In this document: piece by piece, positions 1 to 64,000 of the stretch
Position numbering within the stretch: the stretch's first letter is position 1
Layout: each line of letters starts with the position of its first letter
IMG/VR virus record: IMGVR_UViG_3300021255_000109
Coordinates: 32,001 to 96,000 of that record
Source: a virus
Lineage: Duplodnaviria; Caudoviricetes
Length of the DNA: 64,000 bases
Reading direction: 5' to 3' (one strand)
Translations under genes and position numbers: made by a program
The notes under the pieces: model-generated
Databases searched by the model: none
Told to the model about the DNA's origin: nothing
Seen by the model: only the letters and a program-made list of their open reading frames with translations

Positions 1-741
1 ACACATACCGTTTTGTATATTAGTAATCTTGTAAATACCACCTTGTTTTTTACCAACAACACGACCAATTAAATCATTTACAGGGTTCTCATAATAAATC
101 TTATATATGACTTTATTTAATGTATCTTTATCCCTTAAATAAGGTATAATTTCTTTTAATTTTGCGATTTCTTTTAAATCAGAATCTGAGATCTATATAC
201 GATAGAAATCTATCTTATCAGCTTCTTCAGCAGCACGTTTATTGGCTTCAATTGCCGCACGTTGTTTACTTTTTAAATCATCAATAGAATCAAGTAAAGA
301 TTGTGCGGTTGCCCCATATTTTTGGGCTTCACTAACCATATCAGCCATTACTTGCTTATAATTTTCTGCATATTCCTCTTGCGCTATGCGATATTTCTCT
401 GCTTCTTTTTCTAAGGCAGTTTCTAATGAAGCAGTTGTCGCTGCCATTGTTTTATCAAAATAGTCTTTTGAATAAGATTCAGCATACTCTTGCATATTGC
501 GATTATATTTTTCAAGCGCATCAGCTTCACTTTGTGCTTTTATTTTTCGATCTAGCTCAATCTGACAAGATTTTTCATATTCACTATACTATTTACGAAT
601 TTTATTTAATTTCTATTCTTCTTCTGTAATTAGAATTTGTAATGTTTCAGATTGCGTTTTAAAACCTTTGGCTTTATAACCAAAATAAATAGCAAAACAA
701 ATAACTATAATGATAAAAACTGTTAAAATAAACGGACTCAT
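1..741 (-). CDS. Membrane-anchored coiled-coil protein with C-terminal GIY-YIG-like domain (runs off window; TAG read-through)
   Basis: ATG at 741, N-terminal hydrophobic helix; frame open through in-frame TAGs at 613, 589, 193 to ...GGIYKITNIQNG. Confidence 0.7.
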
Positions 742-813
742 ATTTAAGAATAGGGGTAATCATATCATGATTACCCCATCTCCATTAGTTTTATATCAAC
801 TTATCGGCTTTAA

Positions 814-1083
814 TTAAGCCTCTTCCTCAGCATCTGGGTCATAAGCCATTCCAGCTGGAGTCAGAGAAAGGAACTTAACTGCCTTATGTGTTCCATCTTC
901 AAGCTCGATCTCTGCAGGTGTACGTACGCCAAGACTCTTGCGTTGAATAGCGGATGTAAAGATACCATCAACCTGTCTCTTCTCAAGGCCAAGTGCCTCT
1001 GCAACGTCAGCAGCAGTAACCTGCTCACCGTTAATACCCTTTAAATAATTAAGAACCTTCTTAGAATTTTCCTTCATAGCCAT
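814..1083 (-). CDS. Small winged-HTH DNA-binding protein
   Basis: VTAADVAEALGLEKRQVDG HTH; AAGGAG RBS. Confidence 0.7.
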   Translation of the reverse strand: MAMKENSKKVLNYLKGINGEQVTAADVAEALGLEKRQVDGIFTSAIQRKSLGVRTPAEIELEDGTHKAVKFLSLTPAGMAYDPDAEEEA

Positions 1084-1159
1084 AACTATAAATCTCCTTT
1101 AATAAAAATATTTTTGTTTTTCTTTTGTATAAGTATTATATCAAAATTTTTTGAAAAAA

Positions 1160-1351
1160 TCAAGAGCTTTGTAAAATTTTTTGCACCTCTTCATCTATAA
1201 ACATCATTTCATACATATTGGTGCATAGCTCGCAGAGTTCATTAATCTTACCTTGAGCTTTATATTTTTCATCTTTATCATCTGAATTTTGTAAAATCAA
1301 TTCATATTGTGCTATTTTTTTAGCAACTTTCCTACACTCTCGTTTTGTCAT
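1160..1351 (-). CDS. Hypothetical protein
   Basis: ORF with RBS behind a TTGACA/TATAAT promoter. Confidence 0.55.
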   Translation of the reverse strand: MTKRECRKVAKKIAQYELILQNSDDKDEKYKAQGKINELCELCTNMYEMMFIDEEVQKILQSS

Positions 1352-1396
1352 AAATTTTTGTTCCTTATATTTTACATATATATTATATAAAATTTT

Positions 1397-3424
1397 TTAA
1401 AGTTTGTCAACACATAGTTGCTCAAAGTCATCTTCACTGATTATCACAACACCAAGCTTTTTGGCTGACACACACTTTGAAGATGTTGAATTTGAATCAT
1501 TACAAATTAAATAATTAGTGTTCTTAGACACAGCTGATGTTACTTTACCACCTAATGATTCAATACGTGCTTGCAAAGCCGCACGATTTTTAAAATGATT
1601 AACAGTACCAGTGATTACAAAAGTTAAATTCTGTAATGGGTTTGTAGTTTCTTCTTGTGCGGTTTTCTCAATAATATGAAGGTATTTTGTAGCTAAAATG
1701 TCAGCTTCTGTATAATCAAATCTTAAAATTGCTGCTCTTTTTTCTATACCAAAATCTGGTAATTTAGAAAAATCAAATTTATTATTTACAGCATCTCTAA
1801 ACTCTTGATAAGATTTAAACTGCTTTACTAAATTTTTAGAAACTGTTTTTCCAATTAAAGGAATCCCAAGAGCGCATATAAAATTCTCTAAAGTAACATT
1901 TTTGCTTGTTTCTATTGCGCTTAGTATTTTTTCTACAGACTTATCACCAAAACCATCTTTTTTCTTCCATTCTGTAGCGAAATCTTTTAAATTATAAACA
2001 TCTTCAATATTATTTATCCAGCCCCATTCAATTAATTTTTCAAATGTGGCCTTTGAAACACCTTTAGCATTTAAGCCTTTAATCCCAAAGAAATGGTCCA
2101 ATCTATTAATAAGTTTCCCTTCACAAGCAGGATTTTCGCATATACAAATTTTAACTCCATCATTTTCTTTAATAGAAATGTCCCCACCGCACACTGGACA
2201 CCGCTCAATAACATCATTGGCAGATACTCCGCCATTAGCAATTACATATCCATAGTCGTAATGCGGTCCAGCTTCCGCAATTTGCGGAATAATTTGATTT
2301 GCTTTGTAAACTTTCAAAGGTTCTCCAACATATGCGCAATCACCTAAAAGCTCTCTCATAACACTTACATTATGTAAAGATGCTCGTTCAATTGTGGAAC
2401 CATCTACGTCTATTGGATCAAATACTGCCACAGGAGTTAAAACTCCAGTTCTTCCCATAGTCCACGTGATATATCTCAATCTCGTATCATACAGTTCATC
2501 AAAGAACTTAAATGCAATAGCATTATTAAAATGATGTGCAGTATAACCAAGAGATTCGCGCAAATCAAGATCATTAAACTTAAATACTACTCCATCTATT
2601 GGATAACCAAGTTCTTTAGAATCATTTTTTATATGCTCAATAGCATCTTCAATAGAGACAGGTGATTTGGGATAACTCCAAATCATTGCAGGAGTATTAA
2701 ATCCCCAGTCTTCTACTTTCCCCAATTGACGCATTAAAGTATGAGGATGTTCAATGAAATGCGGCAATTCAATAAATTCTATAACATCCCATGCTACAAA
2801 AGTTAAAAATCTATTGCGGCTTTCATATGAATCAAGAAGCCTAATACTACCTGCGGCAAAATTACGAGGATTTTTAAATTCATCTTTCCAATGTTCAAAC
2901 TCATCATAAGTGCAGATAATTTCTCCATCAATTACAACTCGTTTATCATAAGGAATATGATTTGGTATGGTAATATTAGCTAGTGCATTATGAAGTATAT
3001 CTTCTCCTTCTTCGCCATTACCTCTGGTTTCCGCACGAACTAACTCGCCATTTTCATAAGTAAGAGAGCAAGTTAAACCGTCCATTTTGCCCATTGCTAC
3101 CCACTCTTGATCGCCAAGAAAAGATTTAACGACTTCTATATCTTTAGTTTTATCCAAAGATAGCATAAGATGCTCATGCTTAATTTTATCAAGTTTATCT
3201 TTAACTTCAAATTGTATAGATTGAGTGGGAGAATTAGGAAGAATAGTTCCAGTTTCTCTTTCTAACTGTAAAAGTCGATAATATTTACTATCCCATTTAC
3301 GATCAGAAATTACTGGTTTACCTAAATCATACCAATAGGTAGCTTCATTTAAATAAAGAATGAGATCTTTCATTTCTTCTATTGGATCTAAATATCCTTC
3401 TTTTATAATATTATCAATGTGCAT
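1397..3424 (-). CDS. ligA: NAD-dependent DNA ligase
   Basis: MLSLDK, KMDG, TRGNG..GED, NPRN.AAG, Zn finger, C-terminal BRCT. Confidence 0.97.
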   Translation of the reverse strand: MHIDNIIKEGYLDPIEEMKDLILYLNEATYWYDLGKPVISDRKWDSKYYRLLQLERETGTILPNSPTQSIQFEVKDKLDKIKHEHLMLSLDKTKDIEVVKSFLGDQEWVAMGKMDGLTCSLTYENGELVRAETRGNGEEGEDILHNALANITIPNHIPYDKRVVIDGEIICTYDEFEHWKDEFKNPRNFAAGSIRLLDSYESRNRFLTFVAWDVIEFIELPHFIEHPHTLMRQLGKVEDWGFNTPAMIWSYPKSPVSIEDAIEHIKNDSKELGYPIDGVVFKFNDLDLRESLGYTAHHFNNAIAFKFFDELYDTRLRYITWTMGRTGVLTPVAVFDPIDVDGSTIERASLHNVSVMRELLGDCAYVGEPLKVYKANQIIPQIAEAGPHYDYGYVIANGGVSANDVIERCPVCGGDISIKENDGVKICICENPACEGKLINRLDHFFGIKGLNAKGVSKATFEKLIEWGWINNIEDVYNLKDFATEWKKKDGFGDKSVEKILSAIETSKNVTLENFICALGIPLIGKTVSKNLVKQFKSYQEFRDAVNNKFDFSKLPDFGIEKRAAILRFDYTEADILATKYLHIIEKTAQEETTNPLQNLTFVITGTVNHFKNRAALQARIESLGGKVTSAVSKNTNYLICNDSNSTSSKCVSAKKLGVVIISEDDFEQLCVDKL

Positions 3425-3495
3425 TTTTTCACTCCTTTATCTCTTACCTATAATTATTATAACATAATTTTTATATAAAATAAAGTAAGAGAGCT

Positions 3496-3711
3496 TTAAA
3501 GCTCTCTTCCAATATTATGTAACTCAATATATTTATTTATTAACAACTATAATGTAAATCCATTATAATTCTCCGCATCTAATATCGCAGCCATACGAAC
3601 AATTTTCCATGCACTAGTTGGGTTAAAATTAGGTACATATGCATCAAGGATTTTTATAATTTCATTCAAACTATTACAATATGCAATAGGTACTGTTAAT
3701 TCTGTATTCAT
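3496..3711 (-). CDS. Hypothetical protein (one in-frame TAG)
   Basis: ATG overlaps the gyrA stop; open to TAA at 3496 if TAG is read through. Confidence 0.4.
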
Positions 3712-6080
3712 GCCTTTGTTGCAGAAATAATTCTGTTTCCTTTCATCATTATATTACCTTGAGTTGCCCTTCCTAAAAGAGGAATGTCAGCAGCAGAAAT
3801 ACAAATTGAATTTGTATCACCGCAAAGTAAAACTGAATCAGTATCTTCTACCATTATTGCACAAGTTATATAACTACTTCCTTTATAACATTGTACACCG
3901 CGTCCGCCTCTGCCTTGTACAATTGTGTCTTTTGGACCTATTTTCTTACCATATCCATCAGCAGTAAACAATGCTAAAGAATCATTCATCTCTCTGATTG
4001 GTAATGCTGCCACAACATAATCGCCTTCTGTAAGATTAATACCTTTTACTCCAATAGTCATACGAGAAGAAGCAGAAATATCAGATGATTTAATTCGTAA
4101 TACATAACCTTTATGTGTTACAATCATAAGTTGTGCATCTGCATCAATCAACGTTACTGCGGCCAATGAATCACCTTCGCGCAAACTAATTGCGCCAATA
4201 CCAGTTTTCTTTTTTGTATTAATATATTCATTAAGATTTGTTTTCTTAACTATACCATTTTTAGTTACAAATAATACAAAATTGTCAGCTGTATCTCTGT
4301 ATATAGAATAAATAATTGCAGGCTCTTCACCAATTTCCATAGCTATTAAAGCCCTAATAGAGGTTCCTTTTCCGGCATTAGTGCTTTCAGGAATATCATT
4401 TACCAAGAGTCTATACATACGGCCTTGATTAGTAAATACCATTAATTGATCTATTGTATTTGTTCTAATTACCGCAGAAGTAATATCCTCTTGAGATTTG
4501 ATACCTTTTCCATTTCTCTTCTGCGTGCGGAAAGAGGTTGTTGGAATTCTCTTGATAGTACCTCCTTCTGTCATTACAACTACACACTTCTCAGGCTCGA
4601 CAAATTCAATTTCTTTTTCTTCTTTTGTAATTGCAACTTGAGTAATTTTTGTGCGACGTTCATCACCATATTTATTTTTTAATTCATTAAATAAACGAAT
4701 CATCTCAGGGTCAGGATTCGCAATAATTGATTTTAAATGCTCAGATTCTTTAATTTTGTCAGCTTGTTCATTTTCGATTTCAACTCTTTCAAGGTTAGCT
4801 AATTTACTTAACTTCATATCAAGAATTGCTTTTGCCTGGACTTCTGCAAAATTATATTTTTGCATTAATGCAATTTTTGCGCTTGCTGCACTATCTGAAG
4901 ACTTAATTAATTTAATAATGTTGTCAATATTTTCTAATGCTTTTAAAAGCCCATCAAGAATAAATATTCTTGCTTCAACCTTTTTTAAATCATATTCAGT
5001 GCCACGAATTAATACATCTCTTTGATGTGCAAGATATATATCAATTAACTGCTTTAAATTTAATAATTTTGGAGTTTTCCCATGCAATGCAACTTGATTA
5101 AAACTATAAGTCGTTTCAAGAGATGTTAATTTAAACAGTTTCGCAATAATTGGCTCAACTGCAACGCCTCTTTCAAGCTCGATGACAAATCTAACCCCCA
5201 ATGAATTGGATTCGTCCCTAATAGCTGAGATGCCGCTGAGTTCGCCACTTTCACACTTCTGGTCAATATCAACGATAAGATTTTCTTTTGATACCTTGTA
5301 TGGAATTGATGTAAATACAATCGAATCTCTACCAGCTTTAGTTTCAATTTCATATTCTCCTCTAATTCGTGCGCGACCCTTACCCGTGAGATACGCAGTC
5401 GCTAATTCATCTTTATTAATTACTAATCCGCCCGTCGGAAAATCTGGGCCTTTTACAAACTGTAATAATTCTTTACATTCACATTTTGGATTCTGTACTG
5501 TATAAATAATTGCATCCATCATTTCATTTAAATTATGAGGTGCAAAACTACATGCCATTGCTACTGCAATTCCAGAAGTGCCATTAATCAACAAATTAGG
5601 AACAAGGCCAGGAAGATATACTGGCTCTTGCTCTTCATCTGTGTAAGCATTTATCCAATCAACTGTATCTTTTTTAATGTTTGCAAGAGTTTCCTCTGCT
5701 AATTTTGATAATTTACATTCACTATAACGATAAGCGGCAGGTTCATCACCATCGCGGCTACCATTATTTCCATGAAAATCTATCAATGGATATCTCATAT
5801 TCCAAGGTTGAGATAACCACACTAAAGCGCCATAGATTGAGCTATCACCGTGCGGATGGAATCTACCCATTGTATCTCCCACTGGCTGCGCGCACTTAAC
5901 AAACTTCTTATTATTGAAGTAACCTTTATCATACATATCGTATAATATTCTTCGTGCTACCGGCTTTAATCCGTCTTCTGCGCTTGGAATTGCTCTATCT
6001 GTAATTACGCTAACGCTATAATCAAGAAAACTCTGTTCAACTTCATTTACTATTGGTGTTAATATAATATTTTCACTCAT
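3708..6080 (-). CDS. gyrA: Type II topoisomerase subunit A (GyrA/ParC)
   Basis: DGLKPVARR, FHPHGDSSIY, AAYRYSE, GPDFPTGG, beta-pinwheel CTD with QKRNGKG box. Confidence 0.95.
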   Translation of the reverse strand: MSENIILTPIVNEVEQSFLDYSVSVITDRAIPSAEDGLKPVARRILYDMYDKGYFNNKKFVKCAQPVGDTMGRFHPHGDSSIYGALVWLSQPWNMRYPLIDFHGNNGSRDGDEPAAYRYSECKLSKLAEETLANIKKDTVDWINAYTDEEQEPVYLPGLVPNLLINGTSGIAVAMACSFAPHNLNEMMDAIIYTVQNPKCECKELLQFVKGPDFPTGGLVINKDELATAYLTGKGRARIRGEYEIETKAGRDSIVFTSIPYKVSKENLIVDIDQKCESGELSGISAIRDESNSLGVRFVIELERGVAVEPIIAKLFKLTSLETTYSFNQVALHGKTPKLLNLKQLIDIYLAHQRDVLIRGTEYDLKKVEARIFILDGLLKALENIDNIIKLIKSSDSAASAKIALMQKYNFAEVQAKAILDMKLSKLANLERVEIENEQADKIKESEHLKSIIANPDPEMIRLFNELKNKYGDERRTKITQVAITKEEKEIEFVEPEKCVVVMTEGGTIKRIPTTSFRTQKRNGKGIKSQEDITSAVIRTNTIDQLMVFTNQGRMYRLLVNDIPESTNAGKGTSIRALIAMEIGEEPAIIYSIYRDTADNFVLFVTKNGIVKKTNLNEYINTKKKTGIGAISLREGDSLAAVTLIDADAQLMIVTHKGYVLRIKSSDISASSRMTIGVKGINLTEGDYVVAALPIREMNDSLALFTADGYGKKIGPKDTIVQGRGGRGVQCYKGSSYITCAIMVEDTDSVLLCGDTNSICISAADIPLLGRATQGNIMMKGNRIISATKA

Positions 6081-6531
6081 AAATTCTCCAAAAAGGTATT
6101 TTATTTCCTGCTAATTTGTCTGCTAAAATATTACCTATATTGTCACTATGCCCTGTAACTTTTCTTAATTCAATACGATGACCTTGATTCCATAAATCAT
6201 AATATTCTTTGATAATATCAAGGTTTTCGGCCTTAGCTCCATTAGATTTAATCCAATCGTTTTCTGCCCATCTCCACATCCAATCCCTATAGGTATTAAT
6301 AGCATAAGCGCTATCACTATATACTATTGGAACTCCTTCTTCTGCTGATGGTATTCCATACTTTTTTAATGTATATAGGATAGCTTTTAATTCTTCGCGA
6401 TTGTTTGTTGTATTTTCACTTGACTCTCTATATAAATTATATACAAAATTTTCACTATTGTCAAGTACAACCACCCCAAAGCCTCCAGGACCGGGATTGG
6501 GGCTAGAGCTACCATCACAATAAATTTTCAT
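6073..6531 (-). CDS. rnhA: Ribonuclease HI
   Basis: YCDGS.SPNPGPGG, TTNNREEL, SDSAY, GHS..GN.LAD. Confidence 0.93.
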   Translation of the reverse strand: MKIYCDGSSSPNPGPGGFGVVVLDNSENFVYNLYRESSENTTNNREELKAILYTLKKYGIPSAEEGVPIVYSDSAYAINTYRDWMWRWAENDWIKSNGAKAENLDIIKEYYDLWNQGHRIELRKVTGHSDNIGNILADKLAGNKIPFWRIYE

Positions 6532-6902
6532 TTTAAATCGTCTCCATCAATACGATCTAATTCATTTTTAAGAACTTTAATATACTCTTCTCTGCCGATA
6601 CATCGTTCTATAGCATTAAACATTTCTGTCGTAAATTGTTTAGAATTATAAGCAATTAAAGACGCAGCGTCCGGAACAGTTACCACACTTACTTCATCTG
6701 GCATTACTTCAGTTAAACATCTATGCATGTCTGCGGCTTGCTCAATATTAATTTCGTTAAAATTAAGATAAGCTACTACAATATCTCCAGGCTGTGGATG
6801 GAGAATACTTATATTTGAGTAATCTTCTTTTATTTTTGTAGCTTCTATATTTTTAGTTCTCTCAAAAGCCTCTTTTAATTCATTATAACTAAGATTAGAC
6901 AT
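6528..6902 (-). CDS. Hypothetical protein
   Basis: ORF overlapping both neighbours in the operon. Confidence 0.6.
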   Translation of the reverse strand: MSNLSYNELKEAFERTKNIEATKIKEDYSNISILHPQPGDIVVAYLNFNEINIEQAADMHRCLTEVMPDEVSVVTVPDAASLIAYNSKQFTTEMFNAIERCIGREEYIKVLKNELDRIDGDDLK

Positions 6903-8826
6903 CTATATTGGCCCTCCAAGCATTTTCTTCAATAAACTTCTTACGTGGAGTTACACTTTCTCCCATAAGTTCAGTAAAAATTCGTGCCACGTCTGCAACA
7001 TCATCCATAGTAATACGCTTTAAAATTCTAGTTCCTGGGTTCATTACGGTTTCAGCCATTTCATCAGGATCCATTTCGCCTAATCCTTTCATTCGTCCTA
7101 ATTCGAAACTTCTTGACATAGTTTTTCGAAAAGCGGCTAATTCAGCGTCGTCTTTGAGATACTTAAATTTAGTTCCATAGGTTGCTTTATAAAGCGGCGG
7201 TACTGCTGCATAGATGTATCCTTTTTCAATAAGTTCTGGAGCGAATCTCCAAATGAATGTAAGGAAGAGGATACGGATGTGACTTCCATCGACGTCTGCA
7301 TCAGCTGTAATAATAATTTTTCCATAGCGCAATTTGCTTTCATCCACGATGATCTTTCCATCTTTAACCTCCAAACCAAAAGCATCAATCATTGCACTGA
7401 TTTCTGCATTTTGCATTGCTTTATGTAAATCTGTTTTTAATACGTTAAGAATTTTTCCTCTAACTGGCAAGACCGCTTGAGTGCCACGATCGCGAGCTTC
7501 TTTAGTTGAGCCTGCAGCAGATTTACCCTCAACAATAAATACTTCACATTTACTACGGTCTTTTGAACTAGCATCAGCGAGCGTACCAGGTAAAACCGCA
7601 CGTTTCTTAGTATCCTGTTTGCGAACTGTCTCCTTAGCTTTTTTCGCTTTTTCTCTTGCCGCACGCGCTAATAGGGCCTTATCAATGATTGTTTTCGCAT
7701 CCTTAGGATGAGTATCAAACCATTCTTTTAATGAATTAGAAGTTAATCGTTGAACCGCTGTTCTCGCTTCACTACTGGAAAGTATATCTTTAGTTTGTCC
7801 AGAAAATACAGGATCTGGCATAATAAAACTTAAAACTAAAGTTAATCCTTCTTTCAATTCATCACCAGTGATATTCGCATCTTTTTCTTTTAAAAGTTTA
7901 TTTTCACGAGCATATGCATTAATCTGTTGAGTTAATGCTGTTCTAAAACCAGTTAAATGTGTACCACTAGAATTAGGAATAGAATTAGTATATAACTTAT
8001 AAGTATCTGTATAAGAATCATTATAAGTCATAGCTAATTTAACACCAATTTTATTTTCAAGATTCTCAGCATAAAATACAGAAGTTAAAACATTCTTATT
8101 CTTATTTAAATCTTCGATATAATCAAGAATACCATTCTGAGAAGCGATATCTTCAGATGGTTTATCTTTATATTTTAAATGAAAAACTAAACCAGGAGAT
8201 AAATAAGCTAGTTCCTGCAAAATTTTCTTTAAACTAGCATAATCAACTTCAATACCCTCTTTGAAAATCTCTTCGTCAGGCATAAATTGAATCCTTGTTC
8301 CATGTTGATAATCATTTGTTGCTGGCCAGTCTCTAGTAATAACTTCACCAGAAAGCTGACCTTTTTGAAAACAAGCGATACAATTTTTACCATTTCTTAC
8401 AGAAGAAACATTAAAATAATATGAAAGAGCATTAGTAGCTTTTGCGCCAACGCCATTCATACCACCTGAAGTATTATATCCAGTTTTTCCATCGCTATCA
8501 AATTTTGCACCAGTATGTAATTTAGTAAAAATATTAACTAAAGTCTCACTTCCATCTTCTGCTGGTCCAAATGGAATTCCACGACCATTATCAATAATGT
8601 CGAAATCATTATCTTCACCAACAATAATTGAACAACTTGTGCAATAACCATTTAAATATTCATCAACAGCGTTAGAGATAATCTCTAAAACAATTTGTCG
8701 AACACCTTCTGGTCCAGTTGATCCGATGTACATACCTGGGCGCAATCTAATAGCTTCAATACCTTCAAGAGTCTTAATGTCTTTTACGCCATAATTCTCT
8801 ATAATCTCATTTATTTTTGTTGCCAT
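6895..8826 (-). CDS. gyrB: Type II topoisomerase subunit B (GyrB/ParE)
   Basis: IRLRPGMYIG, DNGRGIP, LHTGAKF, VEGKSA, ADADVDGSHI, KGLGEM. Confidence 0.95.
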   Translation of the reverse strand: MATKINEIIENYGVKDIKTLEGIEAIRLRPGMYIGSTGPEGVRQIVLEIISNAVDEYLNGYCTSCSIIVGEDNDFDIIDNGRGIPFGPAEDGSETLVNIFTKLHTGAKFDSDGKTGYNTSGGMNGVGAKATNALSYYFNVSSVRNGKNCIACFQKGQLSGEVITRDWPATNDYQHGTRIQFMPDEEIFKEGIEVDYASLKKILQELAYLSPGLVFHLKYKDKPSEDIASQNGILDYIEDLNKNKNVLTSVFYAENLENKIGVKLAMTYNDSYTDTYKLYTNSIPNSSGTHLTGFRTALTQQINAYARENKLLKEKDANITGDELKEGLTLVLSFIMPDPVFSGQTKDILSSSEARTAVQRLTSNSLKEWFDTHPKDAKTIIDKALLARAAREKAKKAKETVRKQDTKKRAVLPGTLADASSKDRSKCEVFIVEGKSAAGSTKEARDRGTQAVLPVRGKILNVLKTDLHKAMQNAEISAMIDAFGLEVKDGKIIVDESKLRYGKIIITADADVDGSHIRILFLTFIWRFAPELIEKGYIYAAVPPLYKATYGTKFKYLKDDAELAAFRKTMSRSFELGRMKGLGEMDPDEMAETVMNPGTRILKRITMDDVADVARIFTELMGESVTPRKKFIEENAWRANIDV

Positions 8827-8993
8827 TCAATATACCCCATCTTTTTTAAAATTTTACACACTATTTCAAATTCAATTTGATCTTGGCGTGTTTTATAATA
8901 AATCCAACCATCTTCTGTGCCTATATGCCAATAACATAACCAATATAAAAGATGATTTTCGTTTGAAGGAGGTTTCTTTTTCCAAATCCACAT
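8811..8993 (-). CDS. Hypothetical protein
   Basis: Short ORF behind promoter, overlaps the gyrB start. Confidence 0.45.
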   Translation of the reverse strand: MWIWKKKPPSNENHLLYWLCYWHIGTEDGWIYYKTRQDQIEFEIVCKILKKMGYIEWQQK

Positions 8994-9111
8994 TCTTTGT
9001 TTTTACCTCAAATTTTTTTCTTACATGTATATTGTAACATATTTTTTTATTTTTGTCAACTTTCTAGCTAACAAGAAAAAGCCCAGAGATTAAAAATCTC
9101 TGGGCTTATTA

Positions 9112-9492
9112 TTAACCGCTAGGTTGTTGTTCGTCGCAAGTAGTATTATTTAGCTATTGTTCTTTCATTTTTAAAGCTAAATCAAATTTCTGCTGTTCTT
9201 GGTTTAGCGTTTGTTCAAGCTCTGTTATCACAGATTCATATTTGATACCATCTTTAGTATTCTCTTTCATTGCTTTTCTATAATAAAAAGCTTGACTGAC
9301 TGCATACGCAGTCCAAGGCAAGCCTACCATAGCTGTAAGCCATGGTAATTCACCAATATAAGAATTTTTAACGCATATAAAAGCTAATACAATAAATGAA
9401 ATAGTAATAATCCATATTAATGCTGACTCTTGACGTAATAAAGCTTTAGAAAATTCTTGTTTATTAGTTTTTGAAGAGTTTTCTTTCTTCAT
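9112..9492 (-). CDS. Putative holin (2 TM helices; TAG at 9154 read through to TAA)
   Basis: Two hydrophobic helices; last gene of the lysis cassette, followed by a hairpin terminator at ~9081-9105. Confidence 0.65.
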
Positions 9493-9495
9493 GAA

Positions 9496-10587
9496 TTACA
9501 CCTTCTTTACATATTTTAATGAGATATAACCAATACCAGATTTTAATTCGCCCCAATTATTATTCTTTTCGCCAATAATTGTATACTGTTCACCTTTATG
9601 AATAATTGCAACAACAGGGCTATTAGTCGTTGGCTCTTTTCTTACATTAAGCGCATATGCGGTAACTTCAACTGCATATGGGAATTTATTTTGAGGTTGA
9701 GTGCCTTCTTTTGCAATTCGTCCTTCTTTTTTACCATAAACAACCCAATGTTGTAAAAGCGCCATAACATTATCTCCAAAAGCAGCTTTTAAATCAGCAT
9801 ACTTATTTGCATAAAAGACTGGATCAAATTCATTTGTATAATCTTTGCCGCCATAAATATATGAAGGCGCTTTAGCTGTACGTTTTTCGTTTTTACCATA
9901 TTTTACCCAATGATATAATAGCATTGCAGCATCATTACCAAAAGCAGCTTTTAAATCCGGATATTTATTAGCATAATACTCTGGATCAAATTCATCATCA
10001 TATGGTACGCCTTCAAATACATATCTATAATTGTTTAAATTACTTGCCTCTGGGCCGTCATCTAAAACTACAACTGTATGACCAGAAGAACGAGTAACTA
10101 AAATATCACCTTTCAGCACTTTATTAGGGCTATCAGTCATATCATGCTTTGCAATCAATTCAAATTTACCACTTGCAGGTAAAATTACTGGCATATTAGA
10201 AGTATAAAAATCTCCAAGCATAATACCTGCATATGCGCAGCATAGTCTTACAAGAGCAGAACAATCTACATTTACATCTGCTGTAATAGTAGCTGGATCG
10301 TAATTTTCATTATTGTGCCATTTACACCAATCTTGTGCGGTCCAGCGATTGCTCTAACTATATCCAATATGCTTATTATTACATGCAGCCTCCATTGCAT
10401 ATGCAATTTTTTGGCGTGCTTTAGGGTCTTTAGCACGTAAAATATACCATCCTTTTGGATGCATATACCAAGGCTCCATAGATACTTCACCGCTCATATC
10501 AGGAACTGAAGTTTGTCTTTGATCGCCCTCTAATCCATTTACAAGTTTTCTATTTTCATCACTTCTTGCAGAACCGACTCTTACCAT
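9496..10587 (-). CDS. Endolysin: NlpC/P60-like cysteine amidase/peptidase, two ~50-aa repeats, C-terminal SH3b (in-frame TAG at 10354)
   Basis: Fused frame HIGYS*SNR...DCSALV...GHT; repeats FDPEYYANKYPDLKAAFG; ALNVRKEP...WGELKSG. Confidence 0.85.
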
Positions 10588-12337
10588 ATCATTCCTCCTC
10601 CTTTATTTTTTGTGTCCATTTTAATAAAATCCATCCTTCGCCGCCGCTTAATTTACCCCATCCATTTTGTTCATCAACAATAGTATAAACATCATCCTAA
10701 GCAACTACCATTGTTATTGTAGATTCAAGATTAGGCTATTCGCGCACATTAAGTAAAGATGTATTAATACGAACTTTATAATTAATTACTTCAGCTATTG
10801 GTAGAATAAACTCTTTCGCAACTTCACCAATAATGTCTCCATTGCGTGTAGTTGAAAATACAATAGTCTTTTCTTTAATATCACGTACATATAGAGTAGA
10901 TTTAAAGATCCAACCTGGAATTATTCTATCATCTGTATATTTAGCTCCATTAATAAGTTTAAATGTATCACCAATTTTCATATTATCATATATAGAAACA
11001 GTTCTCTGAGATACTGTTGCAATATATTGATCTGTTGGTTTTAATACTAATAATAATTTTTCGGTAGCTTCTCTTATATCATTCATATTCGTATCATGTT
11101 TATTAAACCAATGATAAACATCTGCGCAATTAGAAGCCAATCCATATTTATAAGCATCTTGATGACATAAAATAGTTGGTACGACATACTTATCATAATT
11201 AGTCATATTAATAGGGTTAAAATGGAATTTAGCGCATAAATATGCTAAAACATGAATAAGTTCCTAATAAATCATAGTGAAATACATTTTATTATTTAAT
11301 AGACCTTCACAAATTTGTATTTGTATATAACGATCATTTGCTGTACCATGTGAGCCAGCGCCACACTCAATACCCTAAATATCCCAAGGTAATGTTTGAA
11401 TTGCTTCAATTTTATCATTTGCAACTTTACCAATCCAAATATGCGCTCCGCCCATAACTTCGCTGTGATTCCAGTCATTACCATAGCTATTGTACCCTAA
11501 TAAAGAAATTAATTCTTCATAGTTTTCATCATTAGCACTTGGCTATACAAAGCGTTTTAAATATGGGCTATTAATACCAGTGCTATGAATTATTATACCT
11601 ATTGGATTATTTAATGGTTTATTCATCTTATAGCATGTGCTATTAGTCATAATACATTGAGTTGGACCATTATCTAATGTATATTTAGGTTCTTCATATA
11701 CATCCATAAGCGTTTTAGGATTAACTTGATGTAATGTAGAGCTAAAAGTAGTTGGTTCTATGATTGTAATATTAGAAATCTATTCTAATCCTAAATCTTG
11801 GATAGGATCTATTTCTAACTCATCCGTGATTTGTTCTTCAAAGAGTTCATAATATTGTGCGCACATAAATGCACGTATTTCAAGAGTATCTTCTGATTCT
11901 TCGGTTAGATTCTTATAATTTTCTACTATTGCATCAGAAGCCTCACGTATATTATCAGTATGTTTAAGCACGCGCCATACTCCGGCATAATATTCTCTTT
12001 GTAATTGTCTACAAAGAAATTCTAATTGTGTTTCAAAATCTCCAATAGATTGACCTTTATTATGCGCATATGCTAATAATTTTTCTTTATCTTCTGGTTT
12101 TTGCCATTGCATTAATCCAAAAGCTACGTTATCATTAACAAAGTCTGTATATGTTCCATCGTCAATGGCTTGTATATATTCTTCTTCTGATAAAGTTGGA
12201 TGTTGTGACGTAGTGGGAATTAAATCACTATCTATGAATATGTTGCCCACGAGTCCAGCAGTACCATAAGAATTTTTAGTTTTTCTTATGATAAAATTCC
12301 AAGCTTTTTCAGCATTTGTCTTTCCTACTAAACTCAA
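10559..12337 (-). CDS. Multidomain cell-wall hydrolase: phage tail lysozyme-like + Amidase_2 + SH3b (6 in-frame TAGs)
   Basis: One frame open via TAGs at 11780, 11543, 11375, 11264, 10736, 10697; AFGLMQW, IIHSTG..PYLKRFV*P, QTLPW, ILCHQD, LLNVRE*P. Confidence 0.85.
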
Positions 12338-12390
12338 TTTTTTTCTCCTTTATAAAAAAAAGAGACTTGCGCGAAGTCCCTTTTAGTTAA

Positions 12391-13647
12391 TTATCTTTTT
12401 AATAATCGTGCTAAATCAGCAATCTTACTACGATGCACATAACATAATTCAACTTCACCGTACAAATCGCAGCCACGGTACACTTTAGACACTCTTTTTA
12501 TTCCATTATAATCACCTGCGTATGCAGATAAATCAACTTGTGTTTTATCATCGCCATCTATAATGCAAATAGATTTTTCTCCAATTCTACTTAAAGCCAA
12601 TTGCATTAAATCTATATCAAGATTCTGTGCCTCAGAGATATATACACCGCAGTTATCAGGAGTTTCATAACCACGAATATCTGATAAAGGCAATAGTACA
12701 AGTACATCGTCATCAATTAGACGTTCAACTTCTATACGACTACCTATTTTACTAATTAATAGGTTACCGATTTGTGAGTCTAATAGCTTTTCATCTCTTG
12801 ATCCAGGATAGTAGCCTAGCTTTGCAGAATTACGAGTAGCTACTGGATTACAGAAAATTACAATTTTATTGATTAGACCTTTATCTAGTTTATGAAATAA
12901 ATACCCAAGGGATAAATAAGTTTTTCCTGAACCGGCAGGTCCTTTTAATAAGGTTAATTGGTTATTAATAAGCGAGTCTGCCGCAAATGCTTGATAAGGA
13001 TCATTCTTTACTGGTTTAACATCACCGAACCATTTAGATTGAAAAGTAGAGTATTGTAATCGTCTGTACCCTTCTCCTGTCCAGCACAATTTATCTATAA
13101 TTTCATTATTATCATTGCGAATAAGAATATATTCATTAGTTTGTAAATTATATATATTCTTGTCATATTGTGAATAAAATTCACTCATTTCTTCATCTGT
13201 TAAACTTACATCACAATAGCCTTTATATTTGTCTGTTGGTTCATAACCAACCATTTCAATACTGTCACTACCAAAAAATAAATTAGCCATACGTTCTAAG
13301 CTAATATCATTTGTAACAAATACAGTTTCATCAGGATGAACATCTGTGTCATATGCAATAGCACAAGCTAAAATTTTCATATCATTAGAGATACTTAAAT
13401 TCTTTTTTGTGATTGGTTCTAGCATATCATTTTTAAAAATTACAACATCATAGTTATCCTTAAATTCATGAAGTAGATTTAATAGATGACGAGCGGCATA
13501 TTTAATTTCAGAATCTTTATTATCAGAAGTTTTTATATTTTCAAGTTCTTGTAATGTAACTGATGAAATAGCAAATTTATTAGCTTCTTCAAATAACCCA
13601 TCCCTTAGTATTAACATACTACTGGTATCATAAAATTTATATGTCAT
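12391..13647 (-). CDS. phoH: PhoH-family ATPase with N-terminal PIN domain
   Basis: YDTS..., DMKILAC, VTND, GPAGSGKT, IRG, EAQN, SRIG, GD..QVD. Confidence 0.9.
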   Translation of the reverse strand: MTYKFYDTSSMLILRDGLFEEANKFAISSVTLQELENIKTSDNKDSEIKYAARHLLNLLHEFKDNYDVVIFKNDMLEPITKKNLSISNDMKILACAIAYDTDVHPDETVFVTNDISLERMANLFFGSDSIEMVGYEPTDKYKGYCDVSLTDEEMSEFYSQYDKNIYNLQTNEYILIRNDNNEIIDKLCWTGEGYRRLQYSTFQSKWFGDVKPVKNDPYQAFAADSLINNQLTLLKGPAGSGKTYLSLGYLFHKLDKGLINKIVIFCNPVATRNSAKLGYYPGSRDEKLLDSQIGNLLISKIGSRIEVERLIDDDVLVLLPLSDIRGYETPDNCGVYISEAQNLDIDLMQLALSRIGEKSICIIDGDDKTQVDLSAYAGDYNGIKRVSKVYRGCDLYGEVELCYVHRSKIADLARLLKR

Positions 13648-13913
13648 TCTTCATACTCCTCTTCATCTTCTTCTGCATCTGAAAGGTCAGGAGCCTGGAA
13701 TCCAATTACATTAGTTTCTTCATATGGTTTTTCTGACTCTTCAGAAAGTTTTTGTACTTCTTGGTTATGTTTTGCTACTTCTACTGCCATTTTCCCCTTG
13801 CGTTTTTCTAAAGCTAATTGTATACACTCTGTGCAGCTAACAATTAATGGCATTAAAGCATCTTCAAAAATTATACCAAAAATAAAATAAAATAATTTCA
13901 AGAAAGCTACCAT
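13644..13913 (-). CDS. Hypothetical membrane protein
   Basis: N-terminal hydrophobic segment, acidic tail. Confidence 0.6.
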   Translation of the reverse strand: MVAFLKLFYFIFGIIFEDALMPLIVSCTECIQLALEKRKGKMAVEVAKHNQEVQKLSEESEKPYEETNVIGFQAPDLSDAEEDEEEYEE

Positions 13914-13962
13914 CCTTTCTTATAATCTTTTTCATATGAATATAAAAAGCGTGTAAGATATT

Positions 13963-14403
13963 TTATTGATTTTTGGCCTTTCTATAACTTATCACATGTT
14001 TGTGAAACTCTTCTTTATCGCTAATATAAGTTTTGAGATCATCTTTAAGCGAATGAATTTCATCTTGAATTTCATGTAACAATTTTTGATTACGCTCAAT
14101 AGTACGAATAAGCATTTGATTACTATAATCTTGCGGATTATAATACTTTTTACTTTGATCAATTACATGCAAAAACTTAGTTAGTGCATTTAACTCAGGC
14201 TTAATCACATGGTCACGCATATAAATAAGGTAACTAATTGTTGCTCGACGTTCTGCAATTTCCATACCTATCTTTTCACTTTTAAATGACATATCATCAG
14301 GGCTGCATTGAGCTGTTCCAATATGTTGACTACCATCTGATGCTGTGATTATAAAAGTCGCTAATCCTGTTAATTCGTCCCATGTCATTATAGGCTTTTT
14401 CAT
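13963..14403 (-). CDS. Hypothetical protein
   Basis: ORF with RBS and promoter; GTAQCSPDD motif resembles 29428-29760. Confidence 0.65.
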   Translation of the reverse strand: MKKPIMTWDELTGLATFIITASDGSQHIGTAQCSPDDMSFKSEKIGMEIAERRATISYLIYMRDHVIKPELNALTKFLHVIDQSKKYYNPQDYSNQMLIRTIERNQKLLHEIQDEIHSLKDDLKTYISDKEEFHKHVISYRKAKNQ

Positions 14404-14567
14404 AAAAGTAAACTCCTTTAATTTAATCTTTCTTATATTATACTAAAAAAAACGAAAAAAATCAATTTGTGCCATTTTCCCAAAAAATTACCATAGGCGA
14501 TCTCAAGGGCTGCAACGGCCGCTAACGCTGGTCATGGTAAAGAAAAAATCTCAGCTTGCGCTGAGAT

Positions 14568-15119
14568 TTAAACCTGAAATCGTGGGTGTGTTTTGATATC
14601 ATTCAAAATAGTATCAAGACTAACAGGTGTATTATTATGTGCATCAAGTTCTGCATGATAAACAATGCCCAGGTCAATATCTTTCCATTTGTCAGTAGTA
14701 TGAGAATGACCGCACACATTGATAATTCTGGCTTTAAGCGGCTTATCAACGTCATAATTAGAACACAGTGTAGGAAAATGAGAAAAATAAAAATGATAAC
14801 CTTTATATTTTAATCTATAAGCCAGCTCGACAGAATCAACATTCCATGATGACAAATATAAGATTTTTCTTGCCTCAGAATCATGATTACCAAGAACGAT
14901 ATGGATTTTTCCTTTAAGCTGATGCAAACACTTCATACCCTCTACATTATCATTTAGCATAACATCGCCAAGAAGATATACTTCATCATCTGGTTGAACA
15001 ACACTATTCCAATTTTTGATAATAGCTTTATTCATATCCTGTACAGTCTCGAACCCGCGCGGTTTATATAGAAATTCTTGCGTATGACAAAAATGCGTAT
15101 CAGACGTTACATAAATCAC
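14568..15119 (-). CDS. Calcineurin-like metallophosphoesterase
   Basis: SDTHF, LGD, GNHD, HFP, GHSH. Confidence 0.9.
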   Translation of the reverse strand: MIYVTSDTHFCHTQEFLYKPRGFETVQDMNKAIIKNWNSVVQPDDEVYLLGDVMLNDNVEGMKCLHQLKGKIHIVLGNHDSEARKILYLSSWNVDSVELAYRLKYKGYHFYFSHFPTLCSNYDVDKPLKARIINVCGHSHTTDKWKDIDLGIVYHAELDAHNNTPVSLDTILNDIKTHPRFQV

Positions 15120-15592
15120 TCAGGCACCTCCACATATTTTACATCAAAGATTTTGTTTTCATCTTCCTCAGGACGCTCAAACTGAAACCACATACGACGT
15201 ATAGCTGATGCAGGAACTCTAGCAAGTCCCGAACGCTTGTTATTACGTCTTAAGGTCTCAGCCAATGACGGCCGCACAACAACCACAGTAATATTGTCAA
15301 CATTAGACAAATCTAATGCATTTAATACCTTATCACGAGAAGCTTTGGTGATATGAGTCGCATCTGCATAGATGTCAATCGGGGTTTCATCGCTATCAAT
15401 GGACTCCTGGATGTAACGTATAAAAGTCTTAAAGACTTCTTTCTCTTTTCCGAAATAGTCATCTTCATCTGTAATCATACTAAAACGAATTGCATCACGA
15501 GAAATAACATACGGTTCTTTTACATGCTTGCGAATCCACGTACTTTTGCCCGATCCGGGTGCTCCACACATAATATATAAATTATGCTTCAT
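15116..15592 (-). CDS. P-loop polynucleotide kinase (AAA_33/PNK-like)
   Basis: GAPGSGKST, SRDAIR, DAT, RN..R lid. Confidence 0.85.
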   Translation of the reverse strand: MKHNLYIMCGAPGSGKSTWIRKHVKEPYVISRDAIRFSMITDEDDYFGKEKEVFKTFIRYIQESIDSDETPIDIYADATHITKASRDKVLNALDLSNVDNITVVVVRPSLAETLRRNNKRSGLARVPASAIRRMWFQFERPEEDENKIFDVKYVEVPE

Positions 15593-16308
15593 TACTCTAC
15601 CTCCTGTGAGTTGCTGAATAGGTTAATTACTTCTAATGTATCCAGATTCAATAATACAGTGCAATTCGTATAAAAAACACCATTATCAATATTGATTTTA
15701 TGCCCATTACAATATGAAAAAGCCATAGGTAATGTTACTTCAATATCTTGCTTTTTCGCATATAAAGTATCTAAAAGATATTCCATTGGAGTATGTCCAT
15801 GAACACAGATATCTTTAGGGTATGTATCCTCGTCCCATTTATCAAAAAAATGTGAACGATTCCAAAGCAATTTATCACTCTGTATCTCATCTTTGCGACC
15901 GCACGTAAATCCTGCATGAGACAAGTGAAATGTAGTGCCTTGACTATTAGTATATTGAGCGGTTAATGGAAGAGTATTTATACGAGATATCCAAATCGGG
16001 TCTGCGCCATCTTGTTTCCAGCTTCGATATGTTTCAAATCCACCATTATACATCCATAGTTCAAAACAATCTTGCAACTTTCTCTTCGCTACCTTCTGGC
16101 TTAAACCCCATACCATCAAATCTTCATGATTGCCCTTTAAATAAATCCATTGGGGATTCTCATATATAGCCTTAATAGTACGCCAACCATGCGGGCCTCT
16201 ATCACCGGCATCGCCCAGAAAATATACTTTATCTTCTGGCTTTAATATTTTGCATACCTGTTCATATATATCATACATGCCGTGAATATCGGCTATCGCG
16301 TAGTTCAT
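15592..16308 (-). CDS. Ser/Thr-phosphatase-like metallophosphoesterase
   Basis: DIHG, GDAGDRG, GNHE, HAG, GHTP, IDNG. Confidence 0.9.
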   Translation of the reverse strand: MNYAIADIHGMYDIYEQVCKILKPEDKVYFLGDAGDRGPHGWRTIKAIYENPQWIYLKGNHEDLMVWGLSQKVAKRKLQDCFELWMYNGGFETYRSWKQDGADPIWISRINTLPLTAQYTNSQGTTFHLSHAGFTCGRKDEIQSDKLLWNRSHFFDKWDEDTYPKDICVHGHTPMEYLLDTLYAKKQDIEVTLPMAFSYCNGHKINIDNGVFYTNCTVLLNLDTLEVINLFSNSQEVE

Positions 16309-16319
16309 TTTAGTCCTCC

Positions 16320-16694
16320 TTAAAATACAATCACTCGTGATGTTGGCTTCCATGCCATATGTATATAATCAGTTTTATCCTGTTTAACTGCATCAATATC
16401 ATCCCAGACATGGCTATCATAAATAATAAAATCATTTACGTATTCCCACAATTTATATCTGATTTCATAATTATCAGTATAAAATCTACTATACTGGCCA
16501 GTTTTCTTATCTCTGATATCAAGCATCATTTTTAAATAACCACCAGAATTATCGTCAAATCGTTCGAACTCAGCAGCCCACTGATGCACATAAAAGCGAC
16601 CTTTCCAAAGCTCATCCTGGGCCAAATTACGATTTAAGGCATGAATAATTTTACTGCATTTCTTTTGCATACGTTTACGCAGTTTATCTCTCAT
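16320..16694 (-). CDS. Hypothetical protein
   Basis: ORF with RBS behind promoter. Confidence 0.6.
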   Translation of the reverse strand: MRDKLRKRMQKKCSKIIHALNRNLAQDELWKGRFYVHQWAAEFERFDDNSGGYLKMMLDIRDKKTGQYSRFYTDNYEIRYKLWEYVNDFIIYDSHVWDDIDAVKQDKTDYIHMAWKPTSRVIVF

Positions 16695-16780
16695 ATATTT
16701 TTCCTCTTTTCTATTTTCTATAAATATTATACCAAAAATTTTACAAAAAATCAAAGGCGGTCTTTACACCGCCTTTACTT

Positions 16781-17317
16781 TTACAAAGATTGAAATTCAA
16801 ACTCTGCGTCATATTCATTAATCCATTTTTGTAATTTTTCAGTAAATCTGGAATTACTTTCTGACTTATATATTTCTTTATAAGCTGCTTCTCTGGCCTT
16901 ACTCATGCAAGCCCCGCAATAAACAGAGCCAGCCACACCAATAGAAGTTGGTACAAAATCATAATGAAATGCGCCTCCAATAGCGCCCGTTTTGAGTAAT
17001 CTCTGTTCTGCAGTTGTTGCATTATGTTGTTTCGCCAAATGCTGCTCTTCCCAATCTGCTATTGCTTTTGCTTCTGAAGCGCTAATTGGGAAACCCCTAT
17101 ATGCATCTTCACGAACTGCTTTTAATTCAGCTTTTATCTTTTGTAATGTTTCGTCTTTCCACTTTTCAGCATTAAGTTTTTCCATTTCTGCCCGAGCAAA
17201 TTCTGCTTGGCGCTCAGCCGATTCAATACGCTCACGAATACTATCACAGATTTCATCAACAGTGGCTATATCCATAAACTTACCATTTACATAAGTAGAA
17301 TATCTCCCTTTAGACAC
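16781..17317 (-). CDS. Hypothetical protein
   Basis: Coiled coil plus GAIGG..Y.F.PTSIG motif. Confidence 0.65.
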   Translation of the reverse strand: MSKGRYSTYVNGKFMDIATVDEICDSIRERIESAERQAEFARAEMEKLNAEKWKDETLQKIKAELKAVREDAYRGFPISASEAKAIADWEEQHLAKQHNATTAEQRLLKTGAIGGAFHYDFVPTSIGVAGSVYCGACMSKAREAAYKEIYKSESNSRFTEKLQKWINEYDAEFEFQSL

Positions 17318-17504
17318 TTTTTAGCACCTCCATAATAGCGCATGTATGTTTATCTTCATCCCAAATCATACATTCGGTTTCAATGCAGGGTAAAAAATCC
17401 TCTTTATATTTTGTGTCTACTACTGCTCCATTTCCCGCAAAATGATAATTAACCATTTCAGTGCTTTTGCGCAAAGGACACAATTTATCAATTGTAGCTA
17501 TCAT
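17310..17504 (-). CDS. Small Cys-containing hypothetical protein
   Basis: CP...C...C..W...C pattern, RBS. Confidence 0.55.
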   Translation of the reverse strand: MIATIDKLCPLRKSTEMVNYHFAGNGAVVDTKYKEDFLPCIETECMIWDEDKHTCAIMEVLKSV

Positions 17505-17517
17505 TTTATTCGCCTCC

Positions 17518-17991
17518 TCAGTTTAGAACTTCTTTTTGCTGGAGTCTACCTCGCTCAACAAATAGATTCATAAATGAGTGATATCCAACATTAAGAAAAT
17601 CTTTTCTGCTGATATAATTAGCGCAGCATCCTCGCATCATAACGCTATAATCTGTATCGCTTTCTTCCATTTCAATGATAAGAACTTTTTTGCCTTTTCC
17701 AAAAGCATAGCCGCACTCCCATGCGGTGCCAGCTGTGCCATTACGACCATAATCGCATACCACAATCCAATCAGAATTGTCAATAGCAACCACATCAAGA
17801 GCAAAAATGCAACGCGCCCATTCCTGAATCGACATTCCCCATGCATTAGGTACTCCATGTGATTTAGGGTCATAGAATGATAATGTATCATGGCTTTCAA
17901 GACATTTAAAAATATTTCTAATTTCATCAACTTCTTTTTCGACTTTCTCAGAGATTCCTACAATGGGGGCTGCAAAATAAATTTTTATCAT
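17518..17991 (-). CDS. Nucleoside 2-deoxyribosyltransferase-like protein
   Basis: IYFAAP, D..AID.SD, GTAWECGYA..KGK. Confidence 0.85.
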   Translation of the reverse strand: MIKIYFAAPIVGISEKVEKEVDEIRNIFKCLESHDTLSFYDPKSHGVPNAWGMSIQEWARCIFALDVVAIDNSDWIVVCDYGRNGTAGTAWECGYAFGKGKKVLIIEMEESDTDYSVMMRGCCANYISRKDFLNVGYHSFMNLFVERGRLQQKEVLN

Positions 17992-18144
17992 TTATATTTA
18001 TTTAACTCCTTGTTGATATATTTCAACATATTCAATATATAATCATATGCGGCAAGTATGTCCTCAGTTTCCATTACCAAGTTACACTTGCCGCAATCTC
18101 TGTCGCAATCTCGACTGACGCACTTGCGTTCAATCGAGAGAATA

Positions 18145-19518
18145 TCAATTGCTTTCGGTAGTGTCATTGTTTACCTCTTCTGCTTCTTCGATATCAGGAG
18201 CTTCAGCGTCAGCCTTAGCGATACCTTCAAGGCATTTAAAACTAAAGTTCTTATGCTTGTAAGCAGTAAACTTTGGTTTATTTACGATACGAATGACTAC
18301 GCCTTCGCGCACATGACTTAATCCGATAGGGTCGGGCCCATCATAATAGCGCTCAGCAATCATACGAACATATTCTCCATAAGACATATCTGTGGTTTCG
18401 CCGGTTTCAAGGTTAATACTTACGGGTTTATTCTTTTCAGTGATATAACCCTGCCAGAAAACTGGTACATACTGACATCCAATCTGCTCGCAACGATAGC
18501 GCATATAATCAGGAGTATATTCTACGATATCTCCATCTTCATTAGTCATAGTCATACGGTAAACATAAAACTTAGACTGGCCAGGCTCGCACCCATAAGA
18601 GAAAGTTGTAGTTTTGCCATATTTCTTTATAAACTCTTTATCTTTTGTCTTTGAGTTATCTACAGACCCCATAATTGGAGTACCAGTATCGGTAAATCCA
18701 ACTACTTCATAGTAAACCTCTTCACCTTTATGAAGCTTTCCTTTGAAGAAGTCTGCGTGCGGCTGGCGGAAATGATTAGACCCATAGAAACCAGATTTGA
18801 AGTCGTTCAGTACAGTTCTACGAGTACCAGTCACATAGCCCCAATCATAGATAGGAGTTCCTTCTTTTCTGGTAATTCTATCCCAAAGAGTTCTTTTATA
18901 TCCCTGGAATACTGGCAGGTATCCAGTACGCTGAGAAGTTCCGTGCATTTTCAAAGTGATTTCAATTAAATCACCCGCTTTGAAAGCATCCAGATTGTAA
19001 GCAAGCTGCTCAGTATCAGCGTGCTCAACAAACAGAGGCGCCAGTGGCACCTTGCGCTTTCTTACGCGATTTCCCTCTTTACTATTGCCAGCAACTTTAA
19101 CTGGTTTCATTGGAATGTACTTACGACAAATTTCGTGGCCATTGATAACAGTAATAGCTTCACCCGGAGTAAAAGACCCAGCACTATCTCCAAGGTAGTT
19201 AAAGCAAGAGATAGGAAGATATAATCCATCAGATTTCTCGCCACGGAGTTTAATTGTAGTTACATTTCTCTTATCAGGGTCCATATAACCACCAATATTA
19301 GCGCCATTCTCATCTTTCTTTCTTACCAGATTATTAGCCTCACAGAATTCTGTAGAAAGCTGCAGGTCAGTTGGAAAATAGATACCGATGTCTCCTACCG
19401 CAACATCCAAAGAAACACAAGTATCATTACCAAAAAAAGTAGCAATCTGAAGCTTATCTGCATTAGAATGCGGGCGAAGATGTTCAACTTTTACAATATA
19501 TCCACAATGCTCACTCAT
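18145..19518 (-). CDS. RNA ligase (Rnl2/DRB0094-like)
   Basis: N-terminal PHSNADKL OB-like domain, LRGEKSDG, KMHGTS, YYEVVG, REGVV, KHK. Confidence 0.85.
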   Translation of the reverse strand: MSEHCGYIVKVEHLRPHSNADKLQIATFFGNDTCVSLDVAVGDIGIYFPTDLQLSTEFCEANNLVRKKDENGANIGGYMDPDKRNVTTIKLRGEKSDGLYLPISCFNYLGDSAGSFTPGEAITVINGHEICRKYIPMKPVKVAGNSKEGNRVRKRKVPLAPLFVEHADTEQLAYNLDAFKAGDLIEITLKMHGTSQRTGYLPVFQGYKRTLWDRITRKEGTPIYDWGYVTGTRRTVLNDFKSGFYGSNHFRQPHADFFKGKLHKGEEVYYEVVGFTDTGTPIMGSVDNSKTKDKEFIKKYGKTTTFSYGCEPGQSKFYVYRMTMTNEDGDIVEYTPDYMRYRCEQIGCQYVPVFWQGYITEKNKPVSINLETGETTDMSYGEYVRMIAERYYDGPDPIGLSHVREGVVIRIVNKPKFTAYKHKNFSFKCLEGIAKADAEAPDIEEAEEVNNDTTESN

Positions 19519-20365
19519 TCTTATCCTCCTTCGGCATAATTATTTTCCATGTTTTATCCATATACAAGGTATTTCCGTTGATAGCTTTTAAAATTCTATT
19601 TTTGATTTTAGTTTTATCAGCTCGCTCTCTATCTGCAACATTTATATGATTGACCGCATATGAAACAGCTTTATGCAATCCCTGAAAACTCTTAATAAGA
19701 GTTGTACCAGATTTGTTATACATTTCAACAACGCACTCTGACCAGTCTGGTTTATCAGTTTGAGTGGTTATTGTTGGCTGAGCAGAAGCGACTGTTTCAT
19801 ATTCTGGGAAAGGGTGTCCTGTTACAATCTCTTCATTTGATACATGCTCAAAAACTTCTTTTAAAAAACGTGCATCTTCAAGAGCATCATGAGTCTGTAT
19901 TACAGACTCTTCATTTCTATAATAAGCAACAAGCTTAATTAAAGAAATATGTTTAGCCAAGCCAAAATGAGCTTTTACAATATTGCTATAATCATACAGA
20001 TTCATAGCAATTAGTGATAAAGCGGCCTGAGCAGCAAAAGAATTTGTTTTAGATAAATTCTTTCTAATAAATTTACTATCAGATGTGCCATAACAATAAA
20101 ATGTTACAATGTCATCTTCTGTATGTGCACATAACCACTGAAAAAATTTACTAAACACCTCATCTGAGGTTGGTGCGGTCTGACGCACCTCATCTGTAAT
20201 ACCTGTTAAAGAAGTGATAAAGCTGGTGATTTTCTTCTCAGACCGCACATAACTATGGAACTCATCACCCTTTTCGCTTATACATCCAATAGAAATAATC
20301 TCATTGGAAAATTGCGTTGCTTCGAAGTCAATAAAAAAATTCATAATTTTCTCCTTTTTAGTCAA
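19511..20365 (-). CDS. DEDDh 3'-5' exonuclease
   Basis: IDFEAT, EIISIG, LTGIT, HDALEDA. Confidence 0.85.
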   Translation of the reverse strand: MTKKEKIMNFFIDFEATQFSNEIISIGCISEKGDEFHSYVRSEKKITSFITSLTGITDEVRQTAPTSDEVFSKFFQWLCAHTEDDIVTFYCYGTSDSKFIRKNLSKTNSFAAQAALSLIAMNLYDYSNIVKAHFGLAKHISLIKLVAYYRNEESVIQTHDALEDARFLKEVFEHVSNEEIVTGHPFPEYETVASAQPTITTQTDKPDWSECVVEMYNKSGTTLIKSFQGLHKAVSYAVNHINVADRERADKTKIKNRILKAINGNTLYMDKTWKIIMPKEDKNE

Positions 20366-21218
20366 GATACTCAGCCAGTTTCTTACTGCGGATAGGACTT
20401 CTCAGCTTACGCATTGCCTTCTCTTCTATCTGTCTAATACGCTCACGAGTCACATTGTATACCTTACCAATTTCCTCAAGGGTCATCGGTCTTACGGCAT
20501 CAATGCCAAAGCGCATTTTGATAACTTCAGCTTCACGCGGCTCAAGTGTCGCCAGAGCGGCCATAATCTGATTATGACGCTCTTCCTTGACAATGTTATT
20601 GTAAGGAGATTCAAACTTATCGTCAGCTACAAGGTCTCCCATTGTAGCATCTTCATCATCGCCCACCGGAACATCAAGGGACAGAGTCTCACGAGAAAAA
20701 TCCCAGATTTCATATACCTTGGATGCGTCAATTTTCATAAACTTTGCAATCTGCTCGGCAGTAGGAGCCTGCCCCAGCTTCTGCGTCAGTTCAGAAGTTG
20801 CCTTCTTAACTTTACTCGCGAGGTCAATCATATGTACTGGAATACGGATTGCTTTATTCTGTTCAGCTAGTGCACGACCGATTGCCTGACGAATCCAATA
20901 AGTTGCGTATGTTGAAAATCTAAAGCCTCTGGAGGGGTCAAACTTCTCTACTGCTTTCATCAGCCCAATAGAGCCTTCCTGCACAAGGTCAGCAAAACTC
21001 AAAGACGTACCATTGTACTTTCTGGCGATAGAAAGCACCAAACGCAAATTGCGAGTAATTAATTCTTCACGAGCGGTATTATCTCCATGCTGGACTCTTG
21101 CAACAAGAGCCTTTTCCTCTTCCTCAGAAAGAAGTTCATAATCTCCAAACTGACGAACCATTAATTTAACAGAATCAATGCTTACATACTTATCTTCGTT
21201 AATCACAACTTCTTTCAT
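20358..21218 (-). CDS. RpoD/SigA-like RNA polymerase sigma factor
   Basis: NLRLV.SIA, DLVQEG.IGL, FSTYATYWIRQAI, TLEEIG...VTRERIRQIE. Confidence 0.95.
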   Translation of the reverse strand: MKEVVINEDKYVSIDSVKLMVRQFGDYELLSEEEEKALVARVQHGDNTAREELITRNLRLVLSIARKYNGTSLSFADLVQEGSIGLMKAVEKFDPSRGFRFSTYATYWIRQAIGRALAEQNKAIRIPVHMIDLASKVKKATSELTQKLGQAPTAEQIAKFMKIDASKVYEIWDFSRETLSLDVPVGDDEDATMGDLVADDKFESPYNNIVKEERHNQIMAALATLEPREAEVIKMRFGIDAVRPMTLEEIGKVYNVTRERIRQIEEKAMRKLRSPIRSKKLAEYLD

Positions 21219-21276
21219 AAGAACCCCCTCTTAAAATTCTTTTCTCAACTTTTCTATAAATATTATACCAAAAATT

Positions 21277-22164
21277 TTACAAAAAATCAAAAGCGGACTC
21301 TATAGTGCGCTTTGCGTTCTCTTCATTCCAATCAGGATAAGTAGTAAAATTTAGTTTTAATCCAAAAGGTAATCTAATACCATTATCCCACTTCTCCCAA
21401 CGGTCAGCTATCTCATCTAATGTAGCAAAGTTATTCATAAACATCTCTACATGTGGACGGATAACATTATCTTCATGGAAATGTCCGAATAACCACGCAT
21501 ATTTCCAGTTAATTTCATTTTTTAAATTGTCCAACCATTTTTCCATAGTGTTATCTACGGTATGCTGGTCAACATTTGTTAAAAATAAATTAAAAGGTTG
21601 CCAGGTATATGGGCAAGTATGAGACAGTACAAAATCAAAAGACATATTTTGTACATTAGCTTCAATGTTAAACATCTCCTGTGGTGTTAATTGCTCATCT
21701 TTAAACCATCCAGTCCACTGTGTTTCAGGGCCAATACCTCGTGCAGCTGCTATGGCTAATCTATAATTTTTATCCACAGAATATGCACCACCAATTACAA
21801 GTGTAGAATATCCATTGAAATTATAGATGCCGCCATCTTTTAAATAACGGATATTTGGATACTCTTTTTCATACATTACATATCCGTTAATAAGCTCATC
21901 ATAATCTTCTAAGATAGAAGGCAGGTTTTCCGGACGCTCTTCATGGTTCCCGCGCACACAATAAACCAGGCAATTTAGACTTTGCACATATTCTTTATTT
22001 TTTCTATCAGTTTTATTGAGATAGAAATTAAAGCCAACATCGCCAAGGATAATCAATGCATGAGAAGTAATGTCATATAGTTCGCAAAAACGCTAAATAT
22101 CTTCTGTATGACCGTGAATATCGCCGGTTATAACAAAATGTTTAATTTTTCCATTCCATTTCAT
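21277..22164 (-). CDS. Metallophosphoesterase (in-frame TAG at 22093)
   Basis: First motif GDIHG lies upstream of the TAG; LGD, GNHE, GGAYSVD, HTCP, GHFH lie downstream. Confidence 0.88.
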
Positions 22165-22166
22165 AT

Positions 22167-22388
22167 TTATTCTCCAAATGTAAGTTTAACTTGTTCTCCA
22201 TTATATTCAAAACGTTTTGGGTCAATATATTCTATACTAAATAATTTATACTATCCCGGACGAAAAGTAATTTTATTAGTAGTTTTATCTCTCGGTATTT
22301 CTAAAGTAATTTTTACCCATAAAAAAGTATTGGCTAATGGAGATACAAAAGTATAATCATCTAACCAATATCCTATCCATTCTAACAT
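22167..22388 (-). CDS. Hypothetical protein (in-frame TAG at 22251)
   Basis: Fills the gap between neighbours exactly when TAG is read through. Confidence 0.5.
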
Positions 22389-22389
22389 G

Positions 22390-22764
22390 TTAACAATCTA
22401 CTCCATTTCTACGGAGAACTGCAAGCGTATTTTGGATTCCTACTGGATTCATACTAATTAGATACCATCTTAATTTTGTAAAATCTTGAGGGTAATGCAC
22501 TTCCATCCAATCAAGAAATTTAATAAAATCTCCTCCATCTTTTACGTAATCTCCAGCATCATGGTCGATATATATATCTACCAATCTAACATCTTTATCA
22601 TTTAAATCATTGCCCCAAAGAGTATATGCTTTAATAGCTTCATGTACACTCTTGCACCAAATAACACGTTCATTAGCATAATGATTTGGAAGATTTTCTG
22701 CAGGGTCTCTTACATCATCTATCCAAAGCACTATATGTAAAAAGTCATCACGATTCATTTTCAT
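22390..22764 (-). CDS. Cyclic-phosphate-processing receiver-like domain protein
   Basis: LWIDDVRDP, IDHDAGD, SMNPVG motifs. Confidence 0.75.
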   Translation of the reverse strand: MKMNRDDFLHIVLWIDDVRDPAENLPNHYANERVIWCKSVHEAIKAYTLWGNDLNDKDVRLVDIYIDHDAGDYVKDGGDFIKFLDWMEVHYPQDFTKLRWYLISMNPVGIQNTLAVLRRNGVDC

Positions 22765-23132
22765 AATTCTATTCCTCCGCCATTTACTAATTGAAGTTCT
22801 GGTTTTTCATCTTGTGGAGTAGCATCAAGCTTTAATTGTGATGGCAATGGTACTTTATAAGTAACACTTGCCATATGTCGATTTAAAATTTCTGAGATTT
22901 TTTTTCTTGCTGTTGCATCAATATTATATCCATGAATATTATAGGTGTAACGTGTAATCATATTCTCTGATTCTAACCATTCAAATAGTTTCACTACTTG
23001 AATATCATCATCAGTATCAATACGATCAATAGGCCACCCTGCAACAATGGCAGTAATGGCATCTATTGCATTATTTGCCCATATAAAATCATGAGATATA
23101 GGCTCAAATTTATTGTCTATCCAAAGTGTCAT
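22761..23132 (-). CDS. Divergent receiver-like protein (paralog of 22390-22764)
   Basis: LWIDN..P...W start, similar layout. Confidence 0.5.
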   Translation of the reverse strand: MTLWIDNKFEPISHDFIWANNAIDAITAIVAGWPIDRIDTDDDIQVVKLFEWLESENMITRYTYNIHGYNIDATARKKISEILNRHMASVTYKVPLPSQLKLDATPQDEKPELQLVNGGGIEL

Positions 23133-23494
23133 ATATAAATTTTAAATGTTATTATCTCGTCATTTCTATACTCATCAGATACATATAGAACGTGTTTGTC
23201 CCATACTTTATGCGCGTTTCCCATCCAATAGACAGGATCAGAACCTGTGAACATAGCCGCCGCGACGATATTGTTTTGATTTTTAATAATTACTATGCTT
23301 TTGATTTTACAATGCTTATAAGTATTTTTCTTAATATCGTATATAACACTACCAACTAATGGAGAATTTGCTTTTACTCCCTTTTTTCCGCGAACAAAAA
23401 ACAAGATAATATCTCCTTTCTTATTTTCTAAAATAATTATAACAAATTTTTTCCAAAAAATCAATTTAGAGGATTTGAGTGCGGCAAAGGTCAA
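23129..23494 (-). CDS. Hypothetical protein (true start probably ~23410)
   Basis: ORF; the upstream part overlaps a promoter motif. Confidence 0.4.
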   Translation of the reverse strand: MTFAALKSSKLIFWKKFVIIILENKKGDIILFFVRGKKGVKANSPLVGSVIYDIKKNTYKHCKIKSIVIIKNQNNIVAAAMFTGSDPVYWMGNAHKVWDKHVLYVSDEYRNDEIITFKIYI

Positions 23495-23563
23495 ATTAGT
23501 TTAGATTATTTTATATATTTTTTAAAAATAGATAGACGAAGTTATTAGAAAGGATGGATTATT

Positions 23564-23830
23564 ATGTCGCGAGCGATAGAAAATTATATTTGTGCGAGCG
23601 AAGATCGCCCGCATTATAATAATGAAACTTGGGGGCTATATGGTTTTTATTATCCTATGCGTTCTCCGCAAGTTACTATAATTCAGAATTTATATACAAA
23701 TGGTATTACTGAAGAAAAAGTTAATGAATTAATTGATGCCCGTGTTTCTGATATATCAGATGCAATAGAGTTTTATCCAATCCCAGATGAAACAGTAGAA
23801 GATATTATTGAGAAGGAGGGACAAGATTAA
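23564..23830 (+). CDS. Hypothetical (virion-associated?) protein
   Basis: RBS; first gene of a plus-strand 3-gene unit. Confidence 0.6.
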   Translation: MSRAIENYICASEDRPHYNNETWGLYGFYYPMRSPQVTIIQNLYTNGITEEKVNELIDARVSDISDAIEFYPIPDETVEDIIEKEGQD

Positions 23831-24093
23831 TGGCAAAATATTATTTGGATTCTCAAGGCGTAAAAATTATAGTTAAAGCCTTTACAGATGGATTGGCTAC
23901 AAAAGCTGATAAAACTGAATTAGCAGATTATGCTACTAAGACTTATGTAACCGAAGCAATTGAAGATGTATCACCGCAAGATTTAAGTGGTTATTTGAAA
24001 GCGGAAGATGTTCAAAGTATTACAGAAGCAGAACTTAATGAAATTTTGCATAGCGATAACTCACAAAATAATAATGATAACAGTGGTACATGA
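23830..24093 (+). CDS. Small fibre/decoration-like protein
   Basis: YLD..G N-terminus, KADKTEL.DYATK.YV, IT.AEL..I motifs. Confidence 0.6.
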   Translation: MAKYYLDSQGVKIIVKAFTDGLATKADKTELADYATKTYVTEAIEDVSPQDLSGYLKAEDVQSITEAELNEILHSDNSQNNNDNSGT

Positions 24094-24133
24094 TTTAACC
24101 GCTTAAAAATACTAACAAAGGAGAGATACAATT

Positions 24134-24970
24134 ATGGCTGATACAAAAAAGTTTTTAGACCAATCTGGTACCACTTATTTGTGGCAAAAAATTAAATAGC
24201 AATTAGATACTAAAGCAGATGCTTCACGTGTTTCAACTCTTGAAACAAGAGTTGCATCATTGGAATCTGGTACATATGATGATACCGCAATTCGTGGGTT
24301 AATTACAACTAATGCAAATGATATCGCAGGACTAGATACTCGTTTAGATACGGCAGAAACAGATATTGATACTGTTGAAGGAAAAGTAGCTACTTTAGTT
24401 GGTAGTGATGATAACAAGAGTGTAAGAACAATCGCTAATGAAGAATTAGCTGCATAGTTAATTCCTCAAAATGCTGATGAGGCTCTTGATACTTTACAAG
24501 AGATTGCAGCTTGGATCCAAGAGCATCCAGGTGATGCTGCAACAATGAACGCAGCTATTACTGCATTACAGAATAAGTTAACTCTTGGATTAGATTCTAA
24601 TAGTCAACAATATGCAACAGTAAAAGCGTATGTAGAAGCATACGTTGCTGCTGCTATTTCTGGAGCAGATTTAAGTCAATATGCTTTAGCTTCTGATTTA
24701 GATGCTTTAGAAACCCTTGTAGGTACTACTGCTGTAAGCACTCAAATTTCAAATGCAATTACTACATTAGATTTAGCTAATACATATGATGCTAAGGGTG
24801 CGGCAGCCGCAGCTCAAACGGCCGCAGAGACCTACGCCGCAGGATTGGCATCAAATTATGCTACTGCTGCTCAAGGTACTAAAGCTGATACAGCTCTGCA
24901 ACCTGCAGACGTCGTTGCATTAACAAATGCTGAAATTGATACTGCTATTGCAAATGCATCTAATACTTAA
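24134..24970 (+). CDS. Head/tail fibre-like protein (in-frame TAGs at 24197, 24455)
   Basis: MADTKKFLDQSG..., LDTLQEIAAWIQEHP, YDAKGAA, YATAAQG.KADTALQ. Confidence 0.8.
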
Positions 24971-24980
24971 TAAAAAAATA

Positions 24981-25015
24981 AGGGGTAAGTGATTTCTCAC
25001 TTACCCCGTTTTTTT
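24981..25015. terminator. Bidirectional intrinsic terminator
   Basis: GGGGTAAGTGA/TCACTTACCCC hairpin with A- and T-tracts between convergent genes. Confidence 0.75.
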
Positions 25016-25020
25016 ATTTA

Positions 25021-26577
25021 TCACTTAATGCAAGCGTAACGCTCAGTATTAAGCTTATCCATCATGAGTTCATATCCGGTCTTACCAGACATGATGGTCT
25101 CAAAGATAGAAGGAGAGAAGCCAGATACGAAGCTTACACGGCCCTGTCCGAGCATCGGAATGTTATTCTGGCGAGCATCAACATTCCAGAAAATCAGATG
25201 AGGCAGTTCAAGTCCGTAACGTGCCCACTTCTTAGCGATACCCTCCATCACAGTCTCGCAGTTGCGAGAATTGATGCTAGAAGTATAACGCCAACCAGAA
25301 GTTGCAGAGTCGAACTCCATATCAGAGATGATAAGGACATTCTTCGGGATATCTTCCTTCTTTACACCAGGACGAGTTGCAGTATCAAGTAGAAGGTCGA
25401 AGGTTGCTTCGATATTAGTGTTCTCACACAGATTAGTGCGATAAATTCTTTCGACCTTATCACAGAAATCTACTCCCTCAGTACGGATGAGCTGAGGACG
25501 AGAAGAGAAACTAATATAGTTATTGGCGAACGGGCCATTGTTATGCTCTGCGCAATACAGACCCAGAGAAATTGCTACGTTGATAGGAGCAGAAGCGCTA
25601 TCACCAGTCATAGAACCAGAGGTATCTACAACAGCAATACCATTGAAAGTTGCATTATTGAAATAATCGGTCAGATTATCCCAATACTTGTTAACCATCA
25701 GACGATTGGTATCGTACAGGTCAACATTGCTCTTATTATAATCATTAAAGCTATACCAACTTCTGTACTGCGGTTTCATGACCTTTACAGCCTCAGCTAC
25801 GCACTCATAAGGATACAGCGCCTTAGCGTTTACCTTAGTAGTGGCGTCCTGTGCGAACTCAGCGTAAGTCTTTACATTTTCGTTCTTCTGGCGCTCAATG
25901 TCATGACGAGCAAAAGCGTTCTTGTAAATCATTCCAGCACGAGAAGGAATCTTATCGAACTCAATCTCGTCCCAGCGATTCTCAGACATTAGTCTCTCCA
26001 GAACGTTGATGCGGGCGCGCAGATTAGAAAGAATCTTTCTATACTGGCGAGAAGTCATGCCCATATGCTGGCGAGTCAGTGCTCCCAGTCTGCGGCTTTC
26101 AGCACTTGAAGTGTTCTCGGACTTCAACCACTTAGCAAGTAAAGACGGAGTCTTGCAGCTGACATCAAGTGCAAGCTGATGAGTCATCAGCGCGAATGCG
26201 TCACCTTCCAGCGGAGTCCCTACGAACTCATACAAGTCATCCCAACGACCAAACTCAGGTACATGGATGAGATTGCGCTTTGCAGCATCTGCGTCCGCAT
26301 TAGCAAGCCAATGCATACACACACGGAAGAATCTACGCTCTCCCTGGCCTCCACGCACATCACGGATATAGAACAGGCACTTTAGTGCATACTCCGGGTT
26401 TTCCGCATATGCGTTCTTAAAGAGGTTAATTACATCTGCGTCACTGCGATTACGATAAGCTGCGCCCATCGCAAACATATCCAGTAAATCAGAACGAGTA
26501 GTCTTATGGGTCACACCACCATTCTCAGTGAGAGTGAAGTTAGTAGCATCATTCAGACCGGACATAAAAGTATTCAT
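25021..26577 (-). CDS. DUF2828-family helical + vWA protein (Ro60/TROVE-like architecture)
   Basis: TENG, RDVRGGQGERRFF, GRWDDL, AKWLKSE, vWA DTSGSM, SDMEFD, FWNV, SGFS. Confidence 0.85.
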   Translation of the reverse strand: MNTFMSGLNDATNFTLTENGGVTHKTTRSDLLDMFAMGAAYRNRSDADVINLFKNAYAENPEYALKCLFYIRDVRGGQGERRFFRVCMHWLANADADAAKRNLIHVPEFGRWDDLYEFVGTPLEGDAFALMTHQLALDVSCKTPSLLAKWLKSENTSSAESRRLGALTRQHMGMTSRQYRKILSNLRARINVLERLMSENRWDEIEFDKIPSRAGMIYKNAFARHDIERQKNENVKTYAEFAQDATTKVNAKALYPYECVAEAVKVMKPQYRSWYSFNDYNKSNVDLYDTNRLMVNKYWDNLTDYFNNATFNGIAVVDTSGSMTGDSASAPINVAISLGLYCAEHNNGPFANNYISFSSRPQLIRTEGVDFCDKVERIYRTNLCENTNIEATFDLLLDTATRPGVKKEDIPKNVLIISDMEFDSATSGWRYTSSINSRNCETVMEGIAKKWARYGLELPHLIFWNVDARQNNIPMLGQGRVSFVSGFSPSIFETIMSGKTGYELMMDKLNTERYACIK

Positions 26578-26626
26578 ATTTTTTTCTCCTTTTTCTCATT
26601 GGTTCCTCTTGGACAAGAGGAAATTA

Positions 26627-26884
26627 TTAAAATCTTAATTCAATGTTACCAAATGAATCAATACGTACTCCTTGAACATTTAATTTACCAGAAGTTCTAT
26701 AACCAGTTTTAACACTACTTGGATAAATATCTCCTCCAAGTGCTTGCAGGTCTTCAGTAAATTGATTCCAAAGATTTTTTATTGCTTTAATTTTTGCTTC
26801 TTGTTTTCTTTTTTTTAAAATTGAATTTAATTCATCATCAGTTACTTCAATTGTAAATTCCATTGATTTTTTCCTTTCTTTCAT
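26627..26884 (-). CDS. Hypothetical protein
   Basis: ORF behind promoter. Confidence 0.5.
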   Translation of the reverse strand: MKERKKSMEFTIEVTDDELNSILKKRKQEAKIKAIKNLWNQFTEDLQALGGDIYPSSVKTGYRTSGKLNVQGVRIDSFGNIELRF

Positions 26885-26970
26885 TTTCTATAAATATTAT
26901 ATCAAATTTTTTAGGAAAAATCAATTTGTTATATTTTTATCTGGTATATACTCTTTTATAAAATTAATAG

Positions 26971-27053
26971 AGGCGCAGGTCAGATTCGAACTGACGATAA
27001 CTTACGTAATTGGTTTTGCAGACCAACGTCTTTAACCACTCGACCACTGCGCC
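26971..27053 (-). tRNA. tRNA-Cys(GCA), long variable region
   Basis: Cloverleaf; TTGGT-CTGCAAA-ACCAA; U73. Confidence 0.85.
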
Positions 27054-27062
27054 TATAATAAG

Positions 27063-27533
27063 TTACCCTTTTTTAAATTCTTGCAAAGGGTAACCGTGGT
27101 CTTTAAACCACTCTTGAATTACTCTTCGTTCTGAGCAGGGATTATTAGTTGCTTCATGGACAATAAATACAATAATAGGATCTTCAGTAAAACCTTCTTT
27201 TTCTTGAACAGCTTTCCCAAGAGAATAGATACGTTTAATAATATCTTGGAAATCTAATTGGTCAAGTTGTGCACGGTAAGCACGCAAAAATGCGCACATA
27301 TGAGGATCGCCATCATTACAATATTCAGGACCTCTGCACAAATGTTCACAAGTTGAACCTGGTACAAATGGTTCTGCACGTAATCCGTTCCAAACACCAT
27401 TTTTATCTTTCCATTGATAGCCTTGATACCTATTATTAAAAAACCATCGAGGATCAAACTGCGCTGTACTTAATGGTATATAATTTGGTTTCATAAATCG
27501 AATTTGATAAAAATAAGAAGTCATTATATACAT
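27063..27533 (-). CDS. DUF488-like hypothetical protein
   Basis: IMTSYF, STA..P.WF, E....CSERR. Confidence 0.6.
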   Translation of the reverse strand: MYIMTSYFYQIRFMKPNYIPLSTAQFDPRWFFNNRYQGYQWKDKNGVWNGLRAEPFVPGSTCEHLCRGPEYCNDGDPHMCAFLRAYRAQLDQLDFQDIIKRIYSLGKAVQEKEGFTEDPIIVFIVHEATNNPCSERRVIQEWFKDHGYPLQEFKKG

Positions 27534-27535
27534 AA

Positions 27536-27751
27536 TTATGAATCTTTTGCTGACTTAAAAAGACCTCTGATTACCATATAAACAATAGTAAAAATAACTA
27601 CTAATGGCCAACTAAAAGCGACTTCCCAACCAAAAATTACAGTAATTCCAATCGCTTTTAATCCCCAGCAAATTACCCATACAACACCTGCATTTATTAA
27701 AAATCCAAATGCGAATCCTAAAAGTATTGTTAAAATTATTTGTGCAAGCAT
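27536..27751 (-). CDS. Small membrane protein
   Basis: Two hydrophobic helices, RBS. Confidence 0.6.
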   Translation of the reverse strand: MLAQIILTILLGFAFGFLINAGVVWVICWGLKAIGITVIFGWEVAFSWPLVVIFTIVYMVIRGLFKSAKDS

Positions 27752-27821
27752 TTCTGCTAAACCTCCCGTAAAAAATGTATAAATAAAAATAAAGGAGCCA
27801 TTTCTGGCTCCTTATTTTAAG

Positions 27822-28160
27822 TTAAAGCCAGAAATTTAACAAGTGTTGGAAACCATCAAAAGGATTTAAGTCTCCGGTTTTCAAGGTCATATGAAAACTA
27901 CCATAATCTTGTATAAATCGATCAAGTAATTCTCGATATTTCTGATTTGCATCACAAAGTGCCTTATAGGCATCTTCCACCTGAGCCGCACGAGCTTTAC
28001 GTTCTTCATTAAGTTTTGCAACTCTCGCTTTTTCATTGGCAATAGCTAATTCTTTTGCTGCTTTTTCTTTTGCGATCGCTTCATCAAATTCTTTTTCAGC
28101 AGCTACACATTCCTCTACGGATGTGTATTCTTTTCCAGTTTTTTCACTTATAATACGCAT
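27822..28160 (-). CDS. Hypothetical coiled-coil protein
   Basis: ORF with GGAGG RBS. Confidence 0.65.
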   Translation of the reverse strand: MRIISEKTGKEYTSVEECVAAEKEFDEAIAKEKAAKELAIANEKARVAKLNEERKARAAQVEDAYKALCDANQKYRELLDRFIQDYGSFHMTLKTGDLNPFDGFQHLLNFWL

Positions 28161-28364
28161 TGTAAAATTCCTCCCTTTTACAAACATATAAAAATTTTAT
28201 GGCACCTTTACTTATGCCATAAATGGCTTTATCAGCTTGATCTGTATAATCGCTAAACGACATAAAGCCAAAATATTAAGGCAAAACAATAGTAAGAAAG
28301 AGAGGGATAAAATAAACTACTATTTTGCCTTAATATATAAAAACCACAGAAAGGAACAACTTCT

Positions 28365-28462
28365 CAAGGCTCGTCACGTAACCCAACAAATACACAGAAG
28401 GAGAAAAAATGTTTCATATTATAGACCTATTGAATATCTTTTACATCTGCTGTATGAGCCTT
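28365..28462 (-). ncRNA. Stem/ACAGCA element E1
   Basis: AAGGCTC-ATACAGCAG ... GAGCCTTG. Confidence 0.6.
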
Positions 28463-28470
28463 TCAAAGAG

Positions 28471-28543
28471 AGCGTCTGACGAGAATCGAACTCGCATCTA
28501 ATGCTTGGAAGGCACTTGTGTTAATCCATTACACCACAAACGC
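28471..28543 (-). tRNA. tRNA-Gly(TCC)
   Basis: Cloverleaf; loop CTTCCAA. Confidence 0.9.
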
Positions 28544-28631
28544 AAATCCGAATTTCTTTTTAATGTTAAAATTCGGAAACAATCATAGGGGGTTATTTTA
28601 GGGGAAAACAGATAAAGGAAATAAGTTATCG

Positions 28632-28714
28632 TGCGGGTAGAGGGACTTGAACCCTCACGGGTCGAACCCTCGGGATTTTAAGTCCCGTGCGTCTGCCGAT
28701 TCCGCCACACCCGC
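28632..28714 (-). tRNA. tRNA-Leu(TAA)
   Basis: Cloverleaf with variable arm; loop CTTAAAA. Confidence 0.92.
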
Positions 28715-28854
28715 ATGTTTTGAAACAATGTTCTGAACAAGCTCGTCTACAGTCTTACCGAAAATAGCTTTACAACAAACATCAACTAATGAATTTTTTA
28801 TTCTATTTACTTTTCTTTAAATAAATACCCATTCATTTCCATTATTTTTCTCCT

Positions 28855-28961
28855 CAAGACGGCTTTTTAGTGCTGGAATCGAACCAGCTTAGATTGTTTT
28901 ACAGACAATGTGCGAACCATACGCTTAATATTCTAAAAAGAATGATTGCTGTATCCGCCTT
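28855..28961 (-). ncRNA. Element E2 enclosing a degenerate tRNA-Tyr(GTA)-like module
   Basis: AAGGCGG-ATACAGCAA ... ATTGT-CTGTAAA-ACAAT ... GCTGG-TTCGATT-CCAGC ... CCGTCTTG. Confidence 0.7.
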
Positions 28962-29228
28962 TCTTTATCTTACATATATATTATATCAAAATTTTTATAA
29001 AAAATCAATTAAAAATCGTCATAATTACTATTTTGTAACTTTTGTTTTTCTTTACGCTTTTGTCTATCTTTCTGTTCAATATTAGATTCTTTGCATAAAT
29101 GGCAATTGCCGCAATTTCTTCTATTATGACAAAACCAACAATAATCATTATCCCAAAAGAACCATTTGGGAGGACTAGGCAATGGTTTTCTTTCACTTTT
29201 ACCCATCTTCAAAGCTCCTTTTATACAG

Positions 29229-29316
29229 CGGGGGTATTGGGATTCGAACCCAAACCGAGGCCCTCAGAAGGCTGGAGTTTTAGAGACTCCTGTGCTGACC
29301 GTTACACTATACCCCT
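29229..29316 (-). tRNA. Amber suppressor tRNA (anticodon CTA), probably Gln
   Basis: GGAGT-CTCTAAA-ACTCC; A1/C72 mismatch, G2-C71, G3-C70, G73; ~20-nt variable region. Confidence 0.9.
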
Positions 29317-29322
29317 ATAAAA

Positions 29323-29412
29323 CGGGGCACCTGGGACTCGAACCCAGACGCCGCTCACACGGTTACTAGCGATTTTCAGGACCGCTGTCTTACCAGTTAG
29401 ACTTAATGCCCC
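29323..29412 (-). tRNA. tRNA-Ser(TGA)
   Basis: Cloverleaf, long variable arm, G73. Confidence 0.88.
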
Positions 29413-29427
29413 AAAAAGGGACTGCTG

Positions 29428-29760
29428 TTACACAGTCGCAGACATTGACTCAAGGTTACGCTTAGCTTCGGTTACTTCCGAACGTGCGTCATTCACATAA
29501 TTTTCCATTTTGTTCAGACGCACAAGAGCCTTAGCAACTTCCTGTTCAGCTTTCTCAAACTCACGCTGGGCACGAGCATATCTCTTATTAGCAATCTTCA
29601 TAGCACAACGTGCGATTGCTAGATTCTGTCCGACTTCTACATCAAACGTATCTCTTGGGTCACACTTGGCCACACCGCGCACAGTCTTTCCAGCATAGGT
29701 AGAAACGGCAACCATCTTGTTCGAACCATCAGTGTAAAACTTGTACTTCTCTTTTAACAT
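29428..29760 (-). CDS. Hypothetical protein
   Basis: GVAKCDPRDTFD..G..LA motif; RBS. Confidence 0.7.
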   Translation of the reverse strand: MLKEKYKFYTDGSNKMVAVSTYAGKTVRGVAKCDPRDTFDVEVGQNLAIARCAMKIANKRYARAQREFEKAEQEVAKALVRLNKMENYVNDARSEVTEAKRNLESMSATV

Positions 29761-29908
29761 TTTTTCTTTCTCCTTTAATTCTTTATATAGTGTGCATCCT
29801 TCTAATCAAAAAGGATCATAAGGATTACATCTTTGTGAGCCACATAATTTGCAATTTTCTGCTACAAACTTTTCAAAATCCATTAGTTTCATTATTTCTA
29901 CCTTTCAG

Positions 29909-29982
29909 AGGGGCAAACGGGGCTCGAACCCGCAATCCCTACCTTGGCAAGGTAGTGCGTTAGCCAATTACGCTATTGCCCC
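29909..29982 (-). tRNA. tRNA-Gly(GCC)
   Basis: Cloverleaf; loop TTGCCAA. Confidence 0.9.
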
Positions 29983-29988
29983 AAAATA

Positions 29989-30312
29989 TTAAACGCGACG
30001 ATTCCATTTTATTATAGCTTCTACTCTTTCATCACATTCAGCCGACATAGCATCACATTCAGTACATTCAATTGCGTAGCTTAAGGTGCCATCATTATAT
30101 TGAAACTCTTCAATTTGCGCTTTTGCTCCACAAAAAGGACAAGACTTTAAATAAGTGTTAATTTTCTTGTCATCCCAGACCAACTGATGATGCCAATTTT
30201 CTGATTCAGATAAAAATTGCTTTACATCTATATTGTACTTCTGTGATAAGTGCTCAATCTTTTGTTCGCTTTCTTTACGCATTTCTTCTATTAAACGGTC
30301 AATATCTATCAT
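29989..30312 (-). CDS. Lar-family (restriction alleviation) Zn-ribbon protein
   Basis: LKSCPFCG...C..C...AI..WNRR. Confidence 0.75.
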   Translation of the reverse strand: MIDIDRLIEEMRKESEQKIEHLSQKYNIDVKQFLSESENWHHQLVWDDKKINTYLKSCPFCGAKAQIEEFQYNDGTLSYAIECTECDAMSAECDERVEAIIKWNRRV

Positions 30313-30344
30313 TATTTTATTCCTCCTTTCTATCTGAAAGAGAG

Positions 30345-30417
30345 AGCCGCCAGAGGGACTTGAACCCCCAACCCAGTGCTTACAAGGCACTTGCGCTAGC
30401 CATTACGCCATGGCGGC
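30345..30417 (-). tRNA. tRNA-Thr(TGT)
   Basis: Cloverleaf; loop CTTGTAA. Confidence 0.92.
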
Positions 30418-30424
30418 ATAATAG

Positions 30425-30497
30425 TGATCCATCGGGGGCTTGAACCCCGAACCCCAAGATTAAGAATCATGTGCTCTACCAATTGAGCTAATGGATC
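30425..30497 (-). tRNA. tRNA-Lys(CTT)
   Basis: Cloverleaf; loop TTCTTAA. Confidence 0.88.
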
Positions 30498-30506
30498 ATA
30501 GACATT

Positions 30507-30707
30507 TTAATTATAACATTCTTTTGTGAAAAAACAATACATAACGTCTACATTATATTTATTTTTTGCTAAAATTGCATTAACTAATTTATATCCTTGC
30601 TCACCCATTTGAGTTAAAGTATTAGGTAAAACATCTGTTGCATAGTTACTGATTACTACAACTGTATTATCATATATTACTTCTTTTTTATTCATGAATT
30701 TCCTCAT
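30507..30707 (-). CDS. Small hypothetical protein
   Basis: L..MG.QGY.LV....Y.FF.K pattern. Confidence 0.55.
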   Translation of the reverse strand: MRKFMNKKEVIYDNTVVVISNYATDVLPNTLTQMGEQGYKLVNAILAKNKYNVDVMYCFFTKECYN

Positions 30708-30709
30708 AG

Positions 30710-31008
30710 TGGACCTGAGGGGAGTCGAACCCCTGTCCGAAATTTATACTTACTATAATTGTTTACGCTGTTTTTTTAAATTTGCTCCACCATCTTATTT
30801 TTAGTGCTAAGAATAAGAAAACTTAAAGTGACAGTTGTTTTCGATCCTCAACAGTTACTACTGACATCTTACTGTGTTTTGGAGGCTGAGCCAAATCAGG
30901 CTGCCATTTGATATTGATATCTTGCGTTTATATTTAGATTTTAGTGATTACGTCACTACACGAGCGCAATTATAATTTTCTAAACCCCGTCGAAACCATT
31001 ACAAGCCC
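30710..31008 (-). ncRNA. ssrA: tmRNA
   Basis: 5' GGGCTTGTAATGGTTTCGACGGGG, 3' GACAGGGGTTCGACTCCCCTCAGGTCCA; resume ATAAAC-GCA; tag (A)ARYQYQMAA-TGA. Confidence 0.9.
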
Positions 31009-31591
31009 GAATATACGAGGTGATCACCTGGCCGCAATTCCTCAGGAGGACTCAATTTATATACCGACTACGCGTAGTAAGGTAACGCCAGCGCCCTTCG
31101 TCGGTTTCTCTTTACCTTACATATATATTATACTAAATTTTTTAGTAAAAATCAATTTTAACATTTTTTGGTTGTAAAAATTCGTGATGGATTTTCTAAT
31201 TCATCTTGGCGATCTTGACATGCGTTGGCGGCCGGAGCCACCGTTCGGTTTTCAAAAAAACCTTGATATAATTAATCAACTTGCTTACTCCATGCACGCT
31301 GAACACTTTTTGCTCGCTACATGCTACCCTAAGAACTTCCTCTTCAGCGATCTTGTTGACGCTGACCGCTTGCCATCAGCTCGTCTTTTTAATTATATCA
31401 AGATTTCTCCATCGTAAAACACAGATAAAGTAAAAGGATAGAACTACGGTTGTAAAGAGCCAACCTCTTTATCCACATTTCCGATTAACACAGTAATTTC
31501 TATCAGCATATTAATATTAGTAAATTCCGCTCTTTCGGTCTAAGTTTTCTCTAAAGTGTATATCGTTTCAACTTTAAATACTTACTTAAAG

Positions 31592-31674
31592 TGGGCCGCG
31601 CTGGAGTCGAACCAGCTGAGTCTCTGACACCTGATTTACAGTCAGGCCTGCTTCCACATACAGTATACCGACCC
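31592..31674 (-). tRNA. tRNA-Tyr(GTA)
   Basis: Cloverleaf with variable arm; loop CTGTAAA. Confidence 0.88.
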
Positions 31675-31691
31675 ATGTAACATAAAAAAAT

Positions 31692-32312
31692 GAATTTGAA
31701 AAAATGTGTGAACCTTCGCTCTACATCCTATATTTCTCGTTTATTAGACTACTGAGGAGATAAGTCTGAGCCTAAGACCCGTCGGTCTTAAACTTCTTAC
31801 CCCACCCGTTTTCCACGGGCACAGGTTCTGCACCTTTAATCTCAGAAGGGATTGCTTACCCTCAACTTTCACCCACCATTCAGATATTTTTATAATAATG
31901 ACCTCAACATTATTCATTCATTATAAATAGAAATTAAAAAGTCTTTGCCTTGGGCTACTTGTGCGTTGACCTTGTCTTATAGTCTTATTACTAAGACATC
32001 ATGGCAAACTTCCTTATTAGCATTTCCTTGGTTTGTGCCAGGCGGCCAGCCTAACACCTAACAAGGATTATTCTCCCACTGGGAGCGTCTATTGCGGAAG
32101 CGACAAGACACCGTCCTAACTTGAGAAATATATTTTGCGCTAACTACCCCCGACACCTTACGTTCGTAAGGTATCATTCTCTTGTCACCAAGAGAATGAT
32201 TCATCTTCATCCTGGCTATCGTCAGGGTAGATATAGTCGACACCTAAGTGTGGTAGTTACCTCAGCACAATGGTATTTGCTCTGCACTGAGTTACACATT
32301 TTTTCAAAGTTC
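31692..32312 (-). ncRNA. Large structured ncRNA, ROOL-like (~620 nt)
   Basis: Terminal pairing TTTGAAAAAATGTGT/ACACATTTTTTCAAA, many hairpins, segments CAAGTAGCCCAA, ATCTGAATGGTGGGTGAAAG, GCTCAGACTTATCTCC recalled as ROOL-like; tRNA-cluster context. Confidence 0.65.
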
Positions 32313-32530
32313 AATAGGAATCAGTCAAAATCAGCATCGCCACGAGAAGGCTTCCTATATGATGCCATGCGGTTTTGAGGTTAACCGTAAACCTTGATAG
32401 TGTGGCTCTCGCCCAAAGGAATACCCGGCCGCCGCACTCCACTCTTTGAATGATGAACTCTTCTAATCCTACATCCTATCATATGTCTATTGGACTTACA
32501 TACAATTTCTAACTGTAAAGCCGAGACAAA

Positions 32531-32603
32531 CAGCCCCGGACAGAATCGAACTGTCACATTGCGGGTCAAAGCCGCATGCGCTCAACCATTACGCTACGGA
32601 GCT
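32531..32603 (-). tRNA. tRNA-Gln(TTG)
   Basis: Cloverleaf; loop CTTTGAC; G73. Confidence 0.88.
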
Positions 32604-32611
32604 ATCTATTT

Positions 32612-32734
32612 CAAGGCTGCTTACTTTTTGGAGTTATTAATCTTCCAATTGATTTACAATTGCTAAGCAAAAGACAGGACTCGAACCTGCAACGCATAAC
32701 TTGGAATAAAGCTACTATTTGCTGTCACAGCCTT
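32612..32734 (-). ncRNA. Element E3: YrlA-topology permuted tRNA mimic
   Basis: AAGGCTG-TGACAGCAA ... GTTAT, T-arm GCAGG-TTCGAGT-CCTGT, looped acceptor, D-arm AATC-AATTGGAA-GATT, ATAAC ... CAGCCTTG. Confidence 0.72.
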
Positions 32735-32765
32735 AAATATATTATAATGTTTAATTAGTTTTCAA

Positions 32766-32887
32766 CAAGACACTTTAGAAAAATGATTATCAGTCATTCG
32801 CGTCAACCATTGCGCCAATTTGCCTAAGGTGGCAAATATCGGATTTGAACCGATACTCTCTAAAAAGAGATTTGCTGTATGTGTCTT
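32766..32887 (-). ncRNA. Element E4: circularly permuted tRNA-Ile(GAT)-like module
   Basis: AAGACAC-ATACAGCAA ... T-arm, ATTTGCC-ACCTTA-GGCAAAT, D-arm, AATGA-CTGATAA-TCATT ... GTGTCTTG. Confidence 0.78.
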
Positions 32888-32893
32888 TTTTAT

Positions 32894-33268
32894 TTATTCT
32901 TGAATACAATACTTTCTTACAAAATGACCATAAGACATACGATTACACATCTTATTTAACTCCTCAGTAGAATACTGACCTGCTACTAATTCATCAACAA
33001 GCGCCCAATAACAATCGACGTCGTCTCTATAGACGTCATCGTACATCTCTTCAATCTCATCTTCAGTCATATCGTCGTCGATATATTCTTTTGCCTCTTC
33101 ATCTAAAGCATTATAAATCTCAGCATAAGACTGAATAACATCAAAGGCTAAGCTAATAGCATTCTCTCTGGCTTCCTCTTCGTTGTCTGCATCAATTACT
33201 TCCATCTCATACATACCGTGTAAACCACCATACATCTGGTCACAGCCATAAACTACATATCTAGCCAT
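32894..33268 (-). CDS. Acidic hypothetical protein
   Basis: ORF behind promoter; YGGLHG motif. Confidence 0.65.
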   Translation of the reverse strand: MARYVVYGCDQMYGGLHGMYEMEVIDADNEEEARENAISLAFDVIQSYAEIYNALDEEAKEYIDDDMTEDEIEEMYDDVYRDDVDCYWALVDELVAGQYSTEELNKMCNRMSYGHFVRKYCIQE

Positions 33269-33359
33269 TGATTATAATTTCCTTTCTTTTTTTATTTTAC
33301 ATAAATATTATACCAAATTTTTTCTAAAAAATCAATTTAAACTTTTTTATTTGTGATAG

Positions 33360-33434
33360 TCGGGGTGACAGGATTCGAACCTGCGGTCTCGTGATCCCAA
33401 ATCACGCGCCTTAACCAAACTGGGCCACACCCCG
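33360..33434 (-). tRNA. tRNA-Pro(TGG)
   Basis: Cloverleaf; loop TTTGGGA. Confidence 0.93.
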
Positions 33435-33438
33435 TAAG

Positions 33439-33995
33439 TAGGAGAGATGGGAATCGAACCCATGACCTCAGGTTTGATTCCAAGATGTTATTCATTAATT
33501 ATTTTATTCACCACCTTTTCTAATTCATATTCAGTAGCAAATGTAATTCCTCTAATTTGTCCATTCTTAGGCGGAATAAATCTTAATCTTTTTATCCCAG
33601 AACTACAACATTCATCTACTGGAATTAAATAAGTTTTACCTTCATAAGAAGTCATAAAATAATCAATTTGTTCTTTTGTATAGGCATGTTTTACAAACTT
33701 TCCATTTCTCGTAGTTTTATTTGCGGTATTAAATTCTATATATCCGTTGTCTATATGTGAAGTATTAGCTGTTTTAACTTGAATTTTATAAAATTTATTA
33801 TTTATTTCAACTACGAAATCATAACGTTCACAATCTCCATATGGAGTTAAAACATTATAACCTAATTTTAAAAATGATAACATACATTCTACTTCTGTAA
33901 TATTACCTTTTTGTTTTGACATTAACATATTGTTAATAATCAATGAATAATTCTTTGAATCAGACCTGCACTCTAACCTTCTGAGCTACTCTCCT
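33439..33995 (-). tRNA. tRNA-Ile(GAT) split by a 483-nt insertion (exons 33959-33995 and 33439-33475)
   Basis: 5' half ends CAGGT-CT-GAT, 3' half begins AA-ACCTG; perfect acceptor AGGAGAG/CTCTCCT, A73. Confidence 0.85.
33488..33928 (-). CDS. PD-(D/E)XK homing-type endonuclease (I-Ssp6803I-like family) inside tRNA-Ile
   Basis: KG..TE, P.GD..RYD, KIQVKT, Y...IDYF, YLIP. Confidence 0.85.
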   Translation of the reverse strand: MLMSKQKGNITEVECMLSFLKLGYNVLTPYGDCERYDFVVEINNKFYKIQVKTANTSHIDNGYIEFNTANKTTRNGKFVKHAYTKEQIDYFMTSYEGKTYLIPVDECCSSGIKRLRFIPPKNGQIRGITFATEYELEKVVNKIINE

Positions 33996-34006
33996 ATATT
34001 TATATC

Positions 34007-34087
34007 CAAGGCACTTAAAGTGAGCACATTTGTATAAGTAAAAGTTATATAATTTGCATCCTTGTAAATATTTGCTGTATGTGCCTT
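34007..34087 (-). ncRNA. Element E5
   Basis: AAGGCAC-ATACAGCAA ... GTGCCTTG directly after a promoter. Confidence 0.65.
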
Positions 34088-34272
34088 AAATTTCTTATTT
34101 CTTTATCTTACTAATTATATCAAAATTTTTCTAAAAAATCAACTTGCGGGTACTTTCCGCGACAGCCGCTTAACCAATTCGACTTTCTTAGCTTTCACTA
34201 ATGAGAACCTCACGCATTGTCGGTCTTGTCCTCCCTATCGTTAGGCTTCCACTTGCCGCAAGTTGATTTTAG

Positions 34273-34391
34273 TGGGGGACAGAGGACTCGAACCTCCAAA
34301 CACCGGCTCCCTAAGCTTTGTAAAAATTGCTGACACGGTTTTTATTCAAGACCAGACATAACGGCGGCTTTTCCTATTTGCCTAATCCCCC
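34273..34391 (-). ncRNA. Element E6: tRNA-like RNA with the permuted stem/CAGCAA motif in place of the anticodon loop
   Basis: Acceptor GGGGGA/TCCCCC, D- and T-arms intact; anticodon arm holds GGTCTTG-AATA-AAAACC-GTGTCAGCAA. Confidence 0.7.
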
Positions 34392-34394
34392 AAA

Positions 34395-34466
34395 TACCGG
34401 ATCTCGGATTCGAACCGAGAAAACAACCTTCGTAGGGTCGCAGTTTATCCATTAGCTTAATCCGGC
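34395..34466 (-). tRNA. tRNA-Arg(ACG)
   Basis: Cloverleaf; loop CTACGAA. Confidence 0.87.
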
Positions 34467-34658
34467 TTATGCGCGCTCGATTGGCGTCAAGCGCACGACT
34501 TCATATGCGCCAACATATGAAGGTTTTGGTTTAATATCGGGAAAACCACGACACGCCTCAAGAGCAATGCCAAAACCCGCAAGCACTTACCTCTTAATCC
34601 GTCTATTGCCTCGCTTCTCATCTTCGAGCATAAGCTACTACAATCGCTTTTAAGAGAA

Positions 34659-34730
34659 TATCCCAGAAAGGACTCGAACCTTCATCCAATCGCTTAGAAG
34701 GCGATTGCTCCTCCATTGAGCTACTGGGAC
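34659..34730 (-). tRNA. tRNA-Arg(TCT)
   Basis: Cloverleaf; loop CTTCTAA. Confidence 0.9.
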
Positions 34731-34912
34731 TCAATTTTTCTTTCCTTTTTTATCTTACATAAATATTATACCAAATTTTTTCCAAAAAAGCAAATCATTC
34801 TTTTTAACTGGGGGTCTTGATCGCGATGGGCTACCCCCAAGCCATGGTTTTCGGCTGGTTATCGTTGTTCACAGCTCCCGGCGAGGCTCTACGACGCTCC
34901 ACTGCCGCGGAG

Positions 34913-34985
<73 letters not shown>

Positions 34986-35085
34986 AAATGAGAGTATATC
35001 CACCGCCTCAACTCTCTATACCTGCCGGCTTTGCATCTGTGCGCACAGACCTCAGACATTAACCGATGGATTTCCAGTAGTTTAA

Positions 35086-36261
35086 TTAAATTAAGTATTT
35101 ATAAGCAAAGCTTGAACTGTAATAATTTTTAGCCTTATTAAACTCAATCTCTGCGATTTCAAAACTGTTTAAAAAAGCTTTAAGAGCATCTTTTAACTTC
35201 TTTTGTTCTTCGTTATCATCACTCAAATATTCATAATCATCATCCCAGCCAAGTTCAACCTTAGAAGGGTCAATATGATAACCATTTTCGTCAATGATAA
35301 TGTCACGAGTGTAAAATCTGACCTGAACATTATTGCAATAACGAGCAAACTCAGCAGGAAAAGCTTTCTTATCAAAATTCAGCCATTCATAATTATTTCG
35401 GTTATCAAACATATCAAGGTCTATATTCTGAGAACTTGTTGCAACTAAGCCATTTGTAAAAATAACTTTCATTGATAATACAAGATAACGCTCTCTCTCA
35501 ATATTCAAATCTAACATGGTCTCAGACAAATCATATCCCTGATTTAGTTCAAATGCAATAGCCCTAAGTACATCATATGTAAATGAAGACATACCACTAA
35601 GAGCTACAATTTTATCAATATACTGACGAGCATCTCCAACTAGATTATCATTCATATACTCTCTTACTTCGTCTCCTGTTGGAGTGCTAAGCATAAAATG
35701 ATAATGAAATCTTCCTGGTCTATTCAATAGGAAAGGACTTAATCCTCTGGTATCATTACAAGTAATAATATATAATTTCTTACCATCATCAATACCATCG
35801 AATAATGATAAAAGATTATCTTGCGGTGAATAATCACTGTCTTTATCAGTTTTAAAAGTTTTTTCGAACTCATCAAAAAGCACAATACATTCTTGATGAA
35901 TAGAAGAAATAAAATCTTCAATACCAGGCGCAGGAGTATCAACAATTAAAAGCGGTAAATTTGATTTCTTACCAGCTTCTGCTAATAAACGTGCAAACAT
36001 TGACTTACCAACACCTTTTGGTCCTGATAAGATAACACCCATATTACGATTGAAATGGCTAAAAGTATTCATAACCTTATTAACCTTTTCAGCATACGGT
36101 CCATAAACTTTTTCTCTTGTAACGAGGTCATTATGCTTAGATAGGTAATAACCTGATAACTTACTAAATTCTACTCGATATGTATCTGCGGGGAGCGACT
36201 TATATGTTTGCACATCCTCGCCATACACCATAAACTTATCGCCTGCATTAACTATATTCAT
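35086..36261 (-). CDS. AAA+ ATPase
   Basis: GPKGVGKS, LFDEFEK, TCN, NRPGRF. Confidence 0.88.
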   Translation of the reverse strand: MNIVNAGDKFMVYGEDVQTYKSLPADTYRVEFSKLSGYYLSKHNDLVTREKVYGPYAEKVNKVMNTFSHFNRNMGVILSGPKGVGKSMFARLLAEAGKKSNLPLLIVDTPAPGIEDFISSIHQECIVLFDEFEKTFKTDKDSDYSPQDNLLSLFDGIDDGKKLYIITCNDTRGLSPFLLNRPGRFHYHFMLSTPTGDEVREYMNDNLVGDARQYIDKIVALSGMSSFTYDVLRAIAFELNQGYDLSETMLDLNIERERYLVLSMKVIFTNGLVATSSQNIDLDMFDNRNNYEWLNFDKKAFPAEFARYCNNVQVRFYTRDIIIDENGYHIDPSKVELGWDDDYEYLSDDNEEQKKLKDALKAFLNSFEIAEIEFNKAKNYYSSSFAYKYLI

Positions 36262-36280
36262 TTATCTTTTCCCTTCTTCC

Positions 36281-36484
36281 TTAATCTTCAAACATTTCAT
36301 CATCCCAATCTTCATAGTTATCGTTATTGTATAACGCATCGCCATCATTCAAAACAGCACGCATTAAAGCTGAAAGTTCTAACAACTGACGAGCTTGCTT
36401 ATGTTTTTGCTTTTTATCTTTAGCTTTTGCAGATTCGTAAGCATCACTGTTATCACCGATTTGGTCCAAAACATATGGATGCAT
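36281..36484 (-). CDS. Hypothetical protein
   Basis: ORF with RBS. Confidence 0.5.
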   Translation of the reverse strand: MHPYVLDQIGDNSDAYESAKAKDKKQKHKQARQLLELSALMRAVLNDGDALYNNDNYEDWDDEMFED

Positions 36485-36513
36485 AATTACTCTCCTTTTT
36501 TTCTTTGGTTAAG

Positions 36514-36588
36514 GGCGAATAGAGAGATTCGAACTCTCGATCTTCAGAGCCACAATCTGATGTGCTAGCCAACTGCACCATATCCGCC
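36514..36588 (-). tRNA. tRNA-His(GTG)
   Basis: Cloverleaf, G-1/C73; loop TTGTGGC. Confidence 0.9.
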
Positions 36589-36613
36589 ATACATATCCCT
36601 CTCATTGGACACA

Positions 36614-36853
36614 TTACTAAGAGGTGTGAGAGGGTTTATTAAAATGAATTGAAGACTCTTTTACTATTGATTCACGGCTTTTCCAAACAATAGCTCGTAA
36701 ATCTTCTAATGCTTCTTGTTCTGTTTGATAAATTCTTTTATCAATTCTATTCCAAGGTAATGATACTAATTGATATGTACCTTGATCATTATGACAAATT
36801 ATGAAATAACTTTCTAATTTTCCGTCTTTAGAATAAACAGCATAAGTCTTCAT
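36614..36853 (-). CDS. Hypothetical protein (ends TAG-TAA)
   Basis: ORF with RBS. Confidence 0.55.
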
Positions 36854-36866
36854 TCTAACTCCTTAA

Positions 36867-37406
36867 TTACGGCCACTCACCAAGAGGCTTACCAAGCTGA
36901 CCACGTTCAACATCTGTATTGAAAAATACTCCAACTGAACCAGGTCCAGTAAGAATCTCTTCTGCAATATCCTGATACAAAGTGCTTACAACACCATGAC
37001 AATCATTTAAATTATCATTGAAGAACTGTACAACACAATTCTTAAACACTACATATACCATAGAGAACCAGTTATATCCTTCATCCGCAGGAGATACTGC
37101 ATATGCAAAAGCGGGATTCTTTGCAAAAGCAACTTCAAATAATTCTTTCTTATTTGCGAAAGCACGATTCGATGGGACGCCATCAACAGCAATCTTCAAA
37201 GTAATATTACCAAACACTACCGCGCTTGGAAGTAGCTGAATTAATGCTGCAACCTTATCTCCATTATTGCAAGAAAGGGTAATAGATGGATTCGGAGCGT
37301 TCCATTCTACATTACAAGCAATCTACGGATCTCCATCAAAGAGAGCCTCAACCTTATGGATATAAGTAATCCAAGGCGGTGATACCTTTAATCTAACATC
37401 TGCCAT
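36867..37406 (-). CDS. Conserved phage hypothetical protein (in-frame TAG at 37323)
   Basis: RBS+ATG at 37406; SPPW...LFDGDP*I...VVQFFNDNL.D. Confidence 0.75.
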
Positions 37407-37431
37407 AAATTATTTCTCCTTAAATTTATTT

Positions 37432-38019
37432 TTACCAGTTAAACGCATATCCAAGCGCCAGATCTGTTTTATCAGCAAGCAAATCTGCATAAGCCATAAT
37501 GCGTCTAGTAAGATCGTTAACCACAATTAAAGCTAATTCCAATTTACTACCTGGAATTTGTCCATCTACTGTTGCAACAAAAATATAATTCATTCCTGTG
37601 GTAACTCTGGTTCCCAGTAAAGCAACAGGAATCATTCTAGAGCCAAGACATCTATGACAACCATCAGTCCAAATTTCCATAACCTCTTCTGGAATTTCAT
37701 CGGCCATCTTAACATCAACTGTAGTTCCTCCAAGAGGAAGTCCACCTTCAAGAATGCGCTCAATACTTACAAGAGTTGCACCATTATCATTTGGTTTCTC
37801 ATTAAAAATCAGAATAACAATATTTTTTGAATCTTTATCTGTAAGTACAATCTGTTCTGCGAGAACCGCATGATTAATACCATTAACCACTTGTGAACCA
37901 AGATAAGCGATCATTTTATATTTTATGCCAACCAAATGTGTCTCAAGTGCGGAAAACGCACTAGCTACTTTCTACGGCATAGCTGAGGTATTTATTGTTA
38001 TCTCCCAACTACCTGTCAT
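37432..38019 (-). CDS. Hypothetical protein with duplicated LG.QVV.G.N domain (in-frame TAG at 37972)
   Basis: RBS+ATG at 38019; MP*KVA. Confidence 0.72.
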
Positions 38020-38057
38020 TTTTAATCTCCTTTATAAAAGACTTTATTAGTAACGAG

Positions 38058-38148
38058 CGAGGAGCTTGGGACTTGAACCCAAACGCCGGTCTACCCGGTT
38101 ACTCAGACATTAGCAATGTCTTGCCTTACCAATTAGGCTTAGCTCCCC
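38058..38148 (-). tRNA. tRNA-Ser(GCT)
   Basis: Cloverleaf, long variable arm, G73. Confidence 0.9.
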
Positions 38149-38504
38149 TAAAAAATATTGTAGGTTACAACAACCTGTCAAAGTACCTTAAAGGCTTCAT
38201 AACAAAATAGTACAATTTCTACAGTGAGTAACCTACAATATTAACCCCTCTGCGTTTACACTGGCTTGGGAACAGTCCATTGGGCCGCATTAGTTTTTAA
38301 TTTTAAGTAAGGAGTAAAAAGAAGATTTATTGTCCCCGTATTATTTGACAATAAATAGAGATAAAAAACTCTCCTTAACATACAGTTTTGTTGTTTCTAA
38401 ATCTGGCACTATATAGAAAGGATGGCACCTTACAGCCTAACCGCCAATTATTTTTGATTAGGTTTTCCAGTAGTAAGGCTTAATGTATAGTGTCAATTTA
38501 AAAA

Positions 38505-38627
38505 CAAGTCGCTTCGTTTTTTGGTGTACAAAATGGGACTCGAACCCACAATTTTTAAATCCTAAATTTAACGCCATTCCTATTTGGCTATTCGTACGAT
38601 TAACGTAACATTTGCTGTATGCGACTT
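38505..38627 (-). ncRNA. Element E7 enclosing a complete tRNA-Leu(TAG)-like gene with CCA (38522-38597)
   Basis: AAGTCGC-ATACAGCAA ... cloverleaf with TTAAA-TTTAGGA-TTTAA ... ACCA ... GCGACTTG. Confidence 0.75.
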
Positions 38628-38631
38628 TAAG

Positions 38632-38706
38632 TTGCGGGAGAAGGATTCGAACCTCCGACCTTTGCCTTATGAGGGCAACGAGCTTCCAGACTGCTACCAC
38701 CCCGCC
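38632..38706 (-). tRNA. tRNA-Met(CAT), initiator-like
   Basis: GCGGGG/CCCGCAA with 1:72 mismatch; loop CTCATAA. Confidence 0.8.
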
Positions 38707-38925
38707 ATAATAAAACGGTTTTTAATTTATATGTCCCAGATTCCGTAAAACTGGTATTCCTAACTCATTGGTTTAAATTAGCCCAACGGACCGTACCTCC
38801 ATTTCGTTAGAATAAATGCCATACCAAGGGTTTGCACCTCGATTGCCAGAATTCTAGCTGGGGACTTACTTTTTAGTCGAGCATGACATTTTTATTAATT
38901 TTTCTTACTTATTTTTATTATCCCT

Positions 38926-38991
38926 CAAGACGAATTATAACAAGTTTTGTTTACCGACACAAATTGTTTTAAAAATTGCAGAAATCGTCTT
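38926..38991 (-). ncRNA. Element E8
   Basis: AAGACGA-TTTCTGCAA ... TCGTCTTG directly after a promoter. Confidence 0.55.
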
Positions 38992-39038
38992 TTTTATTTT
39001 CTATAAATATTATATCAAATATTTTATAAAAAATCAAA

Positions 39039-39114
39039 CCAACCATATGGGAATCGAACCCATCATCCTTCTGCCTTGCGTGACAGTGCTTGCCTCCTTG
39101 CATGCCCATGATTA
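39039..39114 (-). pseudogene. Degenerate tRNA-like sequence (Asp-like)
   Basis: Good T-arm ATGGG-TTCGATT-CCCAT, weak acceptor, CTGTCAC loop, broken stems. Confidence 0.4.
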
Positions 39115-39381
39115 GAGGGATCTGCGCATATCCCTGTTTTGGTTTGCTTCAGTAGGGTTTCCTCCCCTCCCACTCCATTTTTATACCGAGCTGAGAAAAC
39201 ACGGTCGAGAACTTCTCGTAATAAGGTACCATCATTTGTTACAACTGTCAATCTTTCATATGGTGCTATCTACTTAACTGGCAGCCCGCATTGTACTTTT
39301 GCGTAACAATTTATAACTCCCAAATTGTTTCTAACGTCTGCTTATGTCCAACGGATAGCCAGCCGTGCTTGAAGCAGCAAA

Positions 39382-39456
39382 TACCTGAAAATGGATTTGA
39401 ACCATTGACCTTTTCCGTATGAAGGAATTGCTCTAACCGAACTGAGCTACTCAGGT
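39382..39456 (-). tRNA. tRNA(CAT), Met or Ile2
   Basis: Cloverleaf; loop TTCATAC. Confidence 0.85.
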
Positions 39457-39543
39457 AGAAAGGTTAGGTAGTTTTTTGACTTGCCCAGGTCGACACAAAC
39501 AAAGAAAGGAAGATACATTATTATGAATTTATAAAAATTCAAA

Positions 39544-39616
39544 TGACTCTTGCCCGATTCGAACGGACGACTCCTGCCTGAGAAACAGGTGACTTAGGCC
39601 TCTTGTCGAAAGAGCC
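39544..39616 (-). tRNA. tRNA-Glu(CTC)
   Basis: Cloverleaf; loop TTCTCAG. Confidence 0.82.
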
Positions 39617-39753
39617 AAATTTTTATTTAATATTCCGGAAACTCCTTTACTTCATCATCAATGATTTCAATCTCTTCGATGTAAACCTCTTCACACTGAA
39701 CTTCGCAATCAAATGAATCCCAGTAAAAAATTTCCTTCATTTTTAACTCCTTT

Positions 39754-39819
39754 CAAGACATTTTAGTTTTTCCCAAATTGGATGGCTGAGATAACAAACT
39801 TGTTTGCTGCAAATGTCTT
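39754..39819 (-). ncRNA. Element E9
   Basis: AAGACAT-TTGCAGCAA ... ATGTCTTG directly after a promoter. Confidence 0.6.
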
Positions 39820-39885
39820 TTTTCATTTTCTATAAATATTATATCAAATATTTTATAAAAAATCAATTAAGCATTTTTTTATTCG

Positions 39886-39959
39886 TACTCAAGATGAGAT
39901 TCGAACTCATAAAACCTTGGGTTTGAGCCAAGTACGTTTACCAATTACGTCACTTGAGC
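39886..39959 (-). tRNA. tRNA-Leu(CAA), short variable loop
   Basis: Cloverleaf; loop CTCAAAC. Confidence 0.85.
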
Positions 39960-39963
39960 AGAG

Positions 39964-40035
39964 TGGACACGGTGGGATTCGAACCCAATCTTCCTGATTG
40001 CAAGTCAAGCGCTCTCCCAATTGAGCTACCGGCCC
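39964..40035 (-). tRNA. tRNA-Ala(TGC)
   Basis: Cloverleaf with G3-U70; loop CTTGCAA. Confidence 0.85.
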
Positions 40036-40131
40036 ATAGTGGCAACTTCACTATTGGTCTGGATGGTTGCCGCACCCTAATGTCTTTCCATTAAGTCAAT
40101 TATCCTAAATTATTTGGCGATAATTACCTAA

Positions 40132-40206
40132 GCAGGTTGGCAGGATTTAAACCTGCGACCTCCGGGTCCCAAACCAAGCGCTCTGGCCAAACTGAGCTAC
40201 ATCCTG
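40132..40206 (-). tRNA. tRNA-Pro(TGG), second and degenerate copy
   Basis: Cloverleaf with T-loop TTTAAAT and mismatches. Confidence 0.65.
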
Positions 40207-40237
40207 CTATAAATATATTTGGCAATAATTGCCGAAG

Positions 40238-40310
40238 CGGGGACAGGAGGACTCGAACCTACAACAACCCGGTTAACAGCCGGGTGCTCTACCAATTGAG
40301 CTATGCCCCC
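40238..40310 (-). tRNA. tRNA-Asn(GTT)
   Basis: Cloverleaf; loop CTGTTAA. Confidence 0.9.
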
Positions 40311-40365
40311 AAATTGACCTACCCTGGTACGCATTGTTAAGAGGCGTGATAGGTACTGATATAAT

Positions 40366-40512
40366 CTAGACACGTAGTTCCTTTTTTTAACGCTATTGCG
40401 CACATCTTTTCAAATTAGAACTATTAAACGTCGATGCTATTTTACAGGGACACGTCCCTATATTCTTCTATCCTAATCTTGAGTTAAAATAGAATTGCTG
40501 TGCCCGTGTCTA
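40366..40512 (-). ncRNA. Element E10
   Basis: TAGACACG-GGCACAGCAA ... CGTGTCTAG. Confidence 0.55.
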
Positions 40513-40560
40513 TGTGATAGTTTAATTTACCGCCGCCGAACTCTATCAAACTAGGCATAA

Positions 40561-40633
40561 TGCGCCAAATGGGATTCGAACCCACGGTCCTACGATTAAA
40601 AGTCGTATGCTTTACCATCTAAGCTATTGGCGC
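40561..40633 (-). tRNA. tRNA-Lys(TTT)
   Basis: Cloverleaf; loop CTTTTAA. Confidence 0.92.
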
Positions 40634-40974
40634 TAATTTTTATGAACCTCTTTATCAAACTAACGTTTTCGCTTCATAACTTTATCTCCTTTTTTCATTT
40701 TCTATATATATTATACTAAATTTTTTCTAAAAAATCAATAGATCAGAAAAATGACTAGATCAACTTCAAACTAGTCATGCCCGACCGTTTGGCTGCAAAC
40801 AACAGGTCTCGGGCTTATCAACGCAACAGACTTGCAGAATCTGACGTGGGAAGCTTTTACCCCATATGCACCTCAGCTCTGTTCTTCCCCACTGTACTAG
40901 GGGTGTCCACCTATTACATATGTTTTTCTTAGGGCTTGCCGCGCTTATCGCGAGTGGAGGCGGATCTCCACTAA

Positions 40975-41047
40975 TACTCAATATAGGACTTGAACCTATG
41001 ACCCTCCGTTTGTAGGACGGACGCTCTCCCAACTGAGCTAATTGAGT
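40975..41047 (-). tRNA. tRNA-Val(TAC)
   Basis: Cloverleaf; loop CCTACAA. Confidence 0.9.
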
Positions 41048-41101
41048 AAAATGCCCTAATTTCTTATTACGATGAACACGCGGGCCGCCAAATCTCGAAA
41101 T

Positions 41102-41172
41102 ATGCTATGCGGGATTCGAACCCTATGCTCCTTCGATTGAGAATCGAACGCTTTACCTGTTAAGCATAGCAT
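41102..41172 (-). tRNA. Atypical tRNA-like gene, anticodon CTC
   Basis: D-, anticodon and T-arms present; acceptor/D junction irregular. Confidence 0.55.
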
Positions 41173-41490
41173 AGAATTAAAATGCGCTAAAAATGAAACT
41201 GCCAAACTCTTTTCAACGCTTTGAAAAAACCATATCGCCAAGATTTTTCCAGGATAGTTTTTCAAGGAGTTCTCCCGTCGCGATTTTGGTGGGAGCTTAT
41301 TACCTGGATTCCAACCAGAACCTCTCTTGCAGTAAAATGTGCCTCCAGGAGGGCTGTTAAGAAACGAGCCTGGATATTTGGACATAAATAGCAGTTTAGG
41401 TTTCCACGACGAACTCTGCCAAACTTGGAGAACGAAACCCATTTCATTGCAAGCAAATCCATGGTAAAAACACTTAAGTTTTTGTTCCAA

Positions 41491-41563
41491 TGACTCCTAC
41501 TGGATTCGAACCAATGACTCTAGCGTGAGAGGCTAGCGGCTTAGACCACTTGCCGAAGGAGCC
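41491..41563 (-). tRNA. tRNA-Glu(CTC)
   Basis: Cloverleaf; loop CTCTCAC. Confidence 0.9.
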
Positions 41564-41567
41564 TTAA

Positions 41568-41640
41568 TAGCCCGTAGGAGAATCGAACTCCTGACTCAAC
41601 CGTGAAAGGGTTGCGGCTTAAACCACTTGCCGAACGGGCC
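41568..41640 (-). tRNA. tRNA-Glu(TTC)
   Basis: Cloverleaf; loop CTTTCAC. Confidence 0.92.
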
Positions 41641-41991
41641 TTTACATCGCTTTTGATAACAGAAGGGAGCGATAACCCCACCTGGTCTTACAACAGTTCA
41701 GTTTAAAGTCCTAACTGGGATGGCAGCAAACTGTAAAGGACTATTAAAGTTATATAAAGTTTTATCTTACTTTGTAAGATTCAACAGTAATCTCACCAAA
41801 CCGGTCTCTAATGAATTCAACTTCTGCATAAGATTTCACAAAAGTCATGTGCTTCTTGTGATGGTCATCGACATAATATACTACATACATCATGTGCGCT
41901 TTCTCCTTCTTAAATTGTGAAATTGATTTTTAGTGACTTTTCATTTTCTATAAATATTATACCAAATTTTTTACAAAAAATCAAACGTGCA

Positions 41992-42282
41992 TCATTTTCG
42001 TTTGCAACATTTTAACCAGTAGCGATAGAACTCCTTCAGCGTAGGATACCGCTTTCTGAGATACTCATTATCTCCTCGCTCCCACTCTGCTTTAGCTTCA
42101 TCCCATGTCCAACGAACGATATAATCATGAATATCATAGGATTCATACACCTTTTTATAGGCGCCACCATTTGGCATGTCTTCTGTATTTCTGACTTTCT
42201 TGTTGGCAAACTTTTTTGATTCTTTTGTGGTACCAGGATTGCCATCAGTATAAACTGGACATCTCTTGTAAGATCGACTCAT
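41992..42282 (-). CDS. Basic hypothetical protein
   Basis: MSRSYK...K..ANKKVR...YKKVY.S.DI.DY pattern; RBS. Confidence 0.7.
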   Translation of the reverse strand: MSRSYKRCPVYTDGNPGTTKESKKFANKKVRNTEDMPNGGAYKKVYESYDIHDYIVRWTWDEAKAEWERGDNEYLRKRYPTLKEFYRYWLKCCKRK

Positions 42283-42312
42283 ACTTTATCCCTCCTGTTT
42301 ATTTTATAGAAG

Positions 42313-42387
42313 CAACCATGACGGGACTCGAACCCGCGACCTCCGAAGTGACAGTCCGGCACTCTGAACCAGCTGAGCTACATGGCT
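42313..42387 (-). tRNA. tRNA-Asp(GTC)
   Basis: Cloverleaf; loop CTGTCAC; G73. Confidence 0.9.
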
Positions 42388-42711
42388 ATATAAAGGCTAT
42401 TTAAAATACTTTCGTACGCTCTGCCCAAAGCTCATATGTCTCCAAACAAAGAGTCTACTCATATTTAAGGCGCCACCCTTTACCCGTTTTCCATTGAGCA
42501 TATTTCCCTCGTAAGGACGCATACACTCACACGCACCCATGGATTGTCAGTTTTTATCCCTATTGTAACAAGCAGGTAAAACTTCCCAGAAACGCTCTCG
42601 ACGACGCGACATCTTTATTCTTATTGAATTAGTGAGGAGCATCGCATACAATCTCTAAGTCACCAGGACCAGAAGTTTAAAGTCTTATGTTCCCTGGATG
42701 TAAAGACTCAA

Positions 42712-42786
42712 TACTCTAGAAGGGATTCGAACCCATACTGTCCTGATCCTAAGTCAGGTGCCTCCTGCCAATTGGGCTACTAGAGC
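42712..42786 (-). tRNA. tRNA-Leu(TAG), short variable loop
   Basis: Cloverleaf; loop CTTAGGA. Confidence 0.88.
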
Positions 42787-43145
42787 ATATTTCAGATAGA
42801 TGGCCGCCACGCCTTTAGCCATGCTCGGATATCTATCATACCCTATTCTCATTCTATCTGAGATGCGATAAAAGTTTAACCTATATCACTTTCAAAGATA
42901 CTTGGCCTAGACCGGGCGCCAAGAACCTGACCACTCTTGCTTAACTCCCCCGATAGTGCTCGCGGCTGTATTCTCGACAGCTGAGATTTACATTGGCTGA
43001 GGTAAATCAACTCACATGTTTGGTTATTGTTCCAATATCAACTACTTACAGGGCCTTCTTACCCAAGCCAGAGAATAGGATTTACGTGTCGTTGCTAGGT
43101 TCTCCACGTGGTTAGTGGGATATGGCTGCTCTACCTATTCTTTTT

Positions 43146-43282
43146 CAAGACGGTTACGACATTTTATGATATATTCCTCGTAAGGCGATTATGAAAAAGC
43201 CTGCATCAACACATAATCCTTTTAAATTGACAGCACCACGCCATATCTGAATTTTTGAATTTATTTGCAGTTCAATCGTCTT
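43146..43282 (-). ncRNA. Element E11
   Basis: AAGACG-ATTGAACTGCAA ... CGTCTTG directly after a promoter. Confidence 0.5.
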
Positions 43283-43796
43283 TTTTATCTTACATAAATA
43301 TTATAACAAATTTTTTCCAAAAAATCAATTTGGCGATTTTTTAATTGATAGCTATAAATACAGCATCATTAGTACCACCATCAGTTATCTCTATAATATC
43401 AAAATCGTTTGGATAATCTGAATCAAAGTTGCCCTGGATATATATTTCTGCGTCAAGGTTAGGAGCTTCTGTCAATAACTTTTGAATTACTTCTCGAACT
43501 GTCATTTTTTCTCCTTTCTTTATCTTACATAAATATTATACCAAATTTTTTACAAAAAATCAAAAGTGCAATTTTTTACTTGAAGTAGCATTGAGAGCAT
43601 CTACTAGTGTTCTTCAAGATTAGTGTTTGGTTTCTCTTCAGAAAAGGAGTGCTTGTTGATATTCGGTCTTTCAGCTCTTCATCTCCGTTACCTTCATCAA
43701 GATATATTTTAAAAGGCTACTTGAGTTTCCTTTCTTTATCTTATATAAATATTATAACAAAAATTTTCCAAAAAATCAATAATGATCTTTTTCTTT

Positions 43797-44057
43797 TTAT
43801 TCAGGAGTATCCTCAGGATCAGGTGTCGCAGTAGTATGAATATAACATTGATTCATAATTAGCCTACCGTCACAAGTTAATAATGTTGCACTGTGTGATG
43901 GTAATGTACTAATTGCCGCAGAGGCTAAAACCTAATGATATTTACTTTCAGCTTGTAATCTCGCTATTGTAGGATTTTCGTCATATGCAGAATGTACAAT
44001 ATTACCATATGTACCATCTTCATATTTTTGAATTTCAATAATATAATATTGGTTCAT
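43797..44057 (-). CDS. Small tail-fibre-associated protein (in-frame TAG)
   Basis: YYIEIQ...AESKYH*VLASAAIS.LP.HSA. Confidence 0.7.
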
Positions 44058-44075
44058 ATTTAATCTCCTTTATAT

Positions 44076-45413
44076 TTAATTATCATATCCAGCAATAAAC
44101 TCCGCATTACCAATAGATGGATTAAAAGTTTTATTTACTAAATCATAAAATCCTGCTTTTTTATCAGTATTGCGTACCACTGGAATATAATATCTAATTA
44201 ATTCATTCTGTTTTTTAATTTTAAAATAATAAAATTTATGGCTTGGTGCGCTAGTATCACCAACACCAGAACCAACACGATTTTTTCCAATTGTAATATT
44301 TAATGCACTCATTTCAGATTCATCTGTTGCAGTAGTAGCAGTGTGTGATTCACCATTATAAGTTGCAGTTGCGCTACCATATTCCATATGTATATCTACT
44401 GGTGCATTAATAAGATGACCTAAACCACCAGCATTTAAGCCTGCACTAGCACCAGCTCGTCTATTATTTAATGTTATCGTATAACGACCATTATCAGAAC
44501 TTCCATGAATAAGTCTCCAACAAGCTTTTGATTCGCCATCATAATTAGCAAAAACATAAGCATATTTTTTATATTCTACTGGTTGTACACGTAAATCAAT
44601 TTGAATTGTAACATCATTACCAGCTACGCCAGTATCAATAAACGATGCTGTACCAACTGTTTGAATATAATCACAGAGTGAATAACCAATTAAATCAGTA
44701 TAAGTCCAATATGTTAAAGATAAATCAATTGCACTAGCACTACTAATAGTATTATTACCACGAACAGTTTTTAATTGTTCTGGTGTTAAAGTATAATAAA
44801 CTGGTGTTGCTGTCGTATCAATAAACTCAATAGGATTAGCATTAAGATAAACTCCTATAGATTCTTTAGTATCACCAACTAAATCAGTTGAAAGTCTTTG
44901 TACAGTTGATTTAGGATAATTCTCGTTTACACGTATACCATTTAAAGTAGCATCAAGAAAAGGCTCTGGATGCAAATAATTACAACATTTAATAGCATTA
45001 TGAGCTAATGAAGTATCTCTATCATCGCCATCCCACCAAAGCCAAAACTAAGTATAACCATTATTAGTTGCAATTGATGTAATACGTGATGTAACATCTT
45101 CTGGCTACGTTCTTAATATATATGGACAAATTAACTATCCAGTTGCTAAGTCAAGACTTCCGCCATAAATTAATGTAGGAAACTAAGTAACTATATTAGT
45201 ATTATTAAAAATTGTAGTAATTTGATTCCAGCCTGAAAAAGTTCTTACATTATCTGGACTTGCTTCTCCAGAACCATGCCATATAGGATCAAAATTAATT
45301 ATACAATGTTTAACTTTTGCGACCAAATCAGCATCAAAACTCATTGATGTATTATAATTAATAGTTCTTAAATGGGGAGTATTTAACAATATCTATCTGC
45401 GTATTAATTCCAT
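44076..45413 (-). CDS. Tail fibre/receptor-binding-like protein (5 in-frame TAGs)
   Basis: TAGs at 45393, 45183, 45135, 45105, 45048; C-terminal YI...G..FIDTG...PV.R....G.YDLV domain. Confidence 0.75.
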
Positions 45414-45415
45414 AT

Positions 45416-47029
45416 TTAAACTACCCATGACATCACCGCCCCATATACTCCATTTAAAATAGAAATTTCATAAGTCCTATTAGTTTCAATTTCAAACCAT
45501 TCTGGCATTTTTACTGTATTTGGCAAAGTTAATACAGTAGGAGTAGAACCAGAAGTAAACAATATGTTACAAATACCAGTAGCAGATGGAGTAAAAGATA
45601 ATGTTAATACTGTGCCACAAATATAACGGTAGTTTCCTTGTGCGGTAATTACTGGATCTGTGCCTGTAACTGTCTATTCAGTTATTCCGCTACCACTTGA
45701 TGATGATCCACTATTAACCATCTAATCTACATATCCTTTAGTAGCAACATCCATATTATTAGTAGGTCCAATACCAACAGTTAATTTACCTGCTAATACT
45801 TCATTACCATTCCAATCTAAAGTTCTTGCATTAGAACGATTTATAATAGTATTATCTTGCGGATCTTGTATTCCATTACCAACAATTTCAATATAAGTTC
45901 CTTTATTATTCGCCTCTGCTGTTGTAGCATTTGTTTCTATTACATTATATTCTCCAAAAACAAACTAAGAGCGTTTTGCCGCTTCAGTTCCATAGCCTTG
46001 ACTATGAGAAAATCTTCCGCTAGCAACAGTTTGAATACCTTCAGCATGTGCGCCAAGACCTGTAGCTTGACTTTGGCCTCCTTCTGCATGCGTATAATAA
46101 CCACTAGCAATAGTATATACCCCTTCTGCGTGTGCAGATTGACCACTCGCTGTTGTATGTTCTCCTTCTGCATGAGATGCTAAACCGCTAGCTTCAGAAT
46201 AATCACCTTCTGCATGAGATGCTGCGCCACTTGCTGTTGTCTAATAACCACTTGTAAATGAATTTTCTCCTTCTGCAATAGTTAATTCTCCAATCGCAAT
46301 AGCTCCATATTCTCTTGCGACATTATTAAGTCCAATAGCTATTGCATTATCTTCAGAAACTGTATTACCTTCACCAATAGCAACAGTAGCTACTCTTGAT
46401 TCTAATTTATTCGCCACACCAATAGAATAGCCAAAATATTTGCTTGTTTCACCATCTCTAGCTATTTGTAAAGGAGTATCTGTATATCCATATATTAAAG
46501 ATTTTGGCAATTCAACTTTTGTATTATTTATCTATTCTACTAAAAACTTATATGTGCCAGCTTCACTTGTTAAAATATCAAGCGTTCCATCATCATCTGT
46601 CTCAACAATTATAAATGGACAATTATCAGTTTTATATGGTATACTAGCGTCAATGTCAATATATAGATTTAAGTTCCCTAAATAAGAATATAATCGCGTT
46701 GAACACCATGTCTTACCATCTAAAATATACTGTTGTGATTCATTCGTTGTAGCATTAGTAAATGTGACTCGAAATTGATAATAGGTTGGCCTTTGAGTTT
46801 TAGTAACAGTTGCTTTTGGACTTTTATATCCTTCTGTTACCGCAGTTGTTACTGTAAATTCTCCTCCATAAACTGTAGTATATGTACTATTAATAATACC
46901 TGCATTACCTATTGCGCTTTTATCAACTTTTATATTATCAATAATATTTACAGCAGTTTCTAAAGTATCCAACTAATCTTTTTTTAATCGAGTTATACCA
47001 TTTGCATCTAAAAATTTTTTAGTTGGCAT
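45416..47029 (-). CDS. Fibre/adhesin-like protein with SHAEG beta-roll repeats (at least 6 in-frame TAGs)
   Basis: MPTKKFLDANG; (S/A)HAEG..T.ASG repeats; S*FVFGEYN; IVGNG...RSNARTLDW. Confidence 0.82.
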
Positions 47030-47238
47030 AAAACACATTTCCTCCTTTTTGTCATATAAAAAAGAGAGGATAATTTCCTCTCTTCAAAATCAAATTGAGT
47101 GCTTTTGGCGGGAGCAGTCTCGTTTGCGCTACGACACCCAGTATTCATACTTTCCGCTTCGCTTCTCACGGAGTTATGAATCCATATGGCAGAACTTCTA
47201 CTGCACTCCCCAAAAACACTCAATTTTTCACTAACTAA

Positions 47239-47309
47239 CAAGAGCGCAAGGACTCGAACCCTGACCTGGAGTTTTGGAGACTCATATGCTACCATTACAC
47301 TACGCCCTT
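47239..47309 (-). tRNA. tRNA-Trp(CCA)
   Basis: Cloverleaf; loop CTCCAAA; G73. Confidence 0.85.
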
Positions 47310-47314
47310 ATATA

Positions 47315-47402
47315 CAAGACGCCGACCTGATTTGTTTCTTTTATTCAGGATTTAATTAATTAATTAATTTTGGCGAAACTAGTAATTGCCGTACAGCGTC
47401 TC
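47315..47402 (-). ncRNA. Element E12
   Basis: GAGACGC-TGTACGGCAA ... GCGTCTTG directly after a promoter. Confidence 0.5.
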
Positions 47403-47452
47403 TCTTTTTATCTTATATAAATATTATATTAAATTTTTTTTAAAAAATCAAG

Positions 47453-48295
47453 TTATTCATGGCCCCAAGCTGTACGCCCATCACCCCAATAGACTAAATA
47501 AGTTGGAAGATAAGCTAAACCCCAACCAGGAATTTCTAAATTATAGCTTACAAATATATCTATGCATCCAGATGGTACTCCGCGATCGCGCACTTCAAAT
47601 TCACCTAATCCTTCAACATATAAATGTGTACCAAAAGGAATATCATATCCTGCAGCGCATGTAACCCAAGGAATAGACCCAAAGCCATTTGCAGATCCTG
47701 AATTGTGCATTTGTTCCGCGCTATAAAAAGTTACTCTAAAATTACCTAAGTATTGTCGTGCGGGAGCAACTGGTGCGGGTGGAGGAGCTGCCTCAACTGT
47801 TACTGGAACAGGGGGTGGAGCGATCTCAGAAGCGGGCACCGCACTCTCTGTAACAACAATAATTTCTTCTTCCAATTCTATTACTTCTATTGGATTTTCT
47901 GGCTCGGCAGATGTTAAATAGCTATCCCATACAAAAAATTTTTCTAAACCAATGGCTATAATATCCCATCCACAAGATTTACCTACTACTCTTACTTTTG
48001 TATCTCTCAATAAATAATTCCATCTATTACTGTCAGTAGATGGAATAGTTCTTACATTTAACACGTCACAATTGACATACATTATTTCATTAACTTTTAT
48101 ACAACTAAATATAATTTGATTCTCTGGATTATGGACTCTATAACTTGCATCTTCTTCTGTGATAGTTACATATTCCACTGTATATTTAGTACGAATTTCT
48201 TGTAGTCGGTCATCCTAATTAGGCTAAGCAACTACAACAATAGAAAATGACATAATTAAACAAATGAGGATACTAATTATTCGTTTAAATTTCAT
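47453..48295 (-). CDS. Secreted SH3b + 3D-domain cell-wall protein (TAGs at 48224, 48215)
   Basis: Signal peptide upstream of the TAGs; LNVR..P; F.VT.Y, IPFGT.LY.EG, DRG, IDIF. Confidence 0.8.
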
Positions 48296-48321
48296 AATTA
48301 TACTCCTTTATTTTAATTCAA

Positions 48322-48412
48322 TACGCGCTCTGGGACTCGAACCCAGCTTAACAACCTTGCTAGGGCCTACTGCTTATAAGGCAGGGGCTCTCACCGAATG
48401 AGCTAAGCGCGC
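48322..48412 (-). tRNA. tRNA-Ile(TAT) with long variable region
   Basis: Cloverleaf; loop CTTATAA; A73. Confidence 0.8.
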
Positions 48413-48425
48413 ATATAAATGGGGC

Positions 48426-48731
48426 TTAAAGCCCCAACTGTTTCATCAACTCTTCTACTGTTTTTCGCTCATTATCAGTGAATTCCGCAGGTTCAAAACT
48501 AGTTGGTCTAACAGCATTATTCATATTATTTTCAAAATTCAACTCATTTGATTGATTTACTATGCCCACAGGTACTTTAGGACAGGTCATTGCAATAGCC
48601 ACTTGCATTTTTTCGCCACCTTCTGTAGACCAGACATAAATTTTTTTATCAAATTCTCCGATGTAATCTGTACCAAAAGCTGCTGCAATTTTTTCGATTA
48701 CGTGCAGCTTAGCCTCCGCGCCTTTTGCCAT
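48426..48731 (-). CDS. Hypothetical protein
   Basis: ORF coupled to the upstream gene. Confidence 0.65.
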   Translation of the reverse strand: MAKGAEAKLHVIEKIAAAFGTDYIGEFDKKIYVWSTEGGEKMQVAIAMTCPKVPVGIVNQSNELNFENNMNNAVRPTSFEPAEFTDNERKTVEELMKQLGL

Positions 48732-50128
48732 TATTTTTCCTCCATACATTCATCTGCACAAGATAAACAATAACATTTTTCTTGCTTTTCATCATATACT
48801 GTTTCGCTTGCCATAAACCAAGCTTCGCAGTTGTCACAATATACCACTTCTCCATTATCAACGCAATTCATACATACAATTTCGCCGCGTTCAGTGACTA
48901 CAAAATCTTCATTTTCGTAAATACGTTCGCCGCATACATCACATATCTGATAATTCGTAGATAACATTAATTCATTATCACAATCTTCGCACACCATAAT
49001 TGCGGCGCCTCCTCCTCTAATAGGACGTTTACCACAACATAAGCATGGTACTTCAGCACCAATACGAATTTTTACGTGTCTATAATTACTAAAACCTGCC
49101 ATTACATTATTATTGTAATAAGGATTTTTATAATAACTTGATAATAGTAAATCATTATAATGCAAATCACTACCATCTTCAATAATATCATTCATAGGTA
49201 ATAATTCGTAGCCTTTATAAGTATACAAAGGCACATATCTATCACTTAAACCAATATTATAGTTACAAGAAGCTCTGCCAATCATTGGGTCATAAACTGC
49301 ATTAATATATTTATTAGAAAAACCCACCCAATCGTTAGATAAAAAATCTTTCTGAATTATTGGTAAAATGCCTTCAACAGTAAATGGATACTGCCGGCCC
49401 AAAAAACAATGCATCCTTGCATTATCCATAAATAATAACATGCGCCATTTTTTAGAATTCCATAATACATTATCTGGAAACTGAGGAATTTGTACCTCAT
49501 TTTCACCTTTTAAATAGCATACAATAGTAGAATTATCACACATATAACTTAAATTACCCGCACGATAATCTCCATCTAAAGCATGACAAGAGCGCCAATT
49601 ATATGTATTTTCGCTGGAAGAAAGATAATCCAAAGGATGAACTGAAAAACATAAAATGCCTTTTACTTTATCTCGCTGAATATAGCTACTCGCCAATTGT
49701 TGGATTTGTACTAATAATTCAGGAGTTTTAATAAAAAATTTTAAACAACGTATTAATTTCATGCCTGATTTAATATCTGCTGGCATATTATCTGTAACAT
49801 TTGTTACTATATTAGAAAAGAAGCCTTCAGCATTTATATTTAAAAATTCAATTACTGATAGACGTACTTTATCATCTAAAATCATATCACCAAGTTGGTT
49901 TAAAAAATCTTCAAACATTGTTGATTTTTTTTCTACGTCTAAATGCAACTCAACAGGGCCATATTCATATATTAATTGATTATGTAAAAACTCTCGTATA
50001 AGATATGATTTTTGTCTTGCCCACATATCAAAAATCTGAGTTATAACGTCTTGGTTAGGAGTAAATTCCTGAGAATATTTAATAACATCTGTAAACTGCT
50101 GCTTTATTAAATCAAGATTTTCAAACAT
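48731..50128 (-). CDS. Hypothetical protein, HPLDY/WxSC family with C-terminal Zn ribbons
   Basis: SVHPLDYLSSSEN..NWRSCH.L.G.YRAG; WNSKKWR; CxxC repeats. Confidence 0.75.
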   Translation of the reverse strand: MFENLDLIKQQFTDVIKYSQEFTPNQDVITQIFDMWARQKSYLIREFLHNQLIYEYGPVELHLDVEKKSTMFEDFLNQLGDMILDDKVRLSVIEFLNINAEGFFSNIVTNVTDNMPADIKSGMKLIRCLKFFIKTPELLVQIQQLASSYIQRDKVKGILCFSVHPLDYLSSSENTYNWRSCHALDGDYRAGNLSYMCDNSTIVCYLKGENEVQIPQFPDNVLWNSKKWRMLLFMDNARMHCFLGRQYPFTVEGILPIIQKDFLSNDWVGFSNKYINAVYDPMIGRASCNYNIGLSDRYVPLYTYKGYELLPMNDIIEDGSDLHYNDLLLSSYYKNPYYNNNVMAGFSNYRHVKIRIGAEVPCLCCGKRPIRGGGAAIMVCEDCDNELMLSTNYQICDVCGERIYENEDFVVTERGEIVCMNCVDNGEVVYCDNCEAWFMASETVYDEKQEKCYCLSCADECMEEK

Positions 50129-50133
50129 AAATT

Positions 50134-51087
50134 TTATTTTGCTCCATTAAAATATTTTATTTTCTTACCTTTTTTACAATTCGGACAAACACCTTTATCT
50201 AATATACCAGGCAAATATCCTTCATAACATTCATCACACCATTCTACCGGTATTTTACCAATACAATTCCCACAATACATGAATTGTTTTTTCCCATCAG
50301 ATATTGGAATTTGTTCATATGCATGTAATATCTTCCCGCAACTCGCGCATTTAGCATCAAATTTACACATTCGTATCCATTTAAACGAATGTTGAGGAAT
50401 ATTTTCTGGATTTAACATGCGAATTACACGCTTAATAGTTCTAAACATGTGATCAACATGTAACAACTCAATGTATGAATGTTCGTTTACATATCCAATA
50501 GATAAATTCACGCCGCATACATTCCACTGAGGACATAGTTCTACTATATCTGAAAAAGAACCTAATTCTGTAACAAAACCAAAACTTTCAATAAAATCTA
50601 TAAAATCCTGATTACCGCACTCATAAAACACGCAATCATTTTTTCCTCGTCTATCCAACTCAATAATATATCGAATACTATTTTTTGCTGGAGTATAACT
50701 TAAAGACAAATTTGTAGCACCAACACACCCTATCTCTTCATCTGTCGTAAAAGCAATATGAGGTCTATAATTTGTGCAAGAGAGAATATGCAAAATTGCA
50801 AATACACCAGCTCTATCATCTGCACCAAGCCCTTCAGGACTCCATATTACATTATTTTCTTTATCATAATATATATTCTGAGGAGGACTATGAAAAACCG
50901 TATCCAAATGCGCAACTAGCATAATTGGTGTTGTACCTTTCGCAATAATTCCATTAGAAGAGGCAATAACATTTTTCTTTCCATAAGTTTGCTGTAATAT
51001 AGTAACTAATGTTTTATGCAATTGCGGTTGAGTCATTTTTACTATCGTTTTAAAATTCTCATATTCTCGTGTACTTAATTCATGCAT
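50134..51087 (-). CDS. M28/M20-like Zn metallopeptidase with C-terminal Zn ribbon
   Basis: AHLDTV, GADDRAG, DEEIG, ELDRRG, SDI, GY.NEH. Confidence 0.85.
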   Translation of the reverse strand: MHELSTREYENFKTIVKMTQPQLHKTLVTILQQTYGKKNVIASSNGIIAKGTTPIMLVAHLDTVFHSPPQNIYYDKENNVIWSPEGLGADDRAGVFAILHILSCTNYRPHIAFTTDEEIGCVGATNLSLSYTPAKNSIRYIIELDRRGKNDCVFYECGNQDFIDFIESFGFVTELGSFSDIVELCPQWNVCGVNLSIGYVNEHSYIELLHVDHMFRTIKRVIRMLNPENIPQHSFKWIRMCKFDAKCASCGKILHAYEQIPISDGKKQFMYCGNCIGKIPVEWCDECYEGYLPGILDKGVCPNCKKGKKIKYFNGAK

Positions 51088-51150
51088 TATATTCCCTCTT
51101 TCTTTCCATTTTCTATATAAATTATACTAAATTTTTATAAAAAAATCAAC

Positions 51151-51957
51151 TTAACTATTTTCTTCTGTCTTTAAATAGTCTAAATATGACTAGACTTTTT
51201 GCCTATTTGCAAGAAATAGAGCATGATCGCATAAATGGCAGCCCGCACTCAGCGGAAATTCTTCACAATGCTGGCGGCAATTTAAGCGGCTTTTACCAAG
51301 ATCGGGGATAATTAAATCATTAGCTATCTATTGTCCTTTAACTTCAAGGAATAGAAAACCTAAATCTCCGTCCCATTTTCCATCTTTTGCATATACACGC
51401 CAAAATGCTTCTTCAGCTCGTGCATTTACTGTGTTTTGAAATTCAACAATAGCATTAGGGATTATATCATATTCTTTTATATCTTCTGGGCGAATCCATG
51501 TACCATGCGCAAAGGTCGTTAGATAGCCAGGTGACGCATCAATCACATTCGGCAACAAGCGCACAGGAATATTAAATCGTTTGATCTTATCCATAGAAAA
51601 AAATAGAGGAGCATCTAAATATACACATGGTACTCCTGCGCTATATAATCTATTTAACTCCATAAAATTGTTTATTGGCTTTAATAAATATGCTTTTACA
51701 CTAAAGTTTTCAGCTTCATGAATCTATTGGAATTTCATCACTCCTACTGTAAATCCATGTTGAAATTGTTTAGATAAAGCTGCAAGCCATTTCCAATCTA
51801 TAAATTCTTCTTGATTGTAACATTGAATTGTAACTGCCGCATTTGGATATTTACTTGGATAATCTAAAATGCGTTCACGCTATTCATATGATACAATAAT
51901 TTCATCTGCTTTTTCTAAATATTCAGATGAACAATTTGAATGTAAAGCGTATCTCAT
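51151..51957 (-). CDS. U32-peptidase-like/TIM-barrel hypothetical protein (in-frame TAGs)
   Basis: Frame open from ATG 51957 through TAGs; WIRPED..Y, RLNCRQ.C...CHLC. Confidence 0.6.
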
Positions 51958-52059
51958 ATTCATTACCTCCTATATAAAGGATACTATATTTTTTAATATT
52001 TGTCAACCCAAAAATGCCAGAAGCCGTAGCTCCTGGCATTTTTAATAACTCATGGTGCA

Positions 52060-52524
52060 TTACTCAAAGGCTTCGTCAGACTCCAACTCAACTTCAACGA
52101 CATTATCACCATCGGTGTTCCACCTGTAGGTCATAGCCTTGCGAGCCTTCTTGCCCTCTTCCTTGATGGTAGCCTCTTCCTTCACTACCAGACCGTTCTT
52201 AACCAGGGTGTTCAGTCTGTACTGTACCTTTGCGGTGGTAGTATCAACGCCGAGCTCAACCAGCTCATTAGTAACTTCGGCGATAGTCAGCCAACCATTA
52301 GCGTTTACCATAACATCCTCGACCTGCTTGGTCAGCTCATCCATTACCGCCTTCTTCTTAGCGGCAGTTTCCTTAGCCTTTGCAGCCTTCTTCTCCAGAA
52401 GCGCCACTTCCTTCTCTGCGAAGGCACGCAGCTCATCATTAGAGATGGTCAGAACGCCTGTGTTAGCAAAATTTACAAGGGCCTCAAAGTAGTTCTTCTT
52501 AGTCATCTTAGCATCCTTAGTCAT
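52060..52524 (-). CDS. Winged-HTH DNA-binding protein
   Basis: LTIAEV...TAKVQYRLNTLVKNG.V.K. Confidence 0.7.
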   Translation of the reverse strand: MTKDAKMTKKNYFEALVNFANTGVLTISNDELRAFAEKEVALLEKKAAKAKETAAKKKAVMDELTKQVEDVMVNANGWLTIAEVTNELVELGVDTTTAKVQYRLNTLVKNGLVVKEEATIKEEGKKARKAMTYRWNTDGDNVVEVELESDEAFE

Positions 52525-52655
52525 AGCTTTTTCTCCTTTTTGTGTGTGAGTGCTCCTTCGCACTTTTTGTTTTTTTAACTTTCTTTCTTTATCTTACATA
52601 AATATTATATCAAAATTTTTTAGAAAAATCAATTGGCGTTCTTTTCGCCAGTGGT

Positions 52656-54293
52656 TTAGTCGATTATGTCATACTGATAACATTCTATATCATTTAACAG
52701 ATTAGATGGTATTTCATTCTCACAAATATAGAAATCACCCATACTCATTAGGTATTTAATTGGTTTTAAAGTTGCTGTCTCACCAAAACAATTGGCAAAT
52801 ATATTAGTGGGTGTATACTCCGGGTTGTGAACATAAACACAATTAATTTTATTTAAACGCTTAGCCCATTTTTTCAGGCAATCGGCAGTAAAATCATTTG
52901 CATTTAATCTACCAGTTTGTAAACGCTTATATTCTTCCCAGTATTCTTTTGGAATGATAAGAACTTTACTTACATCGCATTTTCTGTAGTATTCACCAGT
53001 ACAGTAGTCACGTCTATAATATTCGTGTAGACAATCAGGGCATACAGAAATACCATACATAGGAAGATAAACTAACTCGTCATTATTCACTCGTGCGCCG
53101 CAATCTTCGCATCGACCAGAATTGTCATTATTAAGACAATGGCTACATAATAACGTCTCTTCTTCTTCAACATTACATGAAATAAGGCCACCGCACCACA
53201 TACATGTTGCAAGACCAGAATAATATACATAGATATCTTTATGATTGTTGTTTACATTGATACAACCATCATGGTCAGTTGTACCAAAATCATTATACAT
53301 ATGTCCAGTTCTGAATATTAAACGAGTGTCTTGCAAAGATAAACGACTATTGCCGTGATATTTATATGTTTCAATATCAGTGTAGGTTTCAGTGTTATAT
53401 AATTCACGCAATTTTTCAATTACAATGGCATTTAATGCGTTACTATTATATGGATAACCTTTAACACTGGTAATAACATCAGGAGTAACAATAAACAAAC
53501 AACGCCATTTCTTGTTATTCCATACGCCTTTCGGCAGCAACATAGGAGTAGAAGATTCCAGATAGGCTACTACAACACTTGGGCTATTCATCATCTCCAC
53601 GGTGCCAAGACGGTAAGAGCCTTCATTCTTCCAACTCATACAAGAGTCCCAATCGCAATCATTATCGCTCATGGTCATATAATCGAGCGGATGAATAGAA
53701 ATACACAGCTGTCCATGCAGTTTTGTAGAGTTAAGGATTCTTGAATGAGCCAGTCTAAAATTTTCGAATGATTCATCCAGATGGAACATTAACTGGTTAA
53801 TTTTCCCCAGCATTTTTACAGGTTTACATCCTGTCGGCACGGTAAGCTTATGCGCCGGGTCATTCGGGTACTGAAGTACACGCGTAGAACCTGTGTACTT
53901 ATTTTGCGCTAAATCTGCAGACTGGAGCAAAGACCACACGCAATCATAAATGTCCTTATCAGCATCTGATAAAGTTTTCCAGTGGTCATGATACCAAGCT
54001 TCAAGGTCATAAATAAAGTTACGCACAGCCTCATCATTGTCAATAGCATACACAATTTCATCAATCTCTGCTATATATTCAATAGGCTCTTTGAACATTA
54101 AAGTATTGTGTTCAATAAAGGGAGTACCAAGAAAACCAGACTTAGCATCTGCCCATGGAGTCAAAACAACCTCGATAGGTGCCCTTCTTTCGTCATCCCT
54201 GTCATCATCAGGATGGGCGTAATTTGTGATATAGCTATCAATCATGTCTTTATCTTCAGTCGTCAGTAACTTCATTACCTCTTCCATGGGCAT
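52656..54293 (-). CDS. Hypothetical protein, HPLDY/WxSC family paralog
   Basis: SIHPLDYMTMSDN..DWDSCM...G.YRLG; WNNKKWR; CxxC repeats. Confidence 0.75.
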   Translation of the reverse strand: MPMEEVMKLLTTEDKDMIDSYITNYAHPDDDRDDERRAPIEVVLTPWADAKSGFLGTPFIEHNTLMFKEPIEYIAEIDEIVYAIDNDEAVRNFIYDLEAWYHDHWKTLSDADKDIYDCVWSLLQSADLAQNKYTGSTRVLQYPNDPAHKLTVPTGCKPVKMLGKINQLMFHLDESFENFRLAHSRILNSTKLHGQLCISIHPLDYMTMSDNDCDWDSCMSWKNEGSYRLGTVEMMNSPSVVVAYLESSTPMLLPKGVWNNKKWRCLFIVTPDVITSVKGYPYNSNALNAIVIEKLRELYNTETYTDIETYKYHGNSRLSLQDTRLIFRTGHMYNDFGTTDHDGCINVNNNHKDIYVYYSGLATCMWCGGLISCNVEEEETLLCSHCLNNDNSGRCEDCGARVNNDELVYLPMYGISVCPDCLHEYYRRDYCTGEYYRKCDVSKVLIIPKEYWEEYKRLQTGRLNANDFTADCLKKWAKRLNKINCVYVHNPEYTPTNIFANCFGETATLKPIKYLMSMGDFYICENEIPSNLLNDIECYQYDIID

Positions 54294-54409
54294 TTTCCTC
54301 TTTTCTTATTTTCTATAAATATTATATCAAAAAATTTGGAAAAAATCAATTCCGATCTTTTTCTCCAAAGGGCCAGCCATCAAGCGACTAGCCCTCGAGC
54401 TTCGCGCAC

Positions 54410-54634
54410 TTACCACATTAGTTCTTTTGCTTTTGCAATCATGCTATTTTTCTCATCTTCTGACAAGTCGGACAGGCCGAAACTGTCGAAAACAGCTTCG
54501 CACTCATCCTCATCATCAATGTCATCAAGGCAAGCGAGCTTTTTAATGCAGCTACCAAGAGTGCTTTCATGAATGGCATACATATTAAACGCTAACTGCT
54601 CTACCTTATCTTCATACCAAGGTGCTGTAATCAT
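54410..54634 (-). CDS. Hypothetical protein
   Basis: Translationally coupled ORF. Confidence 0.55.
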   Translation of the reverse strand: MITAPWYEDKVEQLAFNMYAIHESTLGSCIKKLACLDDIDDEDECEAVFDSFGLSDLSEDEKNSMIAKAKELMW

Positions 54635-55380
54635 TATTCTTCCTCCTCTCCGCTTTCGATTTCCTCAATCACTCTGCATCTAGTCAGCACAGTCTGCTGT
54701 ACATTCTTGTACAGTTTGTGGTCCTTCACAGTTCCTGCGAGCCACATAACCTTACCCTCTGCAAGAGACTTAGAAGCGGTAATCCATACATACTGGTTAC
54801 CATCTTCGTCAACAAAAGTATGCACAGTGCTGTCACCGTAGAATCCGCTAATCTGGACGTTCTTCTCTACACGCACCAGAATAGTTATTCTTTCTCCAAT
54901 TTCACCCTGATAGGTAGACGGACTCGGGTCGCATACAAGAGTATCAACATATGCGGTTACAGCCTCATCGCTGGCAAGGCTGTTCGGGTCCGTTGCACTC
55001 TTAACCTTATCCCAGTCAAGGCGAATCGGAGTCAATCCCGCAATCTCCGGAACTTCTTTGTCGCCCGCAATACCCCATCCCCACAGACGGGTATAAGTAG
55101 CCCCTGCTTCCTTCAGAGTCTCTTTCGCCGCATAAGTATCACCCTTAAAGATGGTAATGAAACCGGCACCAAAACCAAGAACTTCCTTCTGAGTCTTGAA
55201 TTCTTTCATGGTGGTACTCTTGGAAGCCGCAGCACCATAATACTTTGCATACTCTTTCTCAGAGTACCAGCGTACCTGGCGCACCACTCCAGAAGTCGTG
55301 CGGACTTTTACATAAGTTTTTGCATTAACAGTATAAACATCAGACACGATTTCAAGATTCTGATAAGATTTTGCTACCAT
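54634..55380 (-). CDS. Hypothetical protein with C-terminal OB-like domain
   Basis: G.IGERI...YG...F.D.DGN..VW...GTVKDH..Y....QT.LTRC. Confidence 0.7.
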   Translation of the reverse strand: MVAKSYQNLEIVSDVYTVNAKTYVKVRTTSGVVRQVRWYSEKEYAKYYGAAASKSTTMKEFKTQKEVLGFGAGFITIFKGDTYAAKETLKEAGATYTRLWGWGIAGDKEVPEIAGLTPIRLDWDKVKSATDPNSLASDEAVTAYVDTLVCDPSPSTYQGEIGERITILVRVEKNVQISGFYGDSTVHTFVDEDGNQYVWITASKSLAEGKVMWLAGTVKDHKLYKNVQQTVLTRCRVIEEIESGEEEE

Positions 55381-55535
55381 ACCGTACCACCTTTCTTTAA
55401 TTTGAATTTCTTTTTCATTTTCTATAAATATTATAGCAAAATTTTTTCCAAAAATCAATTGCGGCCTTTTGGCGCCCACAGGTTGACTTTTATACAAGAA
55501 AATGATATAATATTTATTAGAAAGGAGTGTTGATT

Positions 55536-56105
55536 ATGTTAATTGAATCAATTCTTGCGGGTTTTGTTGTATCTTTTGGTGCAATAGCATATTTGTTTAT
55601 TGATGATATGCTGATTAGTTCTATTTGTATTGGATTAGTATTGATGAGTATAGTTTATTACGATCTGGATCTTTTTACTGGGCATGGTGGTCTTTTAACA
55701 TCACAACGAGAAACGGTTATAGAGGGTATAATTATTTTTGTTGGGAATAATATTGGTGTTATGTGGATTGCTTTATTATTAAAATTAGCGCCAGAATATA
55801 ATGGCTAGTTAGTTAGCCGTGCCGTCGAGATAACTATGCAACGTGGTTAGTATAGCTGGACCACTAATTTCATAATGGGACTTTTCGGCGGAATGATATT
55901 ATATGCTGGCGCTATTGGTTATCGAAAAACTGGTATATATATGATGTCATTACTTGCCGCAGTATTGTGCGTTATGAGCGATTATTAGTTTTTTTTAACT
56001 GATACATTTTTTTATTGGATTGCCGATTGGCAATATGGTTACATGATTATTCCAACATTAATTGGAAATATTATTGGAAGTAATGTATTTCCTTGGCTAC
56101 GATAG
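55536..56105 (+). CDS. Formate/nitrite-transporter-like membrane protein (in-frame TAGs; 3' end uncertain)
   Basis: SILAG, LFTG, GNNIG, GNIIG and several TM helices across the TAGs; own TTGACT/TATAAT promoter. Confidence 0.65.
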
Positions 56106-56130
56106 CGTTCGCCTCGATATCATCAAGAAA

Positions 56131-56499
56131 TTAAAGTCCCTTTAGATGAAAATGAGCGCATCCTGTAGCAATTTGCCTCTGACATTCAAAATCTGTACCA
56201 AAAGAACACTGACACTTCTGACACGTCTCACGAACACGGTCGGGATTCTTCACCTGAGCGATAAATTGCATATTTCCGTTACGGATAGTTTTTGTTACAG
56301 TTTTTGGAGTAGGTGACGGGTCGGTTTCAAAATAGCAATAGACATCAACACCGTAAAGACAAGTCGCGCAAGTTCCTGCGGCGTTTGCACATGCGGGGCA
56401 CATGAGTTGGATTTTGTCTTCCTCTTGTGTTATCACAATCCCTCGCGGAACCGGCTGACCGCATATGTCGCAGTAATTTACTATATTAGTAATAGACAT
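56131..56499 (-). CDS. Cys-rich Zn-binding hypothetical protein
   Basis: Multiple CxxC. Confidence 0.6.
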   Translation of the reverse strand: MSITNIVNYCDICGQPVPRGIVITQEEDKIQLMCPACANAAGTCATCLYGVDVYCYFETDPSPTPKTVTKTIRNGNMQFIAQVKNPDRVRETCQKCQCSFGTDFECQRQIATGCAHFHLKGL

Positions 56500-56754
56500 T
56501 TAATCCTCCTCGCTATAAGGGTCATTATGAAGAAGTGCATTAGCTAGCTTTTCGGAGATTGTAAGACAGGTCTCGCCGCACCCATCAGAAATTTCTTCAA
56601 TCTGGAGATTGATAATGTTGTCTCTGCCATATGCGTTGATTACGTTTGTAATGGCTGTTTCAAAGGATTCTGCTGCTGTTAGTTCATGTGCAGTTTTTTC
56701 ATTAAAATCACTGTCAGAAATATAGGTTACGCGCACAACATACAATTTTATCAT
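56500..56754 (-). CDS. Hypothetical protein
   Basis: ORF with RBS behind promoter. Confidence 0.6.
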   Translation of the reverse strand: MIKLYVVRVTYISDSDFNEKTAHELTAAESFETAITNVINAYGRDNIINLQIEEISDGCGETCLTISEKLANALLHNDPYSEED

Positions 56755-56890
56755 GGATTATATCTCCTTTCCTATTTTCTATAATAATTATAGCAAAATT
56801 TTTGGAAAAAATCAAAGATGTTAAAAGAAAGGTCAATAATTGTTAATAGTATTATTGGGATTTTTAGAGTAATGTGGGAGGTACAAAGAC

Positions 56891-57493
56891 ATGGAAATCG
56901 AAAAGAATTCTCGACAAATCCCAAGTAAATAGGAGATTTGTAGTGATAAAATGTATAGTGATATAGTATATGGTTGGTTTCAAGATATGTCGGAAAAAGA
57001 TTCTGAAGGGATACGTTATGTGAATGAGAAAGATGTTAATTATTCTAAAATTGGAGATAGAATTGGTTTAAGCAGGCAGACAGTGTCTAAAAGGATTAAG
57101 AATTTAGAAGACATGGGACTGATTTATAAAAATGATTTGAAAAAGCGATATGAAATTCATATTTTGTCTAATGTAGATGCTTCATTGATCCCAAAGCGCA
57201 CTTTAAGTTTTTTGATTGATAGTTAGAGTGAAAATGGTATTTCTATTTATGTTTATTTATTGAATAGATATTGGGCTAATTAGGAATAGCCTTTTTCATT
57301 TACTATTGGTTAGGTAAAGAGTTTTTTAGGTATTAGTGTAAAAACTACGAGTAATAATCATTGTATTACTAATCCTTTAATTTCTTTGGCAAATAATGGA
57401 TTAATTGATTATGAAATTAAAGAAGAAGGCGGAGGCATTAAAACAGCTTATTATATTAAGAGTATGAGTTTTAATGTTAAAAATTTGAATTAA
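56891..57493 (+). CDS. Winged-HTH protein, possible replication initiator (in-frame TAGs)
   Basis: GGAGG RBS; SKIGDRIGLSRQTVSKRIKNLEDMGLI; second HTH-like half after read-through. Confidence 0.7.
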
Positions 57494-57509
57494 AAAATGT
57501 TAAATAAAT

Positions 57510-57659
57510 GTGTTAAAATTTTAGATACGGTGAGTCCCTAATAAAAAGTGTTAATAAAAAGTGTTAAAATTTTAGATACGGACAGTTGGTGCGGGGGCAC
57601 GGACTGTTTAATATGTGTGTTAAAATTTTAGAAGCGGCGCTGTTAAAAACGTAGATACC
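57510..57659. repeat. Four ~21-bp direct repeats (iteron-like)
   Basis: GTGTTAAAATTTTAGATACGG at 57510 and 57561; variants at 57617 and 57641. Confidence 0.75.
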
Positions 57660-58329
57660 ATATAAATAGTAATAGCGGAAAGCTTCGCTTTCCATATCGC
57701 GTCTTCGACGCTCTGTGATATAGTTGACTCAACACTCCTTCGGAGTGTTGAGTTGGGGGCTTCGCCCCCAGCCCAAGCACTGAGGAGGGTAAGGGCGTTG
57801 TGGGGCGCATATTGGTTTGAAAATGCTGGGGGTGGGGGCAGTGTAGTATTGTGCGTTTTGGGGGCATAAATGGAGCTTTTTGAAAATGAAATGAAAACCG
57901 CAAAAGGGGTTTTAAAAAATGAAATGAAAATTGGGAGGTGAGTGCATTGGGAAAGGTTATTAAGGTGAAGAAGAGCTTTAATAGCGATGATGTGCAAAAG
58001 TTTGTAAAAGCTTTTAATGAACAATTTGGTGTTGCGAGTAATATATAGAGTGTGACTAGCACTGAAGCATATTATTTGGATATTATTGCTAAGTAGTAGG
58101 TAATTATTGATAGATTAAAGGCCGAGCGCAAATCTTTGTTGGAGGCTATTGAGGAGTATAAATATGGGAAAGAAAGCAAAGAAGATGAAGAAGAAATTGA
58201 GTGAGTTGAAGATGGCTATAGAAAGACTGGAGAAAGAACAGGATTCTATGCGGTTAGAGATTTAGAGATTAGAAGATATAGCTGAATGTAGATATATTAA
58301 ATTGAGCTATGATGATTATTTGAAAGGAA

Positions 58330-58527
58330 GTGATAAGATTGAATGGTAAAGATACAATGGTGAATTGTAGTGTATGTACTTTTGCATATACGCCGGATAA
58401 TCAGCATTTATGTGTCATGGCTGCGGCTAGTGATGGTATAAATCATACATGTGCGTTTTATACACTTATTGAAGATAATAAAAATGATATTGATGAGCCT
58501 GATTTGCGTTTTGTTGTGGACAGATAA
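58330..58527 (+). CDS. Small Cys-containing hypothetical protein
   Basis: ORF with RBS, CxxC. Confidence 0.45.
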   Translation: MIRLNGKDTMVNCSVCTFAYTPDNQHLCVMAAASDGINHTCAFYTLIEDNKNDIDEPDLRFVVDR

Positions 58528-59110
58528 ACGTGCGATTAGGTTTTGATTGAGTTGCAGCTAGCTGGGAAAAAGCGCAGGTAAATGGTCGGAGAAGAGCGAG
58601 AGAAGGTTATGGAAGTGTTGTACGAGAGGTTATATTTTAATTATTATTTAGGATAATGGAATATATTATTGTGATGATATAATGATTATATTTAATATAT
58701 ATTGAGGTGGAGTATTATAATATATAATAGGCAATGAGGTGGATAATATAATTATTATATTTATAATATTATAATTATAGAGTTAGCTATTGGGAAGGGG
58801 AAGTTAAAAATATTTAAAAAGGCAAGAATTGATAAATTGTTTATAATATTATTAATATTATTTAGATAATTAAAGTGATTAAAGTAATTATAAAGAGAAT
58901 AGGAAAGAATTAGAAAAATTGGAGAAATTATCTAGTGGGCCTGGCCCCCGTTCGGTGCCCGTTCTTCAGTCAGAAACGGTGACTCTCTCCGTCTTCGAAA
59001 GACTTAGCTATCGTTTGTCAATGTTCACTCTTGCTTAATCAAACCAAGAAATCCCACGAGGTCTTCACCTGTGGGAAAAATCTTGGCTTATTTTGCCTTT
59101 TGATATGTTT

Positions 59111-59542
59111 TTATAGTGTCTTTAAGAACTCCAGGATTGCTTCCTTGTCGCTCTCAGTGGTTTTGACCTTGCGCACCGGCTTTGTGGACAGATTAACCTT
59201 AGCTTTTTCTGCTTCAAAGAGCGGGCCAAGTTCGCTCCAGAGAGTATTAGTGCCTTCGGCAAGCTCCGGCAGTGACCGTGCGATTTCCGCACGCTGTTCT
59301 TCCGTAGCCTTCGGCATGCCCCCGTATTTCTCAAGGAAGTCGCACATTGCGTCGGCTACGTGTCGTGCGTCGGCATCACGCTGCTTCACAAACTCCTGCT
59401 TTTTCTTCGCCACGGCTTCAGCCGTCTTGAGCGCCTCGTACTCGTTCAATGCGTCGTTAATGACCTTGGCGATTTCGTCGCCAATGCTCTGTACCTCTTC
59501 TCCAGCCTGCAGGCGCTTAAGGATATCCTCTTTTGTGTACAT
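59111..59542 (-). CDS. Hypothetical protein
   Basis: ORF with RBS and promoter. Confidence 0.7.
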   Translation of the reverse strand: MYTKEDILKRLQAGEEVQSIGDEIAKVINDALNEYEALKTAEAVAKKKQEFVKQRDADARHVADAMCDFLEKYGGMPKATEEQRAEIARSLPELAEGTNTLWSELGPLFEAEKAKVNLSTKPVRKVKTTESDKEAILEFLKTL

Positions 59543-59646
59543 AATGTTTTTTCTCCTTTTCTTTTCTTACATATATATTATATCAAAAAATTTTGCAAAA
59601 ATCAAATGGCGGATTTAAAAGTGTGCGGTCGGAGTCTGCGCGGGTC

Positions 59647-59870
59647 CCGTACGGTGACCGTACGGCGGGGTGCTAGAGTGCGGTAAGTGCTGCATATAGG
59701 CCGTTCGGTAACCGAACGGCCGCTAGAGTTAGCGATCGGGGTCGCATATGAGACCGGTTTCCGCTCGGGCGCCGAGCGGAGGTAGCAATTTCGGGCATAT
59801 GGGCGCGTTCGCGCGGGCCGCTAGAATTAGAAAAAAATTCGCATATGGATGTACCGAACGGGAGTTCGGG
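59647..59870. repeat. GC-rich array of four ~50-bp degenerate units (palindrome-GCTAGA-GCATAT)
   Basis: GCATAT at 59692, 59744, 59795, 59841; each unit starts with a GC palindrome. Confidence 0.6.
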
Positions 59871-60029
59871 GCCGCACGCTCGCGCGCGGCCCGGGCTAAT
59901 TAGCTAAATAAAAGGCTAAAAAAACTAATAAAAAAGCTAAAAAAATAAAAAAAAATGGAAAAAATTAACCAAAACCGCACAAAAATAAATAAAAAAATAA
60001 TCAGGTGGTTTAAAACCACCTGATTATTA

Positions 60030-60263
60030 TTATTTTTTCTTTTTCTTGTTCTTTATATCGAATTTTTTTGCTTCATAATAGCAGAAATCAACGTCTCCAA
60101 AATCAAACTCTTCATAGCGCAAGTCGAATTCTTCAGGATAATTGAGTTTCTTCTTATCATGATAATCCTGATAAAATTGTTCAGCCTCATTCATATCTCT
60201 GGCGATAGCGACTACTTCTGTATCATTCCCAAATCCATCAGTCCAATCCATAATAGCAATCAT
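60030..60263 (-). CDS. Hypothetical early protein
   Basis: ORF behind a TTGACA/TATAAC promoter. Confidence 0.6.
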   Translation of the reverse strand: MIAIMDWTDGFGNDTEVVAIARDMNEAEQFYQDYHDKKKLNYPEEFDLRYEEFDFGDVDFCYYEAKKFDIKNKKKKK

Positions 60264-60908
60264 TTTTTTTCTTCCTTTCTTTTTTGTATCTCTCTTATTG
60301 ACACTGTTATAATATCACATTTAAGAAATTTTGTCAAGCATTTTTTAAAAAATTTTTTAGTTAGTTTAAACTAACTTTTGCCCGGGCAAGTTAGGCGTAA
60401 CTAACTTGCGCACAAAAAGAAGAGGAGCTTTACTCCTCTTCCCACTCAAACTCGCACACAGGACAGCCGTTCTTCAGCTCGTCCGTTGACCAGTCACTCT
60501 CATAGATGGGCTCACCGCACTCCGGACACTCGAAAAACCGTTCGTCCCAATCGACAAATACACCGTACACTTGAACGCAAAAGTTAGCTACCTTTTCCCA
60601 CATACTCATAGTTGAAATCTCCTTTTCTTTGATGATTTAATTATAACACAAGCCGGGTAATTTGTCAAGTATTTTTTTTATAAATATACCCACCCTTCTT
60701 CCTCGTTAATAATGATTTCTGATTCATACAGATTACGAGAGCAGCCCTCTTCATCTGCAAAGCAGGTATAATTCTGAACACCTTTTTTACATGCCCAATT
60801 GTATAAGTCTTCGATAGTCCAAATAATGTCTTTCGTTTTCATTTTTGTTCTTCCTTTCTCTTGATAATTTTATTATAGCACAGACTGAATAATTTGTCAA
60901 GCGTTTTT

Positions 60909-61127
60909 TTAATCAAGTTCATCAAATTTTAAACGCATGTCATTATCCCACCACTCAGCCAGTTCCTGGCCCTCCGGCGAATCGTAACCGAGAAGTTCGT
61001 TAGTTACAAACATTACAACGCCATAACACCGAGTCTTTGCTTGCTGGAGATTATATCCTCTTTTAGTCATTACGTTTTCCAGTTCGTAGTTAATCCACTT
61101 TTTTGTTCTTTCTGTTATATCTATCAT
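60909..61127 (-). CDS. Hypothetical early protein
   Basis: ORF with RBS and promoter. Confidence 0.6.
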   Translation of the reverse strand: MIDITERTKKWINYELENVMTKRGYNLQQAKTRCYGVVMFVTNELLGYDSPEGQELAEWWDNDMRLKFDELD

Positions 61128-61278
61128 GTTCTTACCTCTCTTTCTGATGGTTTAATTATAGCACAGAGGCTAAACAAAGTCAAGCATTTTTTAAAATTTT
61201 TTTGAGTTAGTCACGACGAACTTGCCCGGGCGCCACCCGAACATTCGTTCGGGCGATTCCCTTGATAGTGGTGAGGGC

Positions 61279-61614
61279 TTAGCCCTCAACCACCTTGAAG
61301 TAGGTGACACGCTTCTCAGCGTACTTCTCAGCCTGTCCGGCTTCTACCAGCTGCTTCAGGAGAGCGGACACCTTCTGAGTGGCAAGCCCAAGAGTGGCGG
61401 CAATATCCTTGCACTGCTTGCCCTCAGTGGTCAGCAGACCGAGGATGTTAGCCTTGACTTCCTCGTTTTCCTTCTGAGTCTTAGTGGGCTTGCGCTCACC
61501 GCTGTTGCGCTTCTCAAGCTGAACCTTGAGAGCTTCCAGCTTTTCACGGACTTCATCAGTGATGGTGCCGTTCAGTGCGAGGTCGATAGCGTTTGCATAA
61601 GTAAGCTTAGTCAT
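61279..61614 (-). CDS. Winged-HTH early protein (KPTKTQ.EN family)
   Basis: RKPTKTQKEN...DIA...QKVSALLKQLV...KRVTYF. Confidence 0.75.
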   Translation of the reverse strand: MTKLTYANAIDLALNGTITDEVREKLEALKVQLEKRNSGERKPTKTQKENEEVKANILGLLTTEGKQCKDIAATLGLATQKVSALLKQLVEAGQAEKYAEKRVTYFKVVEG

Positions 61615-62076
61615 AGTGTATTTTCCTTTCTTTGTTTGTGGCGGGCGGTCGTATTTCTTTAAGCGATTCTTTTTTCTCTCGCACCCTCATCTCTTGTGTC
61701 TTTATTATAACACGCTTTGGGGAGTTTGTCAAGAGGTTTTTTAAGATTTTTTCTTTCTACTTTCGGTCTGCATTATTGCAGGGTTTTCGAAACCGAGGAG
61801 CGCTCACTCGCTTATCCCCTCTTGACAAGATCATTATAGCACATCTTGAGGAATTTGTCAAGGGGTTTTTATTAGATTTTTTAAATCTGTCTGACCCTTG
61901 TCTCTCGGAAAGTGGCGCCTTCATCCTACCTCGTCATTTCCCCTTGACAGTTATTATAATACCACAGACCGACGGAAAAGTCAACCCCTTTTTGAAAATT
62001 TTTTTAAAAAATTTTTTGAGTTAGTCATGACTAACTCGCCCGGGCACATTTTCTGACAATTCAGAAGGTTGGGGCG

Positions 62077-62781
62077 TTAAAACGCCCCATTTTCAGACAA
62101 TTCCTTGAAAGTCTTCTGAACTGTGCGCCAGCAGCAGGCGTAGGGGTTAGACTTCATTTCATCAGTGCCAGTTTTCAGACAATTCAGGAAAATTGCAGTT
62201 TCAATCAGCACATCTTCCAGACCAGTGTGACTTTCTTCAAATTCGGGGTCATTTGTCAGAAAACGGTACGCACATTCAGCAGAAGTCTGGATGTTTCCGG
62301 CCGGAGACACAAAGCCATTGTCAAGCGCAAACTGGATATAGTCGGAAGTATTCAGAAAACTTGTGCAAGCCATGTGCCAAATGCAGAACAGTTCGACCTT
62401 AAAGGGGAAGAACCACCTCAGATAGGAAGAAGTCAGATAACGGGTGTCATTGTTTGAAGCACGCTTGTCAAAGCCCATGTTGTATGCGCCGACGTGCTTA
62501 ATGTTAAAAGTTTTCAGACAATTCCACAATTCTCTGCGGATGTTGAGAAACTTCTTCAGCTGGCGCTTGCCGGACTTGATATCATCCCAATAGTGCGGAA
62601 CCTTTTCCGCAAAATAAGCAGAGGTCATAAGTTCCTTGTCAAGGAAAATTTCAGCGCACACATAACTATGCTGGTCAACGATTTCGCCGGTTTCAGTGTC
62701 AACGACCGCCCATCCAAAATCATAAGGAAGCGGCTGGTCAATAGTGTTAGCGGTTTCGGTGTCGATAATCATAACGTACAT
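62077..62781 (-). CDS. DEDDh 3'-5' exonuclease
   Basis: IDTET, AYNMGFD, HTGLED. Confidence 0.85.
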   Translation of the reverse strand: MYVMIIDTETANTIDQPLPYDFGWAVVDTETGEIVDQHSYVCAEIFLDKELMTSAYFAEKVPHYWDDIKSGKRQLKKFLNIRRELWNCLKTFNIKHVGAYNMGFDKRASNNDTRYLTSSYLRWFFPFKVELFCIWHMACTSFLNTSDYIQFALDNGFVSPAGNIQTSAECAYRFLTNDPEFEESHTGLEDVLIETAIFLNCLKTGTDEMKSNPYACCWRTVQKTFKELSENGAF

Positions 62782-63043
62782 AGTTTTTTTCTCCTTCTCT
62801 CTTTTGATGATTCTATTGTATCACACTTTGAAGCGTTTGTCAAGAGGTTTTTTAACTTTTTTTCAAAAGTTTTTTGAGCGGTTCATGTCTCGCTCTCTCT
62901 GACAGTTATTATAATACCACAGAACTTGTACAAAGTCAAGCACTTTTTTTAAAATTTTTGAATTTTTTTCAAGTTAGACAAGGCTAATCCGCCCGGGCAA
63001 CCCGAACAAACGTTCGGACTGGCCGTAATTGGCGCACTTTTGG

Positions 63044-63409
63044 TCACTTTTTTGGTGGTCTGTGCTTCGTAAGCGTAATAGAATAGTCATTTTCACCAAC
63101 TAAAAGTGAAATTTCACGCTCATTTTTGATAATTTCCACATCAAAACCATCAATTTCTGACAAAAAACCGGCAATTTTTGCGATAATTTCCTGTTTTTCA
63201 TCATCGGGCTTACGTTCACGCTTCACCGGACCGTTTTTCTTGTGCGTGTCCATGGCGGTCATCTTTTTCGCCGTTTTTTTCTGCTCAGCGGTTAATTCAA
63301 AAAGCTTAGCGCCGTGGTCTATTGCTTCATCATCAGCGATAACCTGAATTGCTTCTTCTCTTGTGCAATTCAACGACTGCATGAGCTGTTTAATTCTTTT
63401 TTCGTCCAT
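63044..63409 (-). CDS. Hypothetical early protein
   Basis: ORF with GGAGG RBS; KRERKPD..K..II. Confidence 0.7.
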   Translation of the reverse strand: MDEKRIKQLMQSLNCTREEAIQVIADDEAIDHGAKLFELTAEQKKTAKKMTAMDTHKKNGPVKRERKPDDEKQEIIAKIAGFLSEIDGFDVEIIKNEREISLLVGENDYSITLTKHRPPKK

Positions 63410-63577
63410 GCTTGATACCTCCTTACAGTATTTATTATAGCACATTATCAGAAAATGTCAAGTCTAACTTTTCATTAATTTGCATTAAATTGTCTGACAA
63501 TTCGCCCGGGCGCGCCCGAACGCCTGTTCGGCGCTCGTTTGCGCTTGAGAGAGGAGACGAAAATTTTAGAAGTCGAG

Positions 63578-63653
63578 TGGACAAGACGGGAGTTGAACCC
63601 GTAACGCTCCATGTTGGTTATTTTGGCGCTCAGCGACCGTTTCGGCCTTGTCC
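63578..63653 (-). pseudogene. tRNA-like remnant
   Basis: Acceptor GGACAAG/CTTGTCC-A and T-arm ACGGG-TTCAACT-CCCGT; no canonical anticodon arm. Confidence 0.5.
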
Positions 63654-63694
63654 ATGTGCGGTTTTAAGGGATGACCGCAAACCCTAAGAGAGTG

Positions 63695-64000
63695 TCACGC
63701 AAGCTTGAAGTAAGCCTTACGCTTCACCATTTCACGCACCACCTGCTCAGACTTCATGAGCGGAGTCAGGAGAGCGGAAACACGCTGAGAAGTTGCGTCA
63801 TGGAGTGCCGGAACGGCTTCCATGATTTCGGAGATAGTGCGAGCCTGACCATCAGACAGGACGGCAAGGATTTCCTGACGCACAGCGTCATTCTCAACCT
63901 GAGTCTTGGTCGGCTTTCTATCAGCAGAGTTCTTCTTGACGATAGAAGCCATGAGAGCTTCCAGACGCTCCTTTACCTCTGCATTGTCAACTGAAGCGAT
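63695..64000 (-). CDS. Winged-HTH early protein, paralog of 61279-61614 (5' end outside window)
   Basis: RKPTKTQVEN...SQRVSALL..L...KRKAYF. Confidence 0.75.
   Translation of the reverse strand: MASVDNAEVKERLEALMASIVKKNSADRKPTKTQVENDAVRQEILAVLSDGQARTISEIMEAVPALHDATSQRVSALLTPLMKSEQVVREMVKRKAYFKLA

Follow-up and report, generated by a model that had tools for sequence, protein, structure and literature searches.

The 64,000-nt stretch of DNA analysed here (the window) belongs to a complete phage genome of 180,778 bp (181 kb), which is rated 100 % complete and has a 107-bp overlap between its contig ends. Conserved genes within it are open only when TAG is taken as a sense codon; about 20 plausible genes of this kind were counted in the window, close to the 18 or so estimated in an earlier, sequence-only reading. 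Three of them are lysis genes on the minus strand. The cell-wall hydrolase (10589..12337), with Phage_lysozyme2, Amidase_2 and SH3_3 domains, holds the six TAG codons (186, 265, 321, 358, 534 and 547) that had been counted before, the ORF starting at 10589 here and at 10559 in the earlier reading; Amidase_2 (residues 244–393) spans the TAGs at 265, 321 and 358, and SH3_3 (529–571) those at 534 and 547. The endolysin-like protein (9496..10587), with ELLD and SH3_3 domains, has a single TAG at codon 78 (GYS*SNR, the asterisk marking TAG), over which the ELLD domain (4–180) runs. Directly downstream is a small hydrophobic protein (9112..9492) with hydrophobic stretches, a weak DUF2207_C match and one TAG at codon 113, which from its sequence and position is a possible candidate holin.

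Other TAG-bearing genes are spread through the window. On the minus strand, a fibre protein with YadA_head repeats (45416..47038) has six TAGs, of which column 358 is mostly glutamine and the other five are variable, and a second fibre-like protein without a family match (44076..45428) has five, in keeping with the earlier counts of at least six and five. A secreted SH3-domain protein (47453..48295) has two (codons 24 and 27), a conserved protein of unassigned function (51151..51963) has four, and a metallophosphoesterase (21277..22164) has one, at codon 24 within the Metallophos domain (9–231). Positions 1..741, also on the minus strand, are the 5′ part of a 323-aa ORF (genome 31770–32741) with a GIY-YIG nuclease domain at its end; three of its four TAGs lie in the window. 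Two genes lie on the plus strand, a formate/nitrite-transporter-like membrane protein (55527..56264) and a winged-helix DNA-binding protein (56891..57493), with five TAGs each.

A second set of genes, all on the minus strand, is free of TAG. These are the NAD-dependent DNA ligase ligA (1397..3424), GyrB (6895..8826), a PIN-PhoH protein (12391..13647) that directly adjoins the TAG-bearing lysis genes, the RNA ligase, RNase_T exonuclease and sigma-70 factor (18145..21218), and a DUF2828/DUF7788 protein (25021..26577). The open frame of gyrA has TAGs at codons 4, 8 and 12, homology from residue 18 and a GyrA domain from residue 51; as these TAGs are upstream of Met23, the gene proper (3708..6080, from Met23) is without TAG. 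The earlier statement that ligA, gyrA, gyrB, RNA ligase, sigma, PhoH and DUF2828 lack TAG thus holds. Glutamine in several of these genes is nearly always CAG, with CAA/CAG counts of 0/10 in the RNA ligase, 2/6 in RNase_T and 0/10 in sigma-70, and the DUF2828/DUF7788 protein has 0 CAA and 10 CAG.

Greedy ORF density over the whole genome singles out TAG as the recoded stop. For ORFs of at least 60 aa it is 0.704 under code 11, 0.906 with TAG as sense, 0.747 with TGA and 0.840 with TAA; for ORFs of at least 150 aa the corresponding values are 0.41, 0.75, 0.44 and 0.56. The window alone gives 0.861 for TAG and 0.863 for TAA as sense (code 11, 0.756), which does not discriminate between the two, so the comparison of codes 11 and 15 that had been proposed as a check needed the whole genome. 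In the genome, a 3923-aa ORF, the very long tape measure, contains 71 TAGs and a 2533-aa ORF contains 48, each with zero TAA and zero TGA, and Pfam and PHROG domains continue through in-frame TAGs. As had been predicted, a standard-code ORF track fragments such genes: annotation under code 11 loses about a fifth of the coding sequence in this genome and shreds its lysis, fibre, portal and tape-measure genes.

The residue encoded by TAG was addressed by aligning TAG columns to homologues, a check that had also been proposed. The test took in 76 columns, at which 80 related loci supplied 2785 aligned cells; a search of IMG/VR for loci related to the hydrolase gave no pattern match, and its homologues were taken from protein searches instead. 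Glutamine occupies 40.9 % of the cells, practically the same as the 40.8 % found at the phage's own glutamine codons, followed by TAG itself (19.1 %), lysine (10.5 %) and glutamate (7.0 %). Of these columns, 42 have 20 or more residues; glutamine is the majority in 26 of the 42 and reaches at least 90 % in 12. An empirical likelihood ranks glutamine first, the next residue, histidine, lying 53 log units lower when normalized per column. In the close relative that uses the standard code (G004) glutamine is the top residue (52 of 189 TAG columns), and in a recoded relative (G002) the columns hold glutamine in 23 and TAG in 22 of 133. Individual matches include column 80 of the unassigned protein, which is glutamine in G002, and column 310 of the GIY-YIG ORF, which is glutamine in G004.

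All six sequence contexts quoted by the sequence-only reading are present on the minus strand where expected: GYS*SNR (10345–10365), KRFV*P (11540–11557), DP*I (37320–37331), YH*VL (43926–43940), S*FVFGEYN (45944–45970) and GDIHG (22111–22125). Three are near-invariant for glutamine, namely KRFV*P at hydrolase column 265 (120 of 120 homologues), GYS*SNR at ELLD column 78 (106 of 113 aligned homologues) and S*FVFGEYN at fibre column 358 (97 of 120). In the metallophosphoesterase, the TAG six codons downstream of GDIHG aligns to valine or lysine in relatives. The remaining TAG columns of the hydrolase and fibre genes are variable and rich in K, R and G rather than Q, and at many single TAG columns the homologues have K, E, D, G or S instead, so that it is the aggregate, together with the conserved columns, that carries the glutamine call. 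So founded, the reading of TAG as glutamine (code 15) is supported. With a probability of roughly 85 %, the window is part of a complete tailed phage (~180.7 kb) of gut or rumen Bacillota, distantly akin to the phAss-1 ‘code 15’ group, that uses TAG as a glutamine codon decoded by a single tRNA(CUA) of its own. Recoding of TAG to glutamine is itself a known phage habit, and the present call, while correct, is ordinary.

The distribution of TAG among gene classes is uneven. Within the window, the lysis and fibre genes contain 18 TAG against 49 CAA plus CAG, and the seven named TAG-free genes 0 against 90 (Fisher p = 5e-8), which bears out the bias that had been claimed. In the genome as a whole, the virion module has the bulk of the TAGs (289 in 37 genes), and this late block has 289 TAG against 750 CAA plus CAG, compared with 15 against 183 in 11 replication genes, or 11.7 versus 2.4 TAG per 1000 codons (Fisher p = 4e-11). 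The further claim that TAG is absent from core replication genes is true inside the window and fails outside it, where RecJ-like (8), Sak4-like (4) and RuvC-like (5) genes carry TAG, as do genes for Dda-like, NrdD and dUTPase proteins (1 each); several of the TAGs in replication and recombination genes fall on columns that are Q in relatives. Conversely, among virion-block genes that reach 200 aa, two (of 235 and 655 aa) are without TAG. Given these exceptions on both sides, there is no clean early/late split; late-gene enrichment of TAG is present, but not exclusive. In an observation apart from these counts, TAG occurs at the penultimate codon of Pol III alpha, capsid and other genes, where, on comparison with G002 and G004, it may or may not be a working early stop.

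Such a bias could serve timing. TAG is concentrated in the genes for virion, fibre, lysis and homing-endonuclease proteins, and most genes for replication and transcription have few or none. TAG-bearing proteins would stay unfinished until the suppressor tRNA had accumulated, and lysis and assembly proteins would be held back early in infection. This ‘lysis-timing switch’ is borrowed from the literature on code-15 gut phages, for which late-gene bias is known, as the sequence-only reading had stated (Borges et al., 10.1101/2021.08.26.457843), and it may or may not apply here. A competing account keeps TAG as glutamine and makes the bias non-regulatory, a result of CAG-to-TAG mutation combined with weaker selection, or of the age or composition of gene blocks. 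Several replication genes do carry TAG, genes with higher GC3 have a lower TAG fraction (Spearman -0.26, p = 0.009), and some TAG-free genes (RNA ligase, sigma, DUF2828) have a GC3 of 0.33–0.59 against a median of 0.24 together with CAG-only glutamine, which points to differences in composition or ancestry between blocks. However, the lysis genes, with their eight TAGs (6, 1 and 1), sit between the TAG-free gyrB and PhoH genes on the same strand, and the available text of Borges et al. reports the bias independently in several unrelated recoded clades. The non-regulatory account is possible, though more probably wrong than right.

The reading of TAG as glutamine is accompanied by a dedicated tRNA. 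A search of the genome with ARAGORN and Rfam found one suppressor tRNA(CUA) only, an 89-nt molecule (29228..29316, minus strand; Rfam tRNA 55.2 bits) with the anticodon loop CUCUAAA. It has the elements of a tRNA-Gln-type amber suppressor, namely CUA, a weak 1–72 pair (A1.C72), G2:C71, G3:C70 and G73, and its acceptor and D arms resemble those of the phage's normal-length tRNA-Gln(UUG) (32530..32604, minus strand). The cloverleaf is supported by the consensus fold of five relatives, with compensatory change in 14 of 23 pairs; G2:C71 is invariant in all five, and of 41 long CUA tRNAs 30 have G as discriminator and 11 have A. A DNA search of the tRNA region in the five relatives gave only two matches of 29–35 nt, and the tRNA arrays therefore cannot be aligned as DNA. 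One metatranscriptome contig, from a study other than the probable source, covers 29218–30002 without differences or gaps and includes the whole suppressor with its arm, a tRNA-Ser, an ORF and a tRNA-Gly, though contigs of this kind cannot show transcription, ends or processing, and DNA may be present in such libraries.

In shape the suppressor is not a class I tRNA, as its variable arm is 20 nt long rather than a short loop of 4–5 nt. tRNA-Ser, too, has a long variable arm and G73, and the suppressor lies 5 nt from a tRNA-Ser(UGA), which would fit TAG being read as serine, or as leucine or tyrosine, by a class II-like molecule. Serine, leucine and tyrosine, however, make up only 3.0, 2.1 and 0.3 % of the cells at TAG columns, the likelihood of serine is 74 log units under that of glutamine (normalized per column), and the three conserved columns are 81–100 % Q. 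Moreover, the acceptor and D arms match tRNA-Gln and not the neighbouring tRNA-Ser, and the arm has only a 3-bp stem with a 7-nt loop. A serine, leucine or tyrosine reading is thus very improbable, and a class II tRNA-Ser-type (supD-like) suppressor in particular was rejected as contradicted by Q-rich TAG columns with so little serine. It is similarly hard to credit that the host itself reads TAG as glutamine and is simply followed by the phage, since the phage supplies a tRNA(CUA) itself and leaves many of its genes without TAG, and the close relative G004 uses the standard code. That the in-frame TAGs reflect decay or assembly error, as in a dead prophage or chimeric contig, is suggested by the many genes that look fragmented under code 11 but has a negligible chance of being correct, because the frames are interrupted by TAG alone and never by TAA or TGA, even across 3923 codons, 19 % of the relatives' cells also hold TAG at the same columns, the contig ends overlap in a genome rated complete, and the genome carries its own tRNA(CUA).

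Judged by the glutamine identity of the TAG columns, the suppressor, which would derive from tRNA-Gln, is probably charged with glutamine. The search of the rest of the genome that had been proposed for a release factor or GlnRS was carried out, and neither a synthetase nor a release factor was found by PF00472 and PF00749 searches or by Pfam and PHROG scans of ORFs over the whole genome; a PF03462 (PCRF) match (8.3 bits, E = 0.17) falls inside the coiled-coil tape measure and was discarded. The phage enforces the code change with one tRNA, no synthetase and no release factor. Because synthetase, amidotransferase and release factor are lacking in the phage, the glutamine pathway of the host presumably loads the tRNA. 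In Escherichia coli, CUA suppressors with a weakened 1–72 pair and G73 take glutamine, as does an amber tRNA-Ser altered at two acceptor pairs (PMC9976931). Four of five MAGs holding contigs with such a tRNA have GatB and no GlnRS, though binning of phage contigs is unreliable, and the E. coli GlnRS precedent may therefore not apply to the real host. Borges et al. name glutamine charging of stop-reading tRNAs as an open question, and it is especially so in Bacillota without GlnRS.

The spare hairpin is what makes this single TAG-reading tRNA unusual. The 20-nt variable arm folds into a 3-bp stem (GCC/GGC) with a 7-nt loop, UUCUGAG, that displays CUG, a glutamine anticodon. In IMG/VR, 105 stretches match the pattern for long CUA tRNAs and at least 117 that for normal-length ones; the first wide survey had YTGAR imposed by its pattern and so cannot show conservation of the loop, whereas other surveys were unbiased for the arm. 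In a survey left unconstrained on the arm, a hairpin with a glutamine-anticodon loop occurs in 37 of 42 distinct long CUA tRNAs, whereas shuffling of the arms gives it in 2.7 of 42 on average and in no more than 10. The arm stem covaries (CG, GC, TA and AT pairs), loop positions 35–36 are invariant, and the loop consensus, Y-U-C/U-U-G-A-R, presents CUG or UUG with U33 and A37. Some copies have a full 5-bp stem with CUCUGAC, a loop identical to that of phage tRNA-Gln(CUG). No published description of the arm was found, the available text of the phage recoding papers making no mention of a long variable arm. Complementarity between the arm loop and the D loop was considered from a UCAG seen by eye in the suppressor's D region and rejected, as other sequences inspected differ there. 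Separately, long tRNA-Ile(UAU) and tRNA-Cys(GCA) also have extra arms, which by eye do not display their own anticodons.

These features tentatively raise the idea, itself rather doubtful, that the extra arm is a functional stand-in for a glutamine anticodon arm: CUA would decode UAG, while the hairpin would keep tRNA-Gln identity for the glutamine-loading machinery of the host (GlnRS, or non-discriminating GluRS with GatCAB in the majority of candidate hosts) or for a glutamine-specific anticodon-loop enzyme. GlnRS and GluRS approach a tRNA from the side that does not bear the variable region, so it is not obvious that either could read this loop directly in the usual complex. Alternatively, the arm could have a different partner, or could be left over from a duplication of the anticodon arm. 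Were the stand-in reading true, decoding and identity would be kept apart in one natural, ‘two-headed’ tRNA, which would account for the way in which phages that carry no synthetase impose TAG as glutamine on their hosts. As a recurrent family in large gut and rumen phages, these tRNAs offer a direct handle on how glutamine charging comes about, and what is learned from them could be of use in designing orthogonal suppressor tRNAs.

Other Gln-inserting systems share parts of this arrangement. In E. coli these are supE, su7 tRNA-Trp(CUA) and acceptor-stem mutants of amber tRNA-Ser and tRNA-Asn, which likewise combine CUA (with U35), a weak or mismatched 1–72 pair, G2:C71, G3:C70 and G73 for GlnRS acceptance; they are, however, laboratory mutants of cellular tRNAs and, as described there, without an extra anticodon-like arm (PMC9976931), and, unlike E. 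coli, the real host of the present phage may lack GlnRS altogether. For crAss-like phages, insertion of glutamine at TAG has been proven by metaproteomics (Peters et al., PMC9523058). Like the code-15 gut phages as Borges et al. describe them, the present phage has TAG in structural and lysis genes and variably in replication genes, its own tRNA(CUA), no synthetase (usually lacking there), no release factor (lacking in most of them) and a low-GC genome, and Bacillota hosts are proposed for some of those clades; its suppressor differs from theirs in the second, Gln-anticodon hairpin.

Closer in build is phAss-1, of the proposed genus Phassvirus (Babkin et al. 2023, PMC10607447; GenBank OQ749652, ‘Caudoviricetes code 15 clade’). 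Both are large siphovirus-like gut phages with DNA polymerase III alpha, a big tRNA array, TAG to glutamine in TerL, portal and tape-measure genes, and a long tape measure, 3149–3209 aa in phAss-1 and 3923 aa here, but the genome is 181 kb against 133–138 kb. Three CUA tRNAs are reported for phAss-1 (PMC10607447); the one found here, in a scan of bases 90000–135976 of the record, is of normal length (74–77 nt). The portal proteins are only 36 % identical and members of Phassvirus share 80–86 % nucleotide identity (PMC10607447), which places the present phage outside that genus; the two are distantly related and belong to a broader group of large siphoviruses of Bacillota.

Counted over ORFs of at least 60 aa, coding density of the phage genome is 0.704 under code 11 and 0.906 with TAG as sense, against 0.747 with TGA as sense and 0.840 with TAA as sense; for ORFs of at least 150 aa the respective values are 0.41, 0.75, 0.44 and 0.56. 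This whole-genome density signal is specific to TAG. In the window alone, however, ORF density does not single out TAG, the TAG-sense and TAA-sense values being 0.861 and 0.863, which counts against its use as a local code test. An ORF of 3923 codons has 71 TAGs and another of 2533 codons has 48, and neither contains any other stop. TAG positions fall inside uninterrupted conserved domains. The sequence-only reading had taken TAG to be recoded to sense, likely as Gln; that observation is right, and the contexts and counts quoted for it are all present in the sequence.

The genome, of which the window covers bases 32001–96000, is a single 180,778-bp contig of 35 % GC, with zero N and a 107-bp terminal overlap, and is classed in its record as a virus with direct terminal repeats and 100 % completeness. 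PHROG and Pfam scans identify a large tailed phage. Virion genes encode a portal protein, virion structural proteins, a 3923-aa tape measure, and giant fibre and tail proteins; on the replication side there are Pol III alpha, a DnaB-like helicase, a primase, and RecJ-like, Sak4-like and Dda-like proteins, with a split NrdD, a ligase, gyrase and two sigma-type factors in addition. The nearest named relative is phAss-1 (portal identity 36 %), placed by GenBank in the 'Caudoviricetes code 15 clade', followed by large Enterococcus, Brevibacillus, Bacillus and Clostridioides siphoviruses. IMG/VR contains 88 or more portal-gene relatives, of which 80 were kept (identity 43–74 %).

Assignment of TAG to Gln is well supported by alignment of the TAG columns to homologues. 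ORFs of at least 80 aa were translated with TAG as X, and the residues of relatives opposite X were tallied using the best HSP per cell. Across 76 TAG columns and 2785 cells from 80 portal-neighbourhood loci, Q accounts for 40.9 %, TAG for 19.1 %, K for 10.5 % and E for 7.0 %, followed by D (4.5 %), T (3.7 %), S (3.0 %), L (2.1 %) and Y (0.3 %). Opposite the phage's own Q codons, relatives carry Q in 40.8 % and TAG in 7.7 % of cells, while opposite its own codons for K, E, S, L or Y the share of TAG is under 1 %. Of the TAG columns, 42 have 20 or more residues; Q holds the majority in 26 of these, E and K in 4 each, S and D in 2 each, and G, N, L and C in a single column each, and in 12 of the 42 the share of Q reaches 90 % or more. 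A likelihood calculated from the same alignments places Q top whether taken over all cells or column by column, although the aligned sequences are related and the likelihood is therefore a ranking without a p-value. Two relatives were also compared as whole genomes: in G004, a standard-code relative (code 11 density 0.82), Q is the top residue at 52 of 189 TAG columns, and in G002, which is itself TAG-recoded (density 0.46 rising to 0.81), 23 of 133 columns show Q and 22 show TAG. Among individual genes, column 265 of the hydrolase (10589–12337, minus strand) is Q in 120/120 homologues, column 78 of the ELLD endolysin (9496–10587, minus strand) is Q in 106/113 and fibre column 358 is Q in 97/120. 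Not all TAGs fall on conserved Q columns. The remaining five hydrolase columns show a gap, R/K, K/N, G and R/K/D, the remaining five fibre columns are variable, and opposite the phosphoesterase TAG the two relatives G002 and G004 have V or K.

The bias of TAG towards lysis and fibre genes is borne out in the window, but the absence of TAG from replication genes holds only there. The lysis cassette is located between the TAG-free gyrB and PhoH genes on the same strand, and contains 6 TAGs in the hydrolase, 1 in the ELLD endolysin and 1 in a small hydrophobic protein; the fibre pair (44076–45428 and 45416–47038, minus strand; 5 and 6 TAGs) lies at the edge of the tRNA array. Lysis and fibre genes together have 18 TAG to 49 CAA+CAG, versus 0 to 90 in ligA, gyrA, gyrB, RNA ligase, sigma, PhoH and DUF2828 (p = 5e-8). 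Genome-wide, however, some replication and recombination genes carry TAG: 8 in the RecJ-like gene and 4 in the Sak4-like gene, all within alignments covering the whole proteins, with Q opposite TAG in one or both relatives at 5/8 and 3/4 columns, respectively. Eleven replication/recombination genes contain 15 TAG, 133 CAA and 50 CAG, and these 15 TAGs are real. The plus-strand virion block, by comparison, contains 289 TAG, 599 CAA and 151 CAG in 37 ORFs of at least 100 aa (p = 4e-11), with TAG in 33 of the 37. A RuvC-like gene has 5 TAGs and the dUTPase, Dda-like and NrdD genes 1 each, and TAGs are also found in two GIY-YIG homing-endonuclease ORFs. This distribution agrees with that of published recoded phages, in which, according to Borges et al. 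(10.1101/2021.08.26.457843), structural and lysis genes are recoded and replication genes variably so.

Many TAG-free genes have higher GC3 and encode Gln as CAG only; TAG-rich genes use CAA and TAG, with little CAG. A raised-GC3 TAG-free set is located at 18145–21218, 25021–26577 and 61222–64000 and at 93–103 kb of the genome (GC3 0.33–0.59 versus a genome median of 0.24), and the CAA/CAG counts are 0/10 in each of RNA ligase, sigma and DUF2828. This set could represent a separate expression class or be of foreign origin. Heading the virion block is a 'sigma factor' gene (phrog_5767, E = 1e-51, no Pfam match; L003:16910–17989, plus strand, genome 112910–113989) with 3 TAGs, two of them on Q-dominated columns (Q 36, TAG 10; Q 48, TAG 8); through these TAGs, late transcription could depend on suppression. 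In Pol III alpha (L002:96–3956, minus strand, genome 16896–20756) the sole TAG is penultimate, with a single codon between it and TAA, and the G004 protein ends at roughly the same place. Such a codon might terminate translation early in infection and permit read-through later.

The search for a release factor or GlnRS called for by the sequence-only reading was run over the genome and found none encoded: six-frame searches gave no RF-1 domain or class Ic synthetase core, the only PCRF match being insignificant and inside the tape measure, and Pfam and PHROG scans of the ORFs gave no synthetase, amidotransferase or release factor. The sole code-change component is one tRNA(CUA) at 29228–29316 (minus strand), called by both ARAGORN and Rfam, 89 nt in length, with a long variable arm and G73, and located 5 nt from tRNA-Ser(UGA). 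The genome's full set of 33 tRNA genes and a tmRNA lies within the window on the minus strand. At first sight the long variable arm and G73 suggest a tRNA-Ser type, but the acceptor stem and D arm are not tRNA-Ser-like. Rather, both the D arm and the acceptor stem (A1.C72, G2:C71, G3:C70, G4:C69) are similar to those of tRNA-Gln genes in the phage, G002 and G004. The review PMC9976931 lists U35, G36, the 1-72 and 3-70 pairs and the discriminator as GlnRS identity elements, and reports that a weakened 1-72 pair in amber suppressors leads to Gln insertion and that two acceptor-pair changes made an amber tRNA-Ser accept Gln; on that account a Gln-charged long-armed CUA tRNA has precedent. The CUA tRNA of G002 (94 nt), likewise a recoded phage, is built alike, whereas the one found in bases 90000–135976 of the phAss-1 record is of normal length. 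A consensus fold of five tRNAs of the long-armed build keeps the cloverleaf, 14 of its 23 pairs showing compensatory change.

The extra arm of the suppressor consists of a GCC/GGC stem and a 7-nt loop, UUCUGAG, with U at '33', the Gln anticodon CUG at '34–36' and A at '37'. An initial IMG/VR pattern with the arm unconstrained (N{10,40}) returned 11 CUA tRNAs, 7 of them long, and in 7/7 long copies YTGAR occurs 12 nt before the T-arm. A pattern imposing YTGAR, and hence blind to its conservation, returned 69 CUA tRNAs of 85–94 nt, 60 of them distinct (80 loci kept of 99 stretches). An unbiased survey pattern, CTCTAAA-N{25,35}-GGTTCGAATCC, gave 105 stretches, of which 80 loci were kept and 54 had an ARAGORN CUA tRNA; covariance-model alignment left 42 distinct long CUA tRNAs, including the window's own. 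A hairpin of at least 2 bp with a 7-nt loop carrying YUG at positions 3–5 is found in 37 of the 42 and is absent in 5, compared with a mean of 2.7 and a maximum of 10 of 42 when arms were shuffled (n=1000). Among the 37 hairpins, position 32 is C in 18, U in 14 and G in 5; position 33 is U in 28, G in 5, C in 3 and A in 1; position 34 is C in 32 and U in 5; positions 35 and 36 are invariably U and G (37 each); position 37 is A in 35 and C in 2; and position 38 is A in 20, G in 11 and C in 6. Closing pairs vary (CG, GC, TA, AT). One copy has a 5-bp stem and the loop CUCUGAC, identical to that of the phages' tRNA-Gln(CUG) genes. From the recurrence of the hairpin, the loop composition and the CUCUGAC copy, the extra arm looks like a second anticodon arm of tRNA-Gln, usually shortened and kept under selection.

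The phage is a further member of the described kind of recoded phage, set apart by the architecture of its suppressor tRNA. No description of an extra arm of this kind in phage suppressor tRNAs was found in a search of literature outside subscription journals and bioRxiv supplements, and 'long variable' or 'variable arm' had 0 occurrences in phage-recoding papers among the matches counted for those terms.

Across 185,579 species genomes the YTGAR pattern matched 40 stretches, with a long CUA tRNA at 7 loci only, each on a MAG contig whose title names Bacillota, Bacilli, Mollicutes, Erysipelotrichaceae or Eubacteriales. A pair of these contigs, at about 162 kb, are probably binned phage genomes. 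Of 5 MAGs with a long CUA tRNA, 1 has GlnRS above cut-off without GatB and 4 have GatB without GlnRS, so if binning is right most hosts make Gln-tRNA via GluRS/GatCAB. For that route, according to PMC9976931, the anticodon ranks among the main determinants and U1-A72 is important to the amidotransferase. One MAG contig (L348, 161,537 bp) encodes two tRNA(CUA) inside a single 342-bp stretch, one long with the spare arm (89 nt) and one of normal length (73 nt).

Two other over-long tRNAs are present: tRNA-Ile(UAU) at 48321–48413 (minus strand; 93 nt, its drawn structure having a long variable arm and an acceptor stem of 8 bp) and tRNA-Cys(GCA) at 26970–27053 (minus strand; 84 nt, likewise bearing an extra arm); a tRNA-Cys of 86 nt occurs in G004 too. 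By eye, neither phage tRNA displays its own anticodon in the extra arm. G004 additionally encodes an ochre-type suppressor, a tRNA of 73 nt with a UUA anticodon (contig bases 123974–124046), despite which no TAA recoding is visible in its genome. A full-length ROOL RNA (Rfam RF03087, 341 bits versus a gathering score of 99) is located within the tRNA array at 31691–32315 (minus strand), adjoined by the tmRNA at 30707–31008 (minus strand; tag ARYQYQMAA). An abiF RNA motif between tRNA genes at 40317–40353 (minus strand; 39.1 bits versus a threshold of 37) may be a chance match. The anaerobic ribonucleotide reductase NrdD is split over two ORFs (L001:13148–16335, minus strand) by a GIY-YIG homing-endonuclease ORF with 2 TAGs, and a second GIY-YIG domain forms the end of the ORF at the window's start. 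A formate/nitrite-transporter-like membrane channel at 55527–56264 (plus strand; Pfam 36.3 bits versus a cut-off of 34.6) is heavily recoded, with 5 TAGs, and lies on the strand opposite to its neighbours. Finally, a cluster at 14568–22764 (minus strand) encodes three metallophosphoesterases, an AAA_33 kinase, an RNA ligase, an RNase_T exonuclease and a cREC_REC 'cyclic-phosphate processing' domain protein; it looks like an RNA/tRNA repair kit, which fits a phage leaning heavily on its own tRNAs.

Follow-up and report, generated by a model that had tools for sequence, protein, structure and literature searches.

A family of small RNAs with a common "handle" in the tRNA gene island of a gut phage, linked to the gene for a predicted Ro60-like protein

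Ro60, Y RNAs and comparable small RNAs

Ro60/Rsr proteins with Y RNAs are known from bacteria, where the RNAs are YrlA, YrlB and Yrn1 (Chen et al. 2014, PMC4201824; Rfam RF02553), and from Thermus phage phiLo, which has a Ro60 with Yrl1/Yrl2; the Y-like RNAs bound by canonical phage Ro60 are encoded upstream of the Ro60 gene (PMC12135203). Gp130 of the Felixounavirus Bas63 is Ro60-like and counters the Ppl defence; its gene lies directly upstream of phage tRNA genes, some of which the authors guessed to be Y RNAs, the partner RNAs not being identified in that preprint (PhageMaP, 10.1101/2024.10.10.617714). A similar design is found in the Class I RNAs of dictyostelid social amoebae, whose ends are joined by a short helix and which occur in many copies per genome (Kjellin et al. 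2021, PMC7919456).

The tRNA gene island of the gut phage considered here encodes about 11 small RNAs with a common handle, and at the island's downstream end lies a gene for a DUF2828/DUF7788 protein. The RNAs probably form a Y-RNA-like non-coding family whose partner is this Ro60-like phage protein. This suggests a relative of the Ro/Y-RNA particle that displays tRNA look-alikes and has gone largely undescribed. As in Ro60/Y RNA systems, several small RNAs are encoded beside the protein gene and on its strand, the 5'-3' closing helix adjoins an internal loop whose 5' strand bears a conserved motif, each genome has one or more RNAs with a tRNA mimic of the order T arm, closed acceptor, D arm, and RNA-repair genes are often close by. 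RtcB, RNA ligase or band-7 genes lie near the DUF2828 gene in other phages, and no RtcB was found in this genome. There are also differences. The handle motif is CAGCAA, against GNCGAA/CGAA or GGUCCGA in Y RNAs; the copies are many more (8-11) and spread through a tRNA island; and their cargo includes whole tRNAs and three different permutations. The original prediction had already set the motif apart from the canonical Ro60-binding element, and rightly so: GNCGAAN0-1G is absent, and the handle RNAs score 26-38 bits on the YrlA model against a threshold of 69. Since the protein also escapes the Pfam TROVE model, this is best seen as a sister system rather than a member of a known one.

Handle RNAs of the tRNA island

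The handle consists of a 7-bp closing helix, 3 nt, the motif CAGCAA, a variable cargo, the complementary strand and an unpaired G. Elements in the window (the whole 64,000-nucleotide stretch that was analysed) were graded with a cross-lineage model, R2; a second model, R1, was trained on this window only, E10 and E12 included. Promoters were located by a regex scan of the genome, and those listed are all of the class TTGAUU-N17-TATAAT.

25021-26577, minus strand: DUF2828 + DUF7788 gene, 518 aa, downstream end of the island
28365-28462, minus strand: E1, 98 nt, AT-rich cargo, motif variant CAGCAG, stem AAGGCUC/GAGCCUU then G; R2 36.6 bits, E 2.7e-6
28855-28961, minus strand: E2, 107 nt; R2 E 6.4e-6
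28980-29008, minus strand: E2 promoter, -35 box starting at 29008, E2 beginning 19 nt after
32612-32734, minus strand: E3, 123 nt; R2 E 6.6e-4
32766-32887, minus strand: E4, 122 nt; R2 E 2.8e-7
34007-34087, minus strand: E5, 81 nt, AT-rich hairpin cargo; R2 E 3.1e-8
about 34114-34142, minus strand: E5 promoter, -35 box starting at 34142
38505-38627, minus strand: E7, 123 nt, enclosing a complete tRNA-Leu(UAG) with encoded CCA; R2 E 4.6e-5
38926-38991, minus strand: E8, 66 nt, motif variant CUGCAA; R2 E 2.1e-7
about 39009-39037, minus strand: E8 promoter, -35 box starting at 39037
39754-39819, minus strand: E9, 66 nt, ribosome-binding site and ATG directly after; R2 E 7.9e-9
about 39838-39866, minus strand: E9 promoter, -35 box starting at 39866
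40366-40512, minus strand: E10, divergent, 147 nt, 8-bp stem UAGACACG/CGUGUCUA, 5-nt spacer, CAGCAA; R2 E 0.22
43146-43282, minus strand: E11, divergent, 137 nt, 6-bp stem, ACUGCAA past a longer spacer; R2 E 0.18
about 43300-43328, minus strand: E11 promoter, -35 box starting at 43328
47315-47402, minus strand: E12, doubtful member, 88 nt, stem GAGACGC/GCGUCUU with a wobble pair, motif CGGCAA
about 47423-47451, minus strand: E12 promoter, -35 box starting at 47451

Eight of these, E1-E5 and E7-E9, are clear members of the family (R2 E-values from 8e-9 to 7e-4). E10 and E11, with longer spacers or ACUGCAA, are divergent and reach only E values of about 0.2; the 57.3 bits of E10 under R1 come from a model that had E10 in its training set. 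The ACUGCAA variant is seen again in relatives, and E11 belongs to a recurrent subclass of some 150 nt, with comparable copies in related phages (L045:5284, L001:2121 and L077:1080). The membership of E12 is doubtful: with CGGCAA and a 4-nt spacer it has no R2 match at E<=1, and its one match is to R1, a model with E12 in its training set. Of the twelve minus-strand elements originally proposed, eleven lie where they had been placed and with the stems described. The twelfth, E6, had been taken for an "inside-out" copy with the motif permuted into an anticodon arm and is rejected; it is matched by no model, base pairing between its two presumed arms is lacking, and shuffled sequences fold just as well (z -0.44).

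When the whole 180.8-kb genome was scanned loosely for the 5' motif, 98 sites turned up. In ten of them a complete 7-bp 3' complement with a G after it is present; all ten are on the minus strand of the island, and three sites outside it with a G-U-containing complement are probably due to chance. Under a strict rule (7 bp, 3 nt, CAGCAA, complement and G, all within 200 nt) six sites were found on scanning both strands, every one on the island minus strand and none outside the island. The bare word ACAGCAA is not enriched in the window (14 observed vs. 10 expected), so that the signal is the composite and not the word. The family is absent from Rfam 15, where no characterised family matches it.

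The covariation claimed for the terminal stem is apparent both in the window and across lineages. In alignment A1, comprising the 11 elements of the window, four of the seven pairs change on both sides, no shuffle in 500 reached the observed score, and registers shifted by 1-3 columns are paired in 29-52% of cells; the helix itself is 98.7% paired, a figure that is not independent evidence, as the rows were picked partly for having the stem. In the cross-lineage alignment all seven pairs change on both sides. The changes are compensatory between copies, with G-U tolerated, and position C11 of CAGCAA, which the scan does not require, is identical in 100% of 133 copies.

The cargoes are as varied as had been supposed. 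E7 contains a full tRNA-Leu(UAG), called by ARAGORN at 38522-38597 and scoring 65.3 bits on the Rfam tRNA model. In E2 the closing stem occupies the acceptor position, and the cargo is made up of a small hairpin, a D-like arm, a GUA anticodon arm and a T arm, with a partial Rfam tRNA match (28872-28925, 24 bits). The cargo of E3 follows the YrlA topology (T arm, closed acceptor-like hairpin, D-like arm), and its match to Rfam YrlA is weak (26.4 bits, E 0.064, short of the threshold of 69). E4 carries a circularly permuted tRNA-like body, opened at the variable region, in the order T arm, closed 7-bp acceptor hairpin, D arm, GAU anticodon arm. These tRNA-like cargoes covary: 13 of 18 pairs do so among ten homologues of E2, and 16 of 28 among nine of E4, with all four tRNA-like helices represented. 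About half of the family is without a tRNA part or T arm.

The DUF2828 protein and its linkage to the handle

The 518-aa protein matches PF11443 (E 5.6e-31), PF25043 (E 3.4e-39) and phrog_850, annotated as an RNA-binding protein (E 8.6e-126). No Pfam TROVE match was found across the genome, and a sequence search of the PDB did not recognise Ro60; the likeness is one of fold only. An AlphaFold model of medium confidence (pLDDT 74) predicts a helical ring with a vWA domain and MIDAS motif, as in Ro60/Rsr. The top 12 Foldseek matches of this model are all Ro60/TROVE, the top ten being Ro60/Rsr, and VIA-align against Xenopus Ro60 (2i91_B) gave Z 18.1 and an rmsd of 4.6 Å over 402 residues; the MIDAS residues D318, S320, S322, T387 and D419 are invariant in alignment A3. 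The predicted ring-plus-vWA fold agrees with Ro60 and, along with the strand-specific linkage described below, supports the proposal that the protein is the Ro-like partner to which the handle would bind.

A search with R1 gave 217 matches in 72 sources, all of them upstream of a DUF2828 gene and on its strand. With the model-free rule, the related IMG/VR phage loci have 201 sites on the gene strand vs. 7 opposite, and the genome contigs 34 vs. 2 and 56 vs. 3. A handle is found beside the DUF2828 gene in all 14 cultured phages sampled. Same-strand handles abut the gene in Bacillus PBC2, Felixounavirus EC6, Mycobacterium Faith1, Listeria List-36, Staphylococcus S-CoN_Ph7, Campylobacter CPX and Enterococcus phiSHEF13, and whole-record scans of five gene-abutting phages gave no further match at E<=0.01. 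Outside the training sequences, Klebsiella KP13-16 has four copies, the first of them 93 nt past the DUF2828 gene, and Aeromonas LAh_9 five just ahead of it; handles are also present in Pseudomonas Astolliot, Citrobacter Ci1 and Vibrio VS1. Salmonella phage 7t3 has its matches some 160-170 kb away from the gene, and the matches of Aeromonas PX29 are weak. Among distant bacterial or MAG loci 25 of 27 have matches, all on the gene strand and mostly less than 400 nt upstream. Five tRNA-bearing phages without a DUF2828 gene (T4, T5, Bxz1, S-RIM8 and CcrColossus) have no handle at E<=0.01. The co-occurrence with DUF2828 that had been predicted is strong and specific to the gene strand. In the present phage the RNAs are scattered over 19 kb and lie up to 21 kb from the gene, so that within this genome the linkage is loose and rests on the comparative data. 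It could have arisen through a shared association with tRNA clusters, against which argue the phages that have one tRNA or none nearby.

Alternative readings and a possible particle

The handle might instead serve in the maturation of the tRNA island, unconnected with the DUF2828 protein, as a tRNA-like "punctuation" at which RNase P, RNase Z or some other host nuclease cuts to separate transcripts. The acceptor-length stem followed by one unpaired, discriminator-like G would suit such a role, as would the 4-13 nt between copies, like those between tRNAs in arrays, the position of the E2-type stem at the acceptor beside the T arm, the six copies in which the transcript begins with the handle, and the finding that YrlA of M. 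smegmatis is an RNase P substrate (PMC4201824). We consider it unlikely, as it leaves the invariant single-stranded CAGCAA unexplained; half of the copies have no T arm, the tRNA arrays of the five gene-less phages do without the handle, and handles abut DUF2828 genes with few or no tRNAs near them in S-CoN_Ph7, Faith1 and many bacterial loci. Less likely again is that the copies bearing cargo represent permuted or split tRNA genes maturing into working tRNAs, the handle joining or holding the halves, as in Cyanidioschyzon merolae. E4-type cargo, with its covarying set of four helices and intact anticodon loop, does resemble those genes in that the 3' half precedes the 5' half and is joined to it via the acceptor stem, and NCCA is encoded in the acceptor loop of some relatives (L034:7028, L011:527, L025:3314). 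However, the loop closing the acceptor hairpin is often just 3-6 nt long and CCA is usually missing; the termini form a plain helix beside CAGCAA rather than a bulge-helix-bulge, and the handle stays attached; the anticodons repeat those of the phage's ordinary tRNAs; and neither the missing RtcB nor the half of the family without a tRNA part fits. A YrlA-like mimic accounts better for the permuted order.

As originally noted, six elements (E2, E5, E8, E9, E11 and E12) begin about 19-27 nt after consensus promoters of the form TTGATTTTTT-N-TATAAT, and a ribosome-binding site and ATG come directly behind E2 and E9, as would befit a cis-acting 5' leader of middle transcripts affecting stability, antitermination or translation. 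This has little probability: about 25 further promoters of the class run straight into a ribosome-binding site without a handle, E1, E3, E4, E7 and E10 have no promoter of their own, and the link to one protein family across phyla would go unexplained. The leader or processing signal first offered as the alternative is further weakened by other phages, in which copies without promoters stand in tandem right beside the gene, 4-13 nt apart and with no gene after them. Least credible are DNA-level elements, either miniature transposons or recombination sites; the many copies with terminal 7-bp inverted repeats and variable interiors would allow it, but the copies are confined to the strand that is transcribed and carries the gene (201 vs. 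7), no transposase or integrase is linked to them, the stem changes are compensatory and tolerate G-U, and the interiors are structured RNA.

On the favoured reading, with the RNAs as partners of the Ro60-like protein, each would be transcribed from its own phage promoter or within a tRNA polycistron, its ends pairing into the 7-bp helix followed by one unpaired G, leaving AUA-CAGCAA single-stranded right after the 5' strand of the helix and opposite an A/U-rich 3' strand. This handle probably docks on the ring of the Ro-like protein, much as Y RNA docks on Ro60 through the conserved motif of its 5' strand, and the interchangeable cargo would then project from the protein. Such cargo can be a complete tRNA, a simple hairpin, or a tRNA body that is open at the acceptor, the variable loop or the anticodon. 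More speculatively, the particle might help the phage by showing tRNA look-alikes to enzymes that act on tRNA, candidate targets being host anticodon or other defence nucleases, PNPase-type exonucleases and repair enzymes.

The sequences and motif of the dictyostelid Class I RNAs (PMC7919456, supplementary files 19, 20, 46 and 48) show the same ACAGCAA design, with a conserved 11-nt motif, CCUUACAGCAA, directly after the 5' strand, a variable interior, a 3' end of C-U-G and a length of about 60 nt. Unlike the handle RNAs, they are eukaryotic and nuclear-encoded, with their own DUSE promoter and a helix of 6 bp followed by UG; their sole known direct binder is an RRM protein (Rnp1A/Cibp), and they are reported absent outside Dictyostelia (PMC7919456). 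As to Bas63 gp130, its genus and gene position suggest that it belongs to the DUF2828 family. Felixounavirus EC6 has four handle RNAs at exactly the corresponding place, where tRNA genes adjoin the Ro60-like gene, and this stretch is conserved in at least 235 related records, including FelixO1.

The handle elements and their linkage to the DUF2828 gene

The twelve minus-strand elements E1-E12 were originally predicted to share a handle, that is, a 7-bp closing helix followed by three nucleotides, CAGCAA, a variable cargo, the complementary strand and an unpaired G, and eleven of them are found at the predicted coordinates with the predicted arms. The covariation claimed for the stem is borne out as well: in an alignment of the eleven elements the 7-bp helix is 98.7% paired, four of its pairs vary on both sides, and no shuffle and no slid register approaches the observed pairing. 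The rows of this alignment were chosen partly for possession of the stem, so evidence independent of that choice was sought. A loose version of the 5' pattern occurs at 98 sites in the genome, ten of which have a complete 3' complement followed by G, all of them on the minus strand within the tRNA island; three strays outside the island are paired only with G-U pairs. Under a strict rule six sites are left, every one of them a minus-strand site within the island, and the genome has no other on either strand. The bare word ACAGCAA is not enriched, so the signal is a composite one. R2, a covariance model built across lineages, scores E1-E5 and E7-E9 at E values of 8e-9 to 7e-4 and E10 and E11 at about 0.2, and does not find E12. 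Six elements start 19-27 nt past a strong, highly conserved promoter, and about 25 promoters of the same class stand without an element. E6, which had been read as an inside-out copy of the handle, was rejected as a member, being matched by no model, with two arms that lack complementarity and an ordinary folding energy.

Of 197 related IMG/VR loci recovered with the DUF2828 protein, 80 were retained. R1, a covariance model trained only on the copies in the window, matches 217 times, in the window and in 71 of the retained loci (72 sources), always upstream of the gene and on its strand; a rule-based scan of the IMG/VR loci finds 201 copies on the gene strand against 7 on the opposite one, and the word CAGCAA alone is equally frequent on both strands of the same loci. 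The logo of 133 copies reads, on the 5' side, 7-bp helix, AUA, CAGCAA and a U-rich stretch; its 3' part runs through A/U-rich sequence into the complementary strand and then an invariant G. All 133 keep C11, which the scan did not demand, and the first base pair alternates between A-U, U-A and G-C. The stems of the cultured lineages are quite different (GGAAUC, AGAGAGC, UGGACGC, AUGGUAC, AGACCNN), and despite these changes the 3-nt spacer, CAGCAA and the final G stay constant. Covariation likewise extends across lineages, with seven of seven pairs varying on both sides in an alignment of 32 sequences. The earlier suggestion of a separate family agrees with Rfam, in which no family spans the handle, either at gathering thresholds or at E<=5, and matches are limited to the cargo (a weak YrlA, a partial tRNA); the handle RNAs appear to be a family for which we found no published description.

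The predicted co-occurrence with the DUF2828 gene (25021..26577, minus strand) is also seen, handle and gene being adjacent and on the same strand in 12 of 14 cultured phages and at 25 of 27 loci in distant genomes. These last are bacterial isolates (including Thermoactinomyces, Halobacillus and Enterococcus) and MAGs whose protein is 29-46% identical, and the 60 matches over the 27 loci are 100% on the gene's strand, most of them no more than 400 nt upstream. In the window the copies lie 1.8-21 kb upstream of the gene on the same strand; Bacillus phage PBC2 has eight R1 matches in a tRNA array just before the gene, Staphylococcus phage S-CoN_Ph7 has three just after it, and those in Felixounavirus EC6 and Mycobacterium phage Faith1 are weaker. 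Rule-perfect copies adjoin the gene in Listeria phage List-36, Campylobacter phage CPX and Enterococcus phage phiSHEF13, as read in the flanks. Five of these phages, scanned over their whole records (551 kb), gave no gene-distant match at E<=0.01, and an R2 scan of the whole CPX record gave nothing, despite two rule-perfect copies just before the gene; the quick first look of such a scan can thus miss copies, and an empty result is weak evidence. In five phages outside the training set all matches are on the gene's strand, as follows; Aeromonas phage PX29 has weak matches only.

Handle copies in phages independent of the model
Klebsiella phage KP13-16: four copies, from 93 nt after the gene, gene's strand
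Aeromonas phage LAh_9: five copies, just before the gene, gene's strand
Pseudomonas phage Astolliot: two copies, 3.4 kb from the gene, gene's strand
Citrobacter phage Ci1: three copies, 9.5 kb from the gene, gene's strand
Vibrio phage VS1: one copy, 7 kb from the gene, gene's strand

Salmonella phage 7t3 (349 kb; MK773491.1, 3454-12799), with four handle matches about 160-170 kb from its DUF2828 gene, is the single sampled case in which RNA and gene are not neighbours. The tRNA-bearing phages T4, T5, Bxz1, S-RIM8 and CcrColossus have no DUF2828 gene and no handle match at E<=0.01 (898 kb); two of them presumably encode a canonical Ro60. Other phages have RNA-repair genes a few kb or less from the DUF2828 gene, recalling the bacterial rsr-Y RNA-rtcBA operon; a search for RtcB in the present phage genome found nothing.

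RNA-repair genes near the DUF2828 gene (locus positions)
Listeria phage List-36 (L084), 12852-14063: RtcB
Salmonella phage 7t3 (L090), 6432-7640: RNA ligase
Aeromonas phage LAh_9 (L093), 5516-6424 and 9064 onwards: band-7/SPFH and RNA ligase 2

Comparison with Ro60 and Y RNAs

Ro60 and the Y RNAs form a classic RNP, whose bacterial and viral roles are only partly understood. The 518-aa product of the DUF2828 gene matches Pfam DUF2828 and DUF7788 and phrog_850, 'RNA-binding protein'; Pfam TROVE (PF05731), which matched the control genomes, hits nothing anywhere in the phage genome at E<=10, and a sequence-profile search of the PDB with the protein alignment came back empty. The proposal that this protein is Ro-like gains support from structure prediction. 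An AlphaFold model from 27 homologues (pLDDT 74, pTM 0.71) has a predicted ring of helical repeats and, after it, a vWA domain bearing a MIDAS motif, the architecture of Ro60, and the MIDAS residues (DxSxS, T, D) are invariant. With this predicted model Foldseek ranks twelve Ro60/TROVE structures first (E 2e-6 to 3e-4), and VIA-align places it on Xenopus Ro60 with Z 18.1 and an rmsd of 4.6 A over 402 residues, the span (model 11-500, Ro60 12-535) including both ring and vWA domain; Ro60 and Rsr structures fill the first ten VIA-align places, and matches to the vWA domain alone begin at Z about 10.7. In 705 records of cultured phages there are homologues with 28-40% identity, some of them annotated as 'Ro-like RNA binding protein', and the likeness of the protein to Ro60 is already known from such annotations and from one preprint; a full-text literature search found no paper on DUF2828 function.

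The handle RNAs resemble Y RNAs in their terminal helix, in a conserved single-stranded motif on the 5' side, in a variable and often tRNA-mimicking body, in the presence of several paralogues and in their location beside the gene for a Ro-shaped protein. Like Y RNA and YrlA (RF02553), they mostly lie on the same strand within a few kb of a Ro60-type gene, and E3 and E4 combine a terminal 5'-3' helix with a tRNA-like T/acceptor/D domain, a feature also seen in the Faith1 copy L083:11533-11655 and the KP13-16 copy 15915-16039. [quoted passage not shown] The Rfam gathering score for YrlA, 69 bits, is not reached by E3 (26.4 bits) or by a PBC2 copy (37.8 bits), and the other copies have no match. 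Since it lacks the sequence features that define the known family, we class the handle system as a sister of Ro/Y RNA that would work in a similar way and stands outside that family. From the linkage we infer that the handle would bind the Ro-like ring.

A T arm is present in 74 of 160 copies. E4-type cargo is opened at the variable region and runs from a T arm through a closed acceptor hairpin of 7 bp and a D arm to an anticodon arm; among nine phages 16 of its 28 pairs show compensatory change. In E2-type cargo the closing helix takes the acceptor position, ahead of an anticodon arm (GUA) and a T arm, 13 of 18 pairs covarying. E3-type cargo has the YrlA order, with a weak YrlA match, E7 encloses a complete tRNA, and the remaining cargoes are plain AT-rich hairpins of 55-100 nt. 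The permuted tRNA-like cargo of some relatives has a discriminator and CCA (NCCA) inside the acceptor-closing loop (L034:7028-7159, L011:527-659, L025:3314-3450) and looks as if descended from tandem tRNA genes. The window stands out for its copy number, for the spread of the copies through the tRNA island with their own promoters, and for its range of cargo topologies.

A processing signal independent of the protein would explain the acceptor-like stem and the tight spacing, but it fits neither the negative-control phages nor the copies that adjoin the gene without tRNAs. Functional permuted tRNAs could account for a minority of the cargoes only, and the features of permuted tRNA genes of the Cyanidioschyzon merolae (C. 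merolae) type are lacking: these have bulge-helix-bulge termini and a 3' trailer/CCA, whereas the handle RNAs have a continuous 7-8-bp helix, acceptor hairpins closed by 3-6 nt, no bulge-helix-bulge at the termini and no processable acceptor junction. The six promoter-proximal copies in this phage would suit a leader element, a reading that does not extend to the tandem arrays found elsewhere, and the strand bias, together with the compensatory changes, rules out a DNA element.

Possible function and wider occurrence

For a putative Y-RNA-like particle of handle RNA and Ro60-like protein, the best clue to function is the action of gp130 of the Felixounavirus Bas63 against Ppl. EC6, a member of the same genus, has its four handle RNAs exactly at the corresponding place, beside its DUF2828 gene; at least 235 records, including that of FelixO1, share this conserved stretch. 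The Bas63 protein is Ro60-like, is encoded directly upstream of tRNA genes and is needed for normal plaques on Ppl hosts, and the authors guess that some of the 'tRNAs' there are Y RNAs (10.1101/2024.10.10.617714). The Ro-like gp53 of LeBron is toxic on overexpression (PMC13148394).

These results indicate a second, far more widespread Ro60/Y-RNA-like branch in phages, with homologues in the 705 cultured records and in thousands of metagenomic proteins. Its candidate partner RNAs, with their modular, often tRNA-mimicking cargo, can now be predicted by a simple rule; they are concrete candidates for the RNA partner still missing for the Felixounavirus protein genetically shown to counter a bacterial defence, and explain many 'pseudo-tRNA' and 'tRNA-OTHER' calls in phage tRNA clusters. 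The system is carried by cultivable phages of E. coli, Salmonella, Bacillus, Listeria, Staphylococcus and Mycobacterium, so the hypothesis is directly testable.

A likeness is also found in the Class I RNAs of dictyostelids, which are 42-65 nt long, with a short end-joining helix, an 11-nt motif beside its 5' strand and a variable remainder (PMC7919456). The motif, CCUUACAGCAA directly after the 5' strand, is given as CCTTACAGCAA, in sequences such as GTTGAC-CTT-ACAGCAA...GTCAAC-TG (PMC7919456 supplement). In a comparison by eye, Class I and handle RNAs have the ACAGCAA core at the same place and a C-U-G 3' end in common, and the first four motif positions differ; Class I RNAs have a DUSE promoter about 60 nt upstream, whereas handle RNAs have bacterial sigma-70 type promoters or none. 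By this analogy the two would be the same in design. The outgroup search of the Class I paper lists Arabidopsis and Capsaspora candidates with the stem/ACAGCAA/stem/UG grammar, which its authors set aside because the amoebal promoter motif is missing (PMC7919456, supplementary file 56). A protein atlas returned viral DUF2828 clusters only, which is uninformative either way on dictyostelids. A tentative reading, which we consider rather doubtful, is that ACAGCAA-handle RNA and DUF2828 ring constitute an ancient RNP of phages, bacteria, giant viruses and eukaryotes, with the Dictyostelium Class I RNAs and the plant and Capsaspora look-alikes as its eukaryotic members, and that its role in phages would be modular display, with exchangeable cargo in the shape of tRNA that disarms nuclease defences, whether tRNA-directed or of another kind, Ppl being an example. 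The comparison gives a testable lead on Class I RNA function.

The surrounding tRNA island

The window comes from a complete phage genome of 180.8 kb, which has direct terminal repeats and a G+C content of 35%. Its minus strand carries, at about 26.9-48.4 kb, 33 tRNA genes together with a tmRNA, a ROOL RNA and an abiF RNA. A megablast search of the island against 50,697 phage records returned tRNA-sized matches only, so the phage has no close cultured relative among them.

Features of the window
1-60 kb, minus: promoters TTGATTTTTT-N-TATAATATTTATAGAAAAT across this span, leader conserved
29228-29316: tRNA with anticodon CUA
30707-31008, minus: tmRNA, 93 bits, among tRNAs and handle RNAs
31691-32315, minus: ROOL RNA, 341 bits, among tRNAs and handle RNAs
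33488-33943, minus: PD-(D/E)XK endonuclease ORF (PF11645, E 5.6e-29), directly downstream of E5
38242-38296, minus: type-P1 twister ribozyme match, 47.7 bits, E 5e-8 (Rfam threshold 67.2 not reached)
40317-40353, minus: abiF RNA, 39.1 bits, barely above threshold, among tRNAs and handle RNAs
44076-45428, minus: long ORF with 5 in-frame TAGs
45416-47038, minus: long ORF with 6 in-frame TAGs
47453-48295, minus: long ORF with 2 in-frame TAGs
60-81 kb, minus: clustered promoters TTGACAA-N-TGnTATAAT

The twister match could be a self-cleaving ribozyme within the island. The three long ORFs are open only with TAG read as a residue, and TAG is probably reassigned by this phage. The two promoter classes are sharply distinct in the whole genome, which suggests two temporal classes. 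E2 and E9 each run straight into a ribosome-binding site and ATG (28815-28855 and 39714-39754, minus strand), and the ORFs so opened are very short, under about 40 codons, before the next tRNA.

What the first reader, a model, noticed from the sequence alone, without database searches (positions are those of the whole stretch)
32612..32734. E3 has the YrlA topology (tRNA opened at the anticodon loop)
Order 5'->3': handle, GTTAT (3' anticodon strand), variable GCGTT, T-arm GCAGG-TTCGAGT-CCTGT, imperfect acceptor closed by a short loop (TTGC-TTA-GCAA), D-arm AATC-AATTGGAA-GATT, ATAAC (5' anticodon strand), handle. T-acceptor-D order with the protein-binding stem extending the anticodon stem is the known YrlA layout. 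This is the strongest link between the motif family and Y RNAs.
Basis: partly seen in the sequence, partly recalled or inferred. Interest (0 to 1): 0.8.

Follow-up and report, generated by a model that had tools for sequence, protein, structure and literature searches.

The report
Permuted tRNA mimic on Ro-like handle
A 123-base RNA gene in a large phage is a glycine-tRNA look-alike written in rotated order and clamped by a conserved "handle" that in many phages lies beside the gene of a Ro60-shaped protein, so it is most likely a Y-RNA-like partner of that protein, not a working tRNA.

Summary
On the minus strand of 32612-32734 the order is handle, anticodon-stem 3' strand, variable loop, T arm, closed acceptor hairpin, D arm, anticodon-stem 5' strand, handle.

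A covariance model built from 20 such elements of other phages, with E3 left out, finds E3 as the best hit in the window (80.5 bits, E 7e-15). In the 21-member alignment 24 of 28 pairs covary, so homologues keep the permuted order.

E3 is a permuted tRNA-Gly(UCC)-like RNA opened between nucleotides 31 and 32. It still carries the seven anticodon-loop bases.

Rfam YrlA aligns in the same register but scores 26.4 bits against a cut-off of 69. E3 lacks the GNCGAA box, and the genome has no Pfam TROVE gene.

The same strand does carry a DUF2828/DUF7788 gene (25021-26577). Its AlphaFold model matches, over its full length, only Ro60 structures. The same handle RNAs flank this gene family in 44 of 47 large phage records and in 5 of 5 cultured phages checked.

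Verdict: E3 has the YrlA layout but belongs to a separate, apparently undescribed Y-like RNA family paired with a divergent Ro60. Binding is inferred, not shown.

This scan had already met the same system on other DNA (at least 24 genomes).

The parts
32612..32734 (-). E3: the whole 123-nt permuted tRNA-mimic RNA with its handle
   Evidence: Read. R1 (built without E3) scores it 80.5 bits, E 7e-15. YrlA scores 26.4 bits in the same register.
32728..32734 (-). Handle stem, 5' strand (AAGGCUG)
   Evidence: Pairs with 32613-32619. This helix is 100% paired in 21 homologues and 4 of its 7 pairs covary.
32717..32727 (-). Conserved single-stranded box UGACAGCAAAU; ACAGCAA is invariant
   Evidence: Invariant columns in A1. 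Consensus of 193 elements. The box is also present in Listeria, Bacillus, Mycobacterium, Escherichia and Campylobacter phages.
32701..32707 (-). Retained anticodon loop AUUCCAA (anticodon UCC), no longer joined to nt 31
   Evidence: Aligns with the loop of the phage's tRNA-Gly(UCC) and tRNA-Gly(GCC).
32691..32700 (-). Anticodon-stem 3' strand (39-43) and 5-nt variable loop ending in U48
   Evidence: Five Watson-Crick pairs with 32633-32637. The outer three pairs covary in the family. The A15:U48 Levitt pair is present.
32674..32690 (-). T arm
   Evidence: This helix is 100% paired across 21 homologues.
32657..32673 (-). Acceptor-like hairpin: G1-C72 and C2-G71, two U.U mismatches, loop UUA beginning with U73, no CCA
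   Evidence: The helix is 85% paired and all 7 pairs covary in the family.
32639..32654 (-). D arm with G18 G19
32633..32637 (-). Anticodon-stem 5' strand (27-31)
32613..32619 (-). Handle stem, 3' strand, followed by the conserved G at 32612
25021..26577 (-). Gene of the Ro60-fold protein (DUF2828 + DUF7788, MIDAS DxSxS), the proposed protein partner
   Evidence: Pfam. AF2 pLDDT 92.4. Foldseek: the top 13 hits are all Ro60/TROVE structures over the full length.
32766..32887 (-). E4, the neighbouring paralogue 32 nt upstream: permuted tRNA-Ile(GAU)-like with an intact anticodon arm
   Evidence: R1 scores it 65.6 bits. Sequence read.

Best explanation
E3 is a non-coding RNA made from a tRNA-Gly(UCC)-like gene by circular permutation. 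The acceptor end is sealed into a hairpin. The chain is opened between nucleotides 31 and 32, and the new 5' and 3' ends are clamped by a 7-bp helix next to a single-stranded ACAGCAA box (the handle). It keeps the tRNA elbow (T and D arms, Levitt pair) and so should fold into a tRNA-like L shape. The handle is the docking site for the phage's Ro60-fold protein (25021-26577). E3 therefore works like a YrlA-type Y RNA, with one end on the Ro-like ring and a tRNA-shaped module that engages tRNA-recognising proteins (processing, modification, repair or cleavage enzymes). It is probably part of a phage tRNA surveillance or repair particle. Shown here: the sequence anatomy, conservation and covariation of the fold, the Ro60 fold of the protein model, and the gene-RNA linkage. 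Inferred: binding, expression as a discrete RNA, and what the tRNA module recruits.
For: Anatomy.

Family: 21 permuted members from other phages have 90% of cells paired, 24 of 28 pairs with double changes, and 0 of 500 shuffles reaching that. The Levitt pair is A:U 11 times and G:C 5 times. The leave-one-out model scores E3 at 80.5 bits. A cultured-phage member (Bacillus PBC2) scores 89.3 bits.

Protein: DUF2828+DUF7788, invariant MIDAS residues, pLDDT 92.4. Full-length structural matches are only to Ro60 proteins, including Thermus phage phiLo Ro60, and phiLo Ro60 binds two Y-like RNAs encoded upstream of its gene (PMC12135203).

Linkage: DUF2828 is present in 44 of 47 handle-bearing records, against 705 of 50,697 GenBank phages. 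The nearest handle lies within 2 kb of the gene in 20 of 33 records (3.9 expected), and 119 of 124 handles are on the gene's strand. Handles abut the gene in 5 of 5 cultured phages from four host phyla.

Context: RNA end-healing and sealing genes lie downstream of the Ro-like gene (cREC_REC, phosphoesterase, RNase T-like, RNA-ligase-like). RtcB is nearby in Listeria phage List-36 and Thg1 in a relative.

The same fold also occurs unpermuted: a tRNA at 34273-34391 carries the handle inserted at 29/30. That argues the tRNA-plus-handle composite is the functional unit.

A normal tRNA-Gly(UCC) already exists at 28470-28543.
Against: There is no binding or expression data. E3 lies 6 kb from the Ro-like gene, not beside it; the nearest handle RNA is 2.3 kb away. 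Ro-like genes and handles both sit in tRNA arrays, so part of the linkage could be shared neighbourhood. The YrlA score is far below the cut-off, and the GNCGAA box thought to contact Ro60 is absent. Single-sequence thermodynamics prefers another fold. No sequence orthologue of E3 itself was found. The acceptor stem is imperfect, so some decay cannot be excluded.
Confidence: 0.6

Rival explanations
1. A decoy or bait that does not need the Ro-like protein. The tRNA-shaped module (and the anticodon-stem-loop cargo of sister elements) soaks up host tRNA-targeting enzymes such as anticodon nucleases. The handle only stabilises or marks the ends of the RNA.
For: Many sister elements carry bare anticodon-stem-loop mimics with loops of Lys(UUU), Asn(GUU), Ile(GAU) and Thr(GGU) type. 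E3 keeps the Gly anticodon loop. The elements sit in the phage tRNA array.
Against: It does not explain the invariant ACAGCAA box or its tight, same-strand linkage with a Ro60-fold gene across distant phages. E3's anticodon loop is interrupted and would be a poor nuclease substrate.
Confidence: 0.15
2. The handle is an RNA-processing signal of the tRNA operon, a cleavage or end-protection structure for a host or phage RNase. E3 is then just an odd tRNA-derived passenger.
For: E3 is probably co-transcribed with ORF 32894-33268, E4 and tRNA-Gln from the strong repeated promoter at 33335-33307. One handle encloses a complete tRNA (38505-38627).
Against: A 7-bp stem is too short for RNase III. The permuted tRNA body is itself under selection (covariation, Levitt pair). 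Handles occur next to the Ro-like gene even where few tRNAs are near, as in Faith1.
Confidence: 0.1
3. A true circularly permuted tRNA gene. The handle is removed, nt 31 and 32 are ligated into a circle, and RNase P plus 3' trimming and CCA addition open the acceptor loop to give a working tRNA-Gly(UCC), as in Cyanidioschyzon merolae.
For: Gly identity elements are kept: G1-C72, C2-G71, U73, C35 C36 (the identity rules are from my own knowledge). Nine of 21 homologues have NCCA exactly at the start of the acceptor loop together with 7-bp acceptor stems. An RNA-ligase-like gene is present.
Against: E3 has two U.U mismatches in the acceptor and no CCA. The phage already has tRNA-Gly(UCC). There is no bulge-helix-bulge motif and no RtcB. 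Break points differ between members (29/30, 31/32, variable loop). The same handle carries cargo that could never become a tRNA.
Confidence: 0.08
4. A decaying by-product of tandem tRNA duplication with no function.
For: Imperfect acceptor stem. No sequence orthologue was found. The MFE favours a non-tRNA fold.
Against: All tertiary-contact positions, five perfect anticodon-stem pairs and an intact handle are kept. E3 scores 80.5 bits against a model of independent homologues.
Confidence: 0.05

Closest known systems
YrlA-type bacterial and mycobacteriophage Y RNAs with Ro60/Rsr (Rfam RF02553; Chen et al. 2014, PMC4201824)
   Same: A terminal 5'/3' stem with a conserved 5'-strand motif. A tRNA-like module in the order T arm, closed acceptor-like hairpin, D arm. 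Levitt-pair covariation. Encoded on the same strand as, and near, a Ro60-fold gene, with RNA-repair genes nearby.
   Different: The conserved box is ACAGCAA, not GNCGAA. The partner is DUF2828/DUF7788, which Pfam TROVE does not detect. The YrlA model scores only 26-43 bits (cut-off 69). There are many paralogues per genome, scattered in a tRNA array. E3 keeps the anticodon-loop bases. The cargo varies (anticodon stem-loops, whole tRNAs, permuted tRNAs).
Thermus phage phiLo Ro60 with Yrl1/Yrl2 (PMC12135203; PDB 9KOP, 9L5Y)
   Same: A phage-encoded Ro60-fold protein with partner RNAs encoded next to its gene. It is the best structural match of the window's protein.
   Different: 17% sequence identity. 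The phiLo RNAs were identified by a CGAA motif and are not described there as permuted tRNAs.
Circularly permuted tRNA genes of Cyanidioschyzon merolae (own knowledge; reviewed in PMC4090602)
   Same: The 3' half of the tRNA is encoded upstream of the 5' half, with the acceptor ends joined by a short linker.
   Different: Those are matured through a bulge-helix-bulge splice into working tRNAs. E3 has no such motif, has a flawed acceptor stem, and shares its end clamp with non-tRNA cargo.
Two-piece (circularly permuted) tmRNA genes of some bacteria (own knowledge)
   Same: A tRNA-like RNA whose gene order is rotated, functional as a permuted fold.
   Different: A different family and function. 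The window's own tmRNA (30707-31008) is of the ordinary one-piece kind.

Membership tests
YrlA (Rfam RF02553; Chen et al. 2014) | tRNA-like module in the order T arm, acceptor-like hairpin, D arm, closed by a 5'/3' stem | tested here: met
   The YrlA model aligns arm for arm. The structure is supported by covariation in 21 homologues.
YrlA (Rfam RF02553; Chen et al. 2014) | Score at or above the curated gathering threshold (69 bits) | tested here: not met
   E3 scores 26.4 bits. Homologues score 27.7-42.7. No match reaches the cut-off in the 11 homologue loci, or in four further loci beside Ro-like genes (Faith1, EC6, CPX, List-36).
YrlA (Rfam RF02553; Chen et al. 2014) | GNCGAA(N0-1)G motif near the 5' end | tested here: not met
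   Absent from 32708-32734. The conserved box there is UGACAGCAAAU.
YrlA (Rfam RF02553; Chen et al. 2014) | Encoded within about 4 kb of a TROVE-domain Ro60 gene, on the same strand | tested here: inconclusive
   There is no PF05731 match in the genome. A Ro60-fold DUF2828 gene lies 6.0 kb away on the same strand. Sister handles lie within 2 kb of that gene family in 20 of 33 records.
YrlA (Rfam RF02553; Chen et al. 2014) | tRNA tertiary contacts possible, with a covarying Levitt pair | tested here: met
   A15:U48 in E3. In the family the pair is A:U 11 times and G:C 5 times out of 21.
YrlA (Rfam RF02553; Chen et al. 2014) | Bound by Ro60/Rsr in vivo; carries tRNA modifications | not testable with these tools
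   Needs RIP or EMSA and modification mapping.
ACAGCAA-handle RNAs beside phage DUF2828 genes (no published name found) | A covarying terminal helix of about 7 bp followed on the 5' strand by a single-stranded ACAGCAA box | tested here: met
ACAGCAA-handle RNAs beside phage DUF2828 genes (no published name found) | Recognised by a model built from members of other genomes | tested here: met
   R1 without E3 scores it 80.5 bits, E 7e-15, the top hit of the window.
ACAGCAA-handle RNAs beside phage DUF2828 genes (no published name found) | The genome encodes the DUF2828/DUF7788 Ro60-fold protein on the same strand | tested here: met
Functional circularly permuted tRNA gene | 3' half upstream of 5' half, with the anticodon retained | tested here: met
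Functional circularly permuted tRNA gene | A splice signal at the termini (bulge-helix-bulge) and a sound 7-bp acceptor stem with a usable 3' end | tested here: not met
   The termini form a plain 7-bp helix with a one-sided loop. The acceptor has two U.U mismatches and a 3-nt loop without CCA.

The most novel reading that the evidence does not exclude
E3 and its sisters are baits of a phage tRNA-defence particle. The Ro60-like ring holds the handle while the cargo imitates a specific host or phage tRNA; for E3 that is tRNA-Gly opened at the 5' edge of its anticodon loop, the look of a nuclease-nicked tRNA. The particle would either capture host anticodon nucleases or bring the neighbouring end-healing and sealing enzymes (phosphoesterase, RNase T-like, RNA-ligase-like) to broken tRNAs. 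Members with NCCA in the acceptor loop would be opened by RNase P into two-piece, possibly chargeable, tRNA mimics.
Probability: 0.15. Interest if true: 0.85.

Novelty: new variant of a known kind. Interest (0 to 1): 0.62.

Why it matters
The function of the tRNA-like domain of Y RNAs is still unknown. Here the same layout appears on a different handle, paired with a divergent Ro60-fold protein. That protein family has homologues in 705 GenBank phage records, and the handle RNAs were found in all five cultured phages checked, including tractable ones: Felixounavirus of E. coli, P100-like Listeria phages and the mycobacteriophage Faith1.

The cargo is modular: anticodon stem-loops, whole tRNAs, and tRNAs permuted at different points. 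That natural variation, together with easy phage genetics, makes it testable what a Ro particle does with a tRNA mimic. It may also tie Ro-type particles to the fight over tRNA between phages and host anticodon nucleases. For annotation, these elements are currently missed or called pseudo-tRNAs.

Tried and rejected
- Pfam TROVE, RtcB and T4 Rnl1 searches of the whole phage genome found nothing. RNA_ligase gave only sub-threshold hits.
- A sequence search of the Ro-like protein against PDB chains gave nothing useful; only the fold search did.
- blastn of the region against GenBank phages gave only a tRNA-sized hit.
- A search for a sequence orthologue of E3 found none, neither by blastn over all fetched loci nor by an exact-pattern scan of IMG/VR. 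The element class is conserved, but this copy is not traceable.
- Single-sequence folding does not recover the tRNA-like fold, so I rely on comparative evidence.
- E3 having its own promoter: one weak match (32765-32736) is badly placed relative to the RNA's start, and the match count is not above shuffles. Rejected as evidence.
- The reading of cmscan's other hit (32666-32823), a tRNA with an 87-nt insertion, was rejected. It splices E4's D and anticodon arms to E3's T arm across two separate handle-bounded units.
- The TCCAA repeat on both sides of the anticodon stem, as a duplication scar, was rejected. The two copies are offset by 2 nt in tRNA numbering and are only 5 nt long.
- Literature searches for DUF2828, Ro-like phage proteins with Y RNA, and permuted tRNA in phages found no description of this RNA family. 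The supplements of Chen et al. are not held, and the Annual Review PMC10870794 is not held.

Full report
**Setting.** The window is bases 32001-96000 of a complete 180.8-kb phage genome with direct terminal repeats. Between about 27 and 48 kb of the window the minus strand carries 33 tRNA genes, a tmRNA (30707-31008) and a ROOL RNA (31691-32315). E3 (32612-32734) lies in this array. It sits 32 nt downstream of a sister element, E4, and 8 nt upstream of tRNA-Gln.

**Observation.** Read on the minus strand, E3 has, in order:
- a 7-nt strand AAGGCUG;
- an 11-nt box UGACAGCAAAU;
- a 9-nt linker;
- AUUCCAA;
- GUUAU;
- GCGUU;
- a T arm (GCAGG, UUCGAGU, CCUGU);
- a hairpin CUUUUGC-UUA-GCAAUUG;
- UA;
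- a D arm (AAUC, AAUUGGAA, GAUU);
- A;
- AUAAC;
- a 13-nt linker;
- CAGCCUU and a final G.

In tRNA numbering this is 32-38, 39-43, 44-48, 49-65, 66-73, then 1-7, 8-9, 10-25, 26 and 27-31. It aligns with the loop of the phage's own tRNA-Gly(UCC) and tRNA-Gly(GCC). G1-C72, C2-G71, U73 and C35 C36 also fit glycine identity (identity rules from my own knowledge). E3 is thus a tRNA-Gly(UCC)-like gene, circularly permuted and opened between nucleotides 31 and 32.

**Is it more than chance?** The same end structure occurs at least seven times in this genome, all in the array and all on the minus strand: a 7-bp helix of variable, complementary sequence, then AUACAGCAAAU.

An exact-pattern scan of IMG/VR returned 119 matches. 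In 85 of them the exact reverse complement of the 7-nt strand followed within 320 nt. Over 227 loci I collected 219 distinct elements:
- 166 have no T arm, and many carry an anticodon-stem-loop look-alike;
- 23 carry a T arm late, as in an ordinary tRNA;
- 30 carry it early, as in a permuted tRNA.

Twenty-one permuted members align well. On that alignment the handle helix and T arm are 100% paired, the acceptor hairpin 85%, the D arm 88% and the anticodon stem 76%. Double changes occur in 24 of 28 pairs, and none of 500 shuffles or slid registers comes near. The Levitt pair 15:48 is A:U 11 times and G:C 5 times.

A covariance model built from the 20 foreign members, without E3, finds E3 as the best hit in the window at 80.5 bits, E 7e-15. 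It also finds an E3-type element in the cultured Bacillus phage PBC2 at 89.3 bits.

**Relation to YrlA.** Chen et al. 2014 define YrlA by four features:
- a terminal stem with a GNCGAA box;
- conserved T and D stem-loops with an acceptor-like hairpin between them;
- possible tRNA tertiary contacts, including a covarying Levitt pair;
- a position within 4 kb of a TROVE Ro60 gene on the same strand.

Rfam's YrlA model aligns to E3 end to end in exactly this register, but at 26.4 bits against a cut-off of 69. Better-preserved homologues reach 40.8 and 42.7 bits. No match reaches the cut-off in any of 15 loci scanned at gathering threshold. The GNCGAA box is absent, and the genome has no TROVE match. 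E3 works like YrlA in layout but is not a member of that family.

**The protein.** It carries DUF2828 and DUF7788. Using 108 diverse homologues (the MIDAS residues D318, S320 and S322 are invariant), AlphaFold gave a model with pLDDT 92.4 and pTM 0.92. Its only full-length structural matches are Ro60 proteins:
- Thermus phage phiLo Ro60 (E 2e-8);
- Xenopus Ro (TM 0.57-0.59);
- Deinococcus Rsr;
- human Ro60.

The next matches are lone vWA domains. Homologues at 35% identity are annotated "Ro-like RNA binding protein" in mycobacteriophages. PhiLo Ro60 is known to bind two Y-like RNAs encoded just upstream of its gene (PMC12135203).

**Linkage.**
- DUF2828 is present in 44 of 47 large IMG/VR records reached through handle matches, and in 27 of 28 that are at least 90% complete. 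In GenBank phages the figure is 705 of 50,697.
- The strict handle pattern occurs in 45 of 48 records, strand-biased and clustered, with the reversed control near zero.
- The nearest handle lies within 2 kb of the gene in 20 of 33 records (3.9 expected, maximum 12 in 2000 simulations). It is on the gene's strand in all 33 and upstream in 28. Overall, 119 of 124 handles share the gene's strand.
- In five of five cultured phages checked, handle RNAs lie within about 1.5 kb of the gene on the same strand. These were Bacillus PBC2, Listeria List-36, Mycobacterium Faith1, Escherichia EC6 and Campylobacter CPX. Faith1 and EC6 each include a permuted tRNA-like member.
- ACAGCAA is constant, while the closing helix differs between lineages.

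In this genome the nearest handle RNA is 2.3 kb from the gene, and E3 is 6 kb from it.

**Context.** Downstream of the Ro-like gene lie a cyclic-phosphate-processing receiver domain, a phosphoesterase, an RNase T-like exonuclease and an RNA-ligase-like protein. Relatives add Thg1, and Listeria phage List-36 has RtcB. This is the company that Ro60 keeps in bacterial RNA-repair operons.

**One fold, several gene orders.** A normally ordered tRNA at 34273-34391 carries the handle inserted between nucleotides 29 and 30 of its anticodon stem, with the handle helix closed by a loop. Several permuted homologues are broken at this same 29/30 point and keep whole anticodon loops: Asp GUC, Pro UGG, Lys UUU, Tyr GUA and Gly GCC (read). 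E4 is opened at the variable loop. One handle encloses a whole tRNA. The tRNA-plus-handle composite, not a spliced product, therefore looks like the selected unit.

Nine of 21 permuted members have NCCA exactly where the acceptor loop begins. This recalls M. smegmatis YrlA, which is cut by RNase P and receives CCA. E3 lacks this feature and has two U.U mismatches.

**Interpretation.** The best-supported reading (0.6) is that E3 is a Y-RNA-like partner of the phage Ro60-fold protein. The handle docks on the protein, and the tRNA-Gly-shaped module engages tRNA-recognising factors within a tRNA surveillance or repair particle. Binding and expression are inferred.

The rivals are a protein-independent decoy (0.15), a processing signal (0.1), a truly maturing permuted tRNA gene (0.08) and a decaying duplicate (0.05).

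The weak points are the absence of any biochemical data, E3's distance from the gene, a thermodynamic preference for another fold in single-sequence prediction, and the lack of a traceable orthologue of this particular copy.

**Novelty.** Phage Ro60 with neighbouring Y-like RNAs is known (Chen et al. 2014; PMC12135203). I found no description of the ACAGCAA handle family, its DUF2828 partner or its permuted-tRNA cargo in the literature held here. After I had run my own tests, a look-up showed that this scan had already reported the same system in at least 24 other genomes. E3 is one more member. It is distinguished by the 31/32 break with a retained Gly anticodon loop.

Noticed in passing
window 26867-47463, 14 copies (e.g. 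33278-33347): A 70-nt repeat on the minus strand holding a strong promoter-like site (TTGATT, 17 nt, TG-TATAAT) recurs 14 times through the tRNA array. It probably marks the phage's own early or middle promoters, driving small transcription units of ORFs, tRNAs and handle RNAs.
   Followed up: partly
window 29228-29316 (-): A tRNA with anticodon CUA (called 'Pyl' by ARAGORN) is a TAG suppressor with a long variable arm. The phage may read TAG as an amino acid.
   Followed up: no
window 40317-40353 (-): An abiF RNA match just over its cut-off (39.1 against 37 bits), directly upstream of tRNA-Asn.
   Followed up: no
window 18145-22764 (-): An RNA end-healing and sealing gene set lies downstream of the Ro-like gene: cREC_REC (22390-22764), Metallophos (21277-22056), a sigma-70-type factor (20358-21218), an RNase T-like exonuclease (19511-20365) and an RNA-ligase-like protein with a PHA02142 OB fold (18145-19518).
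   Followed up: partly
window 33488-33943 (-) and 35086-36261 (-): A PD-(D/E)XK endonuclease (PDDEXK_5) and an AAA+ ATPase lie inside the tRNA array. PDDEXK_5 genes recur at the same place in relatives (L231, L232, L233). The ATPase could be a MoxR-type partner of the vWA/MIDAS domain; that is a guess.
   Followed up: no
L022 10084-10167, L051 2050-2137, L153 187-276: RNAs of about 85 nt in related phage tRNA arrays match only positions 436-595 of the OLE RNA model, at 53 bits (cut-off 50).
   Followed up: no
window 46058-46302: Five to six tandem 42-nt (14-codon) repeats overlap ORFs 45857-46183 (+), 45940-46173 (-) and 46241-46510 (-), suggesting a repetitive protein segment.
   Followed up: no
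L228 8661-8927 (Listeria phage List-36) and L236 6472-6728 (Mycobacterium phage Faith1): Three tandem handle RNAs lie in unannotated gaps directly beside the Ro-like gene of well-studied phage groups. RtcB lies 1.3 kb downstream in List-36.
   Followed up: partly
L234 12691-13521: A Thg1-like (3'-5' tRNA repair polymerase) gene and an RlaP-like gene follow the Ro-like gene in a relative whose protein is 74% identical.
   Followed up: no

What the first reader, a model, noticed from the sequence alone, without database searches (positions are those of the whole stretch)
32766..32887. E4: circularly permuted tRNA-Ile(GAT) that keeps an intact anticodon arm
Order: T-arm ATCGG-TTCAAAT-CCGAT, perfect 7-bp acceptor ATTTGCC/GGCAAAT closed by the loop ACCTTA (starting A73-C-C), D-arm, anticodon arm AATGA-CTGATAA-TCATT. 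The molecule is opened at the variable loop, where the handle stem attaches. YrlA lacks an anticodon; this RNA would display one but could not be charged unless cut and re-ligated. Inference: an anticodon-nuclease decoy, or a two-piece/permuted tRNA matured by RNase P and the phage ligase.
Basis: partly seen in the sequence, partly recalled or inferred. Interest (0 to 1): 0.82.

Follow-up and report, generated by a model that had tools for sequence, protein, structure and literature searches.

The report
Sealed, back-to-front tRNA mimic with anticodon
A 181-kb phage encodes a conserved small RNA that is a complete tRNA written in permuted order, with its amino-acid end sealed by a loop and its two ends held in a "handle" shared by partner RNAs of a Ro60-like protein. 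It is most likely a non-decoding tRNA look-alike that displays a real anticodon loop, not a working isoleucine tRNA.

Summary
On the minus strand, 32887-32766 reads: handle, small hairpin, T arm, 7-bp acceptor closed by ACCUUA, D arm, anticodon arm (CUGAUAA), handle.

It is selected structure, not chance. I found 16 distinct homologues in related phages. In the 14 that were aligned, 99.5% of cells pair and 20 of 32 pairs show compensatory change. All 7 acceptor pairs and 4 of 5 anticodon-stem pairs covary.

The handle (AAGAC../..GUCUUG plus ACAGCAA) marks a large RNA family. That family travels with a DUF2828 protein whose predicted fold matches Ro60. This scan has met the handle family before on other DNA.

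E4 is a rare subtype (about 80 bits or more with my model; other handle RNAs score 62 or less). It opens at the variable loop and keeps a full anticodon arm.

Four points argue against a working tRNA-Ile:
- the anticodon switches among homologues (GAU, UAA, GUU, GUA);
- the discriminator base is free to vary;
- CCA is not conserved;
- normal tRNAs with the same anticodon co-exist.

Best reading: a Y-RNA-like sealed tRNA mimic, probably bait for an anticodon-loop-binding factor. RNase P opening, as shown for M. smegmatis YrlA, stays possible. Expression and binding are untested.

The parts
32881..32887 (-). Handle, 5' strand AAGACAC
   Evidence: Pairs with 32767-32773. The AAGAC/GUCUU part is invariant and the two inner pairs covary in 14 homologues (helix 1). 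The same handle occurs at 8 or more other sites in the window.
32871..32880 (-). One-sided bulge AUACAGCAAA (family signature CAGCAA box)
   Evidence: CAGC and the AA that follows are invariant in A4 (one row, L173, has one A fewer). The box is shared by all handle RNAs in this phage and in relatives.
32857..32870 (-). Small hairpin UCUCU-UUUU-AGAGA between handle and T arm
   Evidence: Recovered by the MFE fold. 4 of its 5 pairs show compensatory change (helix 2).
32838..32855 (-). U48-equivalent plus T arm AUCGG-UUCAAAU-CCGAT(U)
   Evidence: Canonical GGUUCRAnUCC T loop. 100% paired with 2 covarying pairs (helix 3). U before the stem and A15 are both invariant.
32818..32837 (-). Acceptor stem, 7 bp (AUUUGCC/GGCAAAU), sealed by loop ACCUUA (32830-32825)
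   Evidence: All 7 pairs covary and 100% are paired (helix 4). Loops in homologues are 3-6 nt and CCA is not conserved.
32799..32817 (-). U8 G9, D arm (GCG(C)-AAUGGUUGA-CGC) and G26
   Evidence: Aligned to the Rfam tRNA model. G18 G19 are conserved and helix 5 is 100% paired.
32782..32798 (-). Anticodon arm AAUGA-CUGAUAA-UCAUU, anticodon GAU at 32789-32791
   Evidence: 4 of 5 stem pairs covary (helix 6). The loop is always C-U-NNN-A-A, while NNN is GAU, UAA, GUU or GUA among homologues.
32774..32781 (-). Single-stranded U/A-rich tail linking the anticodon stem to the handle
   Evidence: Variable in length (8-16 nt) and in sequence among homologues.
32766..32773 (-). Handle, 3' strand GUGUCUU plus conserved G
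25021..26577 (-). Gene for the presumed protein partner: DUF2828 + DUF7788, predicted Ro60-like ring with vWA domain
   Evidence: Pfam E 5.6e-31 and 3.4e-39. The AlphaFold model has Ro60/TROVE structures as its top Foldseek hits. It lies 6.2 kb downstream on the same strand.
32612..32734 (-). Neighbouring sibling RNA (E3): same handle, YrlA topology, no anticodon arm
   Evidence: Weak Rfam YrlA match, 26.4 bits, E 0.0036. Handle AAGGCUG/CAGCCUU.

Best explanation
E4 is a Y-RNA-like small RNA, not a decoding tRNA. It belongs to a large, unnamed family of phage and bacterial RNAs that share two features: a terminal 'handle' helix (AAGAC../..GUCUUG) and an adjacent single-stranded CAGCAA box. By inference, this handle is the docking site for the phage's Ro60-like DUF2828 protein.

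Within that family E4 is a rare subtype. Its cargo is a whole L-shaped tRNA body comprising T arm, 7-bp acceptor, D arm and a canonical 7-nt anticodon loop. The handle emerges where a class II tRNA carries its long variable arm, and a short loop seals the acceptor end.

As made, the RNA cannot be aminoacylated. The most likely role (inferred) is bait or adaptor. It presents a genuine anticodon stem-loop plus tRNA elbow to a factor that reads anticodon loops, while tethered to the Ro-like protein. A host anticodon nuclease is the leading candidate, and a tRNA-modifying enzyme is the alternative. The target specificity would be re-set by changing the anticodon.

What is shown: the structure, its conservation, the family link and the co-occurrence with the Ro-like gene. 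What is inferred: protein binding, expression and the bait role.
For: Structure and selection:
- The MFE fold recovers all helices, z = -3.3.
- In 14 aligned homologues, 99.5% of cells pair, 20 of 32 pairs are compensatory, and 0 of 500 shuffles reach this. Sliding the partners drops pairing to about 40%.

Family link:
- The handle with covarying stems occurs at 8 or more other sites in this window.
- About 460 distinct modules were found in related phages.

Protein link:
- The DUF2828 protein model hits Ro60 structures over its full length (9kop, 9l5y, 1yvr, 2nvo; E 9e-6 to 1e-4; TM about 0.5).
- 5 of 5 phage records found by the RNA pattern alone carry DUF2828.
- In the Succinimonas amylolytica chromosome, which was also found by an RNA pattern, two handle RNAs lie about 400 nt and 1.1 kb upstream of a DUF2828 gene.

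Against decoding:
- The anticodon differs among homologues on one scaffold. E4 (GAU) and L127 (UAA) have identical D arms.
- The discriminator is A, G or C among GAU copies.
- Acceptor loops are 3-6 nt and have no conserved CCA.
- L181 has a 6-nt anticodon loop.
- Canonical tRNAs with the same anticodon co-exist in L127, L137 and L160.

Precedent: YrlA Y RNAs are sealed, permuted tRNA mimics bound by Ro60 (Chen 2014; Wang 2018).
Against: - No transcript, end-mapping, binding or processing data exist.
- The Ro-like gene is 6.2 kb away, not adjacent, and all the phage carriers may belong to one lineage. The phage co-occurrence is therefore partly phylogenetic.
- The exact 7-bp acceptor, A73 and ACC in E4's loop are what a substrate for RNase P and the CCA-adding enzyme would need.
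- Many bacterial tRNA genes also lack an encoded CCA, so its non-conservation does not exclude maturation.
- No anticodon nuclease or other target is identified.
- The E4-type anticodons (GAU, UAA, GUU, GUA) do not match one known nuclease specificity.
Confidence: 0.62

Rival explanations
1. Two-piece working tRNA. RNase P cuts 5' of G+1 in the acceptor loop, the trailer is trimmed and CCA is completed. The two pieces stay together through the handle and the acceptor helix. The RNA is then charged and decodes, with the handle playing the part of a long variable arm.
For: - The acceptor is a perfect 7 bp stacked on a 5-bp T stem, with A73-C-C at the start of the loop.
- M. smegmatis YrlA, which has a 7-bp acceptor, is cut by RNase P and given CCA in vivo.
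- All tRNA core positions are present, and ARAGORN accepts the re-permuted sequence.
- The phage's only normal tRNA-Ile(GAU) gene is interrupted by a 483-nt insert.
Against: - The discriminator is unconstrained (A/G/C) among GAU homologues.
- The anticodon identity switches on the same body. E4's D arm scored closest to tRNA-Leu and was not among the top matches for tRNA-Ile.
- Loops as short as 3-4 nt occur.
- Canonical isoacceptors co-exist in relatives.
- Sibling RNAs with the same handle cannot decode at all.
- About 45 nt of extra RNA at the variable position, perhaps bound to a protein, is unlikely to fit a ribosome (inference).
Confidence: 0.12
2. True permuted tRNA gene matured through a circular intermediate, as in the red alga Cyanidioschyzon merolae. 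The ends in the handle are joined by an RNA ligase, and the circle is then opened at the acceptor to give a normal-order tRNA with a long variable arm.
For: - The 3' half lies before the 5' half.
- The two ends are brought together by a conserved helix.
- The phage has an RNA-ligase-like ORF at 18145-19518, but its Pfam scores are below the cut-off.
Against: - The handle is a 7-bp helix with a 10-nt one-sided bulge, not a bulge-helix-bulge motif.
- No splicing endonuclease was seen among the ORFs scanned.
- The same handle encloses cargo that could never become a tRNA.
- The arguments about tRNA identity listed under rival 1 apply here too.
Confidence: 0.05
3. Decaying tRNA debris or a tRNA-derived mobile element (handle strands as terminal inverted repeats) with no RNA-level function.
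For: - It lies in a dense tRNA array with many rearranged tRNA pieces.
- The Rfam tRNA model can join E4's 5' half to the next element's T arm at 27.2 bits.
Against: - Compensatory changes occur in every helix across 14 homologues, while loop signatures stay fixed.
- There is a single copy per genome.
- No flanking direct repeats are visible.
Confidence: 0.04

Closest known systems
YrlA Y RNAs of bacteria and mycobacteriophages (Rfam RF02553; Chen et al. 2014, PMC4201824; Wang et al. 2018, 10.1101/312249)
   Same: - A terminal helix joins the 5' and 3' ends.
- The order is T arm, loop-closed acceptor, D arm.
- tRNA tertiary positions are kept (U8, A15-U48, G18 G19, T loop).
- It is encoded in the same genome as a Ro60-type protein.
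- M. smegmatis YrlA also has a 7-bp acceptor.
   Different: - YrlA has no anticodon loop, and its Ro-binding helix continues the anticodon stem. E4 keeps a full anticodon arm, and its handle leaves from the variable-loop position.
- The box is ACAGCAA, not GNCGAA.
- The protein is DUF2828, which does not match Pfam TROVE.
- E4 gives no RF02553 match.
D. radiodurans Yrn1 (Chen et al. 2014)
   Same: It is a Y RNA that can be drawn with an anticodon-like arm of 5 bp.
   Different: In Yrn1 that loop has 6 nt, the order of arms differs and the D arm is doubtful. E4 has a canonical C-U-NNN-A-A loop and a sealed acceptor.
Permuted tRNA genes of Cyanidioschyzon merolae and relatives (from my own knowledge; reviewed in PMC4090602, listed but not read)
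   Same: The 3' half is encoded upstream of the 5' half, and the acceptor ends are joined by a short intervening sequence.
   Different: Those genes are eukaryotic or archaeal and are processed at bulge-helix-bulge motifs by the splicing endonuclease to give working tRNAs. E4 has no such motif and carries family evidence against a fixed amino-acid identity.
CAGCAA-handle RNAs beside DUF2828 genes (unnamed; seen earlier in this scan) and Class I RNAs of Dictyostelia (PMC7919456)
   Same: - A short end-to-end stem whose sequence covaries, followed at once by a conserved unpaired box, then variable cargo.
- The conserved positions the paper gives for its 11-nt motif fit ..ACAGCAA. The motif letters themselves come from my memory.
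   Different: - Most handle RNAs carry a YrlA-type core, a normal-order tRNA or a bare anticodon hairpin. Only about 16 distinct sequences found here have E4's layout.
- Class I RNAs are 42-65 nt, eukaryotic and have no tRNA-like cargo. A link to DUF2828 there was not tested.

Membership tests
YrlA / bacterial Y RNA (RF02553) | Reaches the Rfam gathering score (69 bits) | tested here: not met
   E4 gives no YrlA match even at E up to 10. The neighbouring E3 scores 26.4 bits.
YrlA / bacterial Y RNA (RF02553) | Terminal helix pairing the 5' and 3' ends, with T arm, closed acceptor and D arm inside | tested here: met
YrlA / bacterial Y RNA (RF02553) | Conserved GNCGAAN0-1G Ro-binding motif in the helix | tested here: not met
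   The box is AUACAGCAAA. The motif definition is from Chen 2014.
YrlA / bacterial Y RNA (RF02553) | No anticodon loop; the Ro-binding helix extends the anticodon stem | tested here: not met
   E4 has a 5-bp stem and a 7-nt loop, and the handle leaves at the variable loop.
YrlA / bacterial Y RNA (RF02553) | Encoded next to, and bound by, a Ro60 (TROVE) protein | tested here: inconclusive
   There is no Pfam TROVE hit in the genome. A DUF2828 protein with a Ro60-like predicted fold lies 6.2 kb away. Binding is not testable here.
Canonical tRNA | Cloverleaf helices and conserved core nucleotides | tested here: met
   ARAGORN calls tRNA-Ile(gat) after in-silico re-permutation. The Rfam tRNA model aligns the 5' half.
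Canonical tRNA | Free 5' end at +1 and free 3' N73-CCA end in a contiguous 5'-to-3' gene | tested here: not met
   The acceptor is closed by ACCUUA. ARAGORN and Rfam at gathering score call nothing here.
Canonical tRNA | Stable amino-acid identity set (anticodon with discriminator) among orthologues | tested here: not met
   Anticodons are GAU, UAA, GUU and GUA. The discriminator is A, G or C among GAU copies.
Permuted tRNA genes (C. merolae type) | 3' half upstream of the 5' half | tested here: met
Permuted tRNA genes (C. merolae type) | Bulge-helix-bulge motif at the precursor ends, with circular intermediate and mature tRNA | tested here: not met
   The ends form a 7-bp helix with a single 10-nt bulge on one side. 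Whether a circular intermediate or a mature tRNA is made cannot be tested with these tools.
CAGCAA-handle RNAs linked to DUF2828 (unnamed family) | AAG-stem / CAGCAA box / cargo / stem-CUUG, with the stem covarying | tested here: met
CAGCAA-handle RNAs linked to DUF2828 (unnamed family) | A DUF2828 gene in the same genome | tested here: met

The most novel reading that the evidence does not exclude
E4-type RNAs are programmable anticodon baits. Each is a sealed, Ro-like-protein-tethered copy of a whole tRNA whose anticodon is swapped (GAU, UAA, GUU, GUA) to match whichever host tRNA-cleaving defence the phage meets. In a bolder form, E4 is opened by RNase P into a two-piece, CCA-tailed tRNA whose variable arm is a protein handle. 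Either would be a new way for a virus to use the tRNA shape.
Probability: 0.3. Interest if true: 0.85.

Novelty: new variant of a known kind. Interest (0 to 1): 0.66.

Why it matters
Bacterial Y RNAs are known to mimic the tRNA body, but nobody knows which factor the mimic is meant to meet. The known ones lack an anticodon loop.

E4 and its 15 homologues show that a branch of this RNA world keeps a complete, canonical anticodon loop and changes the anticodon between related phages. That points to an anticodon-reading partner and gives a direct handle on the question. One can pull down what binds the E4 anticodon arm, or test whether anticodon nucleases cut it.

It also extends the Ro/Y-RNA idea to DUF2828, a protein family with no Pfam TROVE match and no function given in any paper my searches found. 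DUF2828 is found in phages and bacteria, and papers list it in plants.

Finally, it offers a natural example of a tRNA permuted at the variable arm, which is of interest for tRNA engineering.

Tried and rejected
- **blastn in INPHARED phages.** A search with 32600-32920 found nothing.
- **Neighbouring ORF.** A protein-based search with the upstream 124-aa ORF found no relatives.
- **Loose handle pattern.** The 14-base handle pattern in IMG/VR gave mostly chance hits and had to be filtered by stem closure. My first in-genome scan for the handle was too permissive.
- **PDB sequence search.** A sequence profile of the DUF2828 protein against PDB sequences gave nothing meaningful. Only the fold search showed Ro60.
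- **Rfam.** No family matched the short handle RNAs.
- **Split tRNA reading.** The Rfam tRNA hit of 27.2 bits joins E4's 5' half to E3's T arm across an 88-nt insert. I considered it as a split or intron-bearing tRNA and rejected it. E4's own acceptor pairing is perfect and covaries at 7 of 7 pairs, and in L074/L177 and L120/L173 E4-type copies are followed by other sequence.
- **tRNA-Leu origin.** The evidence that E4 descends from a class II tRNA-Leu is weak. Its D arm is closest to Leu, but only 14 of 20 against 13 for Thr. I keep it as a lead only.
- **T-box idea.** I considered that E4 is an uncharged-tRNA mimic acting on T-box leaders. I set it aside because the NCCA needed for antitermination is not conserved.
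- **Promoter scan.** It gave no more sites than shuffles.
- **Literature.** Searches found no description of this RNA or of DUF2828 function.

Full report
**Setting**

The window is bases 32001-96000 of a complete 180,778-bp IMG/VR phage record with direct terminal repeats. Its minus strand carries the following:
- 33 tRNA genes and a tmRNA (34 ARAGORN calls in all);
- a ROOL RNA at 341 bits;
- a Ro60-like DUF2828/DUF7788 gene;
- a PhoH-PIN gene;
- a weak RNA-ligase-like ORF;
- a PD-(D/E)XK endonuclease ORF (the last four).

No Pfam TROVE domain is present in the genome.

**The observation**

Read on the minus strand, 32887-32766 has these elements in order:
- handle strand AAGACAC;
- unpaired AUACAGCAAA;
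- a small hairpin;
- U;
- T arm AUCGG-UUCAAAU-CCGAU;
- acceptor strand AUUUGCC;
- loop ACCUUA;
- acceptor strand GGCAAAU;
- U8 G9;
- a D arm with G18 G19;
- G26;
- anticodon arm AAUGA-CUGAUAA-UCAUU;
- an 8-nt tail;
- handle strand GUGUCUU followed by G.

RNAfold recovers all six helices unaided, with z = -3.3 and no shuffle folding as well. ARAGORN and Rfam at gathering score see nothing here, as expected for a permuted gene. At a loose threshold, Rfam's tRNA model aligns the 5' half and borrows the T arm of the next element at 27.2 bits. That next element (E3, 32734-32612) weakly matches YrlA at 26.4 bits.

**Homologues and selection**

A pattern built from the box, the T loop and the anticodon loop found true relatives in IMG/VR. 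I built covariance model R1 from four of them. I then searched 80 loci fetched around relatives of the DUF2828 gene. E4-type RNAs score 82-159 bits and all other handle RNAs score 62 or less.

With L043 and a contig binned into an Oscillospiraceae MAG (L210), there are 16 distinct E4-type sequences. The genome itself has only one.

On the 14-sequence alignment A4:
- 99.5% of cells form standard pairs;
- 20 of 32 pairs show changes on both sides;
- no shuffle out of 500 reaches the observed values;
- sliding the 3' partners by 1-3 columns drops pairing to 37-47%;
- all seven acceptor pairs covary;
- four of five anticodon-stem pairs covary.

One caution applies. A4 was aligned to the model, which leans towards its structure. 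However, the raw sequences fold the same way on their own. After cutting the acceptor loop and joining at the variable loop in silico, ARAGORN calls a tRNA in all 14. "Circularly permuted complete tRNA" is therefore an accurate structural description.

**What varies and what does not**

The anticodon loop is C-U-NNN-A-A in 15 of the 16 sequences; L181 has lost one base. NNN differs among homologues:
- GAU in most;
- UAA in L127, L137 and L159;
- GUU in L175;
- GUA in L043.

The closest relative by its Ro-like protein is L127, at 76% identity. It has a D arm identical to E4's but the anticodon UAA.

The base after the acceptor 3' strand is A, G or C among GAU copies. L177 and L179 differ at only two positions, one of which is this base. 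The sealing loops are ACCUUA, GCUUA, ACUUA, CAUU, CGUU, ACUA, ACUG, GUGU, GUGC, ACA, ACUUU, GAGU and, in L043, GCCCUUA, so E4's ACC is not a conserved CCA.

Normal tRNAs with the same anticodon co-exist with the E4-type RNA in L127, L137 and L160, within the part of their arrays I could see. E4's D arm scored closest to tRNA-Leu, and tRNA-Ile was not among its top five matches, but only weakly so.

Together these facts argue that the RNA is selected to look like a tRNA and to show an anticodon loop. They argue against selection to carry isoleucine.

**The handle and its likely protein**

The strands AAGAC../..GUCUUG with the CAGCAA box recur at 32613-32734, 34008-34087, 38506-38627 (enclosing tRNA-Leu), 38927-38991, 39755-39819, 40367-40512, 47317-47401 and 28850-28965. 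The stems differ in sequence but stay paired.

Across related phages I counted about 460 distinct modules by a simple rule. About 40 would be expected by chance, by my own estimate. Their cargo falls into four kinds:
- YrlA-type cores;
- normal-order tRNAs;
- bare anticodon hairpins, with UUU the commonest anticodon;
- the rare E4 type.

The DUF2828 protein gave no sequence match to solved structures. Its AlphaFold model has mean pLDDT 73. That model has Ro60 structures as its eleven best Foldseek matches over the full length, including the Thermus phage phiLo Ro60. That phage Ro60 binds two phage Y-like RNAs (PMC12135203).

Five of five phage records found through the RNA pattern alone encode DUF2828. 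An RNA-only pattern scan of bacterial genomes also turned up the Succinimonas amylolytica chromosome. There, two handle RNAs lie about 400 nt and 1.1 kb upstream of a DUF2828/DUF7788 gene.

This mirrors the yrlA-rsr arrangement and is the best evidence that handle and protein work together. Binding itself is inferred.

Earlier notes of this scan report the same handle-protein pairing on other genomes. I used them as leads and re-derived the points above from my own calls.

**Mechanism**

Established knowledge:
- YrlA RNAs fold as L-shaped tRNA mimics with closed acceptor stems and no anticodon loop.
- Their effector is unknown.
- M. smegmatis YrlA, with a 7-bp acceptor, is cut by RNase P and then receives CCA.

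E4 shares the sealed acceptor and the terminal helix. It differs in keeping the anticodon arm and in placing the helix at the variable-arm position, so the whole tRNA outline remains exposed.

I commit to this reading. E4 is a non-decoding tRNA mimic docked on the Ro-like protein. Its anticodon arm is bait for a factor that reads anticodon loops. Anticodon switching between phages would reflect a change of target. I give about 0.6 to the class assignment and about 0.3 to the bait role specifically.

A two-piece chargeable tRNA (about 0.12) and a circular-intermediate permuted tRNA (about 0.05) are not excluded. Debris or a mobile element is nearly excluded by the covariation.

**Novelty**

I found no paper describing this RNA, the handle family, or a function for DUF2828. 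The kind, a Y-RNA-like tRNA mimic, is known. The layout is not: a complete tRNA, permuted at the variable loop, with a canonical and switchable anticodon. I therefore class it as a new variant of a known kind.

Noticed in passing
window 33440-34000 (-): A tRNA-Ile(GAU) gene is split after anticodon position 36 by an insert of about 483 nt. The insert is almost filled by a PD-(D/E)XK endonuclease ORF (33488-33943, PF11645, E 5.6e-29). Both exons look intact: acceptor AGGAGAG/CUCUCCU and anticodon stem CAGGU/ACCUG. The closest relative, L127, has an ARAGORN-called tRNA-Ile(gat).
   Followed up: partly
window 32612-32734 (-): The sibling RNA E3 lies directly after E4. It has the same handle and a YrlA-type core without an anticodon arm. 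Its acceptor hairpin (UUUUGC-UUA-GCAAUU) resembles E4's, and Rfam's tRNA model can join E4's 5' half to E3's T arm at 27.2 bits. This chain of half-tRNAs recalls the dimeric-pre-tRNA origin proposed for YrlA.
   Followed up: partly
window 34008-34087, 38927-38991, 39755-39819 (-); L012, L069, L073, L081: Short handle RNAs of about 50-80 nt occur. In the relatives L012, L069, L073 and L081 the only recognisable cargo is a 5-bp/7-nt anticodon-like hairpin, most often with anticodon UUU (Lys), and also GAA and UAA. I saw such a hairpin in the window's own copy at 34008-34087, but not in 38927-38991 or 39755-39819.
   Followed up: partly
window 28850-28965 (-): A handle RNA whose cargo is in normal tRNA order (D arm, GUA anticodon arm, T arm). 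The handle replaces the acceptor stem, and the box is followed by the same small U-loop hairpin as in E4.
   Followed up: no
window 29228-29316 (-): A tRNA with anticodon CUA (amber suppressor; ARAGORN labels it Pyl) and a long variable arm. The same kind of tRNA is present in most related loci. The phage group may read TAG as a sense codon late in infection.
   Followed up: no
window 30707-31008 and 31691-32315 (-): A phage-encoded tmRNA (tag ARYQYQMAA) lies next to a full-length ROOL RNA (341 bits). Both sit inside the tRNA array, less than 2 kb from E4.
   Followed up: no
window 40317-40353 (-): An abiF RNA motif match just above the gathering score (39.1 against 37 bits), directly after tRNA-Asn.
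   Followed up: no
L229:5396-7998 (Succinimonas amylolytica DSM 2873 chromosome): Two YrlA-topology handle RNAs lie immediately upstream of a DUF2828/DUF7788 gene. They are preceded by an ORF with a WCX domain (WYL-type regulator). This is a cellular, cultured-organism instance of the system.
   Followed up: partly
handle box, all copies: The stem plus unpaired ..ACAGCAA box resembles the architecture described for Class I RNAs of dictyostelid amoebae: a 6-bp end-to-end stem plus an 11-nt motif with conserved T3, C6, C9, A10 and A11 (PMC7919456). The motif letters themselves come from my memory, not from the retrieved text.
   Followed up: partly
window 34273-34391 (-): A tRNA-like gene with good acceptor, D and T arms has an anticodon region that holds GGUCUUG...CAGCAA, that is, handle pieces in reversed order. 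I could not parse it with confidence.
   Followed up: no
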